Source of the DNA: Minisyncoccia bacterium
GTDB lineage: Bacteria; Patescibacteriota; Minisyncoccia; Phycocordibacterales; CALRBL01
Assembly (NCBI GenBank): GCA_038230075.1
Contig: JBBRNV010000003.1
Span: 29,329-93,328 of the forward strand
Length of the DNA: 64,000 nucleotides
Reading direction: 5' to 3'
Positions 1 to 64,000 of the stretch are shown here, one piece after another; position 1 is the stretch's first letter, and every line of letters starts with the position of its first letter. The notes below the pieces were generated by a model. The model was given only the letters and a program-made list of their open reading frames with translations, made no database searches and was not told where the DNA came from. Made by a program: the position numbers and the translations under genes.

Positions 1-2
1 GA

Positions 3-251
3 TTACAGAAAGTGACCCACATGAGCGCCGGAAGTGACCTTAACCCCTTCTACTTCAGATGTCGCTCGGTGGATCCTGAACGCGCGGCAACTTCGTGGCC
101 AAACAGAAGAACCACTGTTGAGGAAAGAAGGCAGTTGGTTAAGGTTGTCGACGCAATGATCGCGAAGATCGACGACATGATGAAGTAGTCGAAATGACAC
201 TTCATGACGAATTATGGCCGGTACACAATAATGGTGTATCGGCTTTTCCAA
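3..251 (-). CDS. hypothetical small protein in a GC-rich segment at the window start; coding strand uncertain, because a 55-aa ORF on the + strand at 21..188 is equally plausible
   Basis: ORF track; local GC is much higher than in neighbouring genes; no recognisable motif. Confidence 0.2.
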   Translation of the reverse strand: MEKPIHHYCVPAIIRHEVSFRLLHHVVDLRDHCVDNLNQLPSFLNSGSSVWPRSCRAFRIHRATSEVEGVKVTSGAHVGHFL

Positions 252-325
252 TTTATGTTTATTATAGGGGAGGTCATCATGCTGTCTTGGTAGACAAACA
301 TCAATTAAAATTTAGTTCGAAATAG

Positions 326-398
326 GCCATCTTAGCTCAGTTGGTAGAGCACTTCACTCGTAGCGAAGAGGTCCCGAGTTCGATCCTCGGAGATGGCT
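326..398 (+). tRNA. tRNA-Thr, anticodon CGU
   Basis: Cloverleaf read directly: acceptor GCCATCT/AGATGGC, D-arm GCTCAGTTGGTAGAGC, anticodon loop CTCGTAG (U33, anticodon CGT, A37), T-arm CCGAG-TTCGATC-CTCGG, discriminator T; CCA not fully encoded. Confidence 0.8.
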
Positions 399-428
399 CA
401 GGTATAAAAAATAAGATAGAGTACGGAC

Positions 429-1313
429 ATGAGTAACGCTGAAGAACTACAGAAAAAGATTAATGAAATAGAGGCAGAAATGACCGACTCGTCTTTTTGG
501 TTAGATAAAGACAAGGCTCAACAACGAGTGAAAGAACATCAAGAACTAAAAGAAGAGTTAGAGCGAGGAGATGCTGGTCCGTACGATAAAGGAAATGCAA
601 TCATCACCATTTACTCAGGAGCAGGGGGAGATGATTCAGAAGATTTTTCTCGAATACTATTTGAAATGTATTCAAAGTATATTGCGAAGAAAAATTGGCA
701 AGCAGTATTAATACATTCGCATGAAAATGACCATGGTGGATTTCGAAATGTAACATTTGAAGTTCGAGGAAAGAATGCCTATGGAACGTTAAAAAAAGAA
801 TCAGGCGTTCATCGTTTAGTTCGCCTCTCTCCGTTTAATGCAAAACAATTACGGCACACATCATTTTCAATGGTTGAAGTGATTCCTGAATTTGAGAAAG
901 TAACAGATTTCAGTATTCCAGATGATGAACTTGAGATTTCATTCGCACGAGCAGGAGGTCCTGGTGGGCAAAATGTGAACAAAAGAGAAACAGCGGTTCG
1001 TGTAACACATCTGCCAACAAAACTAGCGGTTCACGTTACATCAGAGCGAAGTCAGGCACAAAATAAAGAAAGAGCCATTGCGCTCATTAAAGGAAAGTTA
1101 TTTAAAGCACTCGAAGAAGAGCGAATAAAAAAAGAAGGTGAAATGTATATTTCTAAAACCACTGAAGTTGAATGGGGAAATCAAATTCGTTCGTACGTCA
1201 TGCATCCTTATAAAATGGTCAAAGATCATCGAACTGATATTGAAACTTCGCAGATTGATAAAGTATTGAATGGCGAAATAGATGAATTCATTGAAGCCGA
1301 GAAAGGTTTGTAG
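429..1313 (+). CDS. prfB: peptide chain release factor 2, short form, single ORF without a programmed frameshift
   Basis: SPF tripeptide motif (RLSPFNAKQLRHTSF) and GGQ motif (GGPGGQNVNK); N-terminal region shortened relative to E. coli RF2. Confidence 0.85.
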   Translation: MSNAEELQKKINEIEAEMTDSSFWLDKDKAQQRVKEHQELKEELERGDAGPYDKGNAIITIYSGAGGDDSEDFSRILFEMYSKYIAKKNWQAVLIHSHENDHGGFRNVTFEVRGKNAYGTLKKESGVHRLVRLSPFNAKQLRHTSFSMVEVIPEFEKVTDFSIPDDELEISFARAGGPGGQNVNKRETAVRVTHLPTKLAVHVTSERSQAQNKERAIALIKGKLFKALEEERIKKEGEMYISKTTEVEWGNQIRSYVMHPYKMVKDHRTDIETSQIDKVLNGEIDEFIEAEKGL

Positions 1314-1363
1314 TGCCGATTTTGTGTGTGGTGTGTAATCTTGATGTTTGTTATACTCAAACA

Positions 1364-2044
1364 ATGATCCGCTTTGAAAATGTTTCCAAAATATATGCAG
1401 ATAACTCCATCGCTTTAGATGGTGTTTCATTTAATATTCAACCAAAAGAATTTGTTTCAGTTGTAGGTCAGTCTGGAGCAGGAAAGACAACATTAATTAA
1501 AATGATTCTTGGAGAAGAAAAACCTTCTACAGGAACTGTTTTTTTTGGTGACACCGACGTTCGAACTTTCAGAAGAGGTAACTTGAACGAATACCGTCGA
1601 AAAATAGGAACAGTCTTTCAAGATTTCAGACTTCTTCCTCACAAAACAGCATATGAAAATATTGCTTTTGCCATGGAAGCTGCAGGACGAAGTGATGAAG
1701 AAATTGCAGAAGATGTTCCACACGTGCTTGAACTTGTTGATCTCGGTAAAAAGATTTGGAATTTTCCTCATCAATTGTCTGGAGGAGAGAAACAGCGAGT
1801 AGCAATTGCTCGAGCAATTGTTAATCAACCAGATCTCATTATTGCCGATGAGCCCACAGGAAATCTTGATCCGGTAAACACGTACGAAATTGTGCAAATC
1901 TTAAAAAAGATTAACGATCTCGGCACCACAATTGTTCTCACTACTCATAATAAAGGGGTGATTGATAGTTTGGGTAAGCGAGTAATCACCATGGAATACG
2001 GCCGAATTATCAGAGATGATAACAAGGGTACTTATATTTTATAA
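1364..2044 (+). CDS. ftsE: cell-division ABC ATPase FtsE
   Basis: Walker A GQSGAGKTT, ABC signature [14 protein letters not shown], Walker [13 protein letters not shown]; sits immediately upstream of ftsX; the ATG at 1364 (MIRFENVSKIY) is preferred over the GTG at 1313 that overlaps the prfB stop. Confidence 0.85.
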   Translation: MIRFENVSKIYADNSIALDGVSFNIQPKEFVSVVGQSGAGKTTLIKMILGEEKPSTGTVFFGDTDVRTFRRGNLNEYRRKIGTVFQDFRLLPHKTAYENIAFAMEAAGRSDEEIAEDVPHVLELVDLGKKIWNFPHQLSGGEKQRVAIARAIVNQPDLIIADEPTGNLDPVNTYEIVQILKKINDLGTTIVLTTHNKGVIDSLGKRVITMEYGRIIRDDNKGTYIL

Positions 2045-2049
2045 TCAAT

Positions 2050-2976
2050 ATGTTTTTCACTAAATTAAAAAGAGTTATAAAAAGCGGATTCATTAGCTTT
2101 TGGAGAAATGGTTCAGTATCACTCGCGGCAGTTCTTGTCATGATCGTTACGCTCTCAGTCATTCTTTCTCTTGTTCTTGTTGGAATTCTTCTCAATTCAA
2201 CACTCACAGGAATCAAAGATCGAGTAGATATTAATGTATACATCACAAAAACTGCAGAAGAACCACAAATTCTCGCTCTAAAAACCGCGCTCGAAAAGTT
2301 GCCTCAAGTATTAACAGTTTCATATCAATCTCGAGATGAAGCATTAGTAGAGTTTAAAGCGCGTCACCAAAACGATGAGTTGATTCTTCAAGCGCTCGAT
2401 GAAGTGTCTGATAATCCGCTTCGTGCAAGTCTCACAATTAAAGCAGTCGATCCTTCACAATACGAAACCATCGCAAATTTCCTTGTTTCATATGCAGATC
2501 AAACACAAGATCAAGGGAAGATAATCGACAAAGCAAACTATCCAAATAATAAAGATGCGATTGATGCGCTTAGTCGAATTATTGCTTCAACTAAAAAACT
2601 TGGTTTGTCACTCGCTATTATTTTTGGATTTATCGCAACGCTCATTACGTTCAATACGATTCGTTTGGCAATTTATGTTTCTCGAGATGAAATTGCTGTG
2701 ATGCGATTGGTGGGTGCATCACGTGCATTTATTCGTGGTCCATTTATTATTGCTGGTTTAATGTACGGAATCGTTGCTACTGTCAGTACGATGCTTATCT
2801 ATTGGCCAATCGCAAAATGGATGGGGCCCATCACGGTAGATATTGGTACCGGAATTAATCTTTACGACTACTATACGTCTCATGTTTTCTACTTGTTCGG
2901 AGTTATCATTCTTATCTCACTTGTTCTCGGTGCGGTATCAAGTTTCTTGGCGATAAAAAGATATCTTAAGGTGTAA
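2050..2976 (+). CDS. ftsX: cell-division permease FtsX
   Basis: N-terminal TM segment, periplasmic domain and C-terminal TM bundle typical of FtsX; follows ftsE. Confidence 0.8.
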   Translation: MFFTKLKRVIKSGFISFWRNGSVSLAAVLVMIVTLSVILSLVLVGILLNSTLTGIKDRVDINVYITKTAEEPQILALKTALEKLPQVLTVSYQSRDEALVEFKARHQNDELILQALDEVSDNPLRASLTIKAVDPSQYETIANFLVSYADQTQDQGKIIDKANYPNNKDAIDALSRIIASTKKLGLSLAIIFGFIATLITFNTIRLAIYVSRDEIAVMRLVGASRAFIRGPFIIAGLMYGIVATVSTMLIYWPIAKWMGPITVDIGTGINLYDYYTSHVFYLFGVIILISLVLGAVSSFLAIKRYLKV

Positions 2977-2979
2977 TAT

Positions 2980-3459
2980 ATGAAAAACCTCTACCGAAAG
3001 ATCATGCACTTCTTTGATAAGTTTGAAGACCATGTTCGAGGTTTTTTAAGTCATTATCCACTATGGTATGCAATCATCGGAAGTTTCGGTATCGTTCATT
3101 TGTGGAGAGGAATTTGGCATCTTGCTGACGACTGGGGATGGAGTTCGTATAGTTCAACTATCATTGGCCTTCTTGTTCTTTTGGGAACTGGTCTTCTCGT
3201 CTCATTCTTCATTGGAGACAATATTTTGATTACAGGACTAAAAGGAGAGCGAAAACGTGTTGAAAAAACTGAAGGTGAAATTCGTGCTGAAGAAGCAGAG
3301 ATTAGTGGTCGATTTAATGAAATGAAAAAACATATTGATCATATTGAAAAAAGACTAGCAGATTTAAAGTTGTGTGTTTCAGAAACTGACAACATTCATA
3401 CATCAGTTGCAACAAAAGAAAAGAACGCTAATAACAAAGACAATAATGTGGTGGTCTAA
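2980..3459 (+). CDS. hypothetical membrane protein with a C-terminal coiled-coil
   Basis: Two predicted TM helices, then a charged helical tail. Confidence 0.5.
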   Translation: MKNLYRKIMHFFDKFEDHVRGFLSHYPLWYAIIGSFGIVHLWRGIWHLADDWGWSSYSSTIIGLLVLLGTGLLVSFFIGDNILITGLKGERKRVEKTEGEIRAEEAEISGRFNEMKKHIDHIEKRLADLKLCVSETDNIHTSVATKEKNANNKDNNVVV

Positions 3460-4351
3460 TACGAGAAAGGTAATTACACACTCGGGTAATTTTCATCCTG
3501 ATGAAATTATGGGATGTGCCATTCTCTCACTTTTGTTTAAAGAAAATATAGAGATAATTCGAACAAGAGATCAAGATATGATGGTTAAAAAAGATACAAA
3601 CGATATCGTTCTTGATGTTGGCTATCAATATAACCCAACCGAATTTCGTTTTGATCATCATCAACCCGATTTTAAAGAAAAACGAGACAATGGTATCGGA
3701 TATGCCTCATGTGGATTGATTTGGAAACACTTCGGTGATCAGTTAACAAATTCTTCGGAAATTTCAGAACGAATTGATAAAAAGTTGATACAAACAATAG
3801 ATGCAGGTGATGTTGGAATTGAACTCGCGCAACCTATTGGTGACCATTCACTTCCATACGATATAAATCATGTGCTCACTTCATTTCGTCCTACATGGAA
3901 AGAAATATCACGAACTCATGATGAAGGTTTTTTTGAAGCAGTAGAACTCGCAAAAAAAATACTTACAAGAGAAATCGCTCTTTCATCTGCTTATGTTGAA
4001 GGAAAACAAAAAGTTCTTGAAGCGTATGAATGTGCAGAAGATAAAAGAATTATTGTAATTGACGGTGGATACTCATGGGGAAGCATTATTGAAGAGAAAA
4101 ACGAACCTTTGTACGTTGTTCTTCATTCTGAACCTCAAACAACATGGGCGGTTAAATGTGTGAATGTGAAAGATAAAGAATTTGAAAGTAGAAAACTGCT
4201 TCCTGAAGCGTGGGCTGGAAAAACAGGAAAAGAATTTGAAATGGCGAGTGGAGTTTTGGGAGCTAATTTTTGCCACACAGCTCGATTTATAGCCGTCTCT
4301 AATTCAAAAGAAGGAGCTCTCGCTCTTGCAAAGCTGGCGGTTGAAGCATAG
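3446..4351 (+). CDS. MYG1 (UPF0160) family metal-dependent hydrolase
   Basis: N-terminal HSGNFHPDE motif characteristic of MYG1/UPF0160 proteins; ATG at 3446 overlaps the upstream stop by 14 nt. Confidence 0.6.
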   Translation: MWWSNTRKVITHSGNFHPDEIMGCAILSLLFKENIEIIRTRDQDMMVKKDTNDIVLDVGYQYNPTEFRFDHHQPDFKEKRDNGIGYASCGLIWKHFGDQLTNSSEISERIDKKLIQTIDAGDVGIELAQPIGDHSLPYDINHVLTSFRPTWKEISRTHDEGFFEAVELAKKILTREIALSSAYVEGKQKVLEAYECAEDKRIIVIDGGYSWGSIIEEKNEPLYVVLHSEPQTTWAVKCVNVKDKEFESRKLLPEAWAGKTGKEFEMASGVLGANFCHTARFIAVSNSKEGALALAKLAVEA

Positions 4352-4364
4352 AGTGTACTGATAT

Positions 4365-5375
4365 ATGGCATTCGTCGATGAACTAACAGTTAGTATTAAA
4401 GCAGGAAACGGCGGGCACGGAGTAGTGCGATGGCTTCATGAAAAAGGAAAGGAATTCATGGGTCCAGCTGGAGGAAACGGTGGAAATGGAGGAGATGTCT
4501 TTGTAAAAGGAGTCAGTGATTTAGGAGTACTTGCTCACTATCGTCACAAAAAACTATTTAAAGCAGAACGAGGAGAAGATGGTCAATCAAAGAGTAAATA
4601 TGGTCAAAATGGAAAAGATTTAATAATTGAAATTCCTGTTGGTTCGATGGTTACAAATAATGATACTGGAAAAGTATATGACATTGCAGAAATTGGAGAA
4701 CCAGTTCTTATTTTAAAAGGAGGAAGAGGTGGTCTTGGAAATGAACATTTTAAAGGTTCAATGAATATCCGTCCAATGGAACACACCGATGGAAAGGTGG
4801 GTGAAGAAGCGATGTTTACCATTGAACTTCTTCTCGCTGCAAGTCTTGGATTAATCGGACTTCCAAACGCCGGAAAATCTTCACTCTTGAATGCGGTGAC
4901 AAATGCAGAAGCAAAAGTTGGTGATTATCAATTCACCACACTCGAACCAAACCTTGGAGCATTCCTCGATTTCATTATTGCAGATATTCCTGGACTTATT
5001 GAAGGAGCCGGACAAGGAAAAGGATTGGGTCACAAATTCTTACGTCATGTTATGCGCACAAAGATTTTGGCACATTGCGTATCGGTTGAAAATGAAGACA
5101 TGGGTGCCGCATACGATACTATTCGACATGAGATTAAATCATTTGATATTTTACACAAAGGTCTTGTTCATGGACAAATCGAAAGTAAAGATGAGATTGT
5201 TATTATGACTAAAGTAGACAGCGTTCTTCCTGAAGTACTTGAAACAAAACGAAAAGCGCTAAAGAAACATCTAAAACGTGGAGCTAAAATACTTGAAGTG
5301 TCAGTTTACGACGACGTCTCACTTGCAGCATTCAAAAAAGAACTTTTGACTATTCTTCAAAATACAGCAAAATAA
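4365..5375 (+). CDS. obg: GTPase Obg
   Basis: Gly-rich Obg fold at the N-terminus (GNGGHGVVRW, GGNGGNGGDV); G1 motif GLPNAGKSSL; G3 DIPGLIEGA. Confidence 0.9.
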   Translation: MAFVDELTVSIKAGNGGHGVVRWLHEKGKEFMGPAGGNGGNGGDVFVKGVSDLGVLAHYRHKKLFKAERGEDGQSKSKYGQNGKDLIIEIPVGSMVTNNDTGKVYDIAEIGEPVLILKGGRGGLGNEHFKGSMNIRPMEHTDGKVGEEAMFTIELLLAASLGLIGLPNAGKSSLLNAVTNAEAKVGDYQFTTLEPNLGAFLDFIIADIPGLIEGAGQGKGLGHKFLRHVMRTKILAHCVSVENEDMGAAYDTIRHEIKSFDILHKGLVHGQIESKDEIVIMTKVDSVLPEVLETKRKALKKHLKRGAKILEVSVYDDVSLAAFKKELLTILQNTAK

Positions 5376-5383
5376 GAAGGTCT

Positions 5384-6868
5384 ATGGAAAAAAAGTATAC
5401 GCCTACAATCGGACTCGAAATTCATGCAGAAATGAGCACTGTCACAAAGATGTTTTGCGGTTGCAAAAACAATCCAGACGAAGTGCGCCCTAATTTTAAT
5501 ATTTGCCCAGTATGTATGGGTCATCCAGGAACTCTTCCTGTGGTTAATAAACAAGCAGTTAAAAATGTCCTTAAGGTTGGTATTGCTCTTGGTTCAACTA
5601 TCGCCGACTTCACTGAATTTGATCGAAAAAATTATTTCTACCCCGATATTCCAAAAGGATATCAAATTAGTCAGTATAAATTTCCTTTAATTTCTGGAGG
5701 AACACTCGATGGAGTTGAGCTCACTCGAATTCATTTAGAAGAAGATACCGCTACTTCAAAACATGAAGAAGGAGATTTTAGTTTGGTTGATTACAATCGA
5801 GCCGGTGTGCCTCTTATGGAGCTCGTGACAGAGCCTGTGATTCACTCTCCTGAACAAGCTGGTGCTTTTGCTCGAGAGTTACAACTTCTTCTTCGAACAC
5901 TTGGTGTTGGAGAAGCGAATATGGAAAAAGGTGAGATGCGAGTTGAAGCAAATATTTCTGTTTCAGAATATTCTGCTGAAGAAACTGCAAAAGATCATAG
6001 TAAATTTGGTACAAAAGTTGAGGTTAAAAACTTGAATTCATTTAAAGCTGTAGAGAAAGCCATTGCTTACGAAGTTAAGCGGCATATTGCACTTATTGAA
6101 GCAGGCGAAAAGGTTGTTCAAGAAACACGAGGATGGGATGAAAACAAACAGAGTACCTTTTCACAACGAAAGAAAGAAAATTCTCATGACTATCGATATT
6201 TTCCTGATCCTGATATTCCAAAGTTCACTTTATCTGAAATTCCTGAATTTTCTCGAGATGTTCTCTCAAAAGAATTACCTGAACTTCCATGGATAAAACG
6301 CGATCGATTCATTGCTTCATTTGATTTAAAAAAAGAAGAAGCAGACGTGTTTCTTTATAACCCAATGTTAGGTTCATATTTCGAAGCGGTGGTCGTTGAA
6401 CTTAACGCCGAAAAGAAAGCTGTTCGACTTGCTGCGAATTATATTTTGTCAGATGTGGGTGCTCATTTAAAAGTACAACCTGAAATTGATCTTGCATTAA
6501 AAATTGCTCCGAAAAACTTTGCTTCGCTCATGGCACTCATTGTTACCAATAAAGTTTCATCTCGAGGAGCAAAAGATATTCTTGAAATTATGTGGAAAGG
6601 AGAGCGAGACGGTGTTGTAGCAAAAGATGCTGACGCACAAAAAATTGCTGAGCAGTTTGATTTACTACAAAAAAGTGACGAAGGAGCACTCAAAGAAGTA
6701 CTTCACAAAATTATTTCAGAAAACCCAGGGCCGGTCGCAGACTACAAGGCTGGAAAACAGCAGGCACTTATGTTTTTTGTTGGACAAGCTATGAAAGCAA
6801 CAAAAGGATCTGCCAATCCCGAACTTCTTAAAGATATTGCAATTAAAGTCATTGCTGAATTACAATAA
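5384..6868 (+). CDS. gatB: Asp/Glu-tRNA amidotransferase subunit B
   Basis: N-terminal GLEIHAEM...CGC...CPVCMGHPGTLPV motif typical of GatB; the length and C-terminal YqeY-like domain fit. Confidence 0.9.
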   Translation: MEKKYTPTIGLEIHAEMSTVTKMFCGCKNNPDEVRPNFNICPVCMGHPGTLPVVNKQAVKNVLKVGIALGSTIADFTEFDRKNYFYPDIPKGYQISQYKFPLISGGTLDGVELTRIHLEEDTATSKHEEGDFSLVDYNRAGVPLMELVTEPVIHSPEQAGAFARELQLLLRTLGVGEANMEKGEMRVEANISVSEYSAEETAKDHSKFGTKVEVKNLNSFKAVEKAIAYEVKRHIALIEAGEKVVQETRGWDENKQSTFSQRKKENSHDYRYFPDPDIPKFTLSEIPEFSRDVLSKELPELPWIKRDRFIASFDLKKEEADVFLYNPMLGSYFEAVVVELNAEKKAVRLAANYILSDVGAHLKVQPEIDLALKIAPKNFASLMALIVTNKVSSRGAKDILEIMWKGERDGVVAKDADAQKIAEQFDLLQKSDEGALKEVLHKIISENPGPVADYKAGKQQALMFFVGQAMKATKGSANPELLKDIAIKVIAELQ

Positions 6869-6872
6869 TAGA

Positions 6873-7430
6873 ATGAATCATTCTTCTGTTCGGCACAAAG
6901 GTTTCGTTGTATCAACAATTATTTTTGCGATAACAATCTTTCTAATTGTTACAGGAGTTTTAGTATTTAATAAATCGGCTAATACCGCCGTGAAAAATAT
7001 ACTCACTTCATCTTCTACTCAAACATCAACTAATGCAGATGGTCTTGCAGAAGTTAAGAGTCAACCTGTATCAACAAGTTCTGATCCAGTAATTATCAGC
7101 CCAACGTTACTTCAACAAGATCTCACTATTTCAAGTATTTCTCCCTCATCTGGCGCAACTGGTGACAAGGTAACAATTATGGGTACTGGTTTCACTTCAG
7201 CAAATAATGAAATTATGTTTGGAAATTATAAAGCGGCAACAACTGATTCTATTGATGGAAAAACACTCAGTTTTGATATCCCTGAACGACTTCAAAATTG
7301 TACAAAAGACGCTTGTACCGACACTATTATTTTCGTGGAGAAAGGAAGGTACTCAGTTTTTGTGAGAAATACAAAAGGAGAGAGTAATCATCTCACTTTC
7401 GATGTGACCACTTCTTCAGGTATGCAATAA
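6873..7430 (+). CDS. hypothetical membrane-anchored protein with an IPT/TIG-like beta domain
   Basis: N-terminal TM helix, Ser/Thr-rich linker, and an ISPSSGATGDKVTIMGTGF motif resembling IPT/TIG domains. Confidence 0.45.
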   Translation: MNHSSVRHKGFVVSTIIFAITIFLIVTGVLVFNKSANTAVKNILTSSSTQTSTNADGLAEVKSQPVSTSSDPVIISPTLLQQDLTISSISPSSGATGDKVTIMGTGFTSANNEIMFGNYKAATTDSIDGKTLSFDIPERLQNCTKDACTDTIIFVEKGRYSVFVRNTKGESNHLTFDVTTSSGMQ

Positions 7431-7441
7431 AATGATATACT

Positions 7442-8506
7442 TTGGATATGTCACAGCAATCATCAAACGTAATTAAAGTTGGAATTAACGGCGCAGGAAG
7501 AATTGGAAGAGCTTTTTATAAACTATCACTTGAACGACCAGAAATTGAAGTCGTCGCTTTAAATGATCTCGGAGATATCGATAATTTGGCGTATCTTTTA
7601 AAATACGATAGTGCCTATGGAAGAAGTGGTCTTGAAGTTGTTGTTTCAGATGATAAGAAAAAACTTCATATCACCACAAAAGAAGGAGCGAAACATGAAG
7701 TTGCTTACATTAGCGAAAAAGATCCAGTCAATCTTCCATGGAAGGCGCTTGGAGTTGATATTGTTGTTGAGTCTACTGGTTTCTTTACAAGTTATAGCAA
7801 GGCATATCCTCACATTGTTGCTGGTGCAAAGCGTGTTGTTATTTCTGCTCCAGTTAAAGACGATGCATCTGGTCCACAAGCAGCAACGATTCTTCTTGGA
7901 ATCAATGATGATCGATTTAAAGATTCAATGATCACTTCAAATGCTTCATGTACTACAAACTCAGCAAGTCCTGTTCTGGCTATTCTAGATAAAACTATTG
8001 GAGTTGAGAAAGCGATTTTAAACACCGTGCATGGATACACAGCGAGTCAGAGTTTGGTTGATGGTCCAAGCAAAAAAGATTGGAAAGAAGGAAGAGCGGC
8101 CGCACACAATATTGTGCCCACTTCAACAGGTGCTGCAATTGCAGTTACTAAGGCACTTACACAACTTGAATCAAAATTCGACGGAGTCTCAATGCGAGTT
8201 CCTGTTATTGCAGGCTCAATTGCTGATATCACTTTCATTTCAAAACGGCCAACAACTGTGGAAGAGGTTAATAAGGTTCTTTGGGATGCTGCACAAGATG
8301 ACCACTGGAAAGGAATTTACACTGCAACAAAGGAACAATTGGTATCTGGAGACATTCTTGGAACTTCTCACGCATCAATTGCAGACCTAGGTTTAACTCG
8401 AGTGGTTGATGGAAATTTAGTGAAGGTGTGTGCATGGTACGACAACGAAATGGGATACACACATACTCTTATTGAACATGTGGTTCGAGCTTCAAAAATA
8501 ATGTAA
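7442..8506 (+). CDS. gap: glyceraldehyde-3-phosphate dehydrogenase
   Basis: NAD-binding motif INGAGRIGR; active-site motif SNASCTTN. Confidence 0.9.
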   Translation: MDMSQQSSNVIKVGINGAGRIGRAFYKLSLERPEIEVVALNDLGDIDNLAYLLKYDSAYGRSGLEVVVSDDKKKLHITTKEGAKHEVAYISEKDPVNLPWKALGVDIVVESTGFFTSYSKAYPHIVAGAKRVVISAPVKDDASGPQAATILLGINDDRFKDSMITSNASCTTNSASPVLAILDKTIGVEKAILNTVHGYTASQSLVDGPSKKDWKEGRAAAHNIVPTSTGAAIAVTKALTQLESKFDGVSMRVPVIAGSIADITFISKRPTTVEEVNKVLWDAAQDDHWKGIYTATKEQLVSGDILGTSHASIADLGLTRVVDGNLVKVCAWYDNEMGYTHTLIEHVVRASKIM

Positions 8507-8508
8507 TT

Positions 8509-8982
8509 ATGAAAATCTATTTAGCCTCTGATCATGCGGGGTTTGAAATGAAAAATGAATTAGTAAAATTTGTTACAGAACTTGGTCATGAGGCAATAGA
8601 TTGTGGACCAACTGAATATGTGAAGGGTGACGACTATCCAGACTACATTTCAAAAGCAGGAGAAGCATTAAGTGAAATGTTAGCACGAGGGGAAGATGCG
8701 AGAGCTATTATTCTCGGAGGATCGGGACAAGGTGAAGCGATGGTTGCAAATAAATATAAAAGAGTGCGAGCGGCAGTTTTCTATGGAGGGTTAGAGGAAA
8801 TTGTTGAACTTAGCCGAATGCATAATGACGCCAACTGCTTATCACTTGGTGCTCGATTTCTTTCAATAGATGGTGCTAAAGAAGTGGTTTCGATTTGGCT
8901 TAAGACTCCTTTTTTGCCAGACGAGCGTCACGTTCGACGAATTGAAAAGGTACGACGAATTGAAGACGGACTTTCTTTTTAA
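8509..8982 (+). CDS. rpiB: ribose-5-phosphate isomerase B (RpiB/LacAB family)
   Basis: MKIYLASDHAGFEMK N-terminus and a length of about 150 aa, typical of RpiB. Confidence 0.8.
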   Translation: MKIYLASDHAGFEMKNELVKFVTELGHEAIDCGPTEYVKGDDYPDYISKAGEALSEMLARGEDARAIILGGSGQGEAMVANKYKRVRAAVFYGGLEEIVELSRMHNDANCLSLGARFLSIDGAKEVVSIWLKTPFLPDERHVRRIEKVRRIEDGLSF

Positions 8983-9016
8983 TGTTCCTAATCGGCAAAT
9001 ATGCTAATGTATCTTC

Positions 9017-9760
9017 ATGGCTGAAATCATACCGGCAATATTACCTAAAAGTTATGACGACTTAGAATCAAAACTCAATTTGATTCGAGGTTTAGTGACA
9101 ACGGTGCAAATTGATATTTGTGATGGCAAACTCGTTAAGAATGCTACATGGCCTTATGTTGGTGATAAGAAGCATCGAGAATTAGATCAAGGATCAGGAA
9201 CTCATCTTGAAGCTATTTTAAATCAAGAAGAAGGAATGCCTGGTTGGGAAGATTTTGAATTTGAAATCGATCTTATGGTTACAGGAACAACCGATGTGAT
9301 TGAAGAAGAAATTAATAAATGGGCACAAATTGGTGCATCGCGAATTATTCTTCATCCTATAATTCACGACAACTTTCTTCGACCTGAAAATGACATCATC
9401 AAACTTTTTGAAGTTGCTCGATTTAATAATATGGAAGTGGGAATTGCTATTCATATTGATACACCTGTTGAATCGTATCGAAACGCCATCGTACAAGCTG
9501 ATGTAGTGCAGTGTATGGGAATTGAGCATGTGGGGTATCAGGGGCAAGAATTCGATGAGCGTGTGCTTCGAAAAATTGAAGAAGTGCTTCATTTTAGTGA
9601 AAGTGGGGTAATCTCAGTTGATGGAGGAGTAGGGCACGATAATGCCCAATTGCTGATTGATGCCAGTGTAAATCGCCTTATTGTTGGCTCTGCAATCTTC
9701 GGAAAAGATGGTTCCCAGGGAGATGCTCGAGAATCGATTGAGTATTTACAAAGCCTATAA
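9017..9760 (+). CDS. rpe: ribulose-phosphate 3-epimerase-like TIM-barrel protein
   Basis: IDICDGKLV and HxD-type motifs of the RPE family; position next to gap and rpiB (pentose-phosphate cluster). Confidence 0.6.
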
Positions 9761-9785
9761 AACCTGCTATATTCGTGTGACATTT

Positions 9786-10043
9786 ATGAAAAAAGAAATC
9801 CACCCAGACAACTATCGAGACGTCGCATTTAAAGACACTTCAAACGGTTCTATCTTTATTCTTGGTTCAACAATTGTTACAAAAGAGACTGTAACTGTTG
9901 ATGGAAAAGAATATCCTCTCTCAAACATTGAAATCTCAAGTCAATCGCATCCATTCTATACAGGAAACGAAAAGGTTCTCGACTCAGCCGGACGTGTAGA
10001 AAAATTCAAGGCTCGACAAGCAAAAACAACTTCAAAGAAGTAA
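9786..10043 (+). CDS. rpmE: 50S ribosomal protein L31
   Basis: [14 protein letters not shown]-terminus and FYTGNEKV C-terminal region typical of L31. Confidence 0.85.
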
Positions 10044-10057
10044 CGAAGTTCGAAACA

Positions 10058-10085
10058 AAAGGGGCAACATGGGTTGCCTTTTTTG
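10058..10085 (+). terminator. rho-independent terminator after rpmE
   Basis: GGCAAC-ATGG-GTTGCC hairpin followed by TTTTTTG. Confidence 0.7.
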
Positions 10086-10105
10086 TATGATAAAATAATA
10101 CCTAC

Positions 10106-11113
10106 ATGGATCTCACCGCACTTAAAGAAAATCATAAAACATCATATTTGGCATATGAATACGAACGACTTCAAAATGAAGAAGCTGGTCTTAATGCGTT
10201 GGCTGAAGATGAATCAATGAAAGAGATGGTCCAAGAAGAAATTAAAGATATTCAAACTCAAAAGAAAGCAATCGAAGAAAAGATTCAAGAGATTTTGAAA
10301 AAAGAAGAAGAAACTGAAATGGAATCACCTCGAGAAATTGTACTCGAAATTCGAGCGGGCGCAGGAGGAGACGAAGCATCACTTTTTGCAGGACAACTTG
10401 CTGAAATGTATCAGCGATATGCTGAAGTTGAAGGTTGGGCTTGGTCTAAAGTCAGTGAGTCATTAAGTGAGGTTGGAGGTTACAAAGAAGCAGTGTTTGA
10501 GCTTCGAGGAAATGGTGTCTACGATAAATTACGATATGAAACAGGAATCCATCGTGTGCAGCGAATTCCTGCAACTGAAAAGATGGGCCGAGTTCACACA
10601 TCAACTGCTTCTGTTGCCATTCTTCCGATTCGAAAGAAAAGTAAAATTGAGATTAACCCAGCAGATATTGAAATGGAGTTTTCACGATCAGGAGGAGCTG
10701 GAGGGCAAAATGTGAACAAAGTAGAAACCGCTGTTCGTTTGATTCATAAGCCAACAGGTATTGATGTACGTTCAACCTCTGAACGAAGTCAGCTTAAAAA
10801 CCGTGAGAAAGCGATGTCTATTTTGACTGCAAAACTTGATGCAATGAAAGAAGAAGAAGAGGTTAAAAAGTACGCATCAAATCGAGCGGGTCAAATTGGA
10901 ACGGGAGATCGATCTGAGAAGATTCGAACCTATAACATTCTTCAAGACAGAATCACTGACCATCGAATTAAAGAATCGTGGCACAATCTCCCTAAAATAA
11001 TGGCAGGAGGGCTTGGTCCTATTGTCGACACAATTATCCAAAAACAGGCTGAATTGGCAGCTGGAGGCACTATTTCCGGTGGAGGGGCAGAAGATGACGC
11101 AGATTCAGAGTAA
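10106..11113 (+). CDS. prfA: peptide chain release factor 1
   Basis: PAT tripeptide (RIPATEK) and GGQ ([11 protein letters not shown]). Confidence 0.9.
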
Positions 11114-11140
11114 GTCTAAAAAGGCCCCTAAAGCCACATA

Positions 11141-11169
11141 TTGCAAAAAAAAGGCTTATCTGATATGAT
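11141..11169 (+). promoter_or_regulatory. sigma70-like promoter for rpsB-tsf: TTGCAA, 17 nt, TATGAT
   Basis: Hexamers read directly; the -10 ends 9 nt before the rpsB ATG and no SD is present. Confidence 0.5.
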
Positions 11170-11178
11170 TTTTCGACC

Positions 11179-11871
11179 ATGACAACCCAAGACAAATTAT
11201 CAGAAATGTTCAAAGCTGGAGCCCATTTTGGGTATGTTCGATCACGTCGACATCCTTCTGTTGCTCCCTACATTTTCGGTGTAAAAAATAAGATTGAAAT
11301 CTTCAATCTTGAAAAGACAGAACCTATGATTGCAGATGCTCAGGCTTTTGTTAAAAAATTGGCATCTGAAGGAAAGATAATTCTTTTTGTTGGAGGAAAA
11401 AGTGAAGCTAAAGAAGCTGTTCGACGAGGTGCTGCATCAATTGATATGCCATTTGTTGCTGGCCGATGGATAGGGGGCGCACTTTCCAACTTCGACTCAA
11501 TTCGAAAAAGAGTTCAAAAATACCTCGACCTTACTGATAAGCGAGAAAAAGGTGAGCTTTCAAAATATACTAAAAAAGAACGACTTTTGATCGACCGAGA
11601 AATTGTTCGACTTGAAACTCTTTTTGCAGGTCTTATTCCACTTACACGAATTCCTGACGCTCTTTTTGTTATCGACTCAAAACGAGAAGAAATTGCTGTT
11701 AAAGAAGCTCAGGCTCTAAAAATTCCCGTGATCAGTCTTTCTGGATCAGATTGCAATATCAAACATATCGAACATCCTATTGTTGGAAATGATGCCTCAG
11801 TTTCAAGTATTCAATTCTTTATTGATCGAATCGTTTCTACATACAAAGAAAACAAGTCTCTCAAGAAATAA
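11179..11871 (+). CDS. rpsB: 30S ribosomal protein S2
   Basis: Conserved S2 N-terminal region (MFKAGAHFGYVRSRRHP). Confidence 0.9.
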   Translation: MTTQDKLSEMFKAGAHFGYVRSRRHPSVAPYIFGVKNKIEIFNLEKTEPMIADAQAFVKKLASEGKIILFVGGKSEAKEAVRRGAASIDMPFVAGRWIGGALSNFDSIRKRVQKYLDLTDKREKGELSKYTKKERLLIDREIVRLETLFAGLIPLTRIPDALFVIDSKREEIAVKEAQALKIPVISLSGSDCNIKHIEHPIVGNDASVSSIQFFIDRIVSTYKENKSLKK

Positions 11872-11923
11872 TCTGCACTTCCGACAGTTGGTATTTGTTT
11901 TTTATAAGCTATAATTTATATCT

Positions 11924-12514
11924 ATGGAAATTTCAAGCGACATGATTAAAGATCTTCGAGAAAAAACTGGTATCTCTGTGATGCAGTGCAAAAAAGCTCT
12001 TGAAGAGGCGGGTGGTGACATGGAAAAGGCTATTATTATTTTAAAGAAGAAAAGTTCAGCAATTGCTGAAAAGAAAGCCGATCGAGAGTTGGCAGCTGGT
12101 TCTGTAGCAGCTTATATTCACGGAAATGGCATGATTGGTGCCATGGTTGAACTTATGTCTGAAACAGACTTTGTATCTAAGAATGAAGAGTTTAAGATTT
12201 TGGCCCGAGAAATTGCAATGCAGATATCTGCAACAAATCCAAAATTTACCAAGCGTTCAGATGTCTCATCTGAAGAAATTGCAAAAGCATCAGAAGTTTT
12301 TGCAGCAGACGTTGCTGGAAAGCCTGAAGAATTGAAAGCAAAGATTCTTGAAGGAAAACTAAACGCATATTTCAAAGATCAGGTTCTACTCGAACAAGAT
12401 TATATTAAGAATCCTGAAAAAACTATTGGAAATTTGATTGAAGAAGCAACACAGAAATTTGGTGAAAAGATTGAAATTGGAAAGATTGCTCGATTTTCTC
12501 CTCTTGAAAAGTAA
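11924..12514 (+). CDS. tsf: elongation factor Ts, short form
   Basis: UBA-like N-terminus (IKDLREKTGISVMQCKKALEEAGGD); follows rpsB. Confidence 0.85.
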   Translation: MEISSDMIKDLREKTGISVMQCKKALEEAGGDMEKAIIILKKKSSAIAEKKADRELAAGSVAAYIHGNGMIGAMVELMSETDFVSKNEEFKILAREIAMQISATNPKFTKRSDVSSEEIAKASEVFAADVAGKPEELKAKILEGKLNAYFKDQVLLEQDYIKNPEKTIGNLIEEATQKFGEKIEIGKIARFSPLEK

Positions 12515-12542
12515 TATCTACGTTGGCTAAGCCAACTTCTTT

Positions 12543-12941
12543 ATGTTGATCACTTCTTACATTTTATTCTTCGCAGCTCTTCTTGTTATGACATATCTTC
12601 TTGTCTCAAAAGAGAAGAAGATTACTATTGAACATCAAACATTTGAAGCATGGTTGCTGAGTGTTATTAATAAGATAAAAATGTTTTCTCGGTACGTTAA
12701 TAAAAAAACAGCAATCCTTTTTTTCCATTTCTTTATTGATTCTATTGAAAAAGGAGTTCTCAAAACAACTTCGACGTTGAAGAAAGGTTCACTGCAATCA
12801 AAAAAGTTTAGAGGAAAAATTGCTACTGGCCTCACAAGAAAGAAGACGGGAGAACCAACTTCCTTGCCTTCAGAAGAGCAGATAATCAAAGAAATAATAG
12901 AAGAGAAGATTCCAGAAGATGGTTGGGAGTCAAAGTCGTAA
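12543..12941 (+). CDS. hypothetical membrane protein
   Basis: N-terminal TM helix, then a Lys-rich tail. Confidence 0.4.
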   Translation: MLITSYILFFAALLVMTYLLVSKEKKITIEHQTFEAWLLSVINKIKMFSRYVNKKTAILFFHFFIDSIEKGVLKTTSTLKKGSLQSKKFRGKIATGLTRKKTGEPTSLPSEEQIIKEIIEEKIPEDGWESKS

Positions 12942-13018
12942 AATGTCTCAAAAAGCGGTTTGTGGAAACAAAAAGCTTGTGTTAGCATGGTTTTTACTGT
13001 CAGTTTGTGGCGCTTCGT

Positions 13019-13086
13019 CACAATTGCTGACTTGGTAGGAAGCATAATCAAAATGCCACAATTGCTGACTTGGTAGGAAGCATAAT
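13019..13086 (+). repeat. tandem direct duplication, period about 38 bp, of the unit CACAATTGCTGACTTGGTAGGAAGCATAAT, immediately upstream of tRNA-Thr(UGU)
   Basis: Two identical 30-nt copies at 13019-13048 and 13057-13086; each copy holds promoter-like TTGCTG/TTGACT and CATAAT hexamers. Confidence 0.8.
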
Positions 13087-13093
13087 AAAATAC

Positions 13094-13169
13094 GCCACCT
13101 TAGCTCAGTTGGTAGAGCAACGCTTTTGTAAAGCGAAGGTCCCCAGTTCGAATCTGGGAGGTGGCTCCA
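13094..13169 (+). tRNA. tRNA-Thr, anticodon UGU
   Basis: Acceptor GCCACCT/AGGTGGC, D-arm GCTCAGTTGGTAGAGC, anticodon loop TTTGTAA (anticodon TGT), T-arm CCCAG-TTCGAAT-CTGGG, encoded CCA. Confidence 0.85.
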
Positions 13170-13199
13170 AAGAAGGTTACGTTGGTAACTTACATTAGT

Positions 13200-14738
13200 A
13201 TGTCTTATAAAGATTCTCCTTATTTTCATGTTGGACGAGCAAGTGACCTTACTGGAAAAGATCGAATTCTTTATCGTTTCTTTGAAATGGTTCCAGGAAT
13301 TTTAGCGTGGGGCACTATTTTATTAACTGTTATTCTTTCTCGATTTGTTCCAACTGAAGCTGCTATTTTTATTATTATTTTTGATTTGTATTGGCTTCTT
13401 AAAACTGTCTATCTTTCAATTCATCTTCGACAAAATTGGAAACGAACTAAACACAATATGAGTCTTGATTGGATAGAAATGCTTAAGCCATTAAAGCATC
13501 AAGATTTATGGCATATGGTTATTCTTCCTTTCTATGATGAGAGTGAGGAAATTATTACAAAAAGTATTGCTGCACTTTTGAAAGCGAGAGTGAATCATAA
13601 GCAAATGATTATTGTTTTAGGTGGTGAAGAAAGAAAAGGAATATATGCCACCGAAGTTGCAAATAGTGTGAAAGCAAAATTCGAAAAAGAATTTGGACAT
13701 TTCATCACCACAATTCATCCAAAAGATACTCCAGGTGAAATGCCAGGAAAAGGATCAAACATTACTTATGCAGCTAAAGAAGCACGGGTGAAGATTCTTG
13801 ATGTTCATAAGATTGCTTATGAACATGTTATGGTCTCGGCTCTCGACATTGATACAATTGTATATAAAGATTATTTTGCTTGTGTGGCGTGGCATTTCTA
13901 TACCGCTGAAGACCGCTACAATGCCTCATATCAGCCTGTTCCGTTTTTTAATAACAATATGTGGGATGCACCTGCACTTTCACGTGTGGTTGCTTCTTCA
14001 GGAACATTTTGGCAAATGGTGCAGCAAGAGCGACCTGAAAAGCTTGCTACGTTTTCATCTCATTCAATTCCATTCAAAACACTTCATGATGTTGGATACT
14101 GGCAGGTGAATATGGTATCTGAAGATTCTCGTATCTTTTGGAATGCATTTGTCGCGCACAATGGAAATTATCGCGTGATTCCACTTTCATATCCGGTTTC
14201 GATGGATGCAAACCTTGCAAGTTCGTTTTGGAAAACTCTCATTAATATTTACAAACAACAGCGACGGTGGGCGTGGGGAAGTGAAAATGTTCCCTACATT
14301 CTTTTTAATTTTATTAAGAATAAAGAAATTCCATTGAAGAAACGCTTAAGAGCATCATTCATTCAACTCGAAGGATTCTGGTCGCTCGCGACGAATCCTA
14401 TTCTCATCTTTCTTCTTGGATGGCTTCCGTTAATTCTTGGGGGAAAAGCATTTAACTCAAGTGTCCTTTCTTACAACCTTCCTTTCATTACACGAAATTT
14501 AATGATTCTTGCCATGAGTGGTTTAGTTGTCTCATCAATGATTTTCCTTAGTTTCTTGCCAGAACGGCCAGAGCGATTTTCAAAATACCGAAAATTATAC
14601 ATGATCATTCAATGGCTTCTTGTGCCATTTACTATTGTTGTGTTTGGCGCGTTTCCAGGACTCGATGCAGAGACTCGATTAATGATAGGCCGACACTTAG
14701 GATTCTGGGTTACTCCAAAGCATAGAAAGAGCGTATAA
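13200..14738 (+). CDS. membrane-embedded GT2-family processive glycosyltransferase (cellulose/hyaluronan-synthase-like)
   Basis: TM helices flank a cytoplasmic domain with DxD-type acidic motifs and a QQRRWAWG (QxxRW) motif; start set at the first ATG after the tRNA. Confidence 0.6.
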   Translation: MSYKDSPYFHVGRASDLTGKDRILYRFFEMVPGILAWGTILLTVILSRFVPTEAAIFIIIFDLYWLLKTVYLSIHLRQNWKRTKHNMSLDWIEMLKPLKHQDLWHMVILPFYDESEEIITKSIAALLKARVNHKQMIIVLGGEERKGIYATEVANSVKAKFEKEFGHFITTIHPKDTPGEMPGKGSNITYAAKEARVKILDVHKIAYEHVMVSALDIDTIVYKDYFACVAWHFYTAEDRYNASYQPVPFFNNNMWDAPALSRVVASSGTFWQMVQQERPEKLATFSSHSIPFKTLHDVGYWQVNMVSEDSRIFWNAFVAHNGNYRVIPLSYPVSMDANLASSFWKTLINIYKQQRRWAWGSENVPYILFNFIKNKEIPLKKRLRASFIQLEGFWSLATNPILIFLLGWLPLILGGKAFNSSVLSYNLPFITRNLMILAMSGLVVSSMIFLSFLPERPERFSKYRKLYMIIQWLLVPFTIVVFGAFPGLDAETRLMIGRHLGFWVTPKHRKSV

Positions 14739-14739
14739 T

Positions 14740-15666
14740 ATGATGATGCAACCCATGTCATATCGAAGGCGAATGGTGTTTTTCATCTCTTTTGTATTGC
14801 TTTTCATAGTTCTCATTCCTGTCGTGCTTTTGTATTCTTTGGGTTATCGTTTGGGGAAAGATTTGTCGATTGCTAAAACGGGAGGAATTTTTATTTCATA
14901 TGGAAAAGCGGGAGCTAGTATTTATGTTGACAATGTTCTCAAAGAACAAACATCACTTTTTCAAAGAGGTAAGTTTCTTGAAAATATGAAGGCAGGTGAT
15001 TACAATGTTCGATTTGATCTTGATGGATATATTTCTTGGAATAAAATTATTACCGTTGAAGACGCAAAAGTGGCAGAAGGATATCCGTATTTGATAAAAA
15101 AAGAAATTTCAACAACGTCGATTCTAAAATACGACGGTGTTATTGAAGAGGGTGAAGGAATTGTGAACGAAGATTTTGCAAAAGCCGATGCACTATTTGA
15201 AGCACCAACAACAACCGTTTCAACAAAATATAAAATTAAAGTGCACGCACCAACATCAACTATTGCATACACTGGTTCATCAACCACTATAGTTAGTGCA
15301 CCAACTTCAACTATTATCGCAACGAAAGGTGATATTCAATTACTTAAAACAGAAACGTCGATTGATGCCTACTACACAGGCGATTTAAACGCTGCGCCAT
15401 TCACTTTTTGTTTGCAAAAAGTGTGTCTCAACGAAATCAGACTACTCGCAACATCAAGTATTTCTCATGTTGAATTTTTGTTTAACAGAAACGACGTTAT
15501 TTTATACTCTACAAAAGATGGAATTTATGTTACTGAATTCGATGCGAGATCACCTCGAAACACTCATAAATTAATCAACGGAAATAATCTTGATTTCCGA
15601 ACATTCGATGGAACTCACATTGTTGTAAAGGATGGAACAGAGTATTACAATGCAGAAATAATCTAA
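14740..15666 (+). CDS. PEGA-domain membrane-anchored protein
   Basis: N-terminal TM helix; PEGA-like segment GASIYVDNVLKEQT...YNVRFDLDGY; 2 bp downstream of the GT2 gene. Confidence 0.45.
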   Translation: MMMQPMSYRRRMVFFISFVLLFIVLIPVVLLYSLGYRLGKDLSIAKTGGIFISYGKAGASIYVDNVLKEQTSLFQRGKFLENMKAGDYNVRFDLDGYISWNKIITVEDAKVAEGYPYLIKKEISTTSILKYDGVIEEGEGIVNEDFAKADALFEAPTTTVSTKYKIKVHAPTSTIAYTGSSTTIVSAPTSTIIATKGDIQLLKTETSIDAYYTGDLNAAPFTFCLQKVCLNEIRLLATSSISHVEFLFNRNDVILYSTKDGIYVTEFDARSPRNTHKLINGNNLDFRTFDGTHIVVKDGTEYYNAEII

Positions 15667-15667
15667 T

Positions 15668-16420
15668 ATGAATTCCGAAACAAGTAAACTAACGACAGAA
15701 GGTCATCTACATCCGCTCACGACTGCTATTCGTGAAGTACAAACTATCTTCGAAAAGATTGGTTTTGAAGTTGCAGAAGGTCCAGAAGTTGAAGACGAAT
15801 ATCACAATTTTGATGTATTAAACATGCCAGCAGATCATCCTGCTCGTGATATGCAAGATACGTTTTGGCTTAAGGCAACAAAAGAAGAACGAAAGAAAGC
15901 AGAAGAATCAGGAATACCACTTGTACGAAAAGTGCTTCGAACACAAACCTCTGGTGTTCAGGTTCGATTCATGGAACATAATAAACCACCCTTTCGAATT
16001 ATTGTTCCTGGGCGCGTTTTTAGAAATGAAGCAACAGACAGAACTCACGAAGCGCAATTCTATCAAGTTGAAGGAATGTATATCGATAAAGAGGTTAGTT
16101 TGGCAACGTTAAAAGGAACTCTCGAATATTTCTATAAATCATTTTTCGGACCAGATGCTGAGATTCGTTTTCGACCCAGTTTCTTTCCTTTCGTTGAACC
16201 CGCAGTTGAGGTTGATGTGAAATATAAAGGAAAGTGGCTTGAGGTGACAGGTGCAGGTATGGTTCATCCTCATGTATTACGTGCAGGAGGTCTTAATCCT
16301 GATGAGTGGCAAGGGTTCGCTTTCGGAGCAGGTCTTGATCGATTACTCATGATTAAATATGGAATCGATGATATTCGTCATTTGTATAATGGCGACATGC
16401 GGTTTATTAATCAGTTTTAG
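15668..16420 (+). CDS. pheS: phenylalanine--tRNA ligase alpha subunit (N-terminally minimal)
   Basis: Class II motifs: FDVLNMPADHPARDMQDTFW, GAGMVHPHV, FGAGLDRL. Confidence 0.9.
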   Translation: MNSETSKLTTEGHLHPLTTAIREVQTIFEKIGFEVAEGPEVEDEYHNFDVLNMPADHPARDMQDTFWLKATKEERKKAEESGIPLVRKVLRTQTSGVQVRFMEHNKPPFRIIVPGRVFRNEATDRTHEAQFYQVEGMYIDKEVSLATLKGTLEYFYKSFFGPDAEIRFRPSFFPFVEPAVEVDVKYKGKWLEVTGAGMVHPHVLRAGGLNPDEWQGFAFGAGLDRLLMIKYGIDDIRHLYNGDMRFINQF

Positions 16421-16484
16421 ATTTTGCAATATGGCGTGAAAAAGTCAATGATTTTTAGCCATATTTTTGATAGACTATATATCT

Positions 16485-18488
16485 ATGAAAGTCTCACATT
16501 CGTGGCTCCAAACATATTTTAAAGGCCCTATTCCTTCTGCTGAAGTCTTGGCAGATCTTTTCACTTTTCATTCTTTTGAAATTGAAGGAGTCGAAGGGTA
16601 TAAAACTGAAAAAGGAATTGATATGGTTATTGATGCAAAGATTCTTCCTGATCGTGCGCATTTTGCATTATCGCATTTAGGTATTGCAGAAGAAATTAAA
16701 GCTCTTACGAAAACAAGTATTCTTGAAGAGAAGAGTCGAGATAAACGATCGAGTATCGATGAAGAAAAAGTGGCGATTGCTCCGGATGTTTCAGTTCCTA
16801 CTATTGTGGTCACCGACGAAAATTTTTGTACTCGCTATGTTGCACGAATAATAGAAAATATTGAAGTGAAAGAAAGTCCGCTTTGGCTTAAAGAAAAACT
16901 TGAAGCAGTTGGTGGGCGATCAATCAACACCATTGTCGATGCAACAAATTTTGTGATGTTTGATATTGGTCAACCTCTTCATGCATTTGATGCAGATAAG
17001 GTAAAAGGTTCAATTGTTATTCGTCGAGCAGAAGATGGTGAAAAAATGACAACGCTTGATAATAAAGAACTCACTCTTTCAATTAATGATTACGTTGTTG
17101 CTGATGAAGAAGGTATTCTTGCTCTTGCTGGAATTAAAGGAGGAAAGAAAGCTGAAGTAACTTCAACTACAAAACGAATTATCATTGAATCCGCACATTT
17201 TCATCCATCAATAGTGAGACGAACTGCTGTTAAGGTTGGTATTCGAAATGAATCGTCAAAACGATTTGAAAATGAAATCACCCCTAATCTCGCATCTCTT
17301 GGTATGCATGGCGTTTCTCGTCTTATCTTTGAATTGTGCAGTGATGTTGTGTTTGGTGCTGTTACAGATGTGTATCCAACCAAAACAGAAGTATACAAAC
17401 TTGGAGTCAGTATTTCATATATCAACAATTTACTTGGAGCCAACATTTCAAAAGAATCGATGAAAGAAATTCTTGAAAGATTTTCTATTGCAGTTCTTGA
17501 AACTCAAAATAACGATGAACTTTTGTTAACCATTCCAACTCATCGACTCGATCTTCGAATTCAGGCAGATATTGCAGAAGAAGTGGGACGTATGTATGGA
17601 TATGCAAACATTAAAGGAATATTGCCACCAGCTGTCGTTGGTGATGTTCGAATTCTTCCATCGTTGTATCAAACAGAACGACTTAAAAATGCTCTTATTG
17701 AGCAAGGTTTTTCCGAAGGGTATTTATATACACTAGTTGCAAAAGGTGATGTTGAAATTGCATACCCACTCGCATCAGATAAAGCTTTTGTTAGAAATAA
17801 CTTAAGTGATGGGCTAGTTAAGTCATTAACAATGAATGTTCGAAATGCAGATCTCTTCGGACTCGACGTTATTAAACAATTTGAAATCGGAAATGTGACA
17901 AAAGGTGAACAAGAATTTACTTCACTTACTATTGCAGTCTCTCGAGTTAAAAAAGTGAAAGGAAGAACTCATGAAATCGAATTAAAAGAAGTCTTAGAAA
18001 ATCTTAAAACTTGGTGTGATCTCGATATGATCGCGCTTGGTGGAGAAATAAAGAATACTCAAGATTATGCCATTATTGAAGTTGTTCTTAATAGTTGGAT
18101 AGCATCTCAGAAAATAGAAAGCTCGTCATACCTTCCGCTTCACTTTGATGAATCAATTACCGGTGCAAAAGAAAAGACTTATAAACCATTCTCAGTATTT
18201 CCATTCATTGTTCGAGATATTGCCTTATTTGTTCCACAAACAGTTTCAGTGGAACAAGTTGAAAAGGTTGTCACTGAGAAGGGAACAGAACTTCTTACTG
18301 CCACCAGACTCTTTGATGTGTTCACTAAACCAATGAAAGATGAGCATGGATATGAACACATAAAAACTTCATATGCTTTCCGAATGATTTTCCAATCATT
18401 TGATCGAACACTAACTGACGAAGAAATAAATCCTATAATGGACTCGATATACACTTCTGCAAAAGAAAGTGGGTGGGAGGTTCGTTAG
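16485..18488 (+). CDS. pheT: phenylalanine--tRNA ligase beta subunit
   Basis: MKVSHSWLQTYF N-terminus, B3/B4 and B5 domains, C-terminal FDV anticodon-binding-like domain; follows pheS. Confidence 0.85.
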   Translation: MKVSHSWLQTYFKGPIPSAEVLADLFTFHSFEIEGVEGYKTEKGIDMVIDAKILPDRAHFALSHLGIAEEIKALTKTSILEEKSRDKRSSIDEEKVAIAPDVSVPTIVVTDENFCTRYVARIIENIEVKESPLWLKEKLEAVGGRSINTIVDATNFVMFDIGQPLHAFDADKVKGSIVIRRAEDGEKMTTLDNKELTLSINDYVVADEEGILALAGIKGGKKAEVTSTTKRIIIESAHFHPSIVRRTAVKVGIRNESSKRFENEITPNLASLGMHGVSRLIFELCSDVVFGAVTDVYPTKTEVYKLGVSISYINNLLGANISKESMKEILERFSIAVLETQNNDELLLTIPTHRLDLRIQADIAEEVGRMYGYANIKGILPPAVVGDVRILPSLYQTERLKNALIEQGFSEGYLYTLVAKGDVEIAYPLASDKAFVRNNLSDGLVKSLTMNVRNADLFGLDVIKQFEIGNVTKGEQEFTSLTIAVSRVKKVKGRTHEIELKEVLENLKTWCDLDMIALGGEIKNTQDYAIIEVVLNSWIASQKIESSSYLPLHFDESITGAKEKTYKPFSVFPFIVRDIALFVPQTVSVEQVEKVVTEKGTELLTATRLFDVFTKPMKDEHGYEHIKTSYAFRMIFQSFDRTLTDEEINPIMDSIYTSAKESGWEVR

Positions 18489-18589
18489 TTATAGACACAA
18501 AAGAAGTCTAATTTTCACTCAAAAAACCATACCAGACAACACTTTTTAGACATTTAAATGATGGCAAAAAAGACCTAAATTTGATATAA

Positions 18590-20692
<2,103 letters not shown>

Positions 20693-20712
20693 ATAGAGAA
20701 ATAAGTTTAAAA

Positions 20713-20745
20713 ATAATAACACCTAGGTGTTATTATTTTTTTATT
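20713..20745 (+). terminator. AT-rich palindromic terminator after gyrB, probably bidirectional
   Basis: ATAACACCTAGGTGTTAT perfect palindrome with an A-run before it and a T-run after it. Confidence 0.6.
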
Positions 20746-20812
20746 TATATAGATCAGAAATGACGAAGCCCACCGATGGCGGGTTCGCCATGATGGGCTG
20801 TTTTGCAAGATA

Positions 20813-21130
20813 TCAGACGGCACTTTCTGAGAGTGTGTCGTGCAGTAAAATGGCGGTTGCGTGCATTGCTTGTTGCAGGGTGGGAATGAGTCTCGTGGCG
20901 CAACCAAACGGAGTGATGTGCGTAAGAGTGGTACCACCATCAACAAGGATGAGATAATCGAACAGGGTATCTTCTTCGAGAGGAACTCCTGCTGCCGTAA
21001 GTTCAGCAGCTTGAAGATGTTTCGAGTGGTTTTGGCTGAGATCGTCTTCGCAAGAAAGCACAACATACACTCGGTCTGGTTGTTGCGAACGTACGTAGTT
21101 TATTCGGCCCTTCAGGAGTCTTATGATCAT
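20813..21130 (-). CDS. hypothetical protein in a GC-rich island
   Basis: 105-aa ORF with GC-rich codons (LILVDGGTTL motif); overlapping + strand ORFs look less protein-like; strand assignment is tentative. Confidence 0.3.
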   Translation of the reverse strand: MIIRLLKGRINYVRSQQPDRVYVVLSCEDDLSQNHSKHLQAAELTAAGVPLEEDTLFDYLILVDGGTTLTHITPFGCATRLIPTLQQAMHATAILLHDTLSESAV

Positions 21131-21242
21131 GTCGCTAGAGTTGGGGGTGGGTGGTATTTCGATTGGGTTGATTTGGCTCGAATGTAAAGTGGTTTGAAAG
21201 AGCCTTCATAGAGACTACCGCTCACACCTACCACTGTCAAAT

Positions 21243-21277
21243 AAACAAAAAACCACCGCTTGGGTGGTCTTTTGTTG
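21243..21277 (-). terminator. rho-independent terminator for the minus-strand gene ending at 21300
   Basis: ACCACC-GCTTG-GGTGGT hairpin; on the minus strand it is followed by TTTTTTGTTT. Confidence 0.6.
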
Positions 21278-21299
21278 TAACTTCTTGTTGAATACAAGA

Positions 21300-22337
21300 T
21301 TACTGTCCGATGTTCAATGTGTTGTTTGATCGATTGATATCGTTAACTTTTGCATTCTGGTCTACAGTGATTGAACCAAAACTTTTTGTTGGACTAGTGT
21401 ATCCAAGGGTGAAGATAATGCCGTCACCTGGCTTTAATGATTTCTGTGAAGGAGATGCGTAACTTTGATTGTTTACATCAGATGAAGGAAGTGTTGCATT
21501 GAAGTTCCATGACCCAGAAACTGCTGATCCAATGTTTTGAACTTCGAATCGAACTGCTGCAATGTCTGAAGAAGTAACATCTCGCTTGAGTGTATCAAGT
21601 GATACGAACTGGTGATTCTGATTAAGAATTCCATATTTCACAAGTGTAACAGAAAGGTCTGGTGTTCCTCCGATGACTTCTTGATATTCTGATGTGTGAG
21701 TTGTTTGAGGAGCAACACTTGCTTCTGCTGGATCTCCACCTTCGTACGCTGTGTGCTGATGAGGAACCATTGTTGATGGAGGATTGATTTCTGTTCCAAG
21801 TTTAATATTGATTGAACTTGTTCCCATAGCAATGATCGATCGATCAGTGCTAGACATAAGGAAGGCTTGGAAATTACTCTTTACCTGACTTGATGTTGAA
21901 GATGCAAGATTCTGATTAAGAAGAGGTCGAAGAATAACATCGTATTCTGTTCGGTCTAATGTATTTGTTGTTGATGCAACAGGAAGAGAGAATCGCTGTC
22001 CACATTGAATAGCTTGAACAGATGCATTTCGCACAAGTTCATAGTTCGCTACATCTGAACATTCATATTGAAATGAATATGTTCCGGCAATAGTGCTAGA
22101 ATGAATAACTCGAAGCATGAATGGTTCACCTGATCGAACAACTGTTTTGTCAGGGGATACATTAAGCATTACGATTCCTGATGGAGTACTTGTTGAAGTA
22201 CCTTTAATATTTGAAAGCGCTGTTAATGCTCGAGGAATAAGTTTTACAATTCCGAAAGCAATGAGAAATAATACGACTACAATAACGATAATAAAGATGA
22301 CGCGCAGAACTTTGTATAATGTTGAATCTTGATTCAT
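21300..22337 (-). CDS. hypothetical membrane-anchored extracellular protein
   Basis: N-terminal TM helix (VLRVIFIIVIVVVLFLIAFGIV), Ser/Thr-rich beta-type sequence, no catalytic motif. Confidence 0.5.
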   Translation of the reverse strand: MNQDSTLYKVLRVIFIIVIVVVLFLIAFGIVKLIPRALTALSNIKGTSTSTPSGIVMLNVSPDKTVVRSGEPFMLRVIHSSTIAGTYSFQYECSDVANYELVRNASVQAIQCGQRFSLPVASTTNTLDRTEYDVILRPLLNQNLASSTSSQVKSNFQAFLMSSTDRSIIAMGTSSINIKLGTEINPPSTMVPHQHTAYEGGDPAEASVAPQTTHTSEYQEVIGGTPDLSVTLVKYGILNQNHQFVSLDTLKRDVTSSDIAAVRFEVQNIGSAVSGSWNFNATLPSSDVNNQSYASPSQKSLKPGDGIIFTLGYTSPTKSFGSITVDQNAKVNDINRSNNTLNIGQ

Positions 22338-22384
22338 ATGGTGAGACTATACACTGTTTTTAAGGTCCCGTCAAGTATTGATAT

Positions 22385-22413
22385 TTGACTTTTATCAACA
22401 AATGAGCTATAAT
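22385..22413 (+). promoter_or_regulatory. sigma70-like promoter for the sortase gene: TTGACT, 17 nt, TATAAT
   Basis: Near-consensus hexamers; the -10 ends 6 nt before the ATG and no SD is present, so leaderless transcription is likely. Confidence 0.55.
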
Positions 22414-22419
22414 GTTCCC

Positions 22420-23103
22420 ATGTCAAATTTGAAATCTATGTTAAAAAACTTGCTTTCTACCAACGAAATAATCTTTATTTCGATCTTTGGTCTTGTCTTT
22501 CTTTTCTCTTTTGTTGGACTCTACCTCTTTGGAGCTGTGCCTGATGAATTTCGGTACTCTATGAACAATAACTCTATTATTGATAATGTTGAATCTCTTA
22601 AAGATGGAAAGGAAGGCCTCACTAATTTACAAAATACAAATGCCGAATACGACAATAGTACTATTGGTCTTAAACCAACTCGTATTGTTATTGCAAACGC
22701 CAGTGTTGATTATGCAGTAGAAAATCCACAAAGCACTAATGTGAATATTCTCGACGAAGCCCTTAAACGTGGAGCTGTTAGATACCCAAGTTCAGGAACT
22801 CCTGATAAAGGAAATATGTTTATTTTCGGCCATAGTACGAGCTTTAAGGTGGTAAACAATAAAGCCTATGAAGTCTTTAATAACTTGAAAGAATTGAAAG
22901 CTGGAGATGATATTAAAATCATTACTGACAAAGAAACCTTTATCTATAAGGTACGAACCGTTGATCTAGTTGATAGTCGAAAAGCACTTGTTGACCTTTC
23001 AACTGACAGACACATGCTCACTCTTTCAACATGTAATAGCTTCGGAGCTAGTTCTGACCGATATGTTGTTGAAGCTGACTTTGACCACACAGAAACTATA
23101 TAG
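22420..23103 (+). CDS. sortase-family transpeptidase
   Basis: N-terminal TM anchor; conserved His (MFIFGHSTSF); catalytic Cys in TLSTC (the TLxTC sortase signature). Confidence 0.7.
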   Translation: MSNLKSMLKNLLSTNEIIFISIFGLVFLFSFVGLYLFGAVPDEFRYSMNNNSIIDNVESLKDGKEGLTNLQNTNAEYDNSTIGLKPTRIVIANASVDYAVENPQSTNVNILDEALKRGAVRYPSSGTPDKGNMFIFGHSTSFKVVNNKAYEVFNNLKELKAGDDIKIITDKETFIYKVRTVDLVDSRKALVDLSTDRHMLTLSTCNSFGASSDRYVVEADFDHTETI

Positions 23104-23157
23104 TAGGCTCTCACAAAAGTAGGGAATTACTACTCAAATAAGACCACAATGAAGTAC

Positions 23158-23185
23158 TTGACAAATCCTTTAATTATGATATGAT
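23158..23185 (+). promoter_or_regulatory. sigma70-like promoter: TTGACA, 16 nt, TATGAT, about 190 nt upstream of the GC-rich ORF
   Basis: Consensus -35 and good -10; the downstream leader holds two perfect hairpins, at 23270-23308 and 23320-23339. Confidence 0.45.
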
Positions 23186-23374
23186 AGTAAATGAAAGTAG
23201 AGTACATTAAAAACTTGTCAGACTAAAAAAAGAAAGTGTTGGTTGTAACAGGTTAAGAGATTCATTGGTGAAGGAAATAAGAACGAATTATTTGTTTTTA
23301 TTTCCTTCACTAAACAAAGTCTGCTTCTCACGAAGCAGATGGTGAATACTCAAACCCAGTAGACCCACACGACC

Positions 23375-24460
23375 ATGCCCACACCCTCCGAAATCCGCAA
23401 TCTCCGCCGCGCCGTTACCGCCGCAGCTGGAGACGTCACCCGCACGTGCTCCGAGAAGCAGGCCGCTGAGCTCGCGCTCCGCAACGCCCGTTCCGCCACC
23501 CCCGTCGTTCCCGCCAACGTGACCGCCGCTGAGCTCGCGCTCAGCAACGCCACCACCGCGCACGACGAGGCCCTAGAAGTCCACGAGGAAGCCCAAGAAG
23601 AACTCACCACCACGACTGCTCCCCAGCCGTCGTTCGTCAAGAAGAATTGGATTCCGCTCAGCATCGCTGTTGCGGCCGTCCTGGTCCTTCTCATGATGTT
23701 CATGTTCATGATGTCCCGCATCGCTTCTTCCGAAGCGCGCGCGAACAACATCGCGAACACGACCCAGACGGAGATCACCCGCCTCGAAGCCGCCAAGGCC
23801 AAGGCCACCAGCGAAGCTTCCCAGGCCGAAGCCGCCAAGGCCAAGGCTGTCGCCGAAGCCGCCAAGGCCGAAGCCGCGCGTCAGACCGCGCTCGCTGAAG
23901 CCTCCCAGGCCGAAGCCGGGCGTCTGCAAGCTGAACGCAACGCCAACGCCCTGAACGAAGCCGAAACCGCCCGCCAAAAGGCCGCCGCTCAAAAGGCCGC
24001 GTCCCTCCCAGCGAAGCGTTTCGACCTGGCCGCCGGTGAAATCCCGACCAAGCCCAGCATGTGGGCCATTGTCGAAGGAGGCATTGTAACTTCGAACACC
24101 TTGGCCAACTCCAAGCAGTTCGTGCCAGCAATGGGTGACACGATCGTCCTCACCGACGCCGTGACCCTCATCCATGTCGAGATGCCCCTCCTGAACAAGG
24201 ACGGATCGCCCGCCATGCGCGCCGACGGTATCACTCCCGTCGGAAAAGTTTGCATCTTCAAAGGCATCGGCATCGACGGACAGCGTTACGACTTCGCCCT
24301 CAAGGGAGGTCTGCGTGTGACCTTCGTCCCGCAGGGTAGCAATGGCAAGGTGCGTGAGCAAGAGCTCGCGACCCAGCTGCCTTCCGGCAATCGGCCAACC
24401 GCGGTTCAGACTCCGATGGTGCCCGTTCGTCGCGCCATTGCGGTTCCTCCAAAGTCCTGA
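23375..24460 (+). CDS. hypothetical single-pass membrane protein with an Ala/Glu/Lys-rich coiled-coil; about 65% GC island
   Basis: GC3-rich codons on the + strand, central TM helix (PLSIAVAAVLVLLMMFMFMM), AEAAKAKA repeats, duplicated AAELAL(R/S)NA segment. Confidence 0.55.
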   Translation: MPTPSEIRNLRRAVTAAAGDVTRTCSEKQAAELALRNARSATPVVPANVTAAELALSNATTAHDEALEVHEEAQEELTTTTAPQPSFVKKNWIPLSIAVAAVLVLLMMFMFMMSRIASSEARANNIANTTQTEITRLEAAKAKATSEASQAEAAKAKAVAEAAKAEAARQTALAEASQAEAGRLQAERNANALNEAETARQKAAAQKAASLPAKRFDLAAGEIPTKPSMWAIVEGGIVTSNTLANSKQFVPAMGDTIVLTDAVTLIHVEMPLLNKDGSPAMRADGITPVGKVCIFKGIGIDGQRYDFALKGGLRVTFVPQGSNGKVREQELATQLPSGNRPTAVQTPMVPVRRAIAVPPKS

Positions 24461-24491
24461 CAAGTCTACTCCAACAGGAGTCCCACTAAGT

Positions 24492-24545
24492 GGCCAGCAA
24501 GTAATCGAGTTCGCTCGAAATCCTTTGCTGGCCATTTTTGTTTAT
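24492..24545 (+). terminator. hairpin with T-run after the GC-rich ORF
   Basis: GGCCAGCAA ... TTGCTGGCC stem (24-nt loop), followed by ATTTTTGTTT. Confidence 0.4.
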
Positions 24546-24628
24546 ATGATTTGACTTTTTATACTATCTAATGTATAATGATTCTACTTATCCGTAAGAC
24601 GATAGGTTATCAAATTAATAATACTTTT

Positions 24629-26338
24629 ATGAACACATATACAATTATCAAAAAATTATCAGCAGGATTTCTAATCTTCGCTACTATTGCGGTATTTTCA
24701 GTGTCACAAGTGACACCTGTTCGTGCAGACGGAGAAGATGAAGGTGATGGATATGCAACGAACTACTTTGGTTCAGGTTCAGACTTTGGATCATATGGAT
24801 CAAATTACGAAACTCCTTCATATGCAACTAATTACGAAACACCGTCTTACGCAACAAACTATACTCCATACGCTACAAACTACAATTCTCCATCTTACGC
24901 TTCAAACTTTGATGCATTCGCAACAAACTACCAAACTCCTACATACGTAACAGACTACGGAGCTTTCGCAACAAACTATCAGACAACATCATATGTAACT
25001 GATTACGGAGCATACGCTACCAACTATGAAACTCCTACATATGCAACAAACTACCAAACTCCTACATATGCAACAGACTACGGAGCTTATGCAACAAACT
25101 ACCAAACTCCTACATATGCAACAGACTACGGAGCTTATGCAAGTAATTACCAGACTCCATCATACGCAACAGACTATGTTGCTTTTGCAACAGACTATGG
25201 TGCTTTCGCAACAAATTATAACTACCCAACAAACACATCATGTTCAACTTGTGGAACTACGTATAACCCAACTACATGTTCAACATGTGGATCAAGTTAC
25301 ACACCCACAACATATGTAAGTACACCTTCTTACAACTACCCAACAAACACATCATGTTCAACTTGTGGCACTTCATATGTTCCTCCAGTTCGAACACCAA
25401 CATATAACCCTCCGGTTTACACACCTACAACATACACACAGCCACCTACATACACTCCTCCAACATATGTTCCTCCTGTGCGATGTACAACTTGTGGAAC
25501 AATTCCTACAACACCTGTAGTGTATAATCCACCAACATACAATCCTCCTACATATAACCCTCCAACGTATATTCCTCCAGTTTACAACCCACCTGTATAC
25601 ATTCCTCCAACAACTTGTTCAACATGTAACTATGTTCCTCCTACCTACAATCCTCCAGTTTATTACAACAATAACTACACAGCATATTGTGTAGGAACAA
25701 CACGAGGAAACTCAATTGAATGGAATATCTTCATTACAAACAACATCTACCACTTTACTCCAATAGTGTCATGGACAGGATCAAACGGATTCTATGGATA
25801 CGGTTCAACTGCTACTTACACATATCCAAACGGAGGTGTGCAGACAGCAAATGCAACTGTTAACTTGAATGGTCAGATTCAGAATGTGTCATGTACTTCA
25901 ACAACTGGTGGTGGATACGTTTCAGTTAATGAAAATCCAGGTGGAGTATATCTAAGTTCAATTCCTGCTACTGGCCTCTCAGCCAATATGAAGAACGTTC
26001 TCTTCATGGTAGGACTCCTTATGTGGTCAGCCTTCCTTGCATACATGTACGTTGCACGACGAAACTCTTCAATGAAATTCGCTCATGCACTTAACGGAAA
26101 TGCAGCAGGAGACTCTGTCTCAGAAGATGCAAGCGCATCAACTGAAGTAATAAGTCAGTCAGTTGATTCAAAAATCTCTGATATGGCTCGAGCAAAGAAT
26201 GTACTTCTTTCACACGACGCACTTCAATCTCTTGTAAATGCAGGTGAGTCACATGCATCAGCTGTACTTGCAAAGGTTGCAAACAATGGTGAATGGTCAA
26301 CTCTGAACAAAGCGAAAGTAGAAGAATTGTTAGGATAA
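24629..26338 (+). CDS. secreted repetitive surface protein with a C-terminal TM helix
   Basis: Signal peptide; tandem YATNYQTPT-type repeats; PPTYNPPVY Pro-rich repeats; three NTSCSTCG(T/S) units; IPATG followed by a hydrophobic helix and RR, then a roughly 100-aa tail. Confidence 0.65.
   Translation: MNTYTIIKKLSAGFLIFATIAVFSVSQVTPVRADGEDEGDGYATNYFGSGSDFGSYGSNYETPSYATNYETPSYATNYTPYATNYNSPSYASNFDAFATNYQTPTYVTDYGAFATNYQTTSYVTDYGAYATNYETPTYATNYQTPTYATDYGAYATNYQTPTYATDYGAYASNYQTPSYATDYVAFATDYGAFATNYNYPTNTSCSTCGTTYNPTTCSTCGSSYTPTTYVSTPSYNYPTNTSCSTCGTSYVPPVRTPTYNPPVYTPTTYTQPPTYTPPTYVPPVRCTTCGTIPTTPVVYNPPTYNPPTYNPPTYIPPVYNPPVYIPPTTCSTCNYVPPTYNPPVYYNNNYTAYCVGTTRGNSIEWNIFITNNIYHFTPIVSWTGSNGFYGYGSTATYTYPNGGVQTANATVNLNGQIQNVSCTSTTGGGYVSVNENPGGVYLSSIPATGLSANMKNVLFMVGLLMWSAFLAYMYVARRNSSMKFAHALNGNAAGDSVSEDASASTEVISQSVDSKISDMARAKNVLLSHDALQSLVNAGESHASAVLAKVANNGEWSTLNKAKVEELLG
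24770..25215 (+). repeat. in-frame tandem nucleotide repeats (27-nt and about 54-nt periods) encoding YATNY/YATDYGA units
   Basis: Near-identical copies such as actcctacatatgcaacagactacggagcttatgcaacaaactaccaa occur repeatedly. Confidence 0.8.
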
Positions 26339-26341
26339 TAA

Positions 26342-26433
26342 AAAAGAAAAACACTAGATTTGTTACTCAGTCCTCAGTCTTCAGAATCTTATTGAAGGCT
26401 TGCAGGATGGTTTCAAACTAGTGTTTTTCTTTT
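26342..26433. terminator. long inverted repeat between the convergent repeat-protein gene and hisS
   Basis: AAAAGAAAAACACTAG ... CTAGTGTTTTTCTTTT 16-bp stem with a roughly 60-nt loop; runs of A on one side and T on the other. Confidence 0.5.
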
Positions 26434-26435
26434 GC

Positions 26436-27725
26436 CTACGTAAGCGCTTTCACCAACTCTTCAAAAGAAACTGATGTCTCTTCGCTCGTTTTTAAGTTCT
26501 TCAATTTGTAAGATCCAGTTTTTTCTTCATCTCCGATCACGATAATATTTGGAATTGATAATTTATCTGCGTTCTTTATTCGATCGCCAAGACTTTTTGT
26601 TGTTGGATCAACCGAAACATTAATTCCTTCACTTCTTAATTTTGTTGCTAGGTTTTCAGCAAGTTCAATGTGTTGAATTCCAAAAGGAATTAACGCAAGG
26701 TGAGTGTGAGGAAGTAATTTAGGAATGAGTCCATATGTTTCAAGCATGTCTTTCATGGTGACATCACCCATGCCGAATCCTGCAGCAGGAATGTCACGAT
26801 CGATAAATAATCCTACTAATCCGTCATATCTTCCACCTCCAAAGAGTGATCGATTGTTATCTTTATGAGTATCAAAGATTTCGAAAATGATTCCAGTGTA
26901 GTAATCGAATCCACGCATTAACTCGTGGTCAAGAACAACATTGGTGATTCCTCGTGCAGTTAGTATTGCAATAACTTCATTCACTTCCTGCAAGGCTTCT
27001 TTAATAGGAAGAAGAGCTAAAGCTTCTTGGTACTCTTCACTTGATTCTTTAAGGCTCAGAAAATGAAATGCTTTTCCGACAATTTTTTCAGCATCTCTTT
27101 GAAACTCATCTTCAGTCATTTTCTTTTTTCGATCAATCAATTTTGAAAGAGCTTGAGCTTTTTCATCTGATAATTCATACCACTCAGTCATGATTGCATT
27201 GATGAGACGTTTTGAACTTACTTTAATTTGAAACTGATCATCTTTGACTCCAAAGTTTTTTAAGAGTGATGAGGCGATTTGAATCAATTCAATTTCTGCA
27301 TCTTTTGTTGGAATACCAAAGACATCGGCATTTAATTGCCAGTGTTCACGAAGTCTTCCTCGTTGTGGTCGTTCATAGCGAAAAAGATTTGGAATTGAGT
27401 AAAGTCGAAGAGGGAAACCTAGTTCGCGATTTCTTCCTGCAACTAATCGGGCTACACTTGGAGTCATTTCTGGTCGAAGTGTTACTTCACGTTCCCCTCG
27501 ATCAATAAATGAATATGTTTGTTCATTAACAATTTCCTGACCAGATTTCGCACGATATAATTCTGCAGGTTCGAGAACTGAAACATTGTATTCTTCGTAT
27601 CCGAACTGTTCGAGAGTTTTTCTCCAGATAGAAAACATATAGTTTTGTACTCGTAAATCTTCAGGGTAAAAGTCACGAACACCTTTGTATGGTTCGGTCG
27701 ATAGTTTAGAAGAAGCATCTTTCAT
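26436..27725 (-). CDS. hisS: histidine--tRNA ligase
   Basis: Class II aaRS motifs (FRYERPQRGRLREHWQ, GGGRYDGL) and a C-terminal anticodon-binding domain. Confidence 0.9.
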   Translation of the reverse strand: MKDASSKLSTEPYKGVRDFYPEDLRVQNYMFSIWRKTLEQFGYEEYNVSVLEPAELYRAKSGQEIVNEQTYSFIDRGEREVTLRPEMTPSVARLVAGRNRELGFPLRLYSIPNLFRYERPQRGRLREHWQLNADVFGIPTKDAEIELIQIASSLLKNFGVKDDQFQIKVSSKRLINAIMTEWYELSDEKAQALSKLIDRKKKMTEDEFQRDAEKIVGKAFHFLSLKESSEEYQEALALLPIKEALQEVNEVIAILTARGITNVVLDHELMRGFDYYTGIIFEIFDTHKDNNRSLFGGGRYDGLVGLFIDRDIPAAGFGMGDVTMKDMLETYGLIPKLLPHTHLALIPFGIQHIELAENLATKLRSEGINVSVDPTTKSLGDRIKNADKLSIPNIIVIGDEEKTGSYKLKNLKTSEETSVSFEELVKALT

Positions 27726-27765
27726 ATGTACATTCTAAAGGATTTACTTCAAAATACCAATACGA

Positions 27766-28539
27766 ATGAATACTATTCAGCCAATATATAAAAAGAAGGG
27801 AGAAACTCCGCTTGAGGCGATTGAGCGTTTTCGAGATGAGCAAATTATTAAAGGCGATCAAAGTTTTGAGGAGGCTAGGCTGACTTATTTAGGAAGACTT
27901 GATCCAATGGCTGAAGGAGTATTACTTGTTGGAATTAATGTAAATGAAGAAGAGCGGAATCAGTATCTACACTTAGATAAAGAATACATTGTCGATATTT
28001 TGTTTGGAATCGAAAGCGATACATGGGATGCGCTTGGTATAGTGAAAGTTGATGAAAATTTGTTAAATAAAACTTCATATATTATTGATCAGTCTGTGCT
28101 TCAGGAAGTTGTTGAAGATTTTGTTGGAACTCATCAGTTGCCATATCCGTTATATTCTTCAAAACCAATTTCTGGAACACCACTTTTTTCGATAGCTCGC
28201 ATGGGGGGTTCTGTTGAAGAACTTCCAACAAGAGACATGACATTTCTTTCTATTGAAATAGTGAGTACCGAAAAACGCGCATTCTTAGATATTCAAAAAG
28301 AAGTAATCGAAGATATTAAAAAGGTGAGTGGTGACTTTAGACAACAAATTATTACAGAATCATGGCAAACAATTTCAATACCTTCTGAGCAAGAGATGAA
28401 TATGGTGAGAGTAAAGGTGAAATGTACGAGTGGAACCTATATGCGAACTTTGGCCCATGAAATTGGCCGTCGACTTCAAACTTCTGCCATAGCATGTGGC
28501 ATAATTCGTACAAAAGTAGGCGAATTTGAAATAAATTGA
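27766..28539 (+). CDS. truB: tRNA pseudouridine(55) synthase TruB-like
   Basis: GRLDPMAEGVLLVG matches the TruB catalytic motif (GTLDPxAxGVL). Confidence 0.65.
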   Translation: MNTIQPIYKKKGETPLEAIERFRDEQIIKGDQSFEEARLTYLGRLDPMAEGVLLVGINVNEEERNQYLHLDKEYIVDILFGIESDTWDALGIVKVDENLLNKTSYIIDQSVLQEVVEDFVGTHQLPYPLYSSKPISGTPLFSIARMGGSVEELPTRDMTFLSIEIVSTEKRAFLDIQKEVIEDIKKVSGDFRQQIITESWQTISIPSEQEMNMVRVKVKCTSGTYMRTLAHEIGRRLQTSAIACGIIRTKVGEFEIN

Positions 28540-28561
28540 AAAGCTCAGTTGTACCAATAAT

Positions 28562-29062
28562 ATGAAACGAAAAAAACGAATTAACCAAACAATTATTAAC
28601 TCAATGCTTGGGGTTGCTGTCATGGCCTCAGGTTTAGGAATTTCTTCATACGCTCATGCAGACACGGGTATTAGTAATAACATTACAAATCGTCCGGCTC
28701 ACACTCGTACATTTCGATCAATGGCACCGAGAGTATTCGGAAGAGTAACTGCGATTAACGGAACAACAATTACTCTTGTAGGTTCTACGCACATTTCTGG
28801 TGAGAACCACAAAGATAGTACTTCAACTACTATTGCTGTTGCTCCTACTGAAATTACCTACACAATCGACGCAAGTTCTGCCAAAGTAATGAAAAATTTT
28901 GCATCAGCCACAGCAACTCTCACCGATATTTCAGTTAACGATAAGATAATGGTTGAAGGAACGATAACTGGAAGTAATGTACTTGCCGCAACCATTTTTG
29001 ACGGAAAATTCTCAGCTGGTCATGGCAAAATTGTTAAAAACAGGCACCACCATATGCACTAA
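28562..29062 (+). CDS. hypothetical secreted protein with a His-rich C-terminus
   Basis: Signal peptide (AVMASGLGISSYAHA); tail KNRHHHMH. Confidence 0.45.
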   Translation: MKRKKRINQTIINSMLGVAVMASGLGISSYAHADTGISNNITNRPAHTRTFRSMAPRVFGRVTAINGTTITLVGSTHISGENHKDSTSTTIAVAPTEITYTIDASSAKVMKNFASATATLTDISVNDKIMVEGTITGSNVLAATIFDGKFSAGHGKIVKNRHHHMH

Positions 29063-29071
29063 GACCAGAGG

Positions 29072-29100
29072 TTGCATTAAAAGTCAATATGTAGTATAAT
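29072..29100 (+). promoter_or_regulatory. strong sigma70-like promoter: TTGCAT, 17 nt, TATAAT, about 95 nt upstream of the RRM gene
   Basis: Hexamers read directly with consensus spacing. Confidence 0.6.
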
Positions 29101-29191
29101 ATCAGCGATTCGTTAATTTCTCTTTACGCACACATTGTATGGTCGTGGGGAAGGTCGGACGATTCGATTAAACATAAGACACACTATACAA

Positions 29192-29497
29192 ATGGCAAAA
29201 AAATTGTACGTAGGGAACCTTTCATGGGGAACTACAACAGAAAGTTTGAAAGAAGCTTTCTCTCAGCTTGGTGAAGTCACAGAAGCAATCGTTATGATTG
29301 ACAAAATGACTAACCGAAGCCGAGGATTCGGATTCGTTACTATGGCAGACGACGCTGCAGCAGATGCAGCCGTAGCCAAGTTCAACGGTTCTGATCTTGA
29401 TGGTCGTCAACTAACTGTGAACGAAGCTCGACCTCGAGAAGATCGACCACAGGGAGAACGAGCACCTCGACGAAACTTTGATGATCGACGATTCTAA
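29192..29497 (+). CDS. RRM-type RNA-binding protein with an RG-rich tail
   Basis: RNP2 KLYVGNL and RNP1 RGFGFVTM motifs. Confidence 0.85.
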   Translation: MAKKLYVGNLSWGTTTESLKEAFSQLGEVTEAIVMIDKMTNRSRGFGFVTMADDAAADAAVAKFNGSDLDGRQLTVNEARPREDRPQGERAPRRNFDDRRF

Positions 29498-29550
29498 TAG
29501 CGGTGAGATCTCGCAAGAGATTTCAAAACTATAAAATCTTGTAAATCAAG

Positions 29551-29590
29551 TTAACAAAATACCCACACGTAGAAATACAGTGGGTATTTT
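29551..29590 (+). terminator. rho-independent terminator after the RRM gene
   Basis: AAATACCCAC ... GTGGGTATTTTGTT hairpin with T-run. Confidence 0.6.
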
Positions 29591-29624
29591 GTTAACTGAG
29601 TGTATACTGTCGAATACATTTATC

Positions 29625-29975
29625 ATGAGCAAAAAAGATTACGAACGATATAAAGAACTTGCTCGAACTCTTGTTCATGAACGAATTCTCTATTTTAAAG
29701 AATTTTATAAAATAAACTTTGAGACTGATTTTTTGTTTAATCGAGTTGCTATCAAAAATTCAAAAACACGATGGGGAAGTTGTTCGAGTAAAAAGAATTT
29801 AAATTTTAATTACAATATTATTCATCTTCGGCCTGAAGTTGTTGACTATTTAGTAGTTCATGAGCTTTGTCATTTAATACAAATGAATCACGGGCCAAAT
29901 TTTTGGAATTTAGTTGAAAAAGCAATTCCTGACTATAAAAACTTAAGACGAATATTGCGAGCGGTGAGGCTTTAA
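29625..29975 (+). CDS. DUF45/YgjP-like zinc metallohydrolase (HExxH)
   Basis: HELCHLIQMNH zinc-binding motif and the YgjP-family context (WGSCS...). Confidence 0.6.
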   Translation: MSKKDYERYKELARTLVHERILYFKEFYKINFETDFLFNRVAIKNSKTRWGSCSSKKNLNFNYNIIHLRPEVVDYLVVHELCHLIQMNHGPNFWNLVEKAIPDYKNLRRILRAVRL

Positions 29976-30047
29976 TTGATAGAATCTTTATATTTTGACT
30001 ATTTTTTCATATCATATAGGCTTCGAGCAGAGCTTTTTTACGTTAGT

Positions 30048-30800
30048 ATGTCGGTCAACCCAAAACCCCATGTTCCTATGTCAGAACCTAAAGAGAAAAA
30101 CAAAGACATTCGCTTAGCCCTCGAGGCGGCAGGAGTGGTCCACCGTGGTCACTTTGTTTACAGCAAACCAGACCCTGCTGGCCAAGGAGATCATGGTGAA
30201 GTCTACGTCAACAAAGACGGGATCTATACCAAACCCGAGTTCGTTCGTGATCTCTGTGAAGAAATGGCTGATGAATTGCGGCCTATTATCGCTCAGTTTC
30301 CGAACGCGTCAGTCGTCGTCGGACCAGAGAAGGGTGGGATCATTCTTGCTCAGTGGCTGGCCTTCAGCCTGAACCTTTTGCTTGAGGCACAAGGAAGTGA
30401 GCCTTGCTTTCGCGCTGTCTTTGCAGAAAAGAAGGCCGGAGGTGGCTTCTTTCTCGGTCGTGGTTACGACTTAATCGTTCGCGACCGAGATGTCATTGTC
30501 GTCGAAGACATCCTCAACTCGGGCGGGAGCGCCAAACAGGCTGTTGCTGCAGTTCGTGACGCGGGAGGAAATCCTGTTGCACTCACTGCCATTTGGAATC
30601 GAGGTGGTGTGACCGCGGGTATGATTGGTGGCCCACATCTGTTTTCGCTCGTCGATATGCAGTTCAAGAAATACACGTGGCAAGCATGTCCAATGTGTGC
30701 GGAGGGAGTTCCAGTTCGCACCGACCTCGGCCACGGTCAGGCATTCCTCGATCGCATGCAAATGCGCGTTCTCGATGGTCGAAATACACCACTCGATTGA
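30048..30800 (+). CDS. type I phosphoribosyltransferase (orotate PRTase-like); GC-rich gene
   Basis: PRPP-binding loop DVIVVEDILNSGGSA; about 58% GC with GC3-rich codons; start codon uncertain (30048 or 30078). Confidence 0.6.
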   Translation: MSVNPKPHVPMSEPKEKNKDIRLALEAAGVVHRGHFVYSKPDPAGQGDHGEVYVNKDGIYTKPEFVRDLCEEMADELRPIIAQFPNASVVVGPEKGGIILAQWLAFSLNLLLEAQGSEPCFRAVFAEKKAGGGFFLGRGYDLIVRDRDVIVVEDILNSGGSAKQAVAAVRDAGGNPVALTAIWNRGGVTAGMIGGPHLFSLVDMQFKKYTWQACPMCAEGVPVRTDLGHGQAFLDRMQMRVLDGRNTPLD

Positions 30801-30821
30801 AGGTGTGACTGATTGCCAATG

Positions 30822-30860
30822 CAAAAGGCGGAGTCTCTCGCGAGACTCCGCCTTTTCACA
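30822..30860. terminator. GC-rich bidirectional terminator between the PRTase gene and typA
   Basis: GGCGGAGTCTC-TCGC-GAGACTCCGCC 11-bp stem flanked by AAAA and TTTTC. Confidence 0.75.
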
Positions 30861-30871
30861 TTCCAATATTT

Positions 30872-32674
30872 TTATTTTCGCGCGTACTTTGCTCGGTCAG
30901 TTTTTGTTAAGAATTTTTTTCGAAGTCGAGTTGAAGTTGGAGTGATTTCTAAATATTCGTCTTCATTCATTAATTCAAGTCCTCGTTCAATGGTGACTTC
31001 AAGTGGGGGAACCAAGTAAATAGTATCGTCTGATCCTGAGGCTCGCATGTTGGTGAGTTGCTTTCCTTTGGTTGGATTCACATCGAGATCTTCTCCTTTT
31101 GATGTATTTCCAATAACCATTCCATCGTACACTTCGGTACTTGGTCCGATATAGAGCACTCCTCGTTCTTGAAGATTTCCAAGAGAGAAGCCTAGAGCCT
31201 TTCCATTTTCCATTGAAACCATTGAACCAACTTCTCTTTTTTCAATCACACCTGCATATTCTTTAAATTCCATAAATCGAGAACTGAGAATTCCTTCTCC
31301 TTTCGTATCAATCACGAATTGATTTCGAAAACCAAGAAGACCTCGAGTTGGAATATCAAATGTCATTCGAGTAATACCTCGATCGCTATGCATGTTGGTC
31401 ATGATTCCTTTTCTTTTTCCCATTTTTTCAATGACAGTTCCAGAAGTTGTGTCAGGTACGTCGATAATTGCTTCTTCATACGGCTCCATTTTCTTTCCAG
31501 CTTCTTCTTTGATAATTACCTGAGGCTGAGAAACTTGAAGTTCATATCCTTCTCGTCGCATGTTCTCAAGAAGTACGGCAATGTGAAGTTCTCCTCGTCC
31601 AAACACTTTAAAATATTCAGATGATGAAAAATCAACTCGAAGACCAACGTTGATTTCAAGTTCTTTTTCAAGTCGATCTCGAATCTGTCGAGTTGTTACG
31701 TATTTTCCTTCTCGTCCTGCAAATGGTGAGTCGTTCACAAAAAAGTTCAAAGAAATAGTTGGTTCGTCGATGGTGATTGAAGGAAGGGGAAGTTGATCTG
31801 CATTTTCACACACGGTTTCTCCAATGTAGATGTCTGAGATTCCTGCAATCATGACAATATCTCCTGCAATTGCTTCCTGCACTTCTTTTTTAGTTGAGCC
31901 TTCGAAGGTGTAGAGTTTAGTAATTCGAGCTTGTCGTGTTTCAGCAACTTCAGCTCCAGGAGCTAGAGGTTTTTTAATGAAAACATTTTGACCCATTTTG
32001 ATAGTTCCTTTATAGATTCGGGCAACAGCCATTCGTCCGAGAAAGTTGTCATATGCGAGGTTGAATGGTTGTGCTTCAAGCGGAGCAGACACGTCGTTCG
32101 CAGCTGCCGGAACTTTTTCAAGAACGGTATCGAGAAGAGGATTCAATGTTTTTGAATCATCGTTTATGTGTCGTTTTGCAATTCCGTCTCGTCCAATTGC
32201 GTATACAGTTGTGAAATCGAGTTGTTCATCAGTTGCTCCAAGTTCCATGAAAAGTTCAAATACTTCGTCGTGTACTCGATCAGGATTTGCTGCGGGCTTA
32301 TCAATTTTATTTAAAATAACAATGGGCTTCAAACCAAGTTCAAGAGACTTTTTGAGAACGAATCGAGTTTGAGGCATAGGACCTTCTTGAGCGTCGACAA
32401 CTAAAAGCACACAGTCGATAGATCGGAGTACTCGTTCAACTTCTGAACCGAAGTCGGCATGACCTGGTGTATCTACAATATTAATTTTTGTATCTTTGTA
32501 GAAAAGAGAGGTGTTTTTGGCATAAATCGTAATACCACGCTCTCGTTCGAGATCGTTTGAGTCCATACTTCCAGCATCTCCTTTAACAGAACCAGTCTGC
32601 TTAAGAAGGGCGTCAGTAAGGGTGGTTTTGCCGTGGTCCACGTGAGCGATGATTGCAATGTTGCGAATTTCCAT
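30872..32674 (-). CDS. typA: translational GTPase TypA/BipA
   Basis: AHVDHGKTTL G1 motif, DTPGHADF, NKID; about 600 aa with the BipA-type C-terminal domain. Confidence 0.9.
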   Translation of the reverse strand: MEIRNIAIIAHVDHGKTTLTDALLKQTGSVKGDAGSMDSNDLERERGITIYAKNTSLFYKDTKINIVDTPGHADFGSEVERVLRSIDCVLLVVDAQEGPMPQTRFVLKKSLELGLKPIVILNKIDKPAANPDRVHDEVFELFMELGATDEQLDFTTVYAIGRDGIAKRHINDDSKTLNPLLDTVLEKVPAAANDVSAPLEAQPFNLAYDNFLGRMAVARIYKGTIKMGQNVFIKKPLAPGAEVAETRQARITKLYTFEGSTKKEVQEAIAGDIVMIAGISDIYIGETVCENADQLPLPSITIDEPTISLNFFVNDSPFAGREGKYVTTRQIRDRLEKELEINVGLRVDFSSSEYFKVFGRGELHIAVLLENMRREGYELQVSQPQVIIKEEAGKKMEPYEEAIIDVPDTTSGTVIEKMGKRKGIMTNMHSDRGITRMTFDIPTRGLLGFRNQFVIDTKGEGILSSRFMEFKEYAGVIEKREVGSMVSMENGKALGFSLGNLQERGVLYIGPSTEVYDGMVIGNTSKGEDLDVNPTKGKQLTNMRASGSDDTIYLVPPLEVTIERGLELMNEDEYLEITPTSTRLRKKFLTKTDRAKYARK

Positions 32675-32756
32675 ATGAAAAGGTGATTGAGAAATAAAAA
32701 ACGGCTTTTGGCCGAACGGGTATATTTAACCAAATTTTAAGGCTTTGGTCAAATAG

Positions 32757-32812
32757 AAAGCCCGCCCCGTTAAGACTGCACAGGGGCGGTCTTACTATGG
32801 GCGGGCTGGGCC
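32757..32812 (-). terminator. GC-rich nested stem-loop element between the upstream minus-strand gene and typA
   Basis: AGCCCGCCCC / GGGGCGG / GGGCGGGCT complementary blocks; on the minus strand followed by TTTCTATTTG. Confidence 0.4.
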
Positions 32813-32819
32813 GTACCAA

Positions 32820-33500
32820 TTAAGGTTTGTCGATGTCTGACTCTGCCAACAAAGCTAACGATCGAACTCGGTCGGTGCCACTTAACGATTCAAATGTCGC
32901 AACCGCGAGGGTGTTGAGAAATTCATTGATCGCCAGATCTTGCTCAGAAAGCAGTGTCGAACGACTGATAACCTCAAGTCCAAAGTGTCGCTTCAAACCT
33001 TTTGTTCCGTTGTAAACTCTCAGGGCTGCTTTCAGCCTTTCCGACATCTTTGACGAAAAATGTTCCTCAGCATCAATACGTTTCTTGGCTAACGGTATGA
33101 ATTGAAGCACATCAAACAAAACCTGTTCGAAGTGCTGTTTGTCGAGTGTGGGGTGGAGATGAGCGAGCCCTTCGAAAAGGCCTGTGATGATAGCGTGGAA
33201 CAGCTCTGCACTTTCTCGATTTTTTGCCGAGATGAGAGCCTCTTTCTTTGCGGACAACGCCTTGAAGAGTGACTTCCGATTGCCGTAGAAGCAGCAAAGT
33301 AGCGCCATGATGGTGACAGCGATATTGTTCAACATCACATCGATTGGCTTTCGTTTTTGACCGATCAAGCCGATAGCTTCAACGGCTTTTCCAACCCTTC
33401 GACCAACTATGGCTTCGAGGGCTGTTTGAATCATTTGGTCTTCGAAATGCACTGCACATTCTGAGATAATGAGGACTGATTTTACTTGTGAACGAACCAT
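32820..33500 (-). CDS. hypothetical helical protein, possibly a regulator
   Basis: 226-aa ORF at moderate GC with no clear HTH; a G-tract lies immediately upstream at 33508-33526. Confidence 0.4.
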   Translation of the reverse strand: MVRSQVKSVLIISECAVHFEDQMIQTALEAIVGRRVGKAVEAIGLIGQKRKPIDVMLNNIAVTIMALLCCFYGNRKSLFKALSAKKEALISAKNRESAELFHAIITGLFEGLAHLHPTLDKQHFEQVLFDVLQFIPLAKKRIDAEEHFSSKMSERLKAALRVYNGTKGLKRHFGLEVISRSTLLSEQDLAINEFLNTLAVATFESLSGTDRVRSLALLAESDIDKP

Positions 33501-33645
33501 GGCGTAAGGATGGGGGGTGGGGGTGTTTGAAAGATCAGAATAGCCACATGGCTATACAAAAGGCAGTGCCAAATGCGGGATAAGAATGTCATGATATAAG
33601 TAATGTGTCAATAATTTACTATTGAAAATTCCATACAATCAACGG

Positions 33646-33673
33646 TTGACATGTTAACTATACTGTATATACT
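33646..33673 (+). promoter_or_regulatory. sigma70-like promoter for marR: TTGACA, 16 nt, TATACT; leaderless
   Basis: The -10 ends 6 nt before the ATG and no SD is present; an AT-rich imperfect palindrome overlaps the site. Confidence 0.5.
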
Positions 33674-33679
33674 ATTTAT

Positions 33680-34186
33680 ATGGCAGAAACAGAGCAGTAT
33701 ATCGAAACAAGACTCATTGTTCAGAACCTATATAAGACAATGTTTCTGATGGATAAACTGGTTAACAAGACCCTCGACAATGCTGGTCTCATTACTTTTT
33801 CCCAATTTCGAATTCTCATTATCATTTTAAGAAATCCACAATTTTCTCAAAAAGATGTTGCTGATGCATTGCACTTAACAAAAGCTGCAATTAGTAGACA
33901 CGTTGAACAGCTTCGAAAACTGTTACTGCTCGATACAAAAGTTAAACATGATAATAGACGAGAGCAAGAAATTATTTTAACAGAGAAAGGAAAGAAGATT
34001 ATGACTCAAGCGCTTACACTTCTCGATGCAACATTTAAAAAAGTATTTAATGAAATGGATCCGAAAGAACAATCTCAGCTTCTTACTTCCTTCGGAAAAA
34101 TAATAAAAAAAATGCAGAACGAAAACAGTATCGAATGTGAACAACAAAAAACAAACAAACAGAACGCTATTAATAAAAATAAATAA
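33680..34186 (+). CDS. MarR-family transcriptional regulator
   Basis: Winged-HTH core (FSQFRILIIILRNPQFSQKDVADALHLTKAAISRHVEQL). Confidence 0.8.
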   Translation: MAETEQYIETRLIVQNLYKTMFLMDKLVNKTLDNAGLITFSQFRILIIILRNPQFSQKDVADALHLTKAAISRHVEQLRKLLLLDTKVKHDNRREQEIILTEKGKKIMTQALTLLDATFKKVFNEMDPKEQSQLLTSFGKIIKKMQNENSIECEQQKTNKQNAINKNK

Positions 34187-34190
34187 TATT

Positions 34191-35753
34191 ATGAATATCA
34201 ACACATTCAAAAACAAAGCTTGGTCAGTTCTCAAACTAAAATCTGTGTATTTTCCTTTAATTGCACTCATTGTAATTGTTGGAGCGACAAAAGTACTTGG
34301 AGGAAATAAGAAAAGCGCTGTTGAAACAATGACTGTGCAACCCTCTACGTTTTCGCAACAAGTTTCTGTAACGGGAAAAGTGGTATCTGCACAAGATGTA
34401 GATATGAGCTTTGAAAGCGGCGGACGCGTATCTGTTGTTAATATCGACGTGGGACAGCATGTAAAAGCTGGCCAAAGCCTTTCAGTTGTTGATAGTGGAG
34501 ATGCCTACGCTTCATATCTTCAACGACAAGCGGCACTTGAAGCTGAACAAGCTCGACTAAATGCAATGCTTGCAGGAACTCGTCCTGAGGAATTGGCAAT
34601 TGCGCAAACAAGCTACGATCAAGCAAAGAATGCAATTATGAATGCAATCACAAGTGGCTTTACTACTACTGACGATGCAATTCGAATTAAAACAGATCAA
34701 CTTTACACCGATCCTCGAAAGATTAATCCAAAGATTATTTATTTCGATAATTATGATTTAAAAACTAAGTTGGAAACAGAGCGAGTAACAATTGGAACCC
34801 TGTTAGACGCATGGTCAGCGTCAGTTAATAAACTCCAATCAGCTGGATATAGTGATAGTTATCTTGCAGAAGCAAAGTCTAATTTGGTTACAATAAAAGC
34901 TTATCTAGACGAAATTAATATCGCAACTGGTTCAATTCAGCCAGCGACAACAATTCCTCAATCAACAATTGATAAATACCGAAGTGATGCATCAATTGCT
35001 CGATCAAATATTGTAAACGCTATCACTACACTTAACTCTGCTGAAAATTCATTTCGATCTGCGGGAGATCAGTTAGCGCTCAAGAAAGCAGGTTCTCGAC
35101 CAGAAGATATTGATGCCGAACGTGCGAATGTGAAAAGTGCTCAAGCTAATCTTTTAAGTGCTCAAGCGCAACTTAGTCAGCGAAGTATTAATGCTCCGTT
35201 TGATGGTGTGATAACAAAAGTTGATGCAAAAATTGGTCAAATCGTTTCTCCAAGTGTTCCTGTTATTTCAATGATTAGTGATTCAGCCCTTGAAATCGAG
35301 GCGTATATTCCAGAAGCTGATATTGCTAAAGTGCAACTTAAACAAACTGCAAAAGTGTGGCTCGACTCATACGGACCAGATAATAATTTTGACGCGGTTG
35401 TAACTTCAATTGATCCTGCAGAAACAGTTGTTGAAGGAGTGGCGACATATAAAACAAAACTTCAATTCACTAAAACAGATGATCGAGTTCGATCAGGAAT
35501 GACAGCAAACATTGATATTCAAACTGATAATCGAGAAGGGGTTATTTCGATCCCAGCACGAGCGGTGGTAAACACCAATGGAGTAAAAACTGTGTATGTT
35601 GTTGTTAAGGGTTCAAACAACTCATCATCAACTTCAAATCAAGGAGAAGCTCGAGTTGTTGAAACAGGCTCAACTGATACAAAAGGAAATACTGAAATTA
35701 AAACTGGTTTGAAAGCAGGTGACATTATTATTACTAATCCGGTAAGAAGTTAA
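34191..35753 (+). CDS. HlyD/MacA-type membrane-fusion (periplasmic adaptor) protein
   Basis: N-terminal TM helix, long coiled-coil hairpin, lipoyl/beta-barrel segments (APFDGVITKV); sits upstream of the ABC ATPase and permease. Confidence 0.7.
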   Translation: MNINTFKNKAWSVLKLKSVYFPLIALIVIVGATKVLGGNKKSAVETMTVQPSTFSQQVSVTGKVVSAQDVDMSFESGGRVSVVNIDVGQHVKAGQSLSVVDSGDAYASYLQRQAALEAEQARLNAMLAGTRPEELAIAQTSYDQAKNAIMNAITSGFTTTDDAIRIKTDQLYTDPRKINPKIIYFDNYDLKTKLETERVTIGTLLDAWSASVNKLQSAGYSDSYLAEAKSNLVTIKAYLDEINIATGSIQPATTIPQSTIDKYRSDASIARSNIVNAITTLNSAENSFRSAGDQLALKKAGSRPEDIDAERANVKSAQANLLSAQAQLSQRSINAPFDGVITKVDAKIGQIVSPSVPVISMISDSALEIEAYIPEADIAKVQLKQTAKVWLDSYGPDNNFDAVVTSIDPAETVVEGVATYKTKLQFTKTDDRVRSGMTANIDIQTDNREGVISIPARAVVNTNGVKTVYVVVKGSNNSSSTSNQGEARVVETGSTDTKGNTEIKTGLKAGDIIITNPVRS

Positions 35754-35755
35754 GT

Positions 35756-36478
35756 ATGGCCACACTTTTACAAATACAAGATTTAGTAAAAGAATATGTT
35801 GATGGTGACACCATCACACGTGCATTAGATGGTATTAACTTTAATGTAAATAAAGGGGAGTTTGTTGCAATCATGGGCCCATCAGGATCAGGTAAATCAA
35901 CACTTCTTCATATGCTTGGTTTCCTTGATAGTCCAACGAGTGGTCAATATATATTTGATGGCATTAACACACATGAGTTAGTAGAAGAAGATGTGGCGAA
36001 ACTTCGAAGTAGAAAAGTAGGGTTTGTTTTCCAAGCATTTAATCTTCTTGCAAAAACGTCTGTTCTTGAAAATGTAAAACTTCCTCTTCTCTATTCTGAT
36101 ATTCCTGAACATGAATGGAATGATCGTGCTAAAAAAGCAATCGATTCTGTTGGATTAACACATCGTTTATATCACGAGCCATCTGAGTTGTCGGGAGGTG
36201 AGAAACAGCGTGTCGCTATTGCTCGTGCTCTCATTAACGATCCTGAAATTATTTTTGCCGACGAACCAACAGGAAATCTTGATTCAACATCGGGAAAAAA
36301 AGTAATGAGCATTCTTGAAGATCTTCACGATAATAAAGGTCATACGATTATTTTAATTACACACGAAACTCACACTGCAGAGCACGCAGAACGAATCATT
36401 CGAATTCTAGATGGAAAAGTAGAGAAAGATGAGAAGGTTCTTAATAAGCGATCATCAACTGATAATTTCCTAAAATAA
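35756..36478 (+). CDS. MacB/LolD-type ABC transporter ATP-binding protein
   Basis: Walker [10 protein letters not shown], signature [14 protein letters not shown], Walker [13 protein letters not shown]. Confidence 0.85.
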
Positions 36479-36479
36479 T

Positions 36480-37718
36480 ATGAATATCAGACATTACGCA
36501 CATGCTTCGTTTATCGGATTGAAAACAAATCTTGTACGATCAATTCTTACCATTCTAGGTATTGTTATTGGTATCGCATCAATTATTTTGATTGTTTCAC
36601 TTGGAAATGGAGCACAAAATTTGATTCTTGATCAGGTGAAAGGATTGGGAACTCGAACCATTATTATTTCAGCAGGAGGTGATGCGGCTGGCCCTCCAAA
36701 CAGAACTCAATCAACAAAGGTGTCACTTAAGCAACGAGACGTAGATGCACTTGAACAGAAATCAAATGCACCGCATATTTCAAAGGTTATGCCCTTGGTT
36801 AATGGAGCGGGAACTGCTGAAGTTGGTTCAAATAGTTATCGAATCTCGCTTTTTGGAGCAACCGATGCTATGTCTGAAATATATTCTTTAGTACCTGTAG
36901 AAGGGAGCTTTTTTGCTGAAGAAGAGGTACGCTCATCAAGTGATGTGGTAGTTATCGGATCTGAAGTAAAAAATCAGTTATATCCTAATGAAGATGCACT
37001 TGGAAAAAGAATTAAAATCGAAGGACATAACTTTGTCATTGTTGGAGTTCTTCCCTCAAAAGGTTCAAGTGCTTTAATTAACTTCGATAAAGCTGCGATC
37101 ATTCCATATACAACTGCTCAAAATTATATCTTTGGTACAAAATATTTTAATAATATTGTGGTTGAGTCTGATAGTGAAAAAACTATTGCACTTTCTGTTG
37201 ATGACATTAAAAATACCCTTCGAACATTACATAAAATTGAAGATCCAACAAAAGACGACTTTCAAGTTCAAAATCAAGCTGACCTTTCAAATCGGTTAAG
37301 TATCATCACTGATGTTCTGACATATTTCTTAGCAGCAGTTGCTGCAATCTCACTTCTTGTGGGAGGAATTGGTATTATGAATATTATGCTCGTTTCTGTT
37401 ACTGAGAGAACTCGTGAAATTGGTCTTCGAAAAGCAGTTGGGGCAACCAATCGAAATATTCTCATTCAATTTCTTTTGGAAGCAGTGTATCTCACACTCG
37501 CGGGAGGAATTGTTGGGGTGTTAATTGGAACAACACTTTCACTCATCGCTTCATTTTTGATTATTAAAGTATTTGGTTTCGATTGGACATTCATCTTTCC
37601 ATACAGTGCTGCAATTATTGGAGTTGCTGTGTCTGCTGTTGTTGGTCTCGTCTTTGGATTGTATCCTGCTCGTCAGGCTTCAAAGAAAAGTCCGATTGAA
37701 GCACTTCGGTACGAATAA
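36480..37718 (+). CDS. MacB/FtsX-family ABC transporter permease
   Basis: N-terminal TM helix, a large periplasmic domain and a C-terminal three-TM FtsX-like bundle. Confidence 0.8.
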   Translation: MNIRHYAHASFIGLKTNLVRSILTILGIVIGIASIILIVSLGNGAQNLILDQVKGLGTRTIIISAGGDAAGPPNRTQSTKVSLKQRDVDALEQKSNAPHISKVMPLVNGAGTAEVGSNSYRISLFGATDAMSEIYSLVPVEGSFFAEEEVRSSSDVVVIGSEVKNQLYPNEDALGKRIKIEGHNFVIVGVLPSKGSSALINFDKAAIIPYTTAQNYIFGTKYFNNIVVESDSEKTIALSVDDIKNTLRTLHKIEDPTKDDFQVQNQADLSNRLSIITDVLTYFLAAVAAISLLVGGIGIMNIMLVSVTERTREIGLRKAVGATNRNILIQFLLEAVYLTLAGGIVGVLIGTTLSLIASFLIIKVFGFDWTFIFPYSAAIIGVAVSAVVGLVFGLYPARQASKKSPIEALRYE

Positions 37719-37724
37719 GAGAAA

Positions 37725-37752
37725 GGGCGCACGACTTGCGTGCGCCCGATCG
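37725..37752. terminator. GC-rich bidirectional terminator
   Basis: GGGCGCACG-ACTTG-CGTGCGCCC hairpin plus a CCCGATCGGG mini-palindrome; T-rich sequence on both strands. Confidence 0.65.
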
Positions 37753-37768
37753 GGTGATTTTTCCGGCC

Positions 37769-38122
37769 TCAATAGCCGGACTTTCCCGGATGAAACCACC
37801 AGCCTTTGCGAAGAGGTTTGGTGTTTTCTGTTCGGGATGCTTCGGGTTGAGTGGTCTTTTGCCAAAAGTTTTGACGCCACTTGGTGAAGGGATCGTTGAT
37901 GTTCCGCTCAAACCAGTCTTCGAAGGGGCTGCAGAGCAGCTTCAAGAGCGAGACAGTCAAGAAGGTTGCCAAAACAGAGCCGACAACCAAGATCTTAACG
38001 AAGTGGAAGGGGTCATTGAAGAGCATCCAGAAGGTGAGGAAGAGCAGTGCGGCCGAGATGGCGAACATCTTGATGAACCAAATGAAAGAGCGAGGTTGTG
38101 GGGCGGGTTTCGATTTTTTCAT
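37769..38122 (-). CDS. hypothetical small two-TM membrane protein; GC-rich cassette
   Basis: 117-aa ORF with GC3-rich codons and two hydrophobic helices; the overlapping + strand ORF (37736..38200) is less protein-like. Confidence 0.5.
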   Translation of the reverse strand: MKKSKPAPQPRSFIWFIKMFAISAALLFLTFWMLFNDPFHFVKILVVGSVLATFLTVSLLKLLCSPFEDWFERNINDPFTKWRQNFWQKTTQPEASRTENTKPLRKGWWFHPGKSGY

Positions 38123-38190
38123 GAATCAGTTGAGCGGGGGGTTGGGGTTCAGAATCTTTATATAACACTTTTACTACAATGTCAAAGTAT

Positions 38191-38814
38191 TTATTTTTGA
38201 ATTTCAGTTTTTGTATCTTTTGACAACATTTCTAACGCAGCAGGTATTAGAGTAATAATAATAATTCCAATACAAATAGGTAGAAGATATTTTTCGAGAT
38301 TGGGAATGTGTTGACCTAAAAAATAAGCAAGCAGAATTGTTCCCCATGTCCACATGAAAGCACCGATGATGTTGTATGAAAAAAAGTCTTTGACTTTCAT
38401 TTTGGCAACTCCTGCAAGAATGGGAGTGAATGTTCGAATGACAGGAATGAATCGAGCAATAATAATTGCTTTTTTTCCATGTGTTTGAAAAAAGCGTTGT
38501 GTCTTTTCAATGTGTTCTTTTTTAATAAATCGATGCTCTTTGGTAAGAAAAACATCTCCAATCTTTACTCCTAAATAGAAACCAATAATGTCACCAATGA
38601 CTGCTGAAATAAATGTCATGAAAAGCAATGCTGTAAGCGAGAAGTATCCTGCACTTGCAAGTATACCTGCTGCGAAAAGAAGCGAAGCACCAGGAAGAAA
38701 GAAGCCAAGTGGAATACCTGATTCAAATAGAATAATGAAAGAAATACCAAATAATCCGGCTGTTTTTATGAATGGAATTGGGTCAAAAAAATGCATGAGA
38801 ACTACAGTATACAA
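38191..38814 (-). CDS. DedA/TVP38-family membrane protein
   Basis: Conserved DedA core (GFFLPGASLLFAAG, IIARFIPVIRTFTPILAG). Confidence 0.8.
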   Translation of the reverse strand: MYTVVLMHFFDPIPFIKTAGLFGISFIILFESGIPLGFFLPGASLLFAAGILASAGYFSLTALLFMTFISAVIGDIIGFYLGVKIGDVFLTKEHRFIKKEHIEKTQRFFQTHGKKAIIIARFIPVIRTFTPILAGVAKMKVKDFFSYNIIGAFMWTWGTILLAYFLGQHIPNLEKYLLPICIGIIIITLIPAALEMLSKDTKTEIQK

Positions 38815-38854
38815 TCTTTAGCAGAATTTCATAAAGTTTCCTTATGATAGGAGC

Positions 38855-40063
38855 ATGAATCAATCGTTTAGAGATATATTTTCAACATTTATAGAAACAG
38901 GAGACAGAGCTGGTCCTCAGGGAACAGAAATCGTAGACATGATTCTTAATGAAGGGATACAAAGAAATGCATCCGATATTCATATTCGCCCATATGATGC
39001 TGCAATACAAATATTATTTCGTATTGATGGGATACTCGAAGAAGTACTCATACTTCCTATACATCTTAAAGGTGAAATTATCGCCCGAATAAAAATATTA
39101 GCTCGAATTCGACTCGATGATCACGTGATGCCATATGATGGAAGGTTTAAACATCAATCTCAAACAGTACAAGTTGATATTCGTGTGTCCATGGTTCCGA
39201 CTCAGTTTGGACACAATGCAGTTCTTAGAATCTTAGGAAGCAAACAAGAAATATCGTTAACTTCTCTTGGTTTTTCAAAAACTCAATCAAAACTTCTTGA
39301 AGAAGCAGCACAGAAAGAACAAGGAATGATAGTGGTGGTTGGACCAACAGGATCTGGAAAAAGTACAACATTGTATTCTCTTCTCGACCTTGTTGATACT
39401 AAAAGAAAAAGCGTTATTACTATTGAAGATCCAATTGAGTCCACTCTTGAAAACAGTATTCAAATGCAAGTACAAGAAGAAACTGGATTCACATTTGAAA
39501 AAGGTTTGAGAGCAACATTTAGGCAAGATCCAGATGTCATTATGGTTGGTGAAATGAGAGATGCTGAAACTGCTCGTATTGCGTGTAATGCATCGCTCAC
39601 CGGTCATCTTGTCTTTTCAACCCTTCATACCAAGAGTTCAATTGATGCTATTCCAAGGCTCATCGATATGGGTATTCAACAATACGCCGTCGCTTCAGCG
39701 ATCGATCTCATAATTAGCCAAAGATTGTTACCACTTCTTTGTTTGATGTGTAGAAAAGAGACAGTTCCTCAAATTCACGAAGTTGTTCAACTTGAGAAAA
39801 TGCATATTTCTGAGTATCGAACATTTACAGCCAATGGTTGTGAAGATTGTTCGCATAAAGGATATAAAGGAAGAATTGTTATATCAGAACTTCTTTTCAT
39901 CACACAAACCATTCGAAGTTGTATCGTTTCTAAAAAACAAATTCACAACATGTGTGTATCAGGTCAAAACTTTTATTCAATGAAGAGTGATGTATTTGAA
40001 AAGTGTTACCAAGGATTATTAGACTATCGATCAATATTTTTGTATGAAGAAATTATCACATAA
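38855..40063 (+). CDS. pilB: type IV pilus / type II secretion assembly ATPase (GspE/PilB family)
   Basis: Walker A GPTGSGKSTT, Asp/His boxes, tetracysteine motif (CLMC...CEDC). Confidence 0.8.
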   Translation: MNQSFRDIFSTFIETGDRAGPQGTEIVDMILNEGIQRNASDIHIRPYDAAIQILFRIDGILEEVLILPIHLKGEIIARIKILARIRLDDHVMPYDGRFKHQSQTVQVDIRVSMVPTQFGHNAVLRILGSKQEISLTSLGFSKTQSKLLEEAAQKEQGMIVVVGPTGSGKSTTLYSLLDLVDTKRKSVITIEDPIESTLENSIQMQVQEETGFTFEKGLRATFRQDPDVIMVGEMRDAETARIACNASLTGHLVFSTLHTKSSIDAIPRLIDMGIQQYAVASAIDLIISQRLLPLLCLMCRKETVPQIHEVVQLEKMHISEYRTFTANGCEDCSHKGYKGRIVISELLFITQTIRSCIVSKKQIHNMCVSGQNFYSMKSDVFEKCYQGLLDYRSIFLYEEIIT

Positions 40064-41087
40064 AGAGAAAATTCAATTATGGAAAAAGTTGCATGCACTA
40101 CTCGCTGCCCATATTCCTTTTGACAGAGCTTTAACTATACTTATTGACCAATATAGCAAGACTCCCTTTATGAATAGACTGGAATCTGTCAATAAAGATA
40201 TTTCATCAGGTAAGTCTATTTCTGAGTCATTATTTATTTCAGGGTTGTGTACTACATACGAATTATCTTTGATTAGAATTGGAGAGGAAACCAGAAATCT
40301 TCAACAATCTATTCACTTTCTCATTACGTATCATGAAAAGTTGAATGAACTTAAATCTAAAGTAGTCGGTGTGTGTTTGTACCCTGCAATCATTGGCCTG
40401 TTTATGTTTGGTTTGATTATCTTTCTGGTGATGATTATTTTTCCAAAAATTGTCCCGATGTTTAAAAGTATGAAAGTTACTTTACCTATCAGTACGAAGA
40501 TAATGATTGGTATCAGTGATCTTCTTTCACACCACTATGTGTATGTTATTTCTGGAACTTTAGTAATGCTTGTCTTTGGTTACACAACCTTTACAAAGAG
40601 TAAGGTGGTTAAGAAACATCTTTCTCTTATTCCTTTTTGTATTCCATATATTAAACAAATGATGCATTTGTATGTGTATGCTTCGTGGTCACGAACAATT
40701 GGTATTTTGCTTGCAAGTGGTGTTACAGCTCCACTGTCATTTTCAATCGCTGCTGAAACCATTTCATTTTCTAAGATAAAAAAGTTAAGTATCAGTATTT
40801 CTGAACATATTACTGACGGTGGTCTGATCACGCATCTTTTAAAAAAAGAAAATCAAACTCTTCAACTTTTGTCAGGATTGGTAGGTGTTGGTGAAGAAAC
40901 AGGGACACTTGCTCATAGTTTTATATACGCTGCTGATATATATGAAAATGAATGCTCAGAAGCTGTTAAAAGACTGTCTTCCCTTATTGAACCACTACTC
41001 ATGATATTTCTCGGTGGAATTGTAGTTTTCATTGCTATGGCAATTTTAGGGCCGATTTATCAAATGACCTCTGTAATGAATCATTGA
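40044..41087 (+). CDS. pilC: type IV pilus / T2SS platform protein (GspF/PilC family)
   Basis: Duplicated GspF-type domains with three TM helices; follows the ATPase with a 20-nt overlap. Confidence 0.75.
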   Translation: MKKLSHKEKIQLWKKLHALLAAHIPFDRALTILIDQYSKTPFMNRLESVNKDISSGKSISESLFISGLCTTYELSLIRIGEETRNLQQSIHFLITYHEKLNELKSKVVGVCLYPAIIGLFMFGLIIFLVMIIFPKIVPMFKSMKVTLPISTKIMIGISDLLSHHYVYVISGTLVMLVFGYTTFTKSKVVKKHLSLIPFCIPYIKQMMHLYVYASWSRTIGILLASGVTAPLSFSIAAETISFSKIKKLSISISEHITDGGLITHLLKKENQTLQLLSGLVGVGEETGTLAHSFIYAADIYENECSEAVKRLSSLIEPLLMIFLGGIVVFIAMAILGPIYQMTSVMNH

Positions 41088-41088
41088 T

Positions 41089-42393
41089 ATGCAAAAGCAT
41101 GGAACTAAAGGAATATTGCTTCTTGAGCTTATGCTTTCGTTTGCGTTAGGTACTTTTTTTATTGCAGAGTTATTCTCACTTATTCATGATGAAAGTGGGG
41201 TGGTTTATTCACTTCCAAAGTTAATTCAGAGCTCTTTTGATTTTGAAAAAAAGTATATAAGTCTCATTTCCAATGAAAGCTCTTCGACTGAAAATGTTTT
41301 ACCGATAGATGAATATTCAAAAACTTTCTTTGAAGACGATGAGCGTGGACTTTTAGTTAACATCGATCACGCACTTGGTAGTTCTTCGTGCAACCCATTC
41401 ATTTCCTATGTTTTTGGATCGACAACACACGCAAACATTTATCATTCAACGATTTCTTTTGCAGCAAGAAATATTCCAACGGCTCTTTATACAAGAAATG
41501 GATATGCGTACATAACTACCGATTCTTCAACATCATCTGACCCCGATTTTTACATAGTCAGCCTCAGCGCAACTTCGTCGGAAGTTATTTCAAGTTTACA
41601 AACTGGTCCGGGCCTTTTAAGTGTTGTGGTGGCGGGAAATTATGCATATGTTGGAAATTCCAGTGTTAACTCCCAACTACAAGTTATTGATATTTCGAAT
41701 CCCTATAGTCCAACTTTGGTGAGCTCATATAAACTTCCAGGAAATTACAATGATGCAACAACTGTTGGATTTCATTTATTTTTTGATTCGCACAAAATTT
41801 ATCTCGCTACAAAGAAAAGTCAGATTGAGGAATTACATGTGATTGATGTGAGTGATCCATACCACCCCATTAAGATCGCCGCAGCAGAAATTGGTGCTCA
41901 GATAAATAATATTGATGTTGTCGAAGGTCATATTTACATTGCAACACCACTGAATGAAGAACTTCAAGAATACACATTGCACGGTAATGTTCTTTTAAAG
42001 GTAAGAGGGTATGATGCGCCCAAAGGATCGGGAAATGGACAAGTCTCGCTTGTAAGAGGTTCTCGTGTTGTACTTGGTCGTTCGTTGGGTGATAAAGAGT
42101 TGTATTTTTTACAAAGTTCATCAAGTAACGCCTTTGATGTTTTATATGCAACTTCTGTTGCTGCGAGTATCGACCAATTATTTTTAAGAGGAGATTTGTT
42201 GGTGGCTGTTACTTCTGACTCTGGAAGTCATCTTCGTTTCTATCATGTTTCGAATGACTCTAAACTAGTTACGTTATCGCAAAGTTTTAGTTTGCCAACA
42301 ACCGCTCGATCAGTGGGTTTTGATTGTGATAATGAGTACTTTCTTACTCTAACATCAGAACCTACACCACTTTATATTATTTCAAGTATATGA
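41089..42393 (+). CDS. hypothetical large pilus-associated protein with a pseudopilin-like N-terminus
   Basis: N-terminus GILLLELMLSFALGTFF resembles a prepilin leader/helix; the rest is beta-rich. Confidence 0.4.
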   Translation: MQKHGTKGILLLELMLSFALGTFFIAELFSLIHDESGVVYSLPKLIQSSFDFEKKYISLISNESSSTENVLPIDEYSKTFFEDDERGLLVNIDHALGSSSCNPFISYVFGSTTHANIYHSTISFAARNIPTALYTRNGYAYITTDSSTSSDPDFYIVSLSATSSEVISSLQTGPGLLSVVVAGNYAYVGNSSVNSQLQVIDISNPYSPTLVSSYKLPGNYNDATTVGFHLFFDSHKIYLATKKSQIEELHVIDVSDPYHPIKIAAAEIGAQINNIDVVEGHIYIATPLNEELQEYTLHGNVLLKVRGYDAPKGSGNGQVSLVRGSRVVLGRSLGDKELYFLQSSSSNAFDVLYATSVAASIDQLFLRGDLLVAVTSDSGSHLRFYHVSNDSKLVTLSQSFSLPTTARSVGFDCDNEYFLTLTSEPTPLYIISSI

Positions 42394-42863
42394 AGTCTAT
42401 TTTATCGCCAAGTGAGAAAGGATTCAGTTTACTAGAAGTGCTTGTGTACATTGGAGTTTCAAGTATTTTCCTCTCGTCTATTGTTGGTTCTTTATTTTTT
42501 GTTCAATTTGAATCACAAAAGAATCAGTTGTTATTAACAAATGAAGTTGAAATTTCATCATTTCTTTTGTCATTTGAGAATGTGTTACAAGATTATGCCT
42601 TGAAAGATTTATTGGTTTCGGAACATGAAGTACGTTTCTATGATCAAAATCAGCATATTAACAGAGGATTTGGAATAGAGAACGGATCGTTAGTTGATAA
42701 TACATTTAATTCAAGTAGTTCACGAACTATTGTTGATTCACTTCAAGACATTCGTTTTGAATTACTTCTAGCAACCTCTACTTCACACATACAACATCTC
42801 TTGAAAATCACTCTAAGTTCTAAGGTTTCAGATTATGAAAGGATATATGAAATTAAAGAATAA
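42390..42863 (+). CDS. type IV pilin-like protein (minor pilin)
   Basis: Prepilin motif KGFSLLEVLVYIG. Confidence 0.65.
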   Translation: MKSILSPSEKGFSLLEVLVYIGVSSIFLSSIVGSLFFVQFESQKNQLLLTNEVEISSFLLSFENVLQDYALKDLLVSEHEVRFYDQNQHINRGFGIENGSLVDNTFNSSSSRTIVDSLQDIRFELLLATSTSHIQHLLKITLSSKVSDYERIYEIKE

Positions 42864-43263
42864 AACTGGCTCGACATCAAAACAAGGATTTTTAACCATT
42901 ACAGCTATTCTACTTTTAAGTACGATTGCATTCTTTTATGTATTTCTAGCTTTTTCCCAAACTTTCACACTGCAACGAATATTGACAAGAAGTTACTTGG
43001 CATCGATAGCTAGTATTTATTCTAAAGGATGTTTACATTTCGTCGCTCAACGATTAATCGATGATCATTCTTTCTCTGTATTGTTTTCGATTCCTTACAC
43101 AAAAGGCTTTTGTCAGGTATCAGAAATTTATAAAAATCATGACGGAACTTATAACATCTCAATTAAAACAGTCGTTAAACAACAATATGTCACTGTCGAA
43201 ATCGCAAAAAATATTCAATTGAAAGTTACGAATGAATCTTTTTCAATCTTATCTTCGCACTAG
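42835..43263 (+). CDS. pilin-like protein (degenerate prepilin N-terminus)
   Basis: QGFLTITAILLLSTIAFF N-terminal hydrophobic helix; position in the pilin block. Confidence 0.45.
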   Translation: MKGYMKLKNKTGSTSKQGFLTITAILLLSTIAFFYVFLAFSQTFTLQRILTRSYLASIASIYSKGCLHFVAQRLIDDHSFSVLFSIPYTKGFCQVSEIYKNHDGTYNISIKTVVKQQYVTVEIAKNIQLKVTNESFSILSSH

Positions 43264-43327
43264 ATTTTCTTCATCTTGCATTTAACTGTCATCGATACGA
43301 TGTGTTTATTATTAATAAATAACAATA

Positions 43328-43792
43328 ATGAATAATAAAAATAAACAGAAAGGATTTACGTTGATAGAGTTGTTGGTTGTTATCGGAATTATCGCAATTT
43401 TGGCTGCTGTGGTTTTAATCGCGATTAATCCAGGTCGTCAATTTAAAATTGCCCGAGACTCTCAAAGACAAGCCAATGTCGCAGCTATCTTAAATGCAAT
43501 TGGACAAAATATGACAGAGCATAAAGGTTTGTTCACTTGTGCAGTTCTTCCGATTTCAATTCCGTCAGATCCAATTGCTATAAAAAGAGACAGCGGCTTA
43601 GATATTGCATCTTGCCTTGTTCCATTCTTTCTTTCAGCAATGCCCTTTGATCCAAGTAAAGAAGGAGCTCATTTTATTGATGTTACCGACTACGATACCG
43701 GATATAAAATCTCACAAGACACAGCAGGTAGAATCACTATTTCAGCGCAAAGTGAAGTTACACCTGATACAGAAATATCAGTTACTCGATAA
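43328..43792 (+). CDS. type IV major pilin
   Basis: Canonical prepilin leader and helix KGFTLIELLVVIGIIAILAAVV. Confidence 0.85.
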   Translation: MNNKNKQKGFTLIELLVVIGIIAILAAVVLIAINPGRQFKIARDSQRQANVAAILNAIGQNMTEHKGLFTCAVLPISIPSDPIAIKRDSGLDIASCLVPFFLSAMPFDPSKEGAHFIDVTDYDTGYKISQDTAGRITISAQSEVTPDTEISVTR

Positions 43793-43900
43793 TTACTGAG
43801 ATAATTAGATGTATTTACCTTCTAAAATTGAGACAAATAACTCTCCATAACCCCACGTGGGTTTGTTGCACACAGCCATGAAATAGCTGATAATGAGGCC

Positions 43901-45376
43901 ATGGATAACCAAACTCCTCAAGCACGCACCATTGTTGCTGATGTTGCTCACCTCATAAAAAACAATCAAATTTCCACAGAAGAACTTGCAAAAATTGACC
44001 CATTACTTAGAAGTCAGGCAGAAGAATACGCAAAAGGAATTACAGACGTTGTTATTGATCTTGCAACACTTTCAAAAGAATATAAAAATAAGCAATCTTC
44101 AAAAGATCAAAATTCTTCCAAATCACTTCAAAATGACACAATCGAAATCATGCATCAAAGTTCAGATCCATATGATATAGAAGATGTTTCTCGGTCAATT
44201 GAAGACAATAAAGAAGCAAGGTCTGGAGAGTTGCCAACTGAAGATGTCCCAAAAGAAAAAATGGTAGATATAAACGGAGACTCTCTTGCTGGTCAAGACG
44301 AAACAGATCTAAATTCGAACACAACAGATGGAACAGATGAAGGAGTGGTTAAAGATACGAAATCACTCGCATATCGAGAAGAGCTTGAAAAGGCTATGCA
44401 GGGAGGTAATGATCAGGGGGTAAATTTGATAGACGAATCTATTGTAGTGCCTGTGAAAAAGGTTAAAAAAACAAAGATTGTCGTAGGTGATGCGTCAGAA
44501 ACATCTCAGTCTAAAAAAATTGATGAAAGTATGCCAGTAGAAGTTAATCCAAAGACCGAACTGCAACAAAAAATTGAGGAGCTTCATTCAAAACTTGATT
44601 CGTTTGATATCCGCATTAAAGATATTGATACAAAGAAACAAGAAGAACTCACTAGAAAACAAGAAATTTTAACGTCAGTAGATGAAATTGTGCAGAAGCA
44701 ACACACTATTCAAAATAAAGAATCAGAAATTGAGACTTCGATTGAAAAAGAAACAGAACGAAACAGAAAGAAAGAATATGAACAAGAGAGATGGAATTTA
44801 GAAGATCAAAGAAAATCTCTTGAAGACACAAGATGGAGTCTTGATAAAGAATTAGGCACTCTTTCGAAAGAAGAAAAAGAATTATCTGATGAAGAAAAAG
44901 ATTTAGTTCAAAAAAAGTCTCAAATTGAAAAAGATTTGGTAAAAGTTGAAAAACGCCTTAAAACAATTGAAAGCTTTGAACAAGTCGATGATTTAAAGAA
45001 AAAAGTGTTGTTTTTAAAAAAAGAGATAGATCGAAAAAATAGTGAAGTTCAAGGTGCGCAGAAGACATATGAGGTAAGCAAAAAGTCGTATGAGGAACAA
45101 GAAACTGAAGAAAAGAAAATACGAGCACAAATAAAAAGAATCGAAACAGAAGAAAGCTCACTCAAAACAGAAGAAGAGCGTCATATAAAAGAAGATCAGC
45201 GATGGGCTCTTGAACAACAACTCCGAGCTTTTGTTCAGAAGGTGTGGGGAACTGAGGATGAGATGAGTTCAAAAGAGAGTCTTTTTCAAGCATCTCTCGA
45301 AGAGCTCTCAAGGTTGTCAGAAGAATTGCAGAAACTTCAAAATGAAATTTCTAAACTTGAAGGTGATATTGTATAA
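43901..45376 (+). CDS. hypothetical long coiled-coil acidic protein
   Basis: Lys/Glu-rich heptad-like sequence across 490 aa, no TM helix. Confidence 0.5.
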   Translation: MDNQTPQARTIVADVAHLIKNNQISTEELAKIDPLLRSQAEEYAKGITDVVIDLATLSKEYKNKQSSKDQNSSKSLQNDTIEIMHQSSDPYDIEDVSRSIEDNKEARSGELPTEDVPKEKMVDINGDSLAGQDETDLNSNTTDGTDEGVVKDTKSLAYREELEKAMQGGNDQGVNLIDESIVVPVKKVKKTKIVVGDASETSQSKKIDESMPVEVNPKTELQQKIEELHSKLDSFDIRIKDIDTKKQEELTRKQEILTSVDEIVQKQHTIQNKESEIETSIEKETERNRKKEYEQERWNLEDQRKSLEDTRWSLDKELGTLSKEEKELSDEEKDLVQKKSQIEKDLVKVEKRLKTIESFEQVDDLKKKVLFLKKEIDRKNSEVQGAQKTYEVSKKSYEEQETEEKKIRAQIKRIETEESSLKTEEERHIKEDQRWALEQQLRAFVQKVWGTEDEMSSKESLFQASLEELSRLSEELQKLQNEISKLEGDIV

Positions 45377-45384
45377 TAGTCACT

Positions 45385-46023
45385 ATGAATAAATACATTT
45401 CTGAAGGGTTTGGAACATTCTTATTATCTTTCGTTGTTGGAACTGCTGTCTTATTTAAAACATCATTTCTGCCGGTTCCAATTATTGCCACTCTTGCGTT
45501 GTTTTTAATTGTTAGTTACTTCGGACATGTGTCAGGTGCTATGGTTAATCCCGCCCTCACTATTGCTGCGTGGACAATAAAAAAGATTTCTTGGCAAGAC
45601 GCACTTGTTTATATTTTGTCTCAATTTGTGGGAGCTTCTTTTTCAGTCTTTGTATTTCATGTATATATTCAAACGTACGGTAAGGCATTTCCTGTTGCGT
45701 CAATGGGCAGTCCAAGTATTGTTTTTATTGCTGAATGTGTTGGTTCTATCCTTTTTGGACTCGGAGTTGCTGCGGTTTTATTTGGCAGAGTAGAAAAAAA
45801 TCGTACAGCTTCTGTTGTCTCTCTTTCATTGTTGGTTGGAATTGCTTTCGCTTCAATGTTTGGTTCTGCAGGAATTCTTAACCCCGCAGTTGCATTTTCA
45901 ATTCTTGGTACATCATTTACATGGATCTATGCAGTTGCGCCAATAGTCGGAGCTATTATTGGAATGAATATATTTAAACTAATTTCAGAAGTGACAATTG
46001 ATCTTCCTGAAGCAAAGGTGTAA
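45385..46023 (+). CDS. MIP-family channel (aquaporin/glycerol facilitator), short form
   Basis: Two NPA motifs (SGAMVNPALT and GILNPAVAF) and six hydrophobic segments. Confidence 0.8.
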   Translation: MNKYISEGFGTFLLSFVVGTAVLFKTSFLPVPIIATLALFLIVSYFGHVSGAMVNPALTIAAWTIKKISWQDALVYILSQFVGASFSVFVFHVYIQTYGKAFPVASMGSPSIVFIAECVGSILFGLGVAAVLFGRVEKNRTASVVSLSLLVGIAFASMFGSAGILNPAVAFSILGTSFTWIYAVAPIVGAIIGMNIFKLISEVTIDLPEAKV

Positions 46024-46053
46024 AGCAGTACTTCTCAGTAAGTTTAAAGCTAT

Positions 46054-47397
46054 ATGTATATTCGTCGAAAAAAGAATACGCTTAGTATAGTGTACAGTCT
46101 TATTTTGGCGACCATTCTTTCAGTTGGAATTATCGGATCGATCTTCGTATATAAAATAGTTGATAATATCAACAAGCAGCATTTAATTGACCGTGCAAAT
46201 ACCGTTGCACAAGCTCTGTATAAGCCTGATCTTGAGAAATTAAAAGGATCTGAGTCAGATCTAGCATCACCCTCGTATGAGGCGATTAAAAACACTCTCA
46301 CCAATATTAGAGCTGTAAACAGCGATGTGCGATTTGCATACTTGGTTGGAATCACTGATAAAGACGTTTTCTTTTATGCGGATTCAGAGGATCCAACATC
46401 ACCCGATTATTCACCACCTGGGGAAACGTATCCTGAAGCGAGTGATTTACTAAAATCTGTTTTTTTAAAAAACCAAGTAAATATTGAAGGCCCACTCAGT
46501 GATCATTGGGGAACATGGATTTCAGCATTTGCACCGATTTCACTTAGTAACGACGGGGGAATCACTTCAAAAATGGTTATTGGTCTTGATATTGTTGCAC
46601 ACGATCATATTGTTGATGGTATTGCATATGCTGCAATTCCATTAATCTCGTCACTTCTTGTTCTTATTATTCTTTCGAGTGCATATAAGACACGAAAAAG
46701 AGAACAAGAGTATATTGCACAAAAAGAAGAATTCTTAGCAATAGCCGCACATGAAATTCGTGCGCCACTTACTGGTATTCGTTGGGCCTCAGAACACCTT
46801 CTGGCAAATTCAAAAGATTTTCCGAGTGAAGATCGAAATGTTATCTCAATGATTTATACAAGCTGTGTTAATTTGATTTCTCGAATTAATAATCTGTTGT
46901 CTCTTACACAAATTGAAAGTCAGTCAGCAAAAACAATGACATTAGAGAAAGTTGAAATTCGTCCGTTTATTCAAGAAATAATAGATAATCTTACCCTGTC
47001 GGCTAAAGAAAAAAATATCACATTGACAATAGATAGCTCTATTTCAAACACACTTAGTCTAATAGTTGATAGGGAAAAAATGAGACAGGTATTTCTCAAT
47101 CTTATTTCAAATGGGGTTAAGTATACAAAAGATAATACTGAGGTAAAGGTTGAGTACGATCTTTCTGATCATGCACATGTCTTTGAGATAATTAACCATA
47201 GTGAAAAGATATCTGAGTATGACCTACAACACATCTTCGATGGATATTATCGGGCCAAAGAAGCTATTAAAAAGTCACCATATGGAACGGGAATTGGCCT
47301 CTTTCTTTCAAAACAGCTTATAGCACTTCACAAAGGAACACTTAGTGTGTGGAGTAATGAAAACAGCACAACGTTCATCGTTGAATTACCTCGATAG
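46054..47397 (+). CDS. sensor histidine kinase with an extracytoplasmic sensing domain
   Basis: Two TM helices flank a periplasmic domain; H-box IAAHEIRAPLTGI; HATPase motifs (ISNGVKYT, GTGIGL). Confidence 0.8.
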   Translation: MYIRRKKNTLSIVYSLILATILSVGIIGSIFVYKIVDNINKQHLIDRANTVAQALYKPDLEKLKGSESDLASPSYEAIKNTLTNIRAVNSDVRFAYLVGITDKDVFFYADSEDPTSPDYSPPGETYPEASDLLKSVFLKNQVNIEGPLSDHWGTWISAFAPISLSNDGGITSKMVIGLDIVAHDHIVDGIAYAAIPLISSLLVLIILSSAYKTRKREQEYIAQKEEFLAIAAHEIRAPLTGIRWASEHLLANSKDFPSEDRNVISMIYTSCVNLISRINNLLSLTQIESQSAKTMTLEKVEIRPFIQEIIDNLTLSAKEKNITLTIDSSISNTLSLIVDREKMRQVFLNLISNGVKYTKDNTEVKVEYDLSDHAHVFEIINHSEKISEYDLQHIFDGYYRAKEAIKKSPYGTGIGLFLSKQLIALHKGTLSVWSNENSTTFIVELPR

Positions 47398-47416
47398 CCA
47401 GCAACAATGGTAAGAC

Positions 47417-47794
47417 TTATAGAAGTTTACTTTTCACCACCTCAACAATATTTGAAAGTTGTTGTTCTGATTTAACTAGATATGCTGCAACGTTGTGACT
47501 CATGGCGCCTGCAAGGTATTCCATTTGTTGAGCGTTCGTTAAAACAATAACAGGAGTTTTGTTTTCTGGATCTTTTTTTCTAAACTCTTCGAGAACTTGA
47601 AGACCATCCATTTTAGGCATTACCATATCTAAAATAATTGCATCTGGTTTCTCACTAAATATCTTATCAAGACCTTCTTCTCCGTCATGAGCCACAACCG
47701 CATTGAACCCTTCTTTGGTAAATTGACTCAAAAGAACTTGTTGGAGCATTTTGTCGTCTTCAATAATGAGTACTTTTTTTAGATGTGTTGTCAT
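47417..47794 (-). CDS. stand-alone response-regulator receiver (CheY-like)
   Basis: KVLIIEDD; phospho-acceptor IILDMVMPKMDG; conserved T and K (VIVLTNA, AYLVK); no output domain. Confidence 0.8.
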   Translation of the reverse strand: MTTHLKKVLIIEDDKMLQQVLLSQFTKEGFNAVVAHDGEEGLDKIFSEKPDAIILDMVMPKMDGLQVLEEFRKKDPENKTPVIVLTNAQQMEYLAGAMSHNVAAYLVKSEQQLSNIVEVVKSKLL

Positions 47795-47837
47795 AGTAAT
47801 AGTATAAAGGGGATTCTTATTTTTGGACAGGTAATAA

Positions 47838-49136
47838 TTATAGGAAAGCAATAATAGAGGCAACACCTGAGATAAGCATGAGAATGGTGACAATCCACCC
47901 GACAAAACTTGTAAAGGGCTTATTCTTTCGTTTTCCCATAATACTTTCTTTACTACTCATGCTTACAATAAGCACAAGAATGACAGGGGCAATAACTCCA
48001 TTTGCAACAGCAGAGTAAATAAGGGCTTTTATAGGGTCGAGTCCAATAAAATTAAGAAGAAGACCAATAATGACAGAAACAATAATAACGCCATAAAATG
48101 CGTAGGCATCTTTTAGTTTTCGGTAAAGTCCTTGTTTCCAATCAAAACTTTCTGCGATGGCGTATGAGGTTGATCCTGCAAGAATTGGTACGGTTAAAAG
48201 CCCAGTTCCGATAATGCCAAGAGCAAAAAGTAAAAAGGCCCAATCTCCCGCGAGTGGTTTAAGAGCGGTTGCAGCATCAGCTGCGGTTGTAATGTTAGTT
48301 ATGCCATGTGTGTACAACGTTGCCCCACATACCATGATAATAAAAAACATCACAATATTTGAGACAAACATACCAGACCACACATCGACTCTCATTGATG
48401 TAACATCTGCATCGGTTGTTATACAAAGCTCTTCTGGTGTGGTTTTTCCTTCGAGAATTTCTTCTTCAATTTCTTGTGATGTTTGCCAGAAAAAAAGATA
48501 AGGCGAGATGGTAGTACCCAAAACTGCACAAAGCAAAATGATGTGCTCTTTTGAAAATGAAATTGAAGGAATAACAGCATGACGAAATACTTCTTGTATA
48601 TCAACATGAATTAAAAATCCTGTAACTACATACGATACCAAAATTAGCGCCAAATATTTTAAATATTTGGCATATGTTTTATATGATGTAAATATTTGAA
48701 GCAATAAACTAATGAGTGCAAATAGAATAACTGAAACGGTAAATGGAATAGGAGTAATGAGCTCGGTTGCTTTTGCCATCGCACCTAAGTCTGCACCTAA
48801 ATTAAATGTGTTTGCGATAAATAAAAGTGACGTGCAAATATACAACACCCATTTCGGATAATGTTGTCGAATATTTCCCGCTAATCCTTTTCCGGTTACC
48901 AATGCCATTCGGGCACACATCTCTTGAATAGTTGCCATAAGAGGAAGGGTAAATATGGCGAGCCATAAGAACTGAAATTTATATTGAGCGCCAACCTGTG
49001 AATAGGTTGCGATACCTGATGGATCGTCATCAGCTGCTCCTGTGGTTAACCCTGGCCCAAGTTGTTTCCAATACTTATTAGCGCCATCAATTGTCTGCCG
49101 AATCATTGTTGGTTTTTGAAATTCTTCTGGGTTCAC
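47838..49136 (-). CDS. mntH: NRAMP-family divalent metal transporter (MntH-like)
   Basis: NRAMP signatures GPGLTTGAADDDPSGIATYS and MATIQEMCARMALVTG. Confidence 0.8.
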   Translation of the reverse strand: MNPEEFQKPTMIRQTIDGANKYWKQLGPGLTTGAADDDPSGIATYSQVGAQYKFQFLWLAIFTLPLMATIQEMCARMALVTGKGLAGNIRQHYPKWVLYICTSLLFIANTFNLGADLGAMAKATELITPIPFTVSVILFALISLLLQIFTSYKTYAKYLKYLALILVSYVVTGFLIHVDIQEVFRHAVIPSISFSKEHIILLCAVLGTTISPYLFFWQTSQEIEEEILEGKTTPEELCITTDADVTSMRVDVWSGMFVSNIVMFFIIMVCGATLYTHGITNITTAADAATALKPLAGDWAFLLFALGIIGTGLLTVPILAGSTSYAIAESFDWKQGLYRKLKDAYAFYGVIIVSVIIGLLLNFIGLDPIKALIYSAVANGVIAPVILVLIVSMSSKESIMGKRKNKPFTSFVGWIVTILMLISGVASIIAFL

Positions 49137-49159
49137 AATAAATATAGTATACCTTTAAT

Positions 49160-51094
49160 TTATTTTGTTTTGAATTCATAGACCCCGTTCCAATTTTCTG
49201 GAGGTTGTTCAATCAAATGTGTGCATCGTTCAATATATACAGCACTTGGTCCGTCATGGTGAAATGATAATGCTTGATTGAAAGAATTGATAGCATTTTT
49301 AAAATCTCCTTGAACATACAACACTCTTCCTTGTTCAAACTTTTGTAAGATTTCTGTAATGTGAGGAGTCTCTGGACGAGTAAGAAGTTCATATATTACT
49401 TTTGGCTCTTTTTTCCCTTTTACAATTACTCGGTCAAGTTCTCTGAATAGAATTTGAGGATGATTTTGTTGTGTCGAAGGTGAAAGTTTTTTAAGACTCG
49501 CTTCGCATTGTTTTTTTGTTTCTTCAGTAATAATGCATTCAACTCCATATGCCTTAGTTAAACCTTCGAGTCGTGATCCTAAGTTAACCTCGTCACCCAT
49601 AATGGTGTAATTGAATCGCCGTTTGCTTCCCATATTTCCAACAACAACATCTCCTGTGTTGAGTCCAATTCCAATCGCAATAGTTGGCGAATTTCTTTCA
49701 ACGAGTGATTCATTTAATTTTTTCAACTCTGCAGACATGGTAAGTGAAGCGACACACGCATCGTATGCTTGATCGTTATTTTGAAGTGGTGCTCCCCAGA
49801 ACGCCATAATTGCGTCACCAATATATTTATCAACCAATCCTCGTTTGTTCATGATGGTGTCGGTCATTAATGTGAGGTATTCATTTAACAGATTAGTCAG
49901 TTCTTCTGGAGACAATTTTTCAGAAAGTGTGGTGAAGCCTCGAATGTCTGAGAATAAAACAGTAACTTTCTTTCGTTCACCCCCCAATTTTAATTTATCT
50001 GGATTTTCGAGAAGTTCGTTGATAACATCGGGCATTAAATAATACTGAAATGTTTTATGAATCATTCGCTTTTCTTTTCCTTCAGAAATATATGAATACA
50101 GAAAGCTTAAGATTCCTGAAACAATAAAAGCAAGAAGTGCATACAATGTTCCGAAAATATAATGAAAATGAAATACACTAAATGTTCCAAGAATGATAAG
50201 AGCAAAGATACTTGAAAGACTAATAATTACGAGAGAAAGTCTCTTTGAAAGAACAATAGAAAGAGAAGTGAGGAGTGAGATAAGGAAAAGAATTAAAAGG
50301 AAAAGTGCGTTTGGAATAGGTGTGAGAAAATTTTTCTCAAGAAGTGTGTTGATGGCATTTGCATGAACTTCAACACCAGCCATGCTTCCGAATGGAGTCT
50401 GTAGTTGATCATGTAAATCATTCGCCGTCACTCCAATAAGCACAATGGCATTATCAAATATTCTAGCAGGAATTTTATGTTCGAAAACGTCAGCAAAAGA
50501 AAGTATTAAAAAACTTTTTGAGGGACCGACGAACGTAATTCTGTTTTGAGTTGATGTTTCTGTTTGTCCTGAGACAACACTTGAAAAGCTGCGCTCACTA
50601 TCATTACTCGTATTGTTAATTCGTCGAACGATTCCGTCAGAATCTACAGGGATATTTACAAAGCCTTTTTTTACCGACTGATCAAAAAGAGGGAGTGGGC
50701 GTACTCCAACTGTACTGTCATCTCTTAATTGAAGAGGGAAAGTGACAGGGACTTTTGAAGCATTGATAGCTTCTTTAAAAACCAGGTCATCATTATTGTC
50801 TTTGAACGAAGGACTTGAGAAGTCGATATCAAAACCGATAGCTTTAGCAAGTTGAAGATCGGGAATAACCGACGCAAATGTTTTTCGTTCCCAAGGCCAA
50901 CGTCCCATACTCTGAAGACTTTCATCGTCAATTCCAAGAATGATAATAGAAGATGTAACTTTTTGCTTCAGAAATAAATGATCAGTGATTTTTTCTTGCC
51001 ATGTTCCAAAAACATTGTATGTGTAGGCGAAAGCAGAAAGAATAAAAGCAACAAGTACAAATAAACTCGTAATAATTATTTTTTTATTTGGCAT
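49160..51094 (-). CDS. CHASE2-sensor class III adenylate/guanylate cyclase with a C-terminal TPR-like tail
   Basis: N-terminal TM helix plus CHASE2-like periplasmic domain, a four-helix TM block, and a cyclase core (VTVLFSDIRGFT ... GDAIMAFWGAP ... IGLNTGDVVVGNMG). Confidence 0.8.
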   Translation of the reverse strand: MPNKKIIITSLFVLVAFILSAFAYTYNVFGTWQEKITDHLFLKQKVTSSIIILGIDDESLQSMGRWPWERKTFASVIPDLQLAKAIGFDIDFSSPSFKDNNDDLVFKEAINASKVPVTFPLQLRDDSTVGVRPLPLFDQSVKKGFVNIPVDSDGIVRRINNTSNDSERSFSSVVSGQTETSTQNRITFVGPSKSFLILSFADVFEHKIPARIFDNAIVLIGVTANDLHDQLQTPFGSMAGVEVHANAINTLLEKNFLTPIPNALFLLILFLISLLTSLSIVLSKRLSLVIISLSSIFALIILGTFSVFHFHYIFGTLYALLAFIVSGILSFLYSYISEGKEKRMIHKTFQYYLMPDVINELLENPDKLKLGGERKKVTVLFSDIRGFTTLSEKLSPEELTNLLNEYLTLMTDTIMNKRGLVDKYIGDAIMAFWGAPLQNNDQAYDACVASLTMSAELKKLNESLVERNSPTIAIGIGLNTGDVVVGNMGSKRRFNYTIMGDEVNLGSRLEGLTKAYGVECIITEETKKQCEASLKKLSPSTQQNHPQILFRELDRVIVKGKKEPKVIYELLTRPETPHITEILQKFEQGRVLYVQGDFKNAINSFNQALSFHHDGPSAVYIERCTHLIEQPPENWNGVYEFKTK

Positions 51095-51098
51095 GTGT

Positions 51099-52277
51099 TT
51101 AATACCCAGTCGTGTACGAACCGTATGAGTAGGTAACTGTTAGGCCACTTTTATATGAAACAGTAGAGTCATCTTTTAATAGAAGATATACATCGTAAGT
51201 GCCTGGAGAAAGCTGGCCGATATGAAATTGAAGTGTTCCATCATCGATAACAGAAAGATCTTGGACATTGTTTTCTCCAATGATGACATCTGAAACATTT
51301 TGGAAACCAGTTCCTTTAAGAATGACATATGTTTTATTGTCGCCAGAAGCAATACTTGATGGAGTAACACTTCGAATACTTGTTGGTGTTGAAGCACCAC
51401 TTGTTCCTCCTGAAGAAGCTGGTGCAGATGGTGATGGAGCCGATGTGATTCCTCCTCCCGAAGATTGTCGAGGAGGGACTGGTGTTACCGGTGGTGGTGT
51501 TATGCTCGAATTGTTTCTTGTAGTGGTTGTAGCTCGAGGAGTACTTGTTGAAGTTGTTATTGGTTTTACAGAAATTGTTGCGTCGCTTGTAATAACAACT
51601 GGCTTTGCATCTGCATTATTATAGACATACCATTCTTTCTTCATGTCATCACCTGAAATGGGAATAACCACAATATCTTTTCCATCTTCAATGATTGCTT
51701 TAAATCCTGCCTTAACAGAAGTTTCAGTTCCTTGAATAGGTTCTCCTGTTGTAGGATCTTTTTTGTACACAAATACTTCACCTTCAGTAACATTTACTTC
51801 AGTAATGCCACCTGCAAAGTTCACGCCAAATGATGTACCACGAACAACAGCAACAGCATTTCCTGTTTTAATTTCGAAAAATTCTCCTTGTTCAGCAGAT
51901 TTTTTAGCACGTGCCCATAATTCACCACCAAGTAGTTCAATGTTATTTTTTGTCGTGTCGTCAGAGGTGCTCACTACCACCTCACTGTTGTAATCAACCA
52001 TAGTTGGATGTCCGTGAGGAGATTCAATAAGTGCTCGTCCGGTTGATGAGGTTTTAATTACAGAGTTGCTTGGAGTAGTTGTACTTGTTGGAATAGCTGT
52101 GTCGGAAGAAGCATCTTTCATTCGAAGTGAAACATTCTGTTCAACGGTCGTTACGGTAATAGGAAATGTTGCTGCAGATGTGGGCATGACTGTTTTTGTG
52201 TCCGATTGATTTTTGTATAAAAGAAAGACAGCCCCAAGAATGATAATCGCGACTATACCAAGTGAAAGTTTTTTCAT
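51099..52277 (-). CDS. FecR-domain plus IPT/TIG-domain secreted or anchored protein
   Basis: N-terminal TM helix; FecR-like beta region (AVVRGTSFGVNFAGGITEVNVTEGEVFVY); Pro/Ser/Thr linker; C-terminal IPT-like domain; 4 bp upstream of the cyclase start. Confidence 0.55.
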   Translation of the reverse strand: MKKLSLGIVAIIILGAVFLLYKNQSDTKTVMPTSAATFPITVTTVEQNVSLRMKDASSDTAIPTSTTTPSNSVIKTSSTGRALIESPHGHPTMVDYNSEVVVSTSDDTTKNNIELLGGELWARAKKSAEQGEFFEIKTGNAVAVVRGTSFGVNFAGGITEVNVTEGEVFVYKKDPTTGEPIQGTETSVKAGFKAIIEDGKDIVVIPISGDDMKKEWYVYNNADAKPVVITSDATISVKPITTSTSTPRATTTTRNNSSITPPPVTPVPPRQSSGGGITSAPSPSAPASSGGTSGASTPTSIRSVTPSSIASGDNKTYVILKGTGFQNVSDVIIGENNVQDLSVIDDGTLQFHIGQLSPGTYDVYLLLKDDSTVSYKSGLTVTYSYGSYTTGY

Positions 52278-52358
52278 TCGAATATCATAGCAAACATTAG
52301 TCTTTTGTTCGACACTCCTTCAAAGTGCGACTTTTTATGTCGTAATTTGTTATCCACA

Positions 52359-52388
52359 TTGACGAGTGAACGATTGTTCACCTATACT
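52359..52388 (+). promoter_or_regulatory. promoter TTGACG, 18 nt, TATACT with an embedded perfect palindrome GTGAAC-GATT-GTTCAC (candidate operator)
   Basis: The palindrome at 52366-52381 sits exactly between the -35 and -10 hexamers. Confidence 0.5.
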
Positions 52389-52415
52389 GTAATCATACAA
52401 AATAATTAAAAACAT

Positions 52416-52607
52416 ATGAGCGAACAACAATACAAAAACTGGATAGGAAGAGAGTTGCAGCGATTAAATGAAATAATCGATTACAACATATTACATGGGT
52501 TCAACTATCGAGAAGAATCAAAAAAACATAAAGCACTTTTAAAACAGACTGAAGTGATGCAAAAGAAAGAACAGAAAAGAAGTGTCTTCAGTTTTATGTT
52601 TAGTTAA
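52416..52607 (+). CDS. hypothetical small basic protein (63 aa)
   Basis: ORF downstream of the promoter/operator; no recognisable domain. Confidence 0.35.
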   Translation: MSEQQYKNWIGRELQRLNEIIDYNILHGFNYREESKKHKALLKQTEVMQKKEQKRSVFSFMFS

Positions 52608-52661
52608 TCTTTATACTATCTTTATTTTGTTGTTCGCCGAATTTTAATGTTTGAATCTAAA

Positions 52662-52704
52662 TAAAAAAACCGCCCGCCTCGAGTTGTGCTCGAGAGCGGG
52701 GCAG
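52662..52704 (-). terminator. GC-rich rho-independent terminator for the minus-strand gene ending at 52721
   Basis: CCGCCCGCCTCGAG-TTGTG-CTCGAGAGCGGGG hairpin; on the minus strand followed by TTTTTTT. Confidence 0.65.
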
Positions 52705-52720
52705 TTGGTTCGGTCTGCGT

Positions 52721-53020
52721 TTAGTTGCGCAACCGAATGCTTAAGGGGCCAATGTTGATGGCGGAAAGCCGTTGCGCCAACTTCTGACGCTGCTGCGGAG
52801 GAGTAGTATGGTTGAAACCACCATGAGTGGTTGGAGGGACAAACTTTTGACCTTCAGGTTGCATGATCGGATAGAGCCGACCATCTTTCAACAAGTAGGC
52901 CACATGGACCAATTTCTTGGTTGGGCGGCGCGCAGGCTGCTGAGCCTGTGCGGAAGGGGTGAAGATGACGGAGGTGAAGGCGAACACGAGGAGCGCCAAG
53001 ACGAGTTTGAGGATGTTGTT
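52721..53020 (-). CDS. hypothetical small secreted protein; GC-rich cassette
   Basis: Signal peptide (LALLVFAFTSVIFTPSAQA), GC3-rich codons; start set at the Met that begins the signal peptide. Confidence 0.5.
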   Translation of the reverse strand, partial: NNILKLVLALLVFAFTSVIFTPSAQAQQPARRPTKKLVHVAYLLKDGRLYPIMQPEGQKFVPPTTHGGFNHTTPPQQRQKLAQRLSAINIGPLSIRLRN

Positions 53021-53146
53021 CATGCTATCTAAAGCCAGGCTAACTAGCTTCACATAGCATGAACACATCGAAGAACTTTACTATCGTATTATACCATATT
53101 ACTGATAAATGTCAATTAATCAGACAACATTAAACCAGCCTTTATG

Positions 53147-53833
53147 TTAGGTTCTTTTATGACCTTTCTTCCATTCAATGAGTGATCCAGCTTTTAATTC
53201 CATGTTGTCTGCCTTTCTTAGGTATTTGATATTTTGTTGAGGAATAATTGATGTATGTGGTGATTCATCAAGTGCATCTGCTATGTGATCTAAGTTTTGT
53301 TCTGAGGTTATCCACTTTGTTCCAAACTTTTTTACATTAAAAGGTTTTGAAAAACTGCGAAGAGTTTTCTTTTTTGTTTTATTATCAAAATATTCATGAA
53401 AGTATGAAAGTGCTAATTCTCGAATTGTTTTATATACAGGATCTCTAAAACGAAGTGTTGAATGATTTGTTTTACTAATCGCTCCCCAGTATCCATTAAT
53501 TTTATAAAGTGCAACGACATGATCAACATCATCTTCTGTTTTTAAATCAAGAATGAGTGGTTCTTCTCCGTGAATCCACAAAGCTAGAGCGGCAAGAAGT
53601 GCACCTTCAAAACAATGCGCTTTTTCTTCCTTTAACACTCTTCGTGGTGACATATAGGTGTCACCTTTCTTTTCCCAATTAACAGGAAGGGAATCGAGAA
53701 AGTCTTGTATTTTAATAGGTGTTGAAAGTGCCTTAAGCTTTTTTAATTCGTGTGATGAAAGTCCAAACATTAATAAAGTATAACAAAACCAAAGAGAGAT
53801 GTTCTGGTATTCATTCCATTCATGCGGTACCAT
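53147..53833 (-). CDS. hypothetical protein with a papain-fold Cys-His-Asp arrangement (transglutaminase-like or arylamine-N-acetyltransferase-like)
   Basis: AHCFEGALLAALAL (Cys74) then DHVVALY (His105) then RFRDP (Asp131); the spacing is compatible with a TGase-like or NAT catalytic triad; this is motif-level evidence only. Confidence 0.45.
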   Translation of the reverse strand: MVPHEWNEYQNISLWFCYTLLMFGLSSHELKKLKALSTPIKIQDFLDSLPVNWEKKGDTYMSPRRVLKEEKAHCFEGALLAALALWIHGEEPLILDLKTEDDVDHVVALYKINGYWGAISKTNHSTLRFRDPVYKTIRELALSYFHEYFDNKTKKKTLRSFSKPFNVKKFGTKWITSEQNLDHIADALDESPHTSIIPQQNIKYLRKADNMELKAGSLIEWKKGHKRT

Positions 53834-53841
53834 AATGCTCT

Positions 53842-54243
53842 ATGCGAAAAAGTAAGTACACTCCTGGAGACTACAAAGTTGTTGTTAAGCGTTCATCTGC
53901 AGGTCTTGGTTTATTTGCTTCTGAAGAAATTCCAAAAGGAAAGTGTGTCATCGAATATGTGGGAAGAGTAATTAAAGGAAAAGAAGAATATACCAGCAAT
54001 AGTAAATACTTATTTGAGGTTCACTCTCGAAAAACTATTGATGGAAGAGATCGCTCAAATATAGCTCGATATATTAATCATTCATGCAAAGCAAATGCTG
54101 AACCGACTATTCATAAAGCACGAGTATTTATTATGTCTAAAAGGAAGATACTTGCTGGAGAAGAGATTGTGTATGACTATGGTGAAGATTATTGGGGTGA
54201 ACACATACAACCAAAAGGATGCAGGTGTAGAAAGTGCTCATAG
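53842..54243 (+). CDS. minimal SET-domain protein lysine methyltransferase
   Basis: GLGLFA (GxG), RYINHSCKANAE (NHSCxxN), EEIVYDYGEDYW (ELxxDY) and post-SET CRCRKC. Confidence 0.8.
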   Translation: MRKSKYTPGDYKVVVKRSSAGLGLFASEEIPKGKCVIEYVGRVIKGKEEYTSNSKYLFEVHSRKTIDGRDRSNIARYINHSCKANAEPTIHKARVFIMSKRKILAGEEIVYDYGEDYWGEHIQPKGCRCRKCS

Positions 54244-54823
54244 CACCACGTTTCGTTGACTTTCTTTGTAAAGATTGTACTGTATTTTAAGAATGAAAAC
54301 TATTTCTGGTTGGAGGCCGACATTGTTGGCAGAAAGGTTGTTAGAAGAGCGTGAGAATCGCGGTGGGTTTATACAAAAAAGGTAGTTGAGAAGACAAAAA
54401 TCAAAAAGGTCTGGGGAAAAAATGCAAAAAAAAGACCGAAAGCTCGTCCCGGATTTCACCTGACCAGCAAACCCAAAGAACTTGCTCGACATTTTGTTGG
54501 AAACCGATTTCTGACTGCTTTGAAAGGAAAGTTGTTTCGAGATCCTTCCAACTTCTATTACTTTATGTGGAATGCTGTGCACGTGCACATTTTACACATG
54601 AGCGAAGAGGGGTTGGTGGATGTTCTTGAAAAGTTCTCTTCGAACGATCCTTCTTTTCCGCGAAGTATGACCGCAGAACGGCTGCTTCGTGGTAATCTCA
54701 CTAACAGCTTTTACCAAAAGGGACAAGTTGTTACATATGTAGATTCGGTGATTGCAATCATCGTTGCTGCCGTCTATGATTTTGTTTTTCCTCCCACACT
54801 TTCTGTTGCTCAAAAACAAGGCA

Positions 54824-54857
54824 ACAAAAAGAAAAAGAAAAAGAAAAAGAAAAAAAA
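54824..54857 (+). repeat. (AAAAAG)n microsatellite
   Basis: aaaaagaaaaagaaaaagaaaaagaaaaaaaa read directly. Confidence 0.8.
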
Positions 54858-55027
54858 TTTCGCGCTACAATCTCACTCCAACCACTGACCTCGCCTTAAA
54901 CCGGCGAGTTTTGTGTTTTATAAAACAAAGCTCCGCGTATCAATATATAAAAAGGAAAACCGCTCGCCGAAGGTGAGCTCATTGAGCGGGTCCTTGGGGA
55001 GCGATTTGTGTACCGAATGTTCGAAGA

Positions 55028-55759
55028 CTAGCCGCCAGGAGTGTAGATCGGCATCTCCTTAAACTTGAGACGACGAATCAGGTCGGTGAGGATGAGTCGA
55101 ACCACTTGGTCTCGATTCATATCAGTATTGTCGATTTCCATCGAACAAGGATGCCTCACGAATGGTGAAACCGATCTTTCGGTATCGTGCCTGTCGCGCT
55201 TCTGGAGCCCTTGTACGATCTCTGCGTACGTTTGTTCGGGCTGATCTTTCGGCTGATCCTTAAAGCGGCGAGCTGCTCTCGTGGCGACCTCGGCGGTGAT
55301 GAAGTAGCCGCTGCACCGACCGTTTTCGGCGTCGAAGATTTTTCTCATGTCCCGACCTTCGGGCACGAGACCAGGCAGTTGCCTGCGGGACATCTGATAG
55401 TCGTGCATCATCGCACGTACTTCTGGTATTGCGCTGACAGCGGAAACCCGATCCGAGCAAGCCTTGTAGCGAATTTCTTCGGTGACTTCGATTTCACCGA
55501 CGAAAACCTTCCCATCGACGAACGTTGTCGGATACTGAAGTGCGACTTCGATCACATTGTTCGGATTGGTGATGTCGATACCGTGGACGATGGTGAGGTG
55601 TGCCACCGACCGGTAGAGAGCGCCGCTGTCGAGGTGTTTGAAGCCGAGAATTCGAGCAAGCTCACGAGCGGTCGAACTTTTGCCGGATCCGCCAGGACCA
55701 TCGATGGCGATAACTTCTGCGAGTAGATTAGGAGGTGTTAGTTGAGTGAGGGTGGCCAT
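55028..55759 (-). CDS. cmk: cytidylate kinase; GC-rich gene
   Basis: IAIDGPGGSGKSSTARELARILGFKHLDSGALYR matches the Cmk P-loop/NMP-binding signature; GC3-rich codons, about 55% GC. Confidence 0.8.
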   Translation of the reverse strand: MATLTQLTPPNLLAEVIAIDGPGGSGKSSTARELARILGFKHLDSGALYRSVAHLTIVHGIDITNPNNVIEVALQYPTTFVDGKVFVGEIEVTEEIRYKACSDRVSAVSAIPEVRAMMHDYQMSRRQLPGLVPEGRDMRKIFDAENGRCSGYFITAEVATRAARRFKDQPKDQPEQTYAEIVQGLQKRDRHDTERSVSPFVRHPCSMEIDNTDMNRDQVVRLILTDLIRRLKFKEMPIYTPGG

Positions 55760-55902
55760 TCGGCCTCCTTTCTTTTTCGAGGGGTGAAACTGTGGGTGAG
55801 GTTCGTCTTCGAAACACATGTATGAGTCAAAGAAGAGCTTTCAATAGAGTAGTGGTTTAGAGCATTAAAGTCAAACCATATATTACAACAAAGAGAATAA
55901 CT

Positions 55903-56072
55903 TAATCGGTACTAATTTTATATCCGAGCCAGATACCAGCAAGTCCTCCAACAGCAGTTAATATTACTGATGAGAGTGAAAAGAAGCTGTCACCCCAGAG
56001 TTCAGGAATGAATCCTCCGATAGTTGATCCGATAAACAAGAAGAGAAAAATAATTTGTTTTGATGCCATATA
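55903..56072 (-). CDS. small hydrophobic protein (55 aa), absent from the ORF track because it is under 60 aa
   Basis: ATG at 56072 directly abuts the stop of the AI-2E gene; translation is MASKQIIFLFLFIGSTIGGFIPELWGDSFFSLSSVILTAVGGLAGIWLGYKISTD, i.e. two predicted TM helices. Confidence 0.4.
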
Positions 56073-57098
56073 TTATGAGACCTTCTTTTCTTTAAAGAAG
56101 TCGTATATTTCTGTTGCAACAATTTGGACAACTGCTGCCGCTGGAATCGCAAGAAGGATTCCGGTTATTCCTCCAATTTCTCCTCCAATAATTGAAGCGA
56201 CAACAATCAAAAGTGCAGATAGGTCGATTGAATGTGAATACACTGCTGGTTGAATAAAATGTCCTTCTACAAATTGATACACCAATAGAACGACAACACT
56301 AATGACCACTGCAAAAATTCCTTGTGTAAGTGCAACCAATCCTACGATAATTGTTGCGATAGCTGCCCCAACAAGAGGAATAAGGTCGAAGAGCGCAACA
56401 AGTACCGCTAATGCAAATTTGTAAGGAACACCAAGAATCCACAATGTGATGAGCGTGACAAGGCCGGCAATGAGGCTAATAAAAAGATTTCCAGACACGA
56501 AACCACTGACTGAGCGTTGAATACGTGAACCAACTCGTTCGGCAATTGATGCGTCTTTTTCTTTCAAAAAACTGAGAAATCCTTTCCAAATATACAACCC
56601 TTCGATTTGAAGAAGAAAGGTCAGAACAATAACCGAGGTAATACCAACAAGTTTTGAAATCACATTATTGGTGATAACAATCAGTGATGTTCCTCCTCCA
56701 AGAAGTAAAACCGAAATTTCATTCGAGAATTCTTTTAACGTATCAGCAAAATGAAACTTTTGATTAAGTGAAACAAAACTTGGATTATTCAACATTCGGT
56801 TGGTAATTTCAGGAAGATGTTGGAAGAGGTCCATTCCTTGGTTAATGAGGGGAATTGCAATCGTTCCTAGAAGTCCAAGAACAATAATAAGGAGGAAGAT
56901 ATCTGCAATAACTGCCGCCCACACTTTTGATGCTCCCCATTTTTCAAGCTTGGTGACAACGGGATTGATAGCGAATACCAGTAGTGTTGCAACAACAAGG
57001 TATAAAATTACAAGATTCGATAAAACAATAAAGTAAAGTATTGCAGTGAAGGCCACAATAATAGTACAAATGAGTAATGTTTTTTTAGCTGTTTCCAT
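56073..57098 (-). CDS. AI-2E family transporter (PerM/UPF0118)
   Basis: Eight TM helices; overall AI-2E family topology and family resemblance. Confidence 0.7.
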   Translation of the reverse strand: METAKKTLLICTIIVAFTAILYFIVLSNLVILYLVVATLLVFAINPVVTKLEKWGASKVWAAVIADIFLLIIVLGLLGTIAIPLINQGMDLFQHLPEITNRMLNNPSFVSLNQKFHFADTLKEFSNEISVLLLGGGTSLIVITNNVISKLVGITSVIVLTFLLQIEGLYIWKGFLSFLKEKDASIAERVGSRIQRSVSGFVSGNLFISLIAGLVTLITLWILGVPYKFALAVLVALFDLIPLVGAAIATIIVGLVALTQGIFAVVISVVVLLVYQFVEGHFIQPAVYSHSIDLSALLIVVASIIGGEIGGITGILLAIPAAAVVQIVATEIYDFFKEKKVS

Positions 57099-57139
57099 GC
57101 AACTATCCTAGCACATTTTAAAATGTATACTTATTTTAT

Positions 57140-57667
57140 ATGATCGATCGAAAAAAGCTTGTCGTTGTGAATGACCATATGCAAAAAGGATATACATATG
57201 AATTAACTGAACCAGAGGGAAAAAATTTTGATCCTGAATTTAAGCCAGACCTCACACCAAAACAAATGCTTGAACTCGGGGTGTTTGGAGGAATATACAT
57301 GAGAGATTGTGCTAATGAGTTTCCAAAATCATGGTTTGCTAAAGCTAAGTTTGTTCCCGTTGAAAGCAGTATCAAAGATCTCAAACTTAACTACTTTGGG
57401 GTCGATGCAAGTCAATCACTTGAGGTGTGGAAAAAGAATGGATGGATCAACGAGAAATATGATCCGCGAGGTTGGTTTCAGTGGTATTGCCGATATTATG
57501 TAGGAAGAAGAATTCCAGATGAAGATCGACGACAGATTAAACGTTGGAAAGCAATTAATAGGCATATTGCACAAGTAATTCACAATTGTAGACCTCAAGA
57601 TTTTTCATGTAGAACGAAGCAGCGACAAGCTATTTTGCACTGGGCCTATGATAGTCGAAAGCTATAG
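57140..57667 (+). CDS. hypothetical conserved soluble protein (unidentified DUF)
   Basis: 175-aa ORF rich in Trp/Tyr (GWFQWYCRYYVGRR); no motif I can assign. Confidence 0.45.
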   Translation: MIDRKKLVVVNDHMQKGYTYELTEPEGKNFDPEFKPDLTPKQMLELGVFGGIYMRDCANEFPKSWFAKAKFVPVESSIKDLKLNYFGVDASQSLEVWKKNGWINEKYDPRGWFQWYCRYYVGRRIPDEDRRQIKRWKAINRHIAQVIHNCRPQDFSCRTKQRQAILHWAYDSRKL

Positions 57668-57690
57668 TCTGTTCGTGTTATAATGGAGGT

Positions 57691-58122
57691 ATGAATAAAA
57701 ATACCTACATTACCTTAGCAGTTATTTTATTAGCCCTTATTGCCCTCGTTTTTGTACAAAAAAAGAATTCAGTTGCCCCTACAACATCTGAGAATGCAAC
57801 AACAACACAAAAATTAGTAACTGGAACAGATCAAGAAACATTTTCAGGAACAATTACCGCAGTAGACACTGGGTGTTTTTCAGATGCTACGTGTAGTGTG
57901 ACTGTTGATGGAAAGAAAATTGTTTTAGTAACTGGCGGTCGAGGAGTTTCTCCTGATGTTAAAGTTGGAAAACTTCTCGGAGTAAACTCAGTAGGAGACT
58001 TAGAACAAAAAATTGGTGCTCATGCAAATGTCTTTGCAACAACAACTCCTGATGGTAATTACAGTATTTATGGAAATGAAAACTATTATGTTGAAGTGGT
58101 AGTAATGCAGTCTGCTTCGTAG
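57691..58122 (+). CDS. hypothetical secreted protein
   Basis: Signal peptide or TM anchor, Thr-rich beta region. Confidence 0.45.
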   Translation: MNKNTYITLAVILLALIALVFVQKKNSVAPTTSENATTTQKLVTGTDQETFSGTITAVDTGCFSDATCSVTVDGKKIVLVTGGRGVSPDVKVGKLLGVNSVGDLEQKIGAHANVFATTTPDGNYSIYGNENYYVEVVVMQSAS

Positions 58123-58149
58123 TTTATTAGAAAGATTTAATGTATTTTT

Positions 58150-58572
58150 ATGCCAATTCCATTTAATGTATGGTCAATTTTAGGCTCAATGATAATTTCT
58201 GTTATCTTAGGATTTCTTTGGTACGGCCCGTTTTTTGGAAAGAAGTGGATGGAGCTTTCGGGATTAAAAATGCCAGATGAAAAGCCGTCATTTAAAATGA
58301 TGCTCAAACCAATTCTTTTATCGTTTATTGGAGCAATATTAATGAGTTATGTTCTCAGTGCTTCAATTGCCTTTGGAAACTTTTATTTAGGAACAACCGG
58401 TATTTGTGCAGGTCTCACGTGTGCATTCTTTATGTGGCTTGGATTTATTGTTCCAACATATTTAAACTTATCAGGATGGGAAGGAAGGTCGTGGACACTC
58501 TTCTTTATTAATGTGGGATATTGGTTGGTATTTCTTTTTATTTCAGCATCACTTATTTCTTGGTTGATGTAG
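58150..58572 (+). CDS. hypothetical four-TM membrane protein
   Basis: Four hydrophobic helices; no motif assigned. Confidence 0.45.
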   Translation: MPIPFNVWSILGSMIISVILGFLWYGPFFGKKWMELSGLKMPDEKPSFKMMLKPILLSFIGAILMSYVLSASIAFGNFYLGTTGICAGLTCAFFMWLGFIVPTYLNLSGWEGRSWTLFFINVGYWLVFLFISASLISWLM

Positions 58573-58595
58573 GTTTTGTAATACATAATGTGACT

Positions 58596-59750
58596 ATGTT
58601 AAAAAAAATCTCAGCACTTTGTCTTTTTATTTTTCTTGTAATACCTTTCGTGTCTCAAGCTGCTGAACTGGTTCCTGATACACAAACAACTGTTAAGGCT
58701 AAAGTATTGAAAGTAAGTTCAGCTTCAGATGAAATACTTCCTGGAACTAACACAACACACAAATCTCAACATATAACCGTTAGTCCTTTAGAAGGAAATG
58801 ATGCGGGCTCTATTGTTCAGTTTGATAATGATTATATTCAATTAGAAGAAGGACAAATTTTTTATCTCACTAAAACTGTCTATGCAGACGGGAGTAATTC
58901 AACGTATGTAGTATATAGTCCATATCGACTAAATACATTGTTATTTTTCGTAATTCTATTTGTAGTTCTTGTTGTTATTTTTGGAGGAAAACAAGGTGTT
59001 CGAGGGCTTCTCAGTTTGATTGGAAGTATGGCTCTCATTTTGTATGTTTTGCTACCTGGGATTATTCACGGAATTTCTCCAATTTTTCTGAGTATTATTA
59101 TTTCTTCATTTATTATTATTCTAGGATCTTATGTTACGCACGGTTTTAACAAGACAACATCATCTGCGGTTGTTGGAATGATTGTAACCATAATTTTTAC
59201 AGGAATTCTTGCTCACTTTGCTGTTCATGCAGCATCACTTACAGGATTTGAAACAGAAGAGTCTGTGTATCTTAATATTAATACACAAGGAAAAATTGAT
59301 TTCGTGCAGTTATTGATGGGTGGAATTGTTATTGGGCTTCTTGGAGTTTTATACGATGCTGCGATTGGTCAAGCGGTTTCTGTCGAAGAACTTCATGCTG
59401 TGGCACCTCATCTTCCTCGATGGACTATTTACAAACGAGCAATTCGAATCGGAAGAGAACACATTGGAGCACTCGTTAATATTTTAGCTATTGCATATGT
59501 TGGAGTGTCTTTACCCCTTCTTCTTCTGTTTGCAACAGGAGCAAATGGATCGATTTCGGTTATTTTAAACAGAGAAAACTTTTCAACTGAAATCGTACGC
59601 ACATTAATTGGAAGTATTGGTCTTATTTTAGCGGTTCCCATTACCACATGGCTTTCGGTTATGATTCTTATAAAAAAACAAAAACATGTTGACATTGAGG
59701 TGTTAAAGAAAGAAGAAAAAAATATCGAACACATTGGACATCATCATTAA
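58596..59750 (+). CDS. YibE/F-like polytopic membrane protein
   Basis: Signal peptide plus a soluble N-terminal domain, then a multi-TM core typical of YibE/F; start set at MLKKISALCLF. Confidence 0.45.
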   Translation: MLKKISALCLFIFLVIPFVSQAAELVPDTQTTVKAKVLKVSSASDEILPGTNTTHKSQHITVSPLEGNDAGSIVQFDNDYIQLEEGQIFYLTKTVYADGSNSTYVVYSPYRLNTLLFFVILFVVLVVIFGGKQGVRGLLSLIGSMALILYVLLPGIIHGISPIFLSIIISSFIIILGSYVTHGFNKTTSSAVVGMIVTIIFTGILAHFAVHAASLTGFETEESVYLNINTQGKIDFVQLLMGGIVIGLLGVLYDAAIGQAVSVEELHAVAPHLPRWTIYKRAIRIGREHIGALVNILAIAYVGVSLPLLLLFATGANGSISVILNRENFSTEIVRTLIGSIGLILAVPITTWLSVMILIKKQKHVDIEVLKKEEKNIEHIGHHH

Positions 59751-59794
59751 GCAGATTCCTTTCTACTTTCTGAGAATGATAGTAGTATGTCGAC

Positions 59795-60697
59795 ATGCAA
59801 ACATCTTCACTCCGAGACTCTCTTAAGAAAATTCCAGGTGCGATTTCACTGTACTATGTTGGTGTCTATGGGTTTAATGTGGTTAATAGTTGGTACACCA
59901 AGCTTTTTATCACTATTTTTATGCGAAAAGAGGCCTCTCTTTTGAAAGATTTACCGAAGAAAGTTGTGGCAGTTCATAGTAAGCAAGAGCTCAATCTTTC
60001 AAATAAAAAACAGTATTATGTTGGAAAAAATATTCTCGGGTATCCTGCACTTTCGTATATTGAAAAGAATGGAAAAATGATTGGGTGGTCAGATAAGGTT
60101 CTTGAGAGAAATGGTGAGACACTTCCTTTTCTTCAAGTAACTCCAGATATTGAAATAAATATTCCTCTTATTTTTGAAACATTGAAGCCTGATTTTGTGA
60201 TAGATTTCGGAACGGCGTCTGGCGGTTCTGCTGTGTACTATTACGAACTCATTTCAAAATATACAACTCCACATATTCTAACAATTGATATCACTGACGC
60301 AGATGTTGTTCGTGGAAAAGCCTTTCATGATAAAAACAAAAGTTTTGAAAAGATTAGTTTCCTCACAGGAAAAAGTGGACTTGATCGGGTGAGTGAAGTA
60401 CAAGCATTTCTTGCAAATCGAACTGATGAACAGAAAGTATTATTTTCATTCGACGATGATCATTCATATCAACATACATATAATGAACTCACTACATTTG
60501 CGCCTCTGCTAAAAACTGGAGATGTAATTTTAATGCAAGATACATGGGATCAGGGATTATATAATCACGAAACATCTCCCATGCTTGCAGTTGAAAGATT
60601 CCTTCAAGAGAATAATGATTTTTTGCTTGATATTGATCTACTTTCTAAACTCGAATTGCCAAGTAATTTCATCTACGGAGTTTTAGTGAAAATATAG
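59795..60697 (+). CDS. class I SAM-dependent methyltransferase-fold protein of the CmcI / rhamnosyl-O-methyltransferase family
   Basis: DFVIDFGTASGGSAVYY Rossmann-like motif resembles CmcI (PF04989-type) proteins. Confidence 0.5.
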   Translation: MQTSSLRDSLKKIPGAISLYYVGVYGFNVVNSWYTKLFITIFMRKEASLLKDLPKKVVAVHSKQELNLSNKKQYYVGKNILGYPALSYIEKNGKMIGWSDKVLERNGETLPFLQVTPDIEINIPLIFETLKPDFVIDFGTASGGSAVYYYELISKYTTPHILTIDITDADVVRGKAFHDKNKSFEKISFLTGKSGLDRVSEVQAFLANRTDEQKVLFSFDDDHSYQHTYNELTTFAPLLKTGDVILMQDTWDQGLYNHETSPMLAVERFLQENNDFLLDIDLLSKLELPSNFIYGVLVKI

Positions 60698-60699
60698 GG

Positions 60700-61233
60700 T
60701 TATTTCTTCAAGGTATTTAACAGAAGCTCATATTGCTCATATCGAGGTGTAAGAGTTTGGTCTTTTTCATCAACCATTTGTTGTAGTTTTTTTATTTCAA
60801 TCCATTTCAAATCTTGCACTTCAGTGGTCTGCATTACAAAATCTTTGATGGGTTTATCTGTCCGAAGAAGATACACATCACTAAATTCATTATCAAAATA
60901 TGTTCCATCATTTTTAATGAGAGATGTTTTAAGAGCACCTAAGTGTTCGAGATCTGTTTCTGTAATGTGTAAACCAATTTCTTCTTCAACTTCACGAACA
61001 GCAACACGTAATGAATCTTCATTAGTTGAAACATGTCCTCCTATTGATACGTCCCACAAGTTTGGATAGTGATCTTTAATAGCCGATCGATGTTGAAGAA
61101 GTACTTCATTTTTTGAATTAAGAACGAAAACAAAAATAACTCGATGCCACTCACCAAGTTCATGAACAGCTTTCCGCGATTTTGCTAATCCTGTCAGATT
61201 TCCTTCTGAAGTGAGGGTGTCAATTAATTCCAT
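60700..61233 (-). CDS. NUDIX hydrolase
   Basis: Nudix box GGHVSTNEDSLRVAVREVEEEIGL; start set at MELIDTL, since the upstream in-frame extension is GC-rich and not protein-like. Confidence 0.75.
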   Translation of the reverse strand: MELIDTLTSEGNLTGLAKSRKAVHELGEWHRVIFVFVLNSKNEVLLQHRSAIKDHYPNLWDVSIGGHVSTNEDSLRVAVREVEEEIGLHITETDLEHLGALKTSLIKNDGTYFDNEFSDVYLLRTDKPIKDFVMQTTEVQDLKWIEIKKLQQMVDEKDQTLTPRYEQYELLLNTLKK

Positions 61234-61309
61234 TCGAGTATTATAGCAAAAACAAGAACACCCACCGAAATGGGGTTCGTGTGGGTGGGGTGGGCGACAT
61301 TCATCATTG

Positions 61310-61612
61310 TCACCAAGGTCTGACGTATTCCGTGAGAACCCAGTGTTCAACTTCGCCGGCAAAGATGTGATCGGTCACTGGTTCAAAAAGTTTGATTACT
61401 CCACCATCTTGCAGTTGACGAAAGTCGCTGATGTGAGGTTGAGTCGGAAAGAATTCCCGAAATCTTTCTCCATACATGAGTGCAACCGTATTTCTGCCAA
61501 TTCGATAGAGTCTCGCGCCCACCTTGAGCGCCTGCACGATACTTTTTCCGTTCATGAGTATTTGTGGGTAAGGGGTGGTGTAAGAGTTGGACAGCCGATA
61601 TATAAATATCAT
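61310..61612 (-). CDS. hypothetical small protein; GC-rich cassette
   Basis: 100-aa ORF with GC3-rich codons; an overlapping + strand ORF (61307..61666) is the alternative; strand tentative. Confidence 0.3.
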   Translation of the reverse strand: MIFIYRLSNSYTTPYPQILMNGKSIVQALKVGARLYRIGRNTVALMYGERFREFFPTQPHISDFRQLQDGGVIKLFEPVTDHIFAGEVEHWVLTEYVRPW

Positions 61613-61662
61613 GTTTTGACCGACCTGTCGAAGTTTTTAAGAGTTTTGTTCTTTATGATAAA

Positions 61663-62085
61663 ATGAGACATATGCATAAAAATATACGAACAGACGACGA
61701 GCTTAAGAAAGAAAATCCTGAACTATATGCTGTTGCAAGACAGAAAGGAACGGAAGCTCCTTTTAAGAGTGAACTTCTTAATGTTAAAGATAAAGGAATG
61801 TACAAATGTGCGGTGTGTGATCAAGAACTATTTTCATCAGATGCAAAATTTGATTCAGGTACTGGGTGGCCAAGTTTTGATCAAGCAATTCCAGGGCGTG
61901 TTATTGAAGTTCCTGACATGAGTCATGGAATGCAGAGAACAGAAGTGGTGTGTTCACGATGTGGATCACACTTAGGTCATGTATTTAATGATGGGCCAGC
62001 AACTACAGGCAAACGATATTGCTTGAATGGTATTTGTTTAGATTTAGAAAAGACAGTTGGTGAAGAAAAGAAAAATATTATTTAG
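61663..62085 (+). CDS. msrB: peptide methionine-(R)-sulfoxide reductase MsrB
   Basis: Two CxxC zinc motifs (CAVCDQ, CSRCGSHLGHVF) and RYCLNG (catalytic Cys). Confidence 0.9.
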   Translation: MRHMHKNIRTDDELKKENPELYAVARQKGTEAPFKSELLNVKDKGMYKCAVCDQELFSSDAKFDSGTGWPSFDQAIPGRVIEVPDMSHGMQRTEVVCSRCGSHLGHVFNDGPATTGKRYCLNGICLDLEKTVGEEKKNII

Positions 62086-62094
62086 TGTAAGATT

Positions 62095-62478
62095 TTATTT
62101 TAAAAACAAAAACCACCCAAACAAGCGCAGTTCTTGTTGGGTGGCAACTAGGCCTCTTTTTTTAAAACAAATCGCAACACCGGCATTCCGAAGTCCGCGA
62201 GCTATTGCGGTTCTTGCGGTTTGAATGTTAGTGGTATAGATACGAACATCTTGAACGCTTATGTTTCCTCTGACCGAGAGGAGTATTATTCCACCACTAT
62301 CGCTGATTTTCACTCGCGTGTTGCCGTTTACCGATTTTGTGCCAGACACAATGAAGCCTGGTGAAATCTTAGTTACTTGTGGACAAGCGTCTGCTATGTC
62401 ACACGCAATAGCAGCGAGTTCGATTAAAGTGGTGTGTTTTCCTGTAAACTTACCGCCATTTCTGGAGTCTTTAGACAT
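62095..62478 (-). CDS. hypothetical protein
   Basis: 127-aa ORF, moderate GC, no motif assigned. Confidence 0.4.
   Translation of the reverse strand: MSKDSRNGGKFTGKHTTLIELAAIACDIADACPQVTKISPGFIVSGTKSVNGNTRVKISDSGGIILLSVRGNISVQDVRIYTTNIQTARTAIARGLRNAGVAICFKKRGLVATQQELRLFGWFLFLK
62107..62142. terminator. bidirectional hairpin between msrB and the convergent minus-strand gene
   Basis: CCACCCAAACAAG-CGCAGTT-CTTGTTGGGTGG stem flanked by an A-run and CTCTTTTTTT; it lies inside the last codons of the minus-strand ORF. Confidence 0.55.
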
Positions 62479-62623
62479 ATAAGTTTTCTAAGCTTGTTAA
62501 GCTGTAAGGGGTGAATGAGCTATGATAGTATTTAACCATTTATTCATAAAATGTCAATAATATAAGCATGATGAATTAAGTCTGGGTAGAGATTTATTTT
62601 TTTGATATTGTGGTAATCTAAAT

Positions 62624-63622
62624 ATGCGAATGAATGTTTTCTTTAAAAAAATGAGCACTATTGTTGTTTCGGTAACAATACTTAGTGTGCTCTTTGGGTT
62701 TTTTTCTGGTTATCTGTTTTTTAATTTCAATACGATAATTCCTTGCACTGCCCAACTTAATTTTATTCGAACGGTTGCTGATTGTGAACAAGCTGATAAA
62801 AAGTCAGAAGAACTTTCATCTTTGAAAGATGTGATTCAAACTTCAGTCGACCAGTATATTGCTTCACATAAAGCAACAAAACTCGGTGTTTTTGTGAGAG
62901 ATTTAAAATCAACTGAATATGCAGGGGTTAACGATAATGATGTGTTTGTGATGGCGAGCCTTTTGAAAGTGCCACTTGCTATTGCTGTATATAAATTGGC
63001 AGAGGTTCAACCCACTATTCTTGATCAAAAGATTCAATATTCAGGTATTCCTAATTTGTATAGCGGTCAAACATATGAAGTTTCAGATCCTTTGGTTAAA
63101 GGACAAGAGTACACCATTAAAGATTTAGTTGATCGAATATTGATATATTCTGATAACACAGCAACAGATCTTATCTATCATTTTTTGCAGCCAGGTTATT
63201 TTGATTTAATCTTGAAAGATGTTGCAATTCAATTTAAGAGACCAGAAGGAACAGAAGAAAATTTGGTGAGCGCTCGATCGTATGCCAATCTTTTTAGAAT
63301 TCTTTATAACTCTTCATATTTGAATAGAGAATATTCAAATGTTATTTTGTCTGATTTGAGTAAATCCACATTTAAATCTGGTGCCGTTGCAAAGCTTCCT
63401 CAACAACTCGATGTTTCGCATAAATTTGCTGAGCGAATTGAAAGTGAAAATACTGCAGGAGATATAGCCTTGCGACAACTTCATGATTGCGGAATTGTTT
63501 ATACAGAAAATAAGAGTGAAACATATATATTTTGCGTTATGACCGAAGGGGAGAATTTCTCGGATCTCGAACAAATTCAGCAAGATATGTCTTTAGAGAT
63601 TTATAATAAACTTGTGCGATAG
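62624..63622 (+). CDS. class A beta-lactamase-like serine hydrolase (membrane-anchored or secreted)
   Basis: N-terminal TM/signal segment; S-x-x-K (MASLLK), SDN (YSDNTATD) and KSG (FKSGAVAK) motifs in the canonical order. Confidence 0.65.
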   Translation: MRMNVFFKKMSTIVVSVTILSVLFGFFSGYLFFNFNTIIPCTAQLNFIRTVADCEQADKKSEELSSLKDVIQTSVDQYIASHKATKLGVFVRDLKSTEYAGVNDNDVFVMASLLKVPLAIAVYKLAEVQPTILDQKIQYSGIPNLYSGQTYEVSDPLVKGQEYTIKDLVDRILIYSDNTATDLIYHFLQPGYFDLILKDVAIQFKRPEGTEENLVSARSYANLFRILYNSSYLNREYSNVILSDLSKSTFKSGAVAKLPQQLDVSHKFAERIESENTAGDIALRQLHDCGIVYTENKSETYIFCVMTEGENFSDLEQIQQDMSLEIYNKLVR

Positions 63623-63653
63623 TGTTAAAATCGAGAATAATCGGTATGTGGTA

Positions 63654-63944
63654 TTAATATATCGAATATAAAATAGTAGCCAAAAACGGTCCAATTATAA
63701 TAGCTGCAATCATGATGGAGTTGGCAACTTTCAGACTTATGAACTTAGAAAGAACATTCATAAAAGTTGGTTGAAATCTTCCAACGGTTTGCTTGTGACC
63801 AGTTGATTTGCGAAGGATATTTGCCCAGACAAGAAGTGGGCAGGTAAAATTGTATGAAAGTTGTGCAATTAAAATAATCCAAGTGAGTGTTATGTGTGCT
63901 AATTTTAATTCGGTAAATTTGTAAGGAATAAAAAATCCTCCCAC
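63654..63944 (-). CDS. hypothetical membrane protein (possibly a fragment; the window ends nearby)
   Basis: Hydrophobic ORF at the window edge. Confidence 0.25.
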   Translation of the reverse strand: MGGFFIPYKFTELKLAHITLTWIILIAQLSYNFTCPLLVWANILRKSTGHKQTVGRFQPTFMNVLSKFISLKVANSIMIAAIIIGPFLATILYSIY

Positions 63945-64000
63945 AAAACAAAAAATAACTATAAGGTCAAGAATTTCAAGAGATCGAGCAAGTTTATATC

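Follow-up and report, generated by a model that had tools for sequence, protein, structure and literature searches.

GC-rich single-gene islands in an AT-rich Paceibacteria-like chromosome: probable independent horizontal acquisitions

Seven GC-rich segments in an AT-rich window

In a 64,000-nt stretch of a Minisyncoccia bacterium chromosome (GCA_038230075.1, JBBRNV010000003.1:29329-93328; hereafter, the window), short GC-rich stretches are interspersed with AT-rich core genes, which raises the question of whether these stretches are foreign genes and, if so, where they came from. The GC content of this AT-rich, Paceibacteria-like window is 38.4%. Host genes show GC3 values of 0.19-0.31, with a median of 0.26 and a robust standard deviation of 0.042 (66 ORFs in the window); the preliminary description of this DNA had assigned the housekeeping genes to this host composition, and we confirmed this for gyrB, gatB, pheS, and pheT. 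Maximal-scoring-segment analysis identified seven segments scoring above the permutation threshold of 13.0 (95th percentile of the maximum score). We denoted these islands 2, 3, 4, 4b, 5, 6, and 7. At least eight GC-rich segments had been claimed previously; of the eight listed, six are significant, whereas those at 1-250 and 61255-61620 proved marginal, and the segment at 32760-33424 (island 4b) had been missed.

The compositional anomaly of the seven islands is confirmed. Island genes have GC3 values of 0.45-0.75, corresponding to robust z values of ~4-12 against host ORFs, and three-base GC periodicity is strong in all robust islands, indicating that the island genes are coding. Each segment contains one gene with raised GC3, with a hairpin and U-run terminator at its end; segment scores and GC3 bear out the initial proposal of discrete units that hold one gene each and look foreign in composition. 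The islands are 0.3-1.2 kb in size, occur at ~1.1 per 10 kb, account for 7% of the window, and are scattered over 35 kb among core genes rather than arrayed. Amino acid usage is shifted as well: most island proteins are poor in FYMINK residues, and two are rich in GARP residues. Two further GC peaks, at 29314-29472 and 51394-51499, are low-complexity stretches within host genes, not islands.

Genes of islands 3, 4, and 7

Island 3 (23355-24545, plus strand; 63% GC) is the strongest, with a segment score of 147.8 (23355-24533). Its gene (23375-24460, plus strand; GC1/2/3 = 0.65/0.51/0.75) encodes a 361-aa protein that comprises an N-terminal region, one transmembrane (TM) helix, a coiled-coil-like segment rich in Ala, Glu, and Lys, and a C-terminal domain rich in beta structure. 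Host sense genes have a G2 of 0.14; for island 3, the value is 0.13 when read on the plus strand and 0.35 on the minus strand. The protein has no homologue among 5.8e9 proteins, and its C-terminal domain has none among 1.84e9 representatives. A consensus scan revealed a putative sigma-70-like promoter in the AT-rich DNA upstream of the gene (23158-23185, plus strand; TTGACA, 16-nt spacer, TG-TATGAT; 11/12 matches), and the terminator hairpin (24488-24537, plus strand; fold z = -5.5) is followed by UUUUUGUUU.

Island 4 (30078-30856, plus strand; 54% GC; segment 30111-30852, score 45.7) carries a gene (30078-30800, plus strand; GC3 0.50) for a 240-aa phosphoribosyltransferase (PRTase) of the pyrE-like type. 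The protein matches PF00156 above the cutoff (3.8e-7) and TIGR01367 at 7.5e-31, with 107 bits, under the curated cutoff of 150. This gene and the convergent TypA gene share a bidirectional terminator, the hairpin at 30824-30855. The PRTase family is rare, with 53 members, and the nearest homologues, at 51% identity, include one from a Patescibacteria MAG that adjoins pyrF and pyrG. PRTase homologues of other Patescibacteria also adjoin pyrF; no pyrF lies beside the island 4 gene in the window. In a neighbor-joining (NJ) tree without support values, the protein, at this 51% identity, groups with Patescibacteria homologues, and its named relatives belong to Patescibacteria, Kaiserbacteria, and Ktedonobacteria. 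In Patescibacteria of 44% and 53% GC, the PRTase gene matches the local composition.

Island 7 (54945-55811, minus strand; 54% GC; segment 54960-55811, score 52.7) contains cmk (55028-55759, minus strand; GC3 0.60), which encodes a 243-aa cytidylate kinase. The start codon is preceded by an AGGAGG ribosome-binding site, and the terminator hairpin (55007-54957, minus strand) is followed by a U-run. The protein is full-length and above the curated cutoff, matching profile positions 1-207 of 211 in PF02224 (E = 1.6e-48) and scoring 152.3 bits against TIGR00017 (cutoff 135.55). Its best matches other than itself are 39-42% identical and belong to proteobacterial loci (53-55% GC) in which cmk lies in an aroA-cmk-rpsA context; the named relatives are Beta- and Gammaproteobacteria. 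In GC and GC3, the island 7 gene matches the proteobacterial cmk loci with which it was compared; the trees are NJ trees without support values.

Orphan and marginal islands

The proteins of five of the seven islands (2, 3, 4b, 5, and 6) are orphans, and all island proteins form singleton clusters known from this genome only. For islands 2, 4b, 5, and 6, we found no match among protein families, PDB, plasmids, phages, or the retrieved loci.

Island 2 (20762-21154, minus strand; 51% GC; segment score 15.1) carries a 105-aa ORF (20813-21130, minus strand; GC1/2/3 = 0.62/0.40/0.45) and a terminator hairpin at 20799-20767 (minus strand; fold z = -4.7), with no Pfam, Rfam, or tRNA match. Island 4b (32750-33500, minus strand; 49% GC; score 15.9) encodes a 226-aa all-helical protein (32820-33500, minus strand; GC3 0.49, robust z = 5.4) that matches nothing in Pfam, PHROG, or NCBIfam; its terminator hairpin (32807-32759, minus strand; fold z = -3.3) is followed by a U-tract.

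Island 5 (37725-38184, minus strand; 53% GC; segment 37725-38147, score 21.8) carries a gene (37769-38122; GC3 0.67) whose 117-aa product has two TM helices. We infer the minus strand for this gene, whereas public gene calls have the plus strand. A putative promoter read from the sequence (38184-38156, minus strand; TTGACA, 17-nt spacer, TATAAA) and a terminator hairpin (37747-37725, minus strand) flank it. Island 6 (52661-53115, minus strand; 57% GC; segment 52670-53005, score 27.7) encodes a 100-aa secreted protein with a predicted signal peptide ending in AQA (52721-53023, minus strand; GC3 0.63) and without a match in Pfam, PHROG, or NCBIfam. Its putative promoter (53115-53088, minus strand) is a perfect 12/12 match, and its terminator hairpin (52706-52668, minus strand; fold z = -4.4) is followed by U7.

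Two segments fall under the threshold of 13.0. Island 1 (12-188, plus strand; score 9.7) corresponds to the 3' end of a frame 3 ORF (GC3 0.62) that is cut by the window edge and lies upstream of the tRNA-Thr gene at 326-399. Island 8 (61259-61612, minus strand; 51% GC; score 9.9) contains a 100-aa orphan ORF (61310-61612, minus strand, strand uncertain; GC3 0.48) that is also called in Logan contig L081 and matches nothing in Pfam, PHROG, or NCBIfam. The best frames in 61255-61620 have raised GC3 (0.48-0.53) even though the segment is marginal.

Gene order in related loci

Comparison with loci of relatives, which are distant (TypA 75-77% identical), covers three of the seven islands, namely 4, 4b, and 5. 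Locus L082 retains the order HisRS-TruB-RRM-TypA-ABC-permease-PilB-PilC without the PRTase, island 4b, or island 5 genes: nothing corresponding to island 4b occurs between TypA and the ABC ATPase, or to island 5 between the MacB permease and PilB. The PRTase gene is missing from the TypA-RRM gap in L082, L084, L085, and L087, and in the last three of these loci, TypA adjoins the RRM gene. In L083, the order is TypA-MarR-HlyD, without island 4b between TypA and MarR. Because relatives with a conserved backbone order lack islands 4, 4b, and 5, these are either gains or accessory genes. Their position exactly in the gaps of the conserved gene order is consistent with the acquisition suggested earlier, although loss in the relatives is possible. 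Isolated GC3-outlier genes are also present in 20 of the 80 loci of relatives.

Origin of the islands and their donors

We interpret the islands as several independent single-gene horizontal acquisitions into a poorly sampled, AT-rich Paceibacteria-like chromosome, with a probability of about 0.7. Each acquired piece would be about one gene long and closed by its own intrinsic terminator, and at least three units (islands 3, 5, and 6) are probably transcribed from near-consensus sigma-70-type promoters in the AT-rich flank. The units appear to be self-contained and monocistronic; they would have entered between host genes or where host operons end, most likely after DNA fragments were taken up and joined to the chromosome by illegitimate recombination. 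The high GC3 would persist because too little time has passed for the AT-biased mutation of the host to remove it.

Among the competing explanations, the one that fares best, while still unlikely, is native heterogeneity, whereby the islands are vertically inherited, lineage-specific genes with GC kept high in place, either through selection acting on the mRNA or protein or through local GC-biased repair or recombination. The prevalence of orphans and singleton clusters is compatible with such a scenario, as are the host-like promoters and terminators. In addition, the islands are indistinguishable from the host in dinucleotide signature (pooled GC-normalised delta* = 64, with the 95th percentile of the null at 77), although this test has low power. 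However, a rise of GC3 from 0.26 to 0.75 over exactly one gene, with sharp borders, fits no known mechanism, and conserved, presumably highly expressed genes, namely gyrB, TypA, aminoacyl-tRNA synthetases, and GAPDH, all sit at background GC3. Native heterogeneity also fits poorly with the lack of islands 4, 4b, and 5 in syntenic relatives and with the observation that homologues of the PRTase and cmk are compositionally normal in higher-GC genomes.

If the islands were acquired, the donors would have been moderately to clearly richer in GC than the recipient: from the GC3 range of 0.45-0.75, their genomes are estimated at 44-58% GC. Among relatives, GC content covers 34-61% where TypA is at least 70% identical and 29-61% over all related loci; because the implied donor range falls within the latter, such lineages would be sufficient to supply every island. 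The donors were probably several different ones and, by appearance, heterogeneous, with the PRTase clustering with Patescibacteria and cmk resembling proteobacterial genes. For the most part, they are likely to be other Patescibacteria of higher GC, with at least one gene (cmk) of proteobacterial type. A donor was not found for any island, the best non-self identity being 51% for the PRTase and 42% for cmk. Given that a GC3 of 0.75 is barely ameliorated, the donor protein should remain very similar to the island protein, so that the donor lineages would have to be entirely unsampled, a point that weighs against acquisition.

The preliminary description had proposed a single high-GC donor, possibly an actinobacterial host. 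The first part of this proposal conflicts with the spread of implied donor GC and with the two identifiable genes pointing in different directions. The second part, acquisition from an actinobacterial host of the organism, is very unlikely. It would account for the GC-richness of the islands and the Ala-rich protein of island 3, and Patescibacteria can be episymbionts (PMC12455944). Yet no island protein has its best match in Actinobacteria; apart from the PRTase and cmk, with the relatives named above, the searches run detected no homologue of any island protein, and this includes island 3, despite the dense sampling of Actinobacteria. Furthermore, the implied 44-58% GC is lower than is typical of high-GC Actinobacteria, and among the transfers reported in Patescibacteria by Gios et al. 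2025 (mSystems, PMC12455944), 83% were within the phylum and only 1 of ~130 came from Actinomycetota.

Island borders and assembly

The three stem-loops quoted in the preliminary description are present where it placed them, but their reading as marks of the inserts finds no support. On the coding strand, a U-run comes after each hairpin, which is hence an intrinsic terminator, and host genes have similar ones. The cassette reading likewise finds no support: the borders have neither a motif nor a repeat in common, and no recombinase was found. Terminal direct or inverted repeats reach only 8-10 nt, equal to random controls; the borders have no common motif, and the islands are mutually dissimilar; the flanks encode no integrase, transposase, or recombinase; no Rfam family or ARAGORN tRNA match underlies any island; and the two tRNAs of the window, at 326-399 and 13094-13169, adjoin none of the seven islands. 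Given that integrases and target duplications are lacking, and that neither a common border motif nor a known RNA family was found, the islands are not mobile-element cassettes.

It is accordingly highly improbable that a dedicated mobile system carries the islands as cassettes (integron-like, or passenger genes of MITE or IS elements) or that they are GC-rich structured RNA genes, notwithstanding the single-gene organization with a hairpin at one end and the fact that RNA genes often cause GC peaks in AT-rich genomes. Besides the border evidence, the scattered, non-arrayed positions and the identity of the hairpins as terminators speak against the former, and strong codon periodicity together with the lack of RNA-family matches led us to reject structured non-coding RNA genes.

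The assembly across the islands is correct. Logan de Bruijn contigs from the single run SRR19962015, which represent an independent assembly but not independent data because they were built from the same reads as the window, contain all seven islands with both junctions inside and match at 100% (islands 2, where the ORF is also called, and 3 in L170; 4 and 4b in L169; 5 in L171; 6 in L172; and 7 in L081). The 100% matches come from four contigs over 20711-25069, 25339-~42400, the island 6 region, and 54828-64000, with breaks at repeats (25069-25339 and 54828) and not at island borders. Chimeric assembly or contamination, the alternative raised at the outset, under which high-GC fragments of other organisms were misjoined into the contig, was therefore rejected: although the source is a metagenome-assembled genome and the composition jumps are abrupt, the islands lie within single-run contigs with AT-rich host sequence on either side, and at least 14 false joins would be needed, each at a gene boundary and each supplying promoter, ORF, and terminator, which is not credible.

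Comparison with known systems and annotation

The mechanism is ordinary, textbook horizontal gene transfer (HGT) with incomplete amelioration, notable for its density, and matches published patterns of HGT in Patescibacteria. Gios et al. 2025 (PMC12455944) reported HGT amounting to up to 13% of Patescibacteria genome length and ~1.1 transferred genes per Mb, using MetaCHIP, which needs the donor in the dataset, and IslandViewer, which needs at least 2.7 kb. The islands resemble the individually transferred genes and small islets of that catalogue in the recipient phylum, in the varied accessory genes, including nucleotide metabolism and membrane proteins, in donors that are apparently mostly within the phylum and occasionally Pseudomonadota, and in the extent of HGT (several percent; 7% here). 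They differ in that detection was by composition only, the events are 0.3-1.2 kb and occur at ~1.1 per 10 kb, and no donor was found. Standard HGT tools would miss such islands because island finders need several kb and donor-based methods need a sampled donor.

Thus, a streamlined, ultra-small bacterium appears to gather many tiny foreign genes, about one per 10 kb. That the dense GC-rich, monocistronic promoter-plus-terminator units, most of which encode small membrane or secreted orphans, reflect a specific, recurrent route of single-gene capture in Patescibacteria is doubtful; a candidate route would be competence, with short DNA fragments taken up from a higher-GC partner in physical association or from a sister lineage. 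Should such a route exist, the micro-islands could serve as a compositional fingerprint of the host or partner and would hold a gene reservoir that misannotation conceals.

At three of the seven islands, the public annotation has an antisense call: gene callers tuned to the AT-rich host chose the wrong strand. Public protein databases consequently lack the true proteins, so that genes look like orphans more often than they should and possible links between genomes stay hidden.

Atypical ORFan genes are similarly short, lineage-restricted, and homologue-free, often with membrane or secreted products. Unlike classical ORFans, which are more AT-rich than their host, the islands are GC-rich. Many ORFans have reportedly been attributed to phage-like sources (e.g., Daubin and Ochman 2004); the islands have no phage or plasmid match. 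With integron gene cassettes, the islands share the single-gene unit and an imperfect 3'-terminal inverted repeat, but there is no attC-type site, intI, border motif, or tandem array, the islands are dispersed, the hairpins are terminators, and at least three units have putative promoters of their own; an integron cassette array was accordingly rejected. Classical genomic islands (10-200 kb, with integrase, repeats, and tRNA) likewise have atypical GC and codon usage and are absent from relatives, but were rejected as well, given the 0.3-1.2 kb single genes (not >10 kb) without a mobility gene, flanking repeats, or tRNA insertion. The tRNA-adjacent exception is the truncated island 1, located beside tRNA-Thr.

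A mosaic of short GC-rich segments

The GC content of the window is 38.4%, and GC at the third codon position (GC3) is tightly distributed over the working set of 66 ORFs (median 0.26, robust sd 0.042). GC-rich segments were delineated by maximal-scoring-segment analysis with a threshold of 13.0, the 95th percentile of the permutation maximum. Seven segments, denoted islands, exceeded this threshold and jointly comprise 7% of the window: island 2 (20762-21154, score 15.1), island 3 (23355-24533, score 147.8, 63% GC), island 4 (30111-30852, score 45.7), island 4b (32760-33424, score 15.9), island 5 (37725-38147, score 21.8), island 6 (52670-53005, score 27.7), and island 7 (54960-55811, score 52.7). 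Judged against the host GC3 median, the compositional mosaic noted in the preliminary description is therefore real. Six of the seven significant segments were among the eight listed there; island 4b is new, and the segments 1-250 (island 1, score 9.7) and 61255-61620 (island 8, score 9.9) are marginal, although their best frames show raised GC3. Island 1 consists of the 3' end of a plus-strand ORF (GC3 0.62) that is cut by the window edge (within 1-399), about 140 bp upstream of a tRNA-Thr(CGU) gene at 326-399. Two other GC peaks, 29314-29472 and 51394-51499, were rejected as islands because they are low-complexity coding stretches inside host genes, with extreme phase bias (in the FecR-like gene, GC by codon phase is 0.15/0.85/0.45).

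Multiple horizontal acquisitions from higher-GC sources, the origin initially proposed, are the best-supported explanation of the islands, with a probability of roughly 0.7, on the strength of composition, the intact assembly, and the lack of islands 4, 4b, and 5 in relatives.

Gene order in related genomes

The organism is a Paceibacteria-like Patescibacterium; among public sequences, the closest gyrB has 73% identity and the closest TypA 77%. The closest relative with genomic context (locus L082) retains the order HisRS-TruB-RRM-TypA-ABC ATPase-permease-PilB-PilC, and this backbone contains no counterpart of the genes of island 4 (a phosphoribosyltransferase, PRTase), island 4b, or island 5. 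TypA also adjoins the RRM gene in the related loci L084, L085, and L087, and in L083, where the order is TypA-MarR-HlyD, no gene separates TypA from MarR. Because the relatives keep the backbone without them, islands 4, 4b, and 5 occupy gaps in a conserved gene order; the same gaps also hold some AT-rich genes specific to the window and are thus zones of gene flux in general. A local sign of such flux is a fragment of a YgjP-like metallopeptidase gene (29580-29975, 30% GC) immediately upstream of the PRTase island, in a gap absent from syntenic relatives; the fragment is missing its N-terminal half (it matches profile positions 109-205 of 207).

Homologs and possible donors

The PRTase family is rare, with 53 proteins. 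The clade closest to the island gene (48-52% identity) contains a Patescibacteria MAG with pyrF and pyrG beside the gene, and in Patescibacteria of 44% and 53% GC, the composition of the PRTase gene equals the local composition. The best non-self matches of the island 7 product, cytidylate kinase (cmk), are 39-42% identical, and the named ones belong to Beta- and Gammaproteobacteria; in two inspected homolog loci, both aroA-cmk-rpsA-HU, the loci have 53-55% GC and cmk has a GC3 of 0.56-0.61, like island 7. No evidence favors Actinobacteria, and the suggested actinobacterial host as donor is not supported. The idea of one high-GC donor fares no better, given these divergent affinities and the spread of the implied donor genomes (44-58% GC), which falls within the 29-61% range observed in the phylum; these implied values come from a regression of genomic GC on median GC3 across 119 related loci (r = 0.94). 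The clade has changed its GC content rapidly: where TypA is at least 70% identical, loci span 34-61% GC, and relatives with TypA 71-77% identical have 54% (L083, 1-3959), 61% (L128), and 49% (L086), vs 38% for the window.

The island 3 protein had zero matches among 5.8e9 proteins (word-indexed search), as did its C-terminal domain among 1.84e9 representatives (exhaustive phmmer search). The orphan proteins had no match in 2.3 Mb of Patescibacteria loci, and all island proteins form singleton clusters. Native genes of this organism reach only 40-77% identity to public sequences, so the lineage and its neighbors are very poorly sampled, which makes the missing close donors less surprising. Since no donor was found for any island, and since the dinucleotide genome signature does not discriminate islands from host and is uninformative at such short lengths, we retain a minority possibility, namely, that the heterogeneity is native and arose in situ; we consider this improbable in view of the composition of the islands and the gene order in relatives, which favor horizontal acquisition.

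Mobile-element tests and flanking genes

A dedicated mobile element was rejected as the source of the islands. Direct and inverted repeats across island borders were only 8-10 nt long, the same as at random positions, and target-site duplications, terminal inverted repeats, border motifs in common, and similarity between islands were all at chance level. No integrase or transposase was detected by Pfam among 20 flanking genes. The flanks consist of ordinary chromosomal genes (gyrB, sortase, HisRS, TruB, RRM protein, TypA, MarR, HlyD/MacB ABC, DedA, PilB, FecR-like, SET, and AI-2E transporter). With neither a common border motif nor a mobility gene in the flanks, the term “cassettes,” originally applied to these segments, is not justified. 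A phage, defense, or plasmid origin was likewise rejected: when the concatenated orphans were searched by tblastn, none of 72,556 plasmids or 50,697 phages gave a match, and two IMG/VR scans of viral contigs were also negative. The SET-domain protein (133 aa, 53842-54243, PF00856 4.6e-22) and a CHASE2-adenylate/guanylate cyclase (49160-51094), both of host composition, stand out as unusual accessory functions in a streamlined genome.

Continuity of the assembly

Four Logan de Bruijn contigs, all from one run (SRR19962015), show 100% identity to the window and jointly span all seven islands with both borders; these contigs derive from the same reads and so represent an independent assembly rather than independent data. 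L170 covers 20711-25069; L169 and L171, parts of one 17,069-bp contig, cover 25339 to ~42400; the area around island 6 lies in L172; and L081 covers 54828-64000. None of the contig breaks coincides with an island border; they lie in a repeat-protein gene and at an (AAAAAG)n run. In NCBI, too, several island proteins, among them PRTase and cmk, are annotated on a single 95.5-kb contig. An assembly artifact was rejected, as fourteen precise false joins are not credible.

The break in the repeat-protein gene falls between 25069 and 25339. The encoded 586-aa protein (24578-26338), with YATNY and PPTY-type repeats, Cys-rich motifs, and a weak extensin-like Pfam match, is probably a surface protein; a sortase gene (22378-23103) lies nearby. 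The (AAAAAG)n run (54826-54856) adjoins a terminator, and L081 ends within it, at 54828; the mechanical ORF at 54520-54888, which has a poly-Lys tail, is unlikely to represent a genuine gene.

Island products and coding strand

Structured RNA genes were rejected as the content of the islands, given the strong three-base GC periodicity in every robust island and the lack of matches beneath them (Rfam at gathering thresholds over the whole window, and ARAGORN; for island 2, also Rfam at an E-value threshold and folding of both strands), the only RNA genes found in the window by Rfam and ARAGORN being two tRNA-Thr genes away from the islands.

Two of the seven island products are recognizable. 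Island 7 encodes cytidylate kinase (PF02224, E = 1.6e-48; TIGR00017, 152 bits vs a cutoff of 135.55), and island 4 encodes a pyrE-like phosphoribosyltransferase (PF00156 above the cutoff; TIGR01367, 107 bits, below its cutoff). The other five have no family in Pfam, NCBIfam, or PHROGs (only weak, low-complexity matches in the latter) and no PDB sequence match: an Ala-rich single-pass membrane protein (island 3, 361 aa), a helical protein (island 4b, 226 aa), a protein with two TM helices (island 5, 117 aa), a secreted protein (island 6, 100 aa), and a 105-aa protein (island 2). Amino acid usage is shifted, with FYMINK depleted in most island proteins and GARP enriched in the island 3 protein and PRTase. 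AlphaFold2 models of the 226-aa orphan (pLDDT 43) and the island 3 C-terminal domain (pLDDT 37) were unusable.

Downstream of each island gene, on the strand that encodes it, lies a strong hairpin with a U-run (fold z -2.8 to -5.7). The three stem-loops previously regarded as insert boundaries are such terminators, and because host genes carry the same kind (e.g., 21252-21268 and 54890-54908), these hairpins are no mark of foreign DNA. Immediately upstream of three islands, the AT-rich flank contains near-consensus sigma-70-type candidate promoters: 23158-23185 for island 3 (11/12 consensus matches), 38184-38156 for island 5 (TTGACA-17-TATAAA, as read from the sequence), and 53115-53088 for island 6 (12/12). 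Together with G2 and GC3 codon-position statistics, the promoter and terminator signals support a predicted coding strand that is plus for island 3 (23375-24460) and minus for islands 5 (37769-38122) and 6 (52721-53023). Public gene calls (the 95.5-kb NCBI contig and Logan) are antisense at these islands, with ORFs of 320, 136, and 74 aa, respectively; the true proteins would therefore be missing from protein databases, which would explain why that of island 3 is absent from the protein collection.

Recurrence across the lineage

Isolated GC3-rich accessory genes recur across the lineage. In a GC3-outlier test of 80 relatives' loci, 20 contained at least one outlier gene, including a radical-SAM enzyme, an HD-domain protein, a ParB-like protein, and small membrane or secreted orphans. 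By the share of bases that lie in outlier genes, the window is 4th of 80; its GC3 excess (+0.49) is the largest, and its density is about seven times the average. Such genes occur at 3522-4955 and 12254-13333 in L052, 1909-7043 in L136 (four in a row), and 12896-13567 in L106, encoding radical-SAM-like, HD-domain, and secreted or lipoprotein orphan products.

Among 125 Patescibacteria MAGs, horizontal transfer accounts for up to 13% of genome length; 83% of transfers are within the phylum, with Pseudomonadota as occasional donors and Actinomycetota in 1 of ~130 events (Gios et al. 2025, PMC12455944). The methods of that study depend on a sampled donor or on islands of at least 2.7 kb and would miss micro-islands such as those in the window. 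The islands are most likely a fresh example of an already known type of event, horizontal acquisition, notable mainly for their density, the very small unit size, and the resulting strand mis-annotation. Transfer of gyrB into a Paceibacteria MAG has been described (Gios et al. 2025, PMC12455944); in the related locus L017, gyrB (5166-7256) has a GC3 of 0.59 within a 44% GC locus and looks like a compositional outlier.

Follow-up and report, generated by a model that had tools for sequence, protein, structure and literature searches.

A sortase and a neighbouring surface-protein precursor in a CPR bacterium: a probable lineage-specific, internally placed sorting signal followed by a cytoplasmic domain resembling the clamp-loader lid

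The window analysed here is a stretch of 64,000 nucleotides, numbered from its first letter, from an ultra-small bacterium of the CPR/Paceibacteria type. A sortase gene occupies positions 22420..23103 of the plus strand. Within the corresponding open reading frame (ORF; 22378-23103), the ATG at 22420 is the likely start and yields a protein of 227 aa, the same product that is recorded in a public collection. The protein matches the Pfam Sortase family (PF04203) with 70.9 bits, against a cut-off of 26.6, and has an N-terminal transmembrane (TM) anchor at aa 17-40. Its catalytic His, Cys and Arg lie in the segments FGHS (aa 136-139), TLSTC (aa 201-205) and DRYVV (aa 213-217), respectively, and these sites are kept across 46 non-redundant neighbouring sortases. 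The initial annotation, which recognised a sortase by the TLSTC motif and a conserved His, was thus correct on this point.

None of the NCBIfam models for sortase classes A-F reached its cut-off with the window sortase. The best score was obtained with class D (52-53 bits; cut-offs 140-165); the class E model gave 40.7 bits (cut-off 160), and the class C model scored below both and covered only aa 163-233. The generic model TIGR01076, at 38.8 bits, fell just under its cut-off of 39.35. Because no class model reaches its cut-off, we regard this enzyme as a representative of an unclassified sortase lineage. Its closest solved relatives are class D and class A enzymes, the nearest being SrtD of C. 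perfringens (4d70; E=3.5e-7), with which the catalytic residues align.

A promoter-like site, TTGACT-17-TATAAT (22385..22413, plus strand), with 11 of 12 consensus matches, ends 6 nt before the sortase ATG and, because of this spacing, a leaderless sortase mRNA is plausible. The near-consensus leaderless promoter proposed originally is accordingly present as a consensus match, but such sites are not in excess, given that the region contains 10 of them compared to 8.7 in shuffled sequences. A second site of the same form and strength (TTGACT-17-TATAAT, 11/12; 24551..24579, plus strand) precedes the substrate gene described below and overlaps its first ATG at 24578, which favours translation from 24629. 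Divergently from the sortase, on the minus strand (21300..22337), lies a gene for a membrane-anchored protein with an N-terminal TM helix and a weak C-terminal match to CARDB (Pfam E=0.0019, under the cut-off); for the copy of this neighbour in locus L010, CARDB is a precomputed Pfam match. In 34 sortase-substrate loci, the available sequence extends far enough to show this neighbour, and in 26 of them a homologue of the CARDB-like protein is encoded on the opposite strand immediately upstream of the sortase. The sortase and substrate genes are separated by a high-GC insert (60-70% GC; 23330..24480, plus strand) with an ORF of 361 aa (23375-24460) that encodes one TM helix and an Ala-rich coiled coil and has a GC3 of 0.75, compared to 0.24-0.27 in the adjacent genes. 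A homologue search with this ORF found none, the seven closest syntenic loci are without the insert, and it is at most a putative part of the sortase system.

On the same strand, 1475 nt separate the sortase stop codon from the start of the substrate ORF, in agreement with the initial estimate of about 1.5 kb. Two starts are available, the ATG at 24578, which gives 586 aa, and a second Met at 24629, which gives a precursor of 569 aa (24629..26338, plus strand) that is the same as cluster representative P0002; residue numbers below are counted from the ATG at 24578. The secretion signal read from the sequence (aa 18-50) has the form MNTYTIIKK-LSAGFLIFATIAVFSV-SQVTPVRA/DG. It is followed by Tyr/Thr/Asn repeats (aa 58-219), a region of CxxC and Pro-rich repeats (aa 220-367) and a globular domain (aa 368-454) with 48% identity to the last Ig-like repeat of family member P0001. 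We counted 14 Y[AV][TS][ND][YF] units, including 7 exact YATNY, 10 PP[TV]Y units, and 3 exact CSTCG units along with CTTCG and CSTCN. Tandem Repeats Finder detected DNA arrays with periods of 15, 21, 27, 48, 75 and 123. The description of a signal-peptide protein built of YATNY-type, Pro-rich and three CSTCG repeats therefore holds, the full YATNYQTPT unit being found exactly only twice.

Beyond the globular domain, the protein contains a 42-aa module, GGVYLSS-IPATG-LSANMK-NVLFMVGLLMWSAFLAYMYVA-RRN (25940..26065, plus strand), supported by profile search, HMM and AlphaFold2 (AF2). The IPATG pentapeptide corresponds to aa 462-466 (nt 25961-25975), the TM helix to aa 473-493 (nt 25994-26056), and the two Arg residues to aa 494-495, on the inner side of the helix, so that the architecture originally proposed is indeed present in the sequence. 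AF2 predicts the module helix confidently, the substrate ORF reaches 80.8 bits with an HMM derived from alignment A2, and this is the single motif-plus-helix segment within a long ORF in the window. Thus, the protein has the secretion signal and the pentapeptide-helix-basic order of a sortase substrate, but the segment is not located at the extreme C-terminus: 90 residues, rather than about 95 as first noted, follow the RRN. An NCBIfam scan of the whole substrate, including the LPXTG-anchor model, returned no families at E<=0.1.

An exhaustive search with a 52-aa HMM profile (E<=1e-3) showed that this module is widespread. It retrieved 168 cluster representatives, and the 150 that were listed all have [VIL]PxTG in register, a helix and [KR][KR], within one shared 46-aa module, GVYLSQ-[VIL]PxTG-x5-K-xxLFxxGLxxWSAxxAY-[KR][KR]. 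This comparison of homologues confirms the conservation of the motif, TM helix and basic pair, with V, I or L as the first motif residue. The only completely invariant positions are the Leu at -3 and the P, T and G of the motif (149/149), an invariance that is partly circular inasmuch as the matches and loci were gathered by profiles and patterns containing the motif, although the 33 columns of the query profile were weighted equally. Other columns vary, with W kept in 141, S in 144, F in 139 and K in 124 of the 149 sequences. The ectodomains in the family are of the PKD, SpaA and fn3 types. Nor is the long tail unusual, as had been assumed: past the helix, the chain continues for more than 15 residues in 125 of the 151 family members and for 15 or fewer in only 26.

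The module genes are closely linked to sortase genes. Within 1.17 Mb of fetched loci, each up to about 20 kb, 50 of the 51 sortase ORFs are within 2.6 kb of a module gene. Conversely, enough DNA was available upstream of 54 non-redundant module genes; a sortase on the same strand ends no more than 200 nt before 37 of them and lies 0.9-1.9 kb upstream of another 5 (42/54 within 1.9 kb in total). For the other 12, no upstream sortase was found within the fetched flanks, and in L046 a sortase lies just downstream. The order gyrB, CARDB-like gene (minus strand), sortase, module protein, aaRS (minus strand) recurs in the window and in loci L001, L003-L007, L010, L011 and L013, and the cassette is found at this conserved housekeeping site (gyrB ... 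aaRS, dnaE) throughout an entire CPR lineage. One sortase with one adjacent substrate is the typical arrangement; no fetched locus of up to about 20 kb contained two module genes, and some genomes have a second module copy elsewhere. Because such pairing is typical, the absence of other genes with a similar signal from a genome does not, contrary to the initial annotation, count against a sortase substrate. Judging from the sequence comparisons, the IPATG-helix-RR segment is one instance of a sorting signal that is widespread and linked to sortases. A coincidental IPATG was rejected given the presence of the motif in all 150 listed relatives and the linkage to sortase genes, and of the two alternatives offered at the outset, the same observations favour the first, namely, that the protein is a substrate of the sortase and has a long cytoplasmic tail.

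The other alternative takes a more specific form: the protein would stay permanently in the membrane as a type I protein, for instance, an adhesin or receptor, with the module as its stable anchor and the lid-like domain described below as its cytoplasmic effector, and the sortase would either leave it uncleaved or act on a different protein. A folded, conserved cytoplasmic domain combined with an unusually conserved TM helix is what one would expect of a stable membrane protein rather than of a disposable signal; the conserved helix itself could reflect a stable instead of a transient role in the membrane, and the substrate does not match the LPXTG-anchor model. However, the residues that never vary are the core of the sortase motif (Leu at -3, P, T and G), not positions of the helix; the gene is directly downstream of the sortase in most loci, whatever the type of tail; and tails of 1-12 aa among the sortase-adjacent genes cannot be effectors. 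We consider this alternative unlikely. The same holds for its corollary that the sortase has a different true target, such as the divergent CARDB-like neighbour, in which motif and HMM scans of the window detected no [VIL]PxTG-helix segment.

A different possibility is that the sortase polymerises the substrate into a pilus-like or fibre structure through class C-like chemistry, or releases it, without attachment of monomers to the wall. Family members P0025 and P0150 contain SpaA-type prealbumin-fold domains, which are typical of Gram-positive pilins, and a conserved cassette of one sortase and one substrate would be compatible with such an assembly. Nevertheless, the preference of the sortase for class D and E models over the partial class C match and the class D and A identity of its closest solved relatives argue against polymerisation, as does the lack of a Pfam SpaA match in the window substrate, so that we view it as improbable.

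The tail begins with an acidic, Ser-rich, low-complexity cytoplasmic linker (aa 497-527; 26066..26158, plus strand) that is variable in alignments and for which AF2 gives pLDDT values below 50 at model residues 54-64, with averages per block of 47-48 over residues 51-70. It ends with a conserved domain of approximately 60 aa (aa 528-586; 26159..26335, plus strand), modelled by AF2 with pLDDT of at least 90 and the topology H-E-H-H-E-H (H, helix; E, strand). A Met opens the tail right after the basic cluster (RRNSS), which might suggest that an error in sequencing or assembly had joined a small independent gene to the substrate. Yet the reading frame continues from the RRN into the tail without a stop codon or frameshift, codon usage in the tail is that of the host (GC3 0.22), and the combination of module and tail recurs in 52 of the 151 module proteins, which stem from many independent assemblies, and in loci L009-L013. 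An artefact therefore appears extremely improbable.

With the window tail as query, phmmer detected 30 family tails at E<1e-3, and a tail HMM matched 52 of the 151 family members, in each case on the C-terminal side of the TM helix; by these similarities, about a third of the family has a homologous tail. A profile search of the PDB placed the lids of RFC5 and RFC4 at the top, though as weak matches (E=0.005-0.03). The Foldseek matches of the window tail model were AAA+ lids throughout, albeit weak ones (E 0.16-5), with chain A of the human replisome complex 7pfo first and 2v6z second by E-value. Longer relatives have an extra helical domain after the lid, and hhalign of the window tail with the lid part of these long tails gave 98.4%; the connection by way of the long tails is strong. 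For the AF2 model of a long-tail lid with its extension, the top 50 Foldseek matches were all clamp-loader subunits (gamma/tau, delta, delta' and RFC), with E down to 1.3e-4 over about 190 columns, probability 1.0 and identity of 10-15%; profile HMM searches of PDB and Pfam with the lid and extension returned no matches. On the clamp-loader side, the alignments are confined to the last ~190 columns, at the C-terminus of the subunits. The ATPase domain I (Walker A/B) is absent, the window tail consisting of the disordered linker and the ~60-aa domain, and domain III, the helical collar, is absent from the window protein and present in about 12 longer relatives. Thus, the tail looks like a small folded domain with the fold of clamp-loader/AAA+ domain II, the lid, and without an ATPase domain.

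The likeness to clamp loaders (DnaX gamma/tau, delta, delta' and RFC2-5) extends, in the long tails, to the collar. In contrast to clamp loaders, this tail is attached to the membrane at the cytoplasmic end of a surface protein, lacks domain I and, in the window protein, is a lid only; moreover, the conserved Arg of the RFC motif GDMRRA aligns with non-conserved tail residues. The N-terminal domain of subunit B of DNA polymerase epsilon (2v6z) is a stand-alone AAA+ lid-like domain that serves as a protein-interaction module, although it is eukaryotic and soluble, and its match to the window tail is weak (E 0.35; TM 0.57 on target).

The canonical cell-wall sorting signal ends a few residues past the basic cluster. 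The system described here shares with canonical LPXTG/sortase A systems (Staphylococcus, Streptococcus) the N-terminal signal peptide, a membrane-anchored His/Cys/Arg sortase, and a pentapeptide with invariant P, T and G followed by a hydrophobic helix and basic residues. It differs in that the first motif residue is V or I, with L in only 10 of 149 sequences; an invariant Leu occupies position -3 within the conserved GVYLSQ stretch; conservation extends to the sequence of the helix (K, LF, GL, WSA, AY); most module proteins add 16-360 cytoplasmic residues; and there is no match to the LPXTG-anchor HMM. Sortases with a dedicated adjacent substrate are known from class B (SrtB-IsdC, NPQTN) and class D (SrtD/SrtC-BasH/BasI, LPNTA), where, as here, the sortase gene adjoins its own variant-motif substrate; unlike those, the window sortase fits no class cut-off, and its cassette lies at the gyrB ... 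aaRS, dnaE site. Lineage-specific, HMM-recognisable combinations of a motif, a helix and a basic cluster, paired with a processing enzyme, also characterise PEP-CTERM/exosortase, PGF-CTERM/archaeosortase and GlyGly-CTERM/rhombosortase (PMC3237569; bioRxiv 10.1101/2023.06.07.544157). In those systems, however, the signal is at the extreme C-terminus, whereas the present module is usually internal, and the enzyme here is a true sortase.

Taken together, the analyses establish the anatomy, the conservation of the module and its proximity to sortase genes, as well as the tail's homology and predicted fold, and a pathway can be drawn on these features. The locus probably encodes a sortase together with its own dedicated substrate, in which an extended, lineage-specific sorting signal is combined with a cytoplasmic domain resembling the clamp-loader lid. 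The precursor would be exported via its N-terminal signal peptide and held in the membrane by the conserved module, with its [V/I]PxTG motif, helix (conserved F, G, W-S-A and A-Y positions) and basic cluster. By analogy with the biochemistry of the sortase family, we infer that the neighbouring membrane-anchored sortase would cut IPATG between T and G and transfer the ectodomain to an acceptor, most likely the cell wall. The remnant would then comprise the G, the TM helix and the cytoplasmic tail of about 90 aa. Our best guess for the tail is a protein-protein contact module on the cytoplasmic face of the membrane that would hold, cluster or dock the precursor before cleavage, or the remnant after it.

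There is precedent for a function of the membrane fragment left by a sortase: in Streptococcus gordonii, the SGO_1180 two-component system senses the remnant C-peptide of sortase substrates (summarised in PMC11326707). That remnant is a helix with a few residues, whereas the one envisaged here would carry a folded domain of ~60 aa, or ~190 aa in the long forms. A tentative extension of the proposed pathway, which we rate as possible though not likely, is that these precursors are two proteins in one: the sortase would anchor the fast-evolving ectodomain to the wall, and the membrane-tethered, ATPase-less clamp-loader-like domain would then work alone in the cytoplasm. If so, the remnant domain (lid, or lid and collar) might report the completion of surface assembly, oligomerise via the collar, or dock onto the replication or division machinery. 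The family would then represent a new class of sortase substrates, whose "waste" C-peptide has a function of its own as a folded protein.

The best-supported reading of the present results is that the window encodes a dedicated sortase-substrate pair, in which the sortase would act on the surface protein encoded next to it, by way of an extended sorting signal specific to the lineage. The ORF of the putative substrate starts 1475 nt downstream of the sortase, in agreement with the spacing of about 1.5 kb given in the initial annotation, and encodes 586 aa if translated from 24578, or 569 aa if the Met at 24629 is the start. We favour the latter start because a promoter-like site (24551-24579, 11/12 match) that precedes it overlaps the first ATG of the ORF. 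The features originally described in this protein, namely the repeats, three CSTCG units, IPATG, the helix and RR, are all present in the sequence: an ectodomain of Tyr/Thr/Pro-rich repeats and CxxC units is followed by a globular domain, IPATG at aa 462 and a helix at aa 473-493. A long in-frame extension indeed follows the RR, although it comprises 90 residues rather than the approximately 95 first counted. Neither a motif scan nor an HMM of the sorting segment found a second motif-plus-helix segment in a long ORF of the window. Downstream, the substrate and HisRS genes converge on a long-range inverted repeat, AAAAGAAAAACACTAG ... CTAGTGTTTTTCTTTT (26341-26433), which is probably a bidirectional terminator.

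One part of the case for a sorting signal is its conservation. A word-indexed search of proteins with the 225 C-terminal residues of the substrate returned one relative, and an exact look-up matched no contig to the 586-aa product. The nearest homologue, the cluster-representative protein P0001, is nearly residue-identical over YLSSIPATG..K..LF..GL.MWSAFL.Y.YVARRN and ends 13 aa later; the globular domain of the substrate is 48% identical to the last Ig-like repeat of P0001, and the ectodomains of the family are Ig-like (PKD, SpaA, fn3). A 52-column profile built from the substrate and P0001 segments and searched against 1.84 billion cluster representatives yielded 168 matches at E<=1e-3. Conservation of [IL]PxTG, the transmembrane (TM) helix and RR in an alignment of homologues had been proposed as a check, and [VIL]PxTG was found in register in all 150 of the 168 matches that were listed (VPYTG in 48, VPATG in 29, IPATG in 24, IPYTG in 16, and rarer others), and a chance occurrence of IPATG was rejected. 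The consensus of this 46-aa module is v-s-G-V-Y-L-S-Q-[VI]-P-[YA]-T-G-i-s-x-N-l-K-x-x-L-F-x-x-G-L-x-x-W-S-A-f-x-A-Y-x-x-x-[kr]-[RK]-[KR], for which Pfam and NCBIfam have no family. Among the matches listed, L(-3), P, T and G are the only invariant positions (149/149), and drift is seen in further columns on which the two query segments agreed (W in 141, S in 144, F in 139 and K in 124 of 149). This invariance is partly circular because the profile used to select the matches itself contains the motif; nevertheless, the strongest constraint coincides exactly with the core of the sortase motif.

The enzyme of the pair is encoded by an ORF at 22378-23103 (+ strand), with a likely ATG start at 22420 that gives the 227-aa product on record. 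As initially proposed, it is a sortase with TLSTC and a conserved His: it matches Pfam Sortase at 70.9 bits and has an N-terminal TM helix, and its FGHS, TLSTC and DRYVV are all conserved in 46 related sortases. None of the NCBIfam sortase class models reached its cut-off for this protein, whose closest relative of solved structure is a class D enzyme. At the position of the near-consensus leaderless promoter attributed to the gene, a promoter-like site, TTGACT-17-TATAAT (22385-22413), matches the sigma-70 consensus at 11/12 positions and ends 6 nt before the ATG, so that a leaderless mRNA is plausible from the sequence. The genomic setting is that of a small-genome bacterium with the standard genetic code. 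At about 37% GC, the window encodes RF1- and RF2-type release factors, FtsEX, Obg, GatB, GAPDH, PheT, GyrB, HisRS, TruB and TypA, together with an ATPase and platform proteins of type IV pilus type and a few transporters; Rfam matched only two tRNAs in the whole window. An alternative code was rejected because both types of release factor are encoded. The nearest relatives of the genes studied belong to Candidatus Paceibacterota, Nomurabacteria, Patescibacteria or Saccharibacteria.

Pairing of the module with a sortase recurs across these genomes. In the P0001 contig, the module gene follows the sortase gene by 36 nt, within the order gyrB, small membrane protein (- strand), sortase, substrate and aaRS (- strand). 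This order is repeated in loci of six further genomes, fetched with an IPATG-type pattern, and in the contigs of P0020, P0085 and P0034, and the P0011 contig keeps sortase, substrate and aaRS with different upstream genes; together, these loci cover every type of tail found behind the helix. Scanning metagenomes with a VPYTG-type pattern contributed another 80 loci, and the counts were pooled and de-duplicated. Among 54 module genes with enough upstream DNA, a same-strand sortase ends within 200 nt upstream in 37 and lies 0.9-1.9 kb upstream in five, including the window; no upstream sortase was found in the fetched flanks of the other 12. Conversely, 50 of the 51 sortase ORFs in 1.17 Mb of loci lie within 2.6 kb of a module gene. 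No fetched locus contained two module genes; a second copy occurs elsewhere in at least two assemblies (L005/L008, from one MAG, and L046/L057, on one contig). A convergent class II aaRS gene follows the substrate gene in 29 of 34 loci, and a divergent gene for a CARDB-like membrane protein adjoins the sortase in 26 of 34. Because its homologues hold this same position, the membrane-anchored protein with a weak CARDB match encoded at 21300-22337 (- strand), divergent from the window sortase, may belong to the cassette as its third member.

Between gyrB and the CARDB-like gene, the window has a spacer of about 550 nt (20700-21250) with GC raised to 43-50%, containing a 105-aa ORF (20813-21130, - strand) flanked by terminator-like hairpins (~20711-20735 and ~21249-21275). 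Rfam gave nothing credible at 20.6-21.4 kb, and the spacer is missing in locus L001, where gyrB abuts the small membrane-protein gene. In a Nomurabacteria MAG (L004, 4276-6352), the gyrB homologue is broken into four consecutive ORFs, which points to frameshifts, from sequencing errors or in a pseudogene.

The otherwise adjacent sortase-substrate pair is separated in the window by a GC-rich island of about 1.15 kb (23330-24480; 60-70% GC); the seven closest syntenic loci have no insert of any kind there. The island contains a 361-aa ORF (23375-24460, + strand) with a GC3 of 0.75, compared to 0.24-0.27 in its neighbours, and is flanked by hairpins (23256-23322, 23320-23339 and 24488-24537); no target-site duplication was found around it. 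The predicted protein combines an Ala-rich N-terminus, one TM helix, an Ala/Glu/Lys coiled coil underlain by 42-nt DNA repeats and a C-terminal globular part of about 150 aa. No homologues were detected by word-indexed protein search or by tblastn against phages, Pfam and NCBIfam have no family for it, and the exact ORF is absent from the protein collection. Its promoter-like site (23158-23185, 11/12) is one of three such matches that precede three consecutive genes, the others being 22385-22413 and 24551-24579. Two further loci, whose substrates have the same type of tail as that of the window, carry secreted Ala/Thr/Pro-rich coiled-coil ORFs: two (190 and 192 aa) between sortase and substrate in L010 (8139-9457), and two (169 and 226 aa) upstream of the substrate in L009 (15-1349), where the contig ends before any sortase. 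These ORFs have 50-65% GC and a GC3 of 0.51-0.65 versus 0.32-0.34, and show no detectable similarity to the 361-aa ORF. The recurrence of inserts speaks against a chimeric assembly and points to a hot spot for secreted-protein genes of foreign composition between sortase and substrate.

The tail had been considered atypically long. This view does not hold for the family, where the canonical short tail is a minority: among 151 members, only 26 tails are <=15 aa, compared to 72 of 16-45 aa, 38 of 46-140 aa and 15 of >140 aa. The commonest type (65/151) spans 20-45 aa and terminates in F[KR]xx[NQ]...[KR], with the conserved motif ...[IA]xxFKxxNxxKKG (e.g. P0011, P0050, L005-L007 and L015); it is unrelated to the domain found in the window. 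The 88-aa substrate tail matches 30 family tails at E<1e-3. The domain on which they align spans about 60 aa, in which A-R and S never vary, and has the consensus xxEEYARxxKVLLSxDAxxxIVKLxRxGxxxAxxxIxSxxxGEWxxxGExxI. The corresponding HMM matched 52 of the 151 members, always C-terminal to the helix. The rival explanation that the tail is a fusion artefact, a separate gene joined to the substrate, was rejected, given that the tail is in frame and its domain recurs behind the helix. A word-indexed search with the tail alignment returned two fragments, and Pfam and NCBIfam have no family for the tail. In an AF2 model of residues 454-586 (25 aligned sequences), the TM helix is predicted with confidence, the linker behind it is disordered, and the remainder forms a compact H-E-H-H-E-H domain with pLDDT >=90. 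Foldseek matched this model to AAA+ lid domains only, with weak E values of 0.16-5 (Pol epsilon B N-terminal domain, RuvBL1/2, clamp-loader delta, RFC and NtrC1), and a sequence-profile search of the PDB placed RFC5 and RFC4 at the top (E 0.005-0.03), aligned at the lid region.

Approximately 12 long-tailed relatives have a conserved helical extension after the lid, 116-118 aa in most (P0092, P0063, P0034, P0096, P0025, P0110, P0095, P0107 and P0067, C-terminal ~195 aa; L013, 10001-13243). By hhalign, the short-tail profile aligns with columns 1-75 of the profile of the long tails (98.4%, E 5.6e-15). For the AF2 model of lid plus extension (pLDDT 81), all of the best 50 Foldseek matches were clamp-loader subunits, the best at E 1.3e-4 and probability 1.0 over ~190 columns. 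The predicted fold resembles domains II and III of E. coli gamma/tau, delta and delta', B. subtilis delta, and yeast and human RFC. Unlike these subunits, the long tails lack the ATPase domain, are membrane-tethered and occur on surface proteins. Profile searches with the lid-plus-extension alignment against PDB sequences and Pfam returned nothing meaningful; because these HMM-level searches were negative, the clamp-loader relation rests on predicted structure and a marginal RFC profile match. As modelled, the lid-type tails are clamp-loader-like domain II, or II and III, minus the ATPase domain.

By analogy with sortase biochemistry, the dedicated sortase would cleave the substrate and transfer it to the wall; rival readings at this step are that the substrate is an uncleaved type I receptor, or that it is polymerised instead of being anchored to the wall. 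Conservation of the module helix suggests that the sortase recognises the module inside the membrane, and the folded tail points to a contact in the cytoplasm, made either ahead of cleavage or by the remnant left after it. In S. gordonii, a C-peptide remnant is sensed by SGO_1180 (PMC11326707), a precedent for functional remnants.

Sortases are widespread among CPR bacteria (PMC6744442), and an earlier paper refers to 'sortase motifs' on their surface proteins (PMC5220378). In the full-text literature on sortase motif variants and CPR, we found nothing on the module, its cassette or its tails, and no description of how a CPR sorting signal looks or of its partner genes. The present analysis delineates a 46-aa CPR sorting module that can be recognised in sequence, and finds it paired in a near-obligate way with one sortase at a conserved chromosomal site. 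The module could be made into a model for annotating hundreds of surface proteins now labelled 'hypothetical' in these cell-attached organisms. Clamp-loader-like cytoplasmic domains behind a sorting signal are unexpected for a sortase substrate and offer a concrete, testable way into the question of how envelope assembly might be linked to the cytoplasm in ultra-small cells.

Follow-up and report, generated by a model that had tools for sequence, protein, structure and literature searches.

The locus and its transcription signals

In the window (the whole 64-kb stretch of DNA analysed here, from a Paceibacteria (CPR) bacterium), a sortase gene (22378..23103, + strand; PF04203, E = 1e-19; likely start 22420, giving 227 aa) lies directly upstream of a single gene of very different composition. 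This is a 361-aa CDS at 23375..24460 on the + strand (GC 0.637, GC3 0.75), and its predicted product is an orphan bitopic envelope protein. The next gene, in the same orientation (24551..26338), has its promoter at 24551-79 and encodes a 586-aa Tyr/Thr/Asn-rich repeat protein whose IPATG motif, taken with a hydrophobic stretch and ARR, recalls the sorting signal of sortase substrates. Over 10 kb to the left and 14 kb to the right, the neighbours covered are housekeeping, transport or unannotated genes.

The initial annotation took the GC-rich gene to be a stand-alone transcription unit, and a predicted promoter and terminator of its own, both + oriented, bear this out. The sigma-70-type promoter at 23158..23185 (TTGACA, 16 nt, then TGaTATGAT) is close to the consensus, as had been claimed, matching it at 11 of 12 positions, and has in addition the TG of an extended −10. 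Transcription is predicted to start near 23191, which gives a structured 5′ leader of ~184 nt (23191..23374, + strand; GC 0.32, MFE −59.4 kcal/mol, z = −5.7) with neither a Shine-Dalgarno sequence nor a −10 box adjoining the AUG. Behind the stop codon, the reported hairpin and T-run form an intrinsic terminator (24488..24545, + strand; z = −5.5), with a 13-bp GC-rich stem and inner mini-hairpin at 24488-24537 followed by UUUUUGUUU.

Independent MFE folds return a core for the leader (23260..23347, + strand) in which a helix, P0 (23260-65 with 23342-47), encloses two hairpins. P1 (23266..23312) is long and AU-rich with 22 bp including G-U pairs, and has an invariant GAAAUA/UAUUUC core; P2 (23319..23340) is short and GC-richer, its 9-bp stem capped by a UCAC loop (z = −5.2). 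These are the two hairpins noted initially, at the positions given for them, though both stems are longer than was stated. Outer helices (23236-59 with 23349-70) extend the fold to 4 nt short of the AUG. On the minus strand P2 scores as terminator-like. The leader also contains a 7-codon uORF. The possibility that the leader belongs to a known cis-regulatory RNA family was rejected, as no Rfam 15 covariance model matches within 20600-24700 even at E ≤ 1; at gathering thresholds the whole window yields two tRNAs only.

A leader of this kind contrasts with the remainder of the window organism. A −10-like box lies 5-13 nt upstream of 28 of 41 gene starts (versus 20% of random sites), and SD-like tetramers precede only about 6 of 34, and so the organism's other genes appear mostly leaderless and devoid of Shine-Dalgarno sequences. 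The structured leader would govern how stable the mRNA is or how it is translated, in an organism largely without leaders elsewhere. The hairpin structure is kept in relatives (see below), which makes it plausible that the leader regulates in cis or stabilises; to this extent the earlier proposal, that the hairpins could be a riboregulator or attenuator, is supported.

The encoded protein

The layout originally suggested for the product, an Ala-rich single-pass envelope-type protein, is confirmed in its main parts. Residues 1-80 (23375..23614) are predicted to form a cytoplasmic helical hairpin (AlphaFold helices 4-40 and 46-80, pLDDT 83-94). A 27-nt segment is duplicated here just where it had been claimed (23462-88 and 23525-51, 96% identical), and places AAELAL(R/S)NA once in each of the two helices. 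The single TM helix, residues 92-113 (23648..23713), is preceded by KK and is supported by a hydropathy scan, the sequence and the model helix. An extracytoplasmic Ala/Glu/Lys helical stalk follows (residues 114-210, 23714..24004; 37% Ala), with repeats of 42-nt period at 23785-23910; AlphaFold draws one continuous helix over residues 96-210. The C-terminal head, residues ~216-335 (24020..24379), is β-rich by its predicted strands, with pLDDT < 50 there (41 when the C-terminal domain is modelled alone), the whole-protein model being confident for the helices only. A Pro-rich tail then runs to the stop codon. Such a protein would sit N-in in the membrane, with its head carried through the wall by the helical stalk, probably for contact or adhesion. 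The 361-aa protein has no LPXTG or LAXTG sorting motif, nor have its positional counterparts in the two relatives considered below.

A word-index search with the 361-aa protein and with its C-terminal domain finds no homologue, and an exhaustive phmmer comparison of the C-terminal 155 aa with 1.84 billion representatives gives no match. Scans with tblastn confirmation are likewise negative in GTDB genomes, in IMG/VR and in JGI metagenomes, tblastn against phages and plasmids is empty, and phage blastn yields low-complexity Ala-repeat matches only. Against Pfam, PHROGs, NCBIfam, PADLOC and PDB there are compositional, sub-threshold matches only; residues 207-361 contain no Pfam or NCBIfam domain and have no PDB sequence relative at E < 0.04. 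The source that had been envisaged, a high-GC organism, therefore finds no backing in the protein, genome, metagenome, viral, phage or plasmid searches, none of which produced a donor or homologue.

Composition and its boundaries

The GC content of 23345-24537 is 0.624; other 1193-nt intervals of the window have a mean of 0.380 (sd 0.029, maximum 0.50), so the excess is 8 sd. The left and right flanking kilobases are at 0.345 and 0.383. The sharp boundaries to the AT-rich flanks that had been reported are evident in the GC profile, where the transition at either edge takes ~50 nt. The high-GC part comprises the CDS and the ~20-30 nt preceding it, and the promoter and ~180-nt leader are AT-rich. 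Codon usage had been called unlike that of the neighbours, and it is indeed alien to the genome: GC1/2/3 of the 23375-24460 ORF are 0.65/0.51/0.75, with C at 50% and G at 26% of third positions, against a GC3 of 0.24-0.29 in host genes.

The same site in relatives

With the sortase as phylogenetic anchor, the sortases of the window genome and of two others (L084 and L089) form one clade with no further members among the genomes found, and the comparison within the clade rests on these three genomes. Both relatives have, at the same position, a gene that is likewise GC-rich (GC 0.59 and 0.56) and agrees in architecture but is unrelated in sequence, and L084 has an extra GC-rich gene at the site. 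In the outgroups L086, L088 and L091 gene and leader are absent, and a large surface protein is encoded 47-92 nt after the sortase. In terms of an islet test, the same site thus holds a different GC-rich gene in the near relatives and is empty in more distant ones.

What surrounds the gene is shared. The promoter and leader are at 0.30-0.32 GC in all three genomes and can be aligned, with TTGACAA and TGATA invariant in the promoter. The P0-P1-P2 layout is common to the three leaders (z = −5.7, −8.8 and −5.6), though the P0 sequences differ, and in 8 of 17 basal pairs of P1 both partners have changed between the genomes (the register being set by the invariant motif). Terminators equivalent to 24488-24537 stand behind the L084 and L089 genes. 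An nhmmer search of 1.5 Mb of related loci finds homologues of the leader in L084 and L089 only, and no copies elsewhere. The homology of the leaders stops 20-40 nt before the AUG, which is where the GC step begins. Promoter and leader thus belong to the lineage and are conserved across the clade, and foreign composition is confined to the coding sequence.

The three CDSs have a common architecture and no significant similarity. Their C-terminal domains compare at z of at most 2.1, and the window and L084 N-terminal regions have a weak similarity (z = 3.3-3.4) that was reached by 4 of 500-1000 shuffles. A candidate homology at the CDS starts (PTxTPP in the window, MPTPS in L084) was discarded, as it did not rise above shuffled controls. 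GC3 is 0.75, 0.63 and 0.50 in the three, and the balance of C and G at third positions differs too. The L084 and L089 proteins have no Pfam match and no IMG/VR relative. Neighbouring surface proteins that also evolve fast (CARDB-like and Tyr-rich) are still 32-33% identical among the relatives, the 586-aa protein being 32% identical to its L089 counterpart.

Origin of the GC-rich gene

Our preferred reading, to which we give a probability of roughly 0.45, is that of a conserved expression site with native promoter, leader and terminator, in which the GC-rich coding sequence turns over and has probably been swapped in laterally. The site would consist of a strong sigma-70-type promoter, a folded leader of ~184 nt and an intrinsic terminator, all common to the sortase clade. 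That it is native follows from the promoter and leader being AT-rich, alignable and of the same fold with compensatory changes in three genomes. Turnover of the cargo is suggested by the dissimilarity of the three CDSs where neighbours keep 32-33% identity, by the variation in GC3 and by the extra gene in L084, and also by the coincidence of the GC step with the end of leader homology. The window CDS would have come from a GC-richer pool, for instance other Patescibacteria or their mobile DNA, and the swap would postdate the split from the nearest sampled relative; the incoming CDS would replace a functionally equivalent allele, with the resident promoter and leader retained. In Patescibacteria, horizontal transfer is common and occurs mostly among Patescibacteria themselves, with a documented share of genome length that reaches 13% (PMC12455944). 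Against a recent import of this CDS stands that no collection searched contains a donor or homologue. There is no integrase, transposase or flanking direct repeat (repeats are of chance length only); tRNAs are at least 10 kb from the gene, and the annotated neighbours, 10 kb to the left and 14 kb to the right, contain no integrase or transposase domain.

The occurrence of one architecture in three genomes fits vertical descent equally well, and this is the foremost alternative, possible though on the whole unlikely: one gene would have been in the slot since the common ancestor of the three genomes, would have diverged beyond recognition, and its GC-richness would have been actively maintained, perhaps by selection on mRNA or codon choice or, with recombination at the locus, by GC-biased gene conversion. 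The three genes agree in position and orientation, in promoter, leader and terminator and in their bitopic layout, signatures of mobility are absent, and the weak resemblance of the window and L084 proteins in their N-terminal regions points the same way. There is a precedent in syntenic GC-rich genes for secreted proteins in L008 and L016, whose GC3 is 0.70-0.78 at only 42% identity in genomes of 0.39-0.43 GC; since GC3 is kept at that divergence, GC-rich genes can persist vertically in AT-rich genomes. However, descent from one gene sits poorly with C-terminal domains that have no significant similarity while the CARDB-like and Tyr-rich neighbours keep 32-33% identity, and the three GC3 values do not look like one shared equilibrium. 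Translational selection for C-ending codons is rejected as a cause, as C3 is only 9-15% in the highly expressed rpsB and tsf, and no known mechanism keeps one gene 50 points over the genomic GC3.

A broader proposal would accommodate either history. AT-rich Paceibacteria may keep a class of fast-evolving genes for secreted and envelope proteins in a compositional regime of their own, persistently GC-rich even at third codon positions and tied to fixed loci, whether these genes are inherited or exchanged. In this clade, one of them would be driven through an as yet undescribed structured leader RNA by which a leadered mRNA comes to be translated, or its translation controlled, where mRNAs are otherwise leaderless and devoid of Shine-Dalgarno sequences. 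We regard this as speculative and rather doubtful.

The initial annotation saw in the locus a self-contained cassette, with promoter, leader, CDS and terminator imported together, and recently, from a high-GC organism. The sharp compositional edges, the GC3 of 0.75 and the foreign codon use are what such an import would leave. Yet the promoter and the ~180-nt leader, at 0.32 GC, are host-like and are conserved, with covariation, in two AT-rich relatives, the same slot has GC-rich genes in these relatives, and a donor was not found. The conserved AT-rich leader largely refutes the cassette, which we now consider very unlikely. High-GC homologues in AT-rich relatives had been named at the outset as evidence against import; this applies in part, for the relatives have similarly GC-rich genes there that agree in architecture, but sequence homology among them is not demonstrable.

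It is also highly improbable that the GC-rich stretch encodes something other than this protein, be it a structured non-coding RNA or an antisense gene. Chance long ORFs do occur in 64%-GC DNA, and the Logan gene caller picked antisense ORFs (one of 320 aa at 23573-24535). However, the order GC3 > GC1 > GC2 holds in the + frame alone, the antisense ORF of 320 aa having GC1 > GC3 > GC2 and that of 171 aa GC3 > GC2 > GC1; the antisense product is of Gly/Arg-rich low complexity, whereas coherent domains and a TM helix are recognisable in the + product. Promoter and terminator both face the + strand, and the lack of an Rfam match even at relaxed thresholds speaks against a non-coding RNA. Since the three-base periodicity suits the + frame only and its product is sensibly laid out with a TM helix, the + strand ORF is, by its composition and product, a genuine protein-coding gene.

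The window strain is represented by a contig in SRR19962015 only, as judged by exact-protein look-ups with hisS, a gene of 345 aa and the sortase (three other proteins had no record), and a sortase scan of JGI metagenomes gave no closer strains. A chimeric join, or a contaminant mis-assembled into a Paceibacteria contig, might come to mind given an organism known from one sample and so extreme a compositional contrast within a metagenome-assembled genome, but its likelihood is negligible, because an independent Logan assembly reproduces both junctions exactly (contig SRR19962015_28961, 100% identical to 20711-25069 of the window), and since moreover the insert fits exactly between the conserved leader and the terminator, ahead of the promoter of the next gene, the same arrangement recurs in two further genomes, of which one comes from another sample, and L084 is itself matched by a Logan contig at 99.98% identity.

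Implications

The likeliest reading of the sequence data is that the locus is an unusual variable slot for a surface protein rather than a foreign cassette complete in itself. Composition taken alone would mislead here, since only the coding cargo is alien, inside a regulatory shell that is native and conserved. If the slot is a hypervariable surface-protein site, its protein is likely to act in cell contact or host interaction of an uncultivated episymbiont lineage, and the site would be a place to look for where the GC-rich accessory genes of CPR genomes come from. The leader, which has no Rfam family, is a candidate new RNA motif and offers a handle on the translation of leadered mRNAs in such bacteria. 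One public gene call settled on the antisense ORFs here; protein databases may therefore systematically lack the GC-rich genes of AT-rich metagenome-assembled genomes, which would inflate seeming orphan status.

Comparison with known systems

Some candidate parallels were set aside. An integron cassette was rejected, as inspection shows no RYYYAAC/GTTRRRY cores, the 3′ hairpin is a plain terminator and no integrase is among the annotated neighbours. A diversity-generating retroelement target was rejected too, the GC-rich segment having no second copy longer than 17 nt in the window.

At the level of the protein, TolA (TIGR02794) also has a membrane anchor, a long Ala/Lys/Glu helical stalk and a small C-terminal globular domain. 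However, the stalk match is compositional only (E = 0.006, 15.8 bits versus a cut-off of 59 bits), the window protein has no detectable TolA or TonB C-terminal domain and has a 90-residue cytoplasmic helical hairpin ahead of its TM helix. There is no tolQ, tolR, tolB or pal nearby, the neighbours being the sortase, surface proteins, gyrB, pheST, hisS and truB, and CPR bacteria that use sortases are, as a rule, not known to have an outer membrane. An Rz-like i-spanin (PHROG 312) similarly has a TM helix followed by an Ala-rich periplasmic coiled coil, with a weak match (E = 0.005) over the TM helix and stalk. Beyond this the window protein has a domain at its N-terminus and a β head; no holin, endolysin, o-spanin or phage genes are nearby, and the phage databases give no matches.

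The horizontally acquired islands of Patescibacteria (mSystems 2025, PMC12455944) provide a parallel as compositionally atypical accessory genes in Paceibacteria. The present case differs in being a single CDS, with no mobility genes or donor, in being set inside a native promoter and leader conserved in the clade, and in that the relatives' counterparts are GC-rich as well.

Structured 5′ UTRs are a feature of abundant mRNAs for envelope proteins, as with the 5′ stem-loops of ompA and the leaders of S-layer genes. With the present locus they share an envelope product, a strong promoter and terminator, and a long leader folded into stable hairpins. There is no kinship in sequence or in Rfam, the hairpins here begin ~45 nt from the predicted 5′ end, and the window organism otherwise seems leaderless.

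O-antigen (rfb) and capsule loci, and flagellin and S-layer genes subject to allele replacement, are hypervariable surface loci with atypical GC. The site described here is one small gene and not a cluster, is GC-rich and not AT-rich, and exchange at it is inferred; it resembles them in its conserved flanks and regulatory region, its divergent centre, its odd composition and its probable surface product.

Composition and coding strand of the GC-rich gene

The island gene, a plus-strand ORF at 23375-24460 specifying 361 aa, is distinguished from its surroundings by composition. GC content is 62.4% at 23345-24537 (63.7% for the coding sequence alone) against a mean of 38.0% for the remaining 1193-nt windows of the 64 kb (sd 2.9%, maximum 50%), with 34.5% in the upstream 1 kb, 32% in the leader and 38.3% in the downstream 1 kb, and the step at either edge spans about 50 nt. 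GC1/GC2/GC3 are 0.65/0.51/0.75, third positions being 50% C and 26% G, whereas in seven host genes GC3 is 0.24-0.29 and codons ending in A or T are preferred throughout. The initial annotation, which had described a sharply bounded high-GC gene with codon usage unlike that of its neighbours, a 27-nt duplication, a near-consensus promoter and a terminator, was correct in these respects. The duplication occupies 23462-88 and 23525-51, the promoter (TTGACA-16-TGaTATGAT, 23158-85) matches at 11/12 positions, and the terminator spans 24488-24545 (z = -5.5). Ala/Lys/Glu repeats with a 42-nt period occupy 23785-23910.

A 4359-nt Logan contig, SRR19962015_28961, is 100% identical to 20711-25069, so that both junctions have been reproduced by an independent assembler, which rules against an assembly artefact. 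In place of the plus-strand ORF, the Logan gene calls have a pair of ORFs on the minus strand (320 and 91 aa, 23288-24535), and for this reason the exact 361-aa protein is missing from the record. That these antisense ORFs are the real gene is very unlikely on three counts: the order GC3 > GC1 > GC2, typical of genes in GC-rich genomes, is seen in the plus frame only, only the product of that frame has a transmembrane (TM) helix and coherent domains, and promoter and terminator are both oriented for the plus strand. No Rfam family matches the island region, even at E ≤ 1. It may be that gene callers routinely get GC-rich genes wrong when the MAG is AT-rich, which would leave such genes out of protein databases.

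The locus and its relatives

The best matches of the window HisRS are to Paceibacteria/Parcubacteria MAGs (Taylorbacteria-like) at an identity of at most 56%, which places the window in a poorly sampled CPR lineage. The island gene lies between a sortase gene (22378-23103) and a gene for a 586-aa Tyr/Thr/Asn-rich repeat protein (24578-26338), and the sortase is flanked on its opposite side by a gene for a CARDB-like membrane protein. Near residue 462 of the 586-aa protein, IPATG, a hydrophobic segment and ARR resemble a sortase sorting signal. The region of sortase, island and repeat-protein genes is a cell-surface locus, and the wider neighbourhood is housekeeping (pheST, gyrB, hisS, truB, bipA).

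Besides many repeats of the type ATNY(Q/E)TP(S/T)Y, the 586-aa protein contains CSTCG motifs and PPTY/PPVY repeats rich in Pro, and about 85 residues follow IPATG-TM-ARR, an atypical arrangement for such a signal. A spacer of about 600 nt (20693-21299) separates the gyrB stop from the CARDB-like gene, whose 3′ end faces it. The GC of this spacer is close to 0.50 and its GC skew is positive; it has no Rfam match at E ≤ 1, its best ORF (20813-21130, minus strand, 105 aa; GC1/2/3 0.62/0.40/0.45) belongs to no Pfam family, and L084, a related locus, has no counterpart of it. The search for RNA genes in the 64 kb yielded only two, tRNA-Thr(UGU) and tRNA-Thr(CGU) (13094-13169 and 326-399), both distant from the island gene.

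Searching with the window sortase revealed relatives. Sortase P0002, 58% identical, is in MAG GCA_038227435.1 (locus L084; L085, a Logan contig from the same sample, is 99.98% identical to it), and P0003, 49% identical, is in a Logan contig from another sample, SRR13208896 (locus L089). The three form one clade in a neighbour-joining tree of 70 sortases. Synteny with the window extends over GT2-x-pheS-pheT-gyrB-CARDB-sortase in L084, and over sortase-X-Tyr-rich protein-hisS-truB-RRM in L089. In both, a GC-rich gene is immediately 3′ of the sortase (L084 11051-11884, GC 0.59, GC3 0.63; L089 1005-2258, GC 0.56, GC3 0.50), in DNA of GC 0.36-0.39. In three outgroup loci (L086, L088 and L091) a large surface protein begins 47-92 nt after the sortase, and both the extra gene and its leader are absent. 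L084 has a second, convergent GC-rich gene (12094-12786, minus strand, GC 0.58) with its own AT-rich promoter region and terminator; its 230-aa product, of no Pfam family, has a signal peptide, is rich in Gln, Arg and Val, and carries a Cys cluster, QCCTNCG...CICC.

Raised GC (0.53-0.59) is also found elsewhere in the window, making the genome compositionally patchy beyond the island gene: at 55028-55819 (minus strand; 263 aa, a GxxGxGKS P-loop motif, cytidylate-kinase-like by eye), about 30200-30900 (plus strand; a phosphoribosyltransferase), 52721-53068 (minus strand; 115 aa, signal-peptide-like N-terminus) and 37600-38150 (overlapping ORFs). Families of GC-rich secreted-protein genes (GC about 0.52-0.61, GC3 0.51-0.78) recur in other AT-rich Paceibacteria. 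Those in loci L008 (16786-18128, minus strand) and L016 (16994-18531, minus strand) are at syntenic positions and 32-42% identical; those in L063 (626-1423) and L068 (887-1738) share 72% identity, and a scan of one member of this pair, the L063 protein, revealed a PEP-CTERM motif, which is unexpected in the Paceibacteria group.

A conserved structured leader

Shine-Dalgarno sequences are almost absent at window gene starts, and in 28/41 cases (e.g. 10106, 11179, 11924, 18599, 45385 and 57691) the start is preceded, at a distance of 5-13 nt, by a hexamer resembling a -10 box, often TATAAT or TATGAT, compared with 20% of random positions. This sequence pattern suggests that the host mainly uses leaderless mRNAs. 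The island gene, with neither a Shine-Dalgarno sequence nor an adjacent -10-like box, departs from this pattern and is predicted to have a genuine leader, about 184 nt long.

The regions upstream of all three GC-rich genes have a GC of 0.30-0.32 and are alignable, and both TTGACAA and, within the extended -10, TGATA are invariant. Within 1.5 Mb of related sequence, an nhmmer profile of the leader region matches these loci only. Folded independently, the three leaders (z-scores -5.7, -8.8 and -5.6) share a layout in which a closing helix, P0, encloses two hairpins, P1 being long and AU-rich and P2 short and richer in GC. Both window hairpins had been noticed, but with stems given as 11 and 8 bp; P1 (23266-23312) has a 22-bp stem and P2 (23319-40) one of 9 bp. 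The register of P1 is fixed by an invariant GAAAUA/UAUUUC core, and 8/17 of its basal pairs are altered on both strands with pairing kept. In P0 and P2 the sequences are wholly different among the three and pairing is kept, but this is weaker evidence since the register is set by structure. Leader homology stops at the 3′ strand of P0, and the rise in GC starts there, 20-40 nt before each AUG. The leader is native, clade-conserved and structured.

A 7-codon mini-ORF (ATG GTG AAT ACT CAA ACC CAG TAG, 23339-23362) overlaps the P0 3′ strand, its end lying exactly 12 nt 5′ of the main AUG. L089 has one at 969-992 (TTG GAG AGA TTC TCA CAA TGT TAG), and in L084 (11012 onward) the homologous TTG shares the reading frame of the main ORF; the mini-ORF could reflect translational coupling or chance. 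Just 5′ of the structured part is an 11-codon ORF, MKVEYIKNLSD* in the window (23191-23226, starting 5 nt after the -10 box) and MFFENFTLSLS* in L089 (814-849, 12 nt after it). L084 has no start codon at the matching place, so it is conserved in fewer than three loci.

The 361-aa protein

An AlphaFold model made without an alignment agrees in outline with the layout proposed at the outset (N-terminal domain, one TM helix, Ala-rich coiled-coil repeats and C-terminal domain). Residues 4-40 and 46-80 form a confidently predicted helical hairpin (pLDDT 83-94), each helix having one copy of the duplicated AAELAL(R/S)NA motif. The TM helix (92-113) is followed by a single long helix up to residue 210 (37% Ala), a C-terminal region predicted with low confidence to be β-rich, and a Pro-rich tail. 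Inspection of the sequence revealed no sortase sorting signal. The protein would be inserted N-in with the hairpin remaining cytoplasmic, and the Ala/Glu/Lys helix may be a stalk of about 95 residues carrying a β-rich head through the wall. Given its position in a sortase/adhesin-like locus, the protein may take part in surface contact.

The L084 and L089 products are likewise bitopic: the N-terminus is cytoplasmic, and one TM helix is followed by a stalk, either helical or rich in Pro, and by a small C-terminal domain of β-rich type. The three proteins have no significant similarity (BLASTP E ≥ 0.19; for the C-terminal domains, Smith-Waterman z ≤ 2.1 against shuffles), whereas neighbouring fast-evolving surface proteins are 32-33% identical between the window and its relatives, and core proteins 46-77%. 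The N-termini of the window and L084 proteins score z 3.3-3.4 against shuffles. The homology check by several routes yielded no homologue of the island protein: neither word-index searches, with the full-length protein and with its C-terminal domain, nor exhaustive phmmer with the C-terminal 155 aa as query against 1.84 billion representatives, in protein databases resting on gene callers of which at least one overlooked the gene's strand; nor DNA-level scans, which pick up close relatives only, of GTDB genomes, IMG/VR and JGI metagenomes; nor phage and plasmid tblastn. Profile libraries gave only compositional matches below threshold (TolA stalk, Rz spanin, PknB juxtamembrane region).

Origin of the GC-rich coding sequence

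The foreign part is the coding sequence, and our preferred reading, with a probability of about 0.45, is turnover of cargo in a conserved expression site. Favouring it are the unrelatedness of the coding sequences while their neighbours remain recognisable, the varying N-terminal and stalk lengths of the three proteins, the differing GC3 (0.75/0.63/0.50) and third-base preferences of their genes, the additional GC-rich gene at the L084 slot, the coincidence of the composition step with the end of leader homology, and the frequent gene exchange documented among Patescibacteria (PMC12455944). Vertical descent with extreme divergence, GC being actively maintained, would fit the identical architecture and expression shell in the three genomes and the finding of no mobility signatures, and the L008/L016 genes do hold GC3 at 0.70-0.78 at 42% identity within 20 kb of synteny; it is the less probable of the two scenarios that remain. 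The self-contained imported cassette of the initial annotation is not borne out, because promoter and leader are host-type and clade-conserved. Translational selection is an unlikely cause of the high GC, C3 in rpsB and tsf being only 9-15%.

Comparison with known systems

The island gene is real and its details are unusual, but as a type it is a variant of what is already known, namely an orphan accessory gene of atypical composition that encodes a surface protein and lies in a variable envelope locus. Two elements are new, the leader RNA with its conservation and the repeated occurrence of GC-rich genes at one slot. Its product has an architecture similar to that of TolA but without membership of that family. 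The leader probably acts in cis. It might gate translation initiation, as 4 nt separate the end of its outer helices from the AUG, or it might stabilise the mRNA. The leaders of ompA and S-layer mRNAs stabilise their mRNA, and in this the window leader may resemble them.
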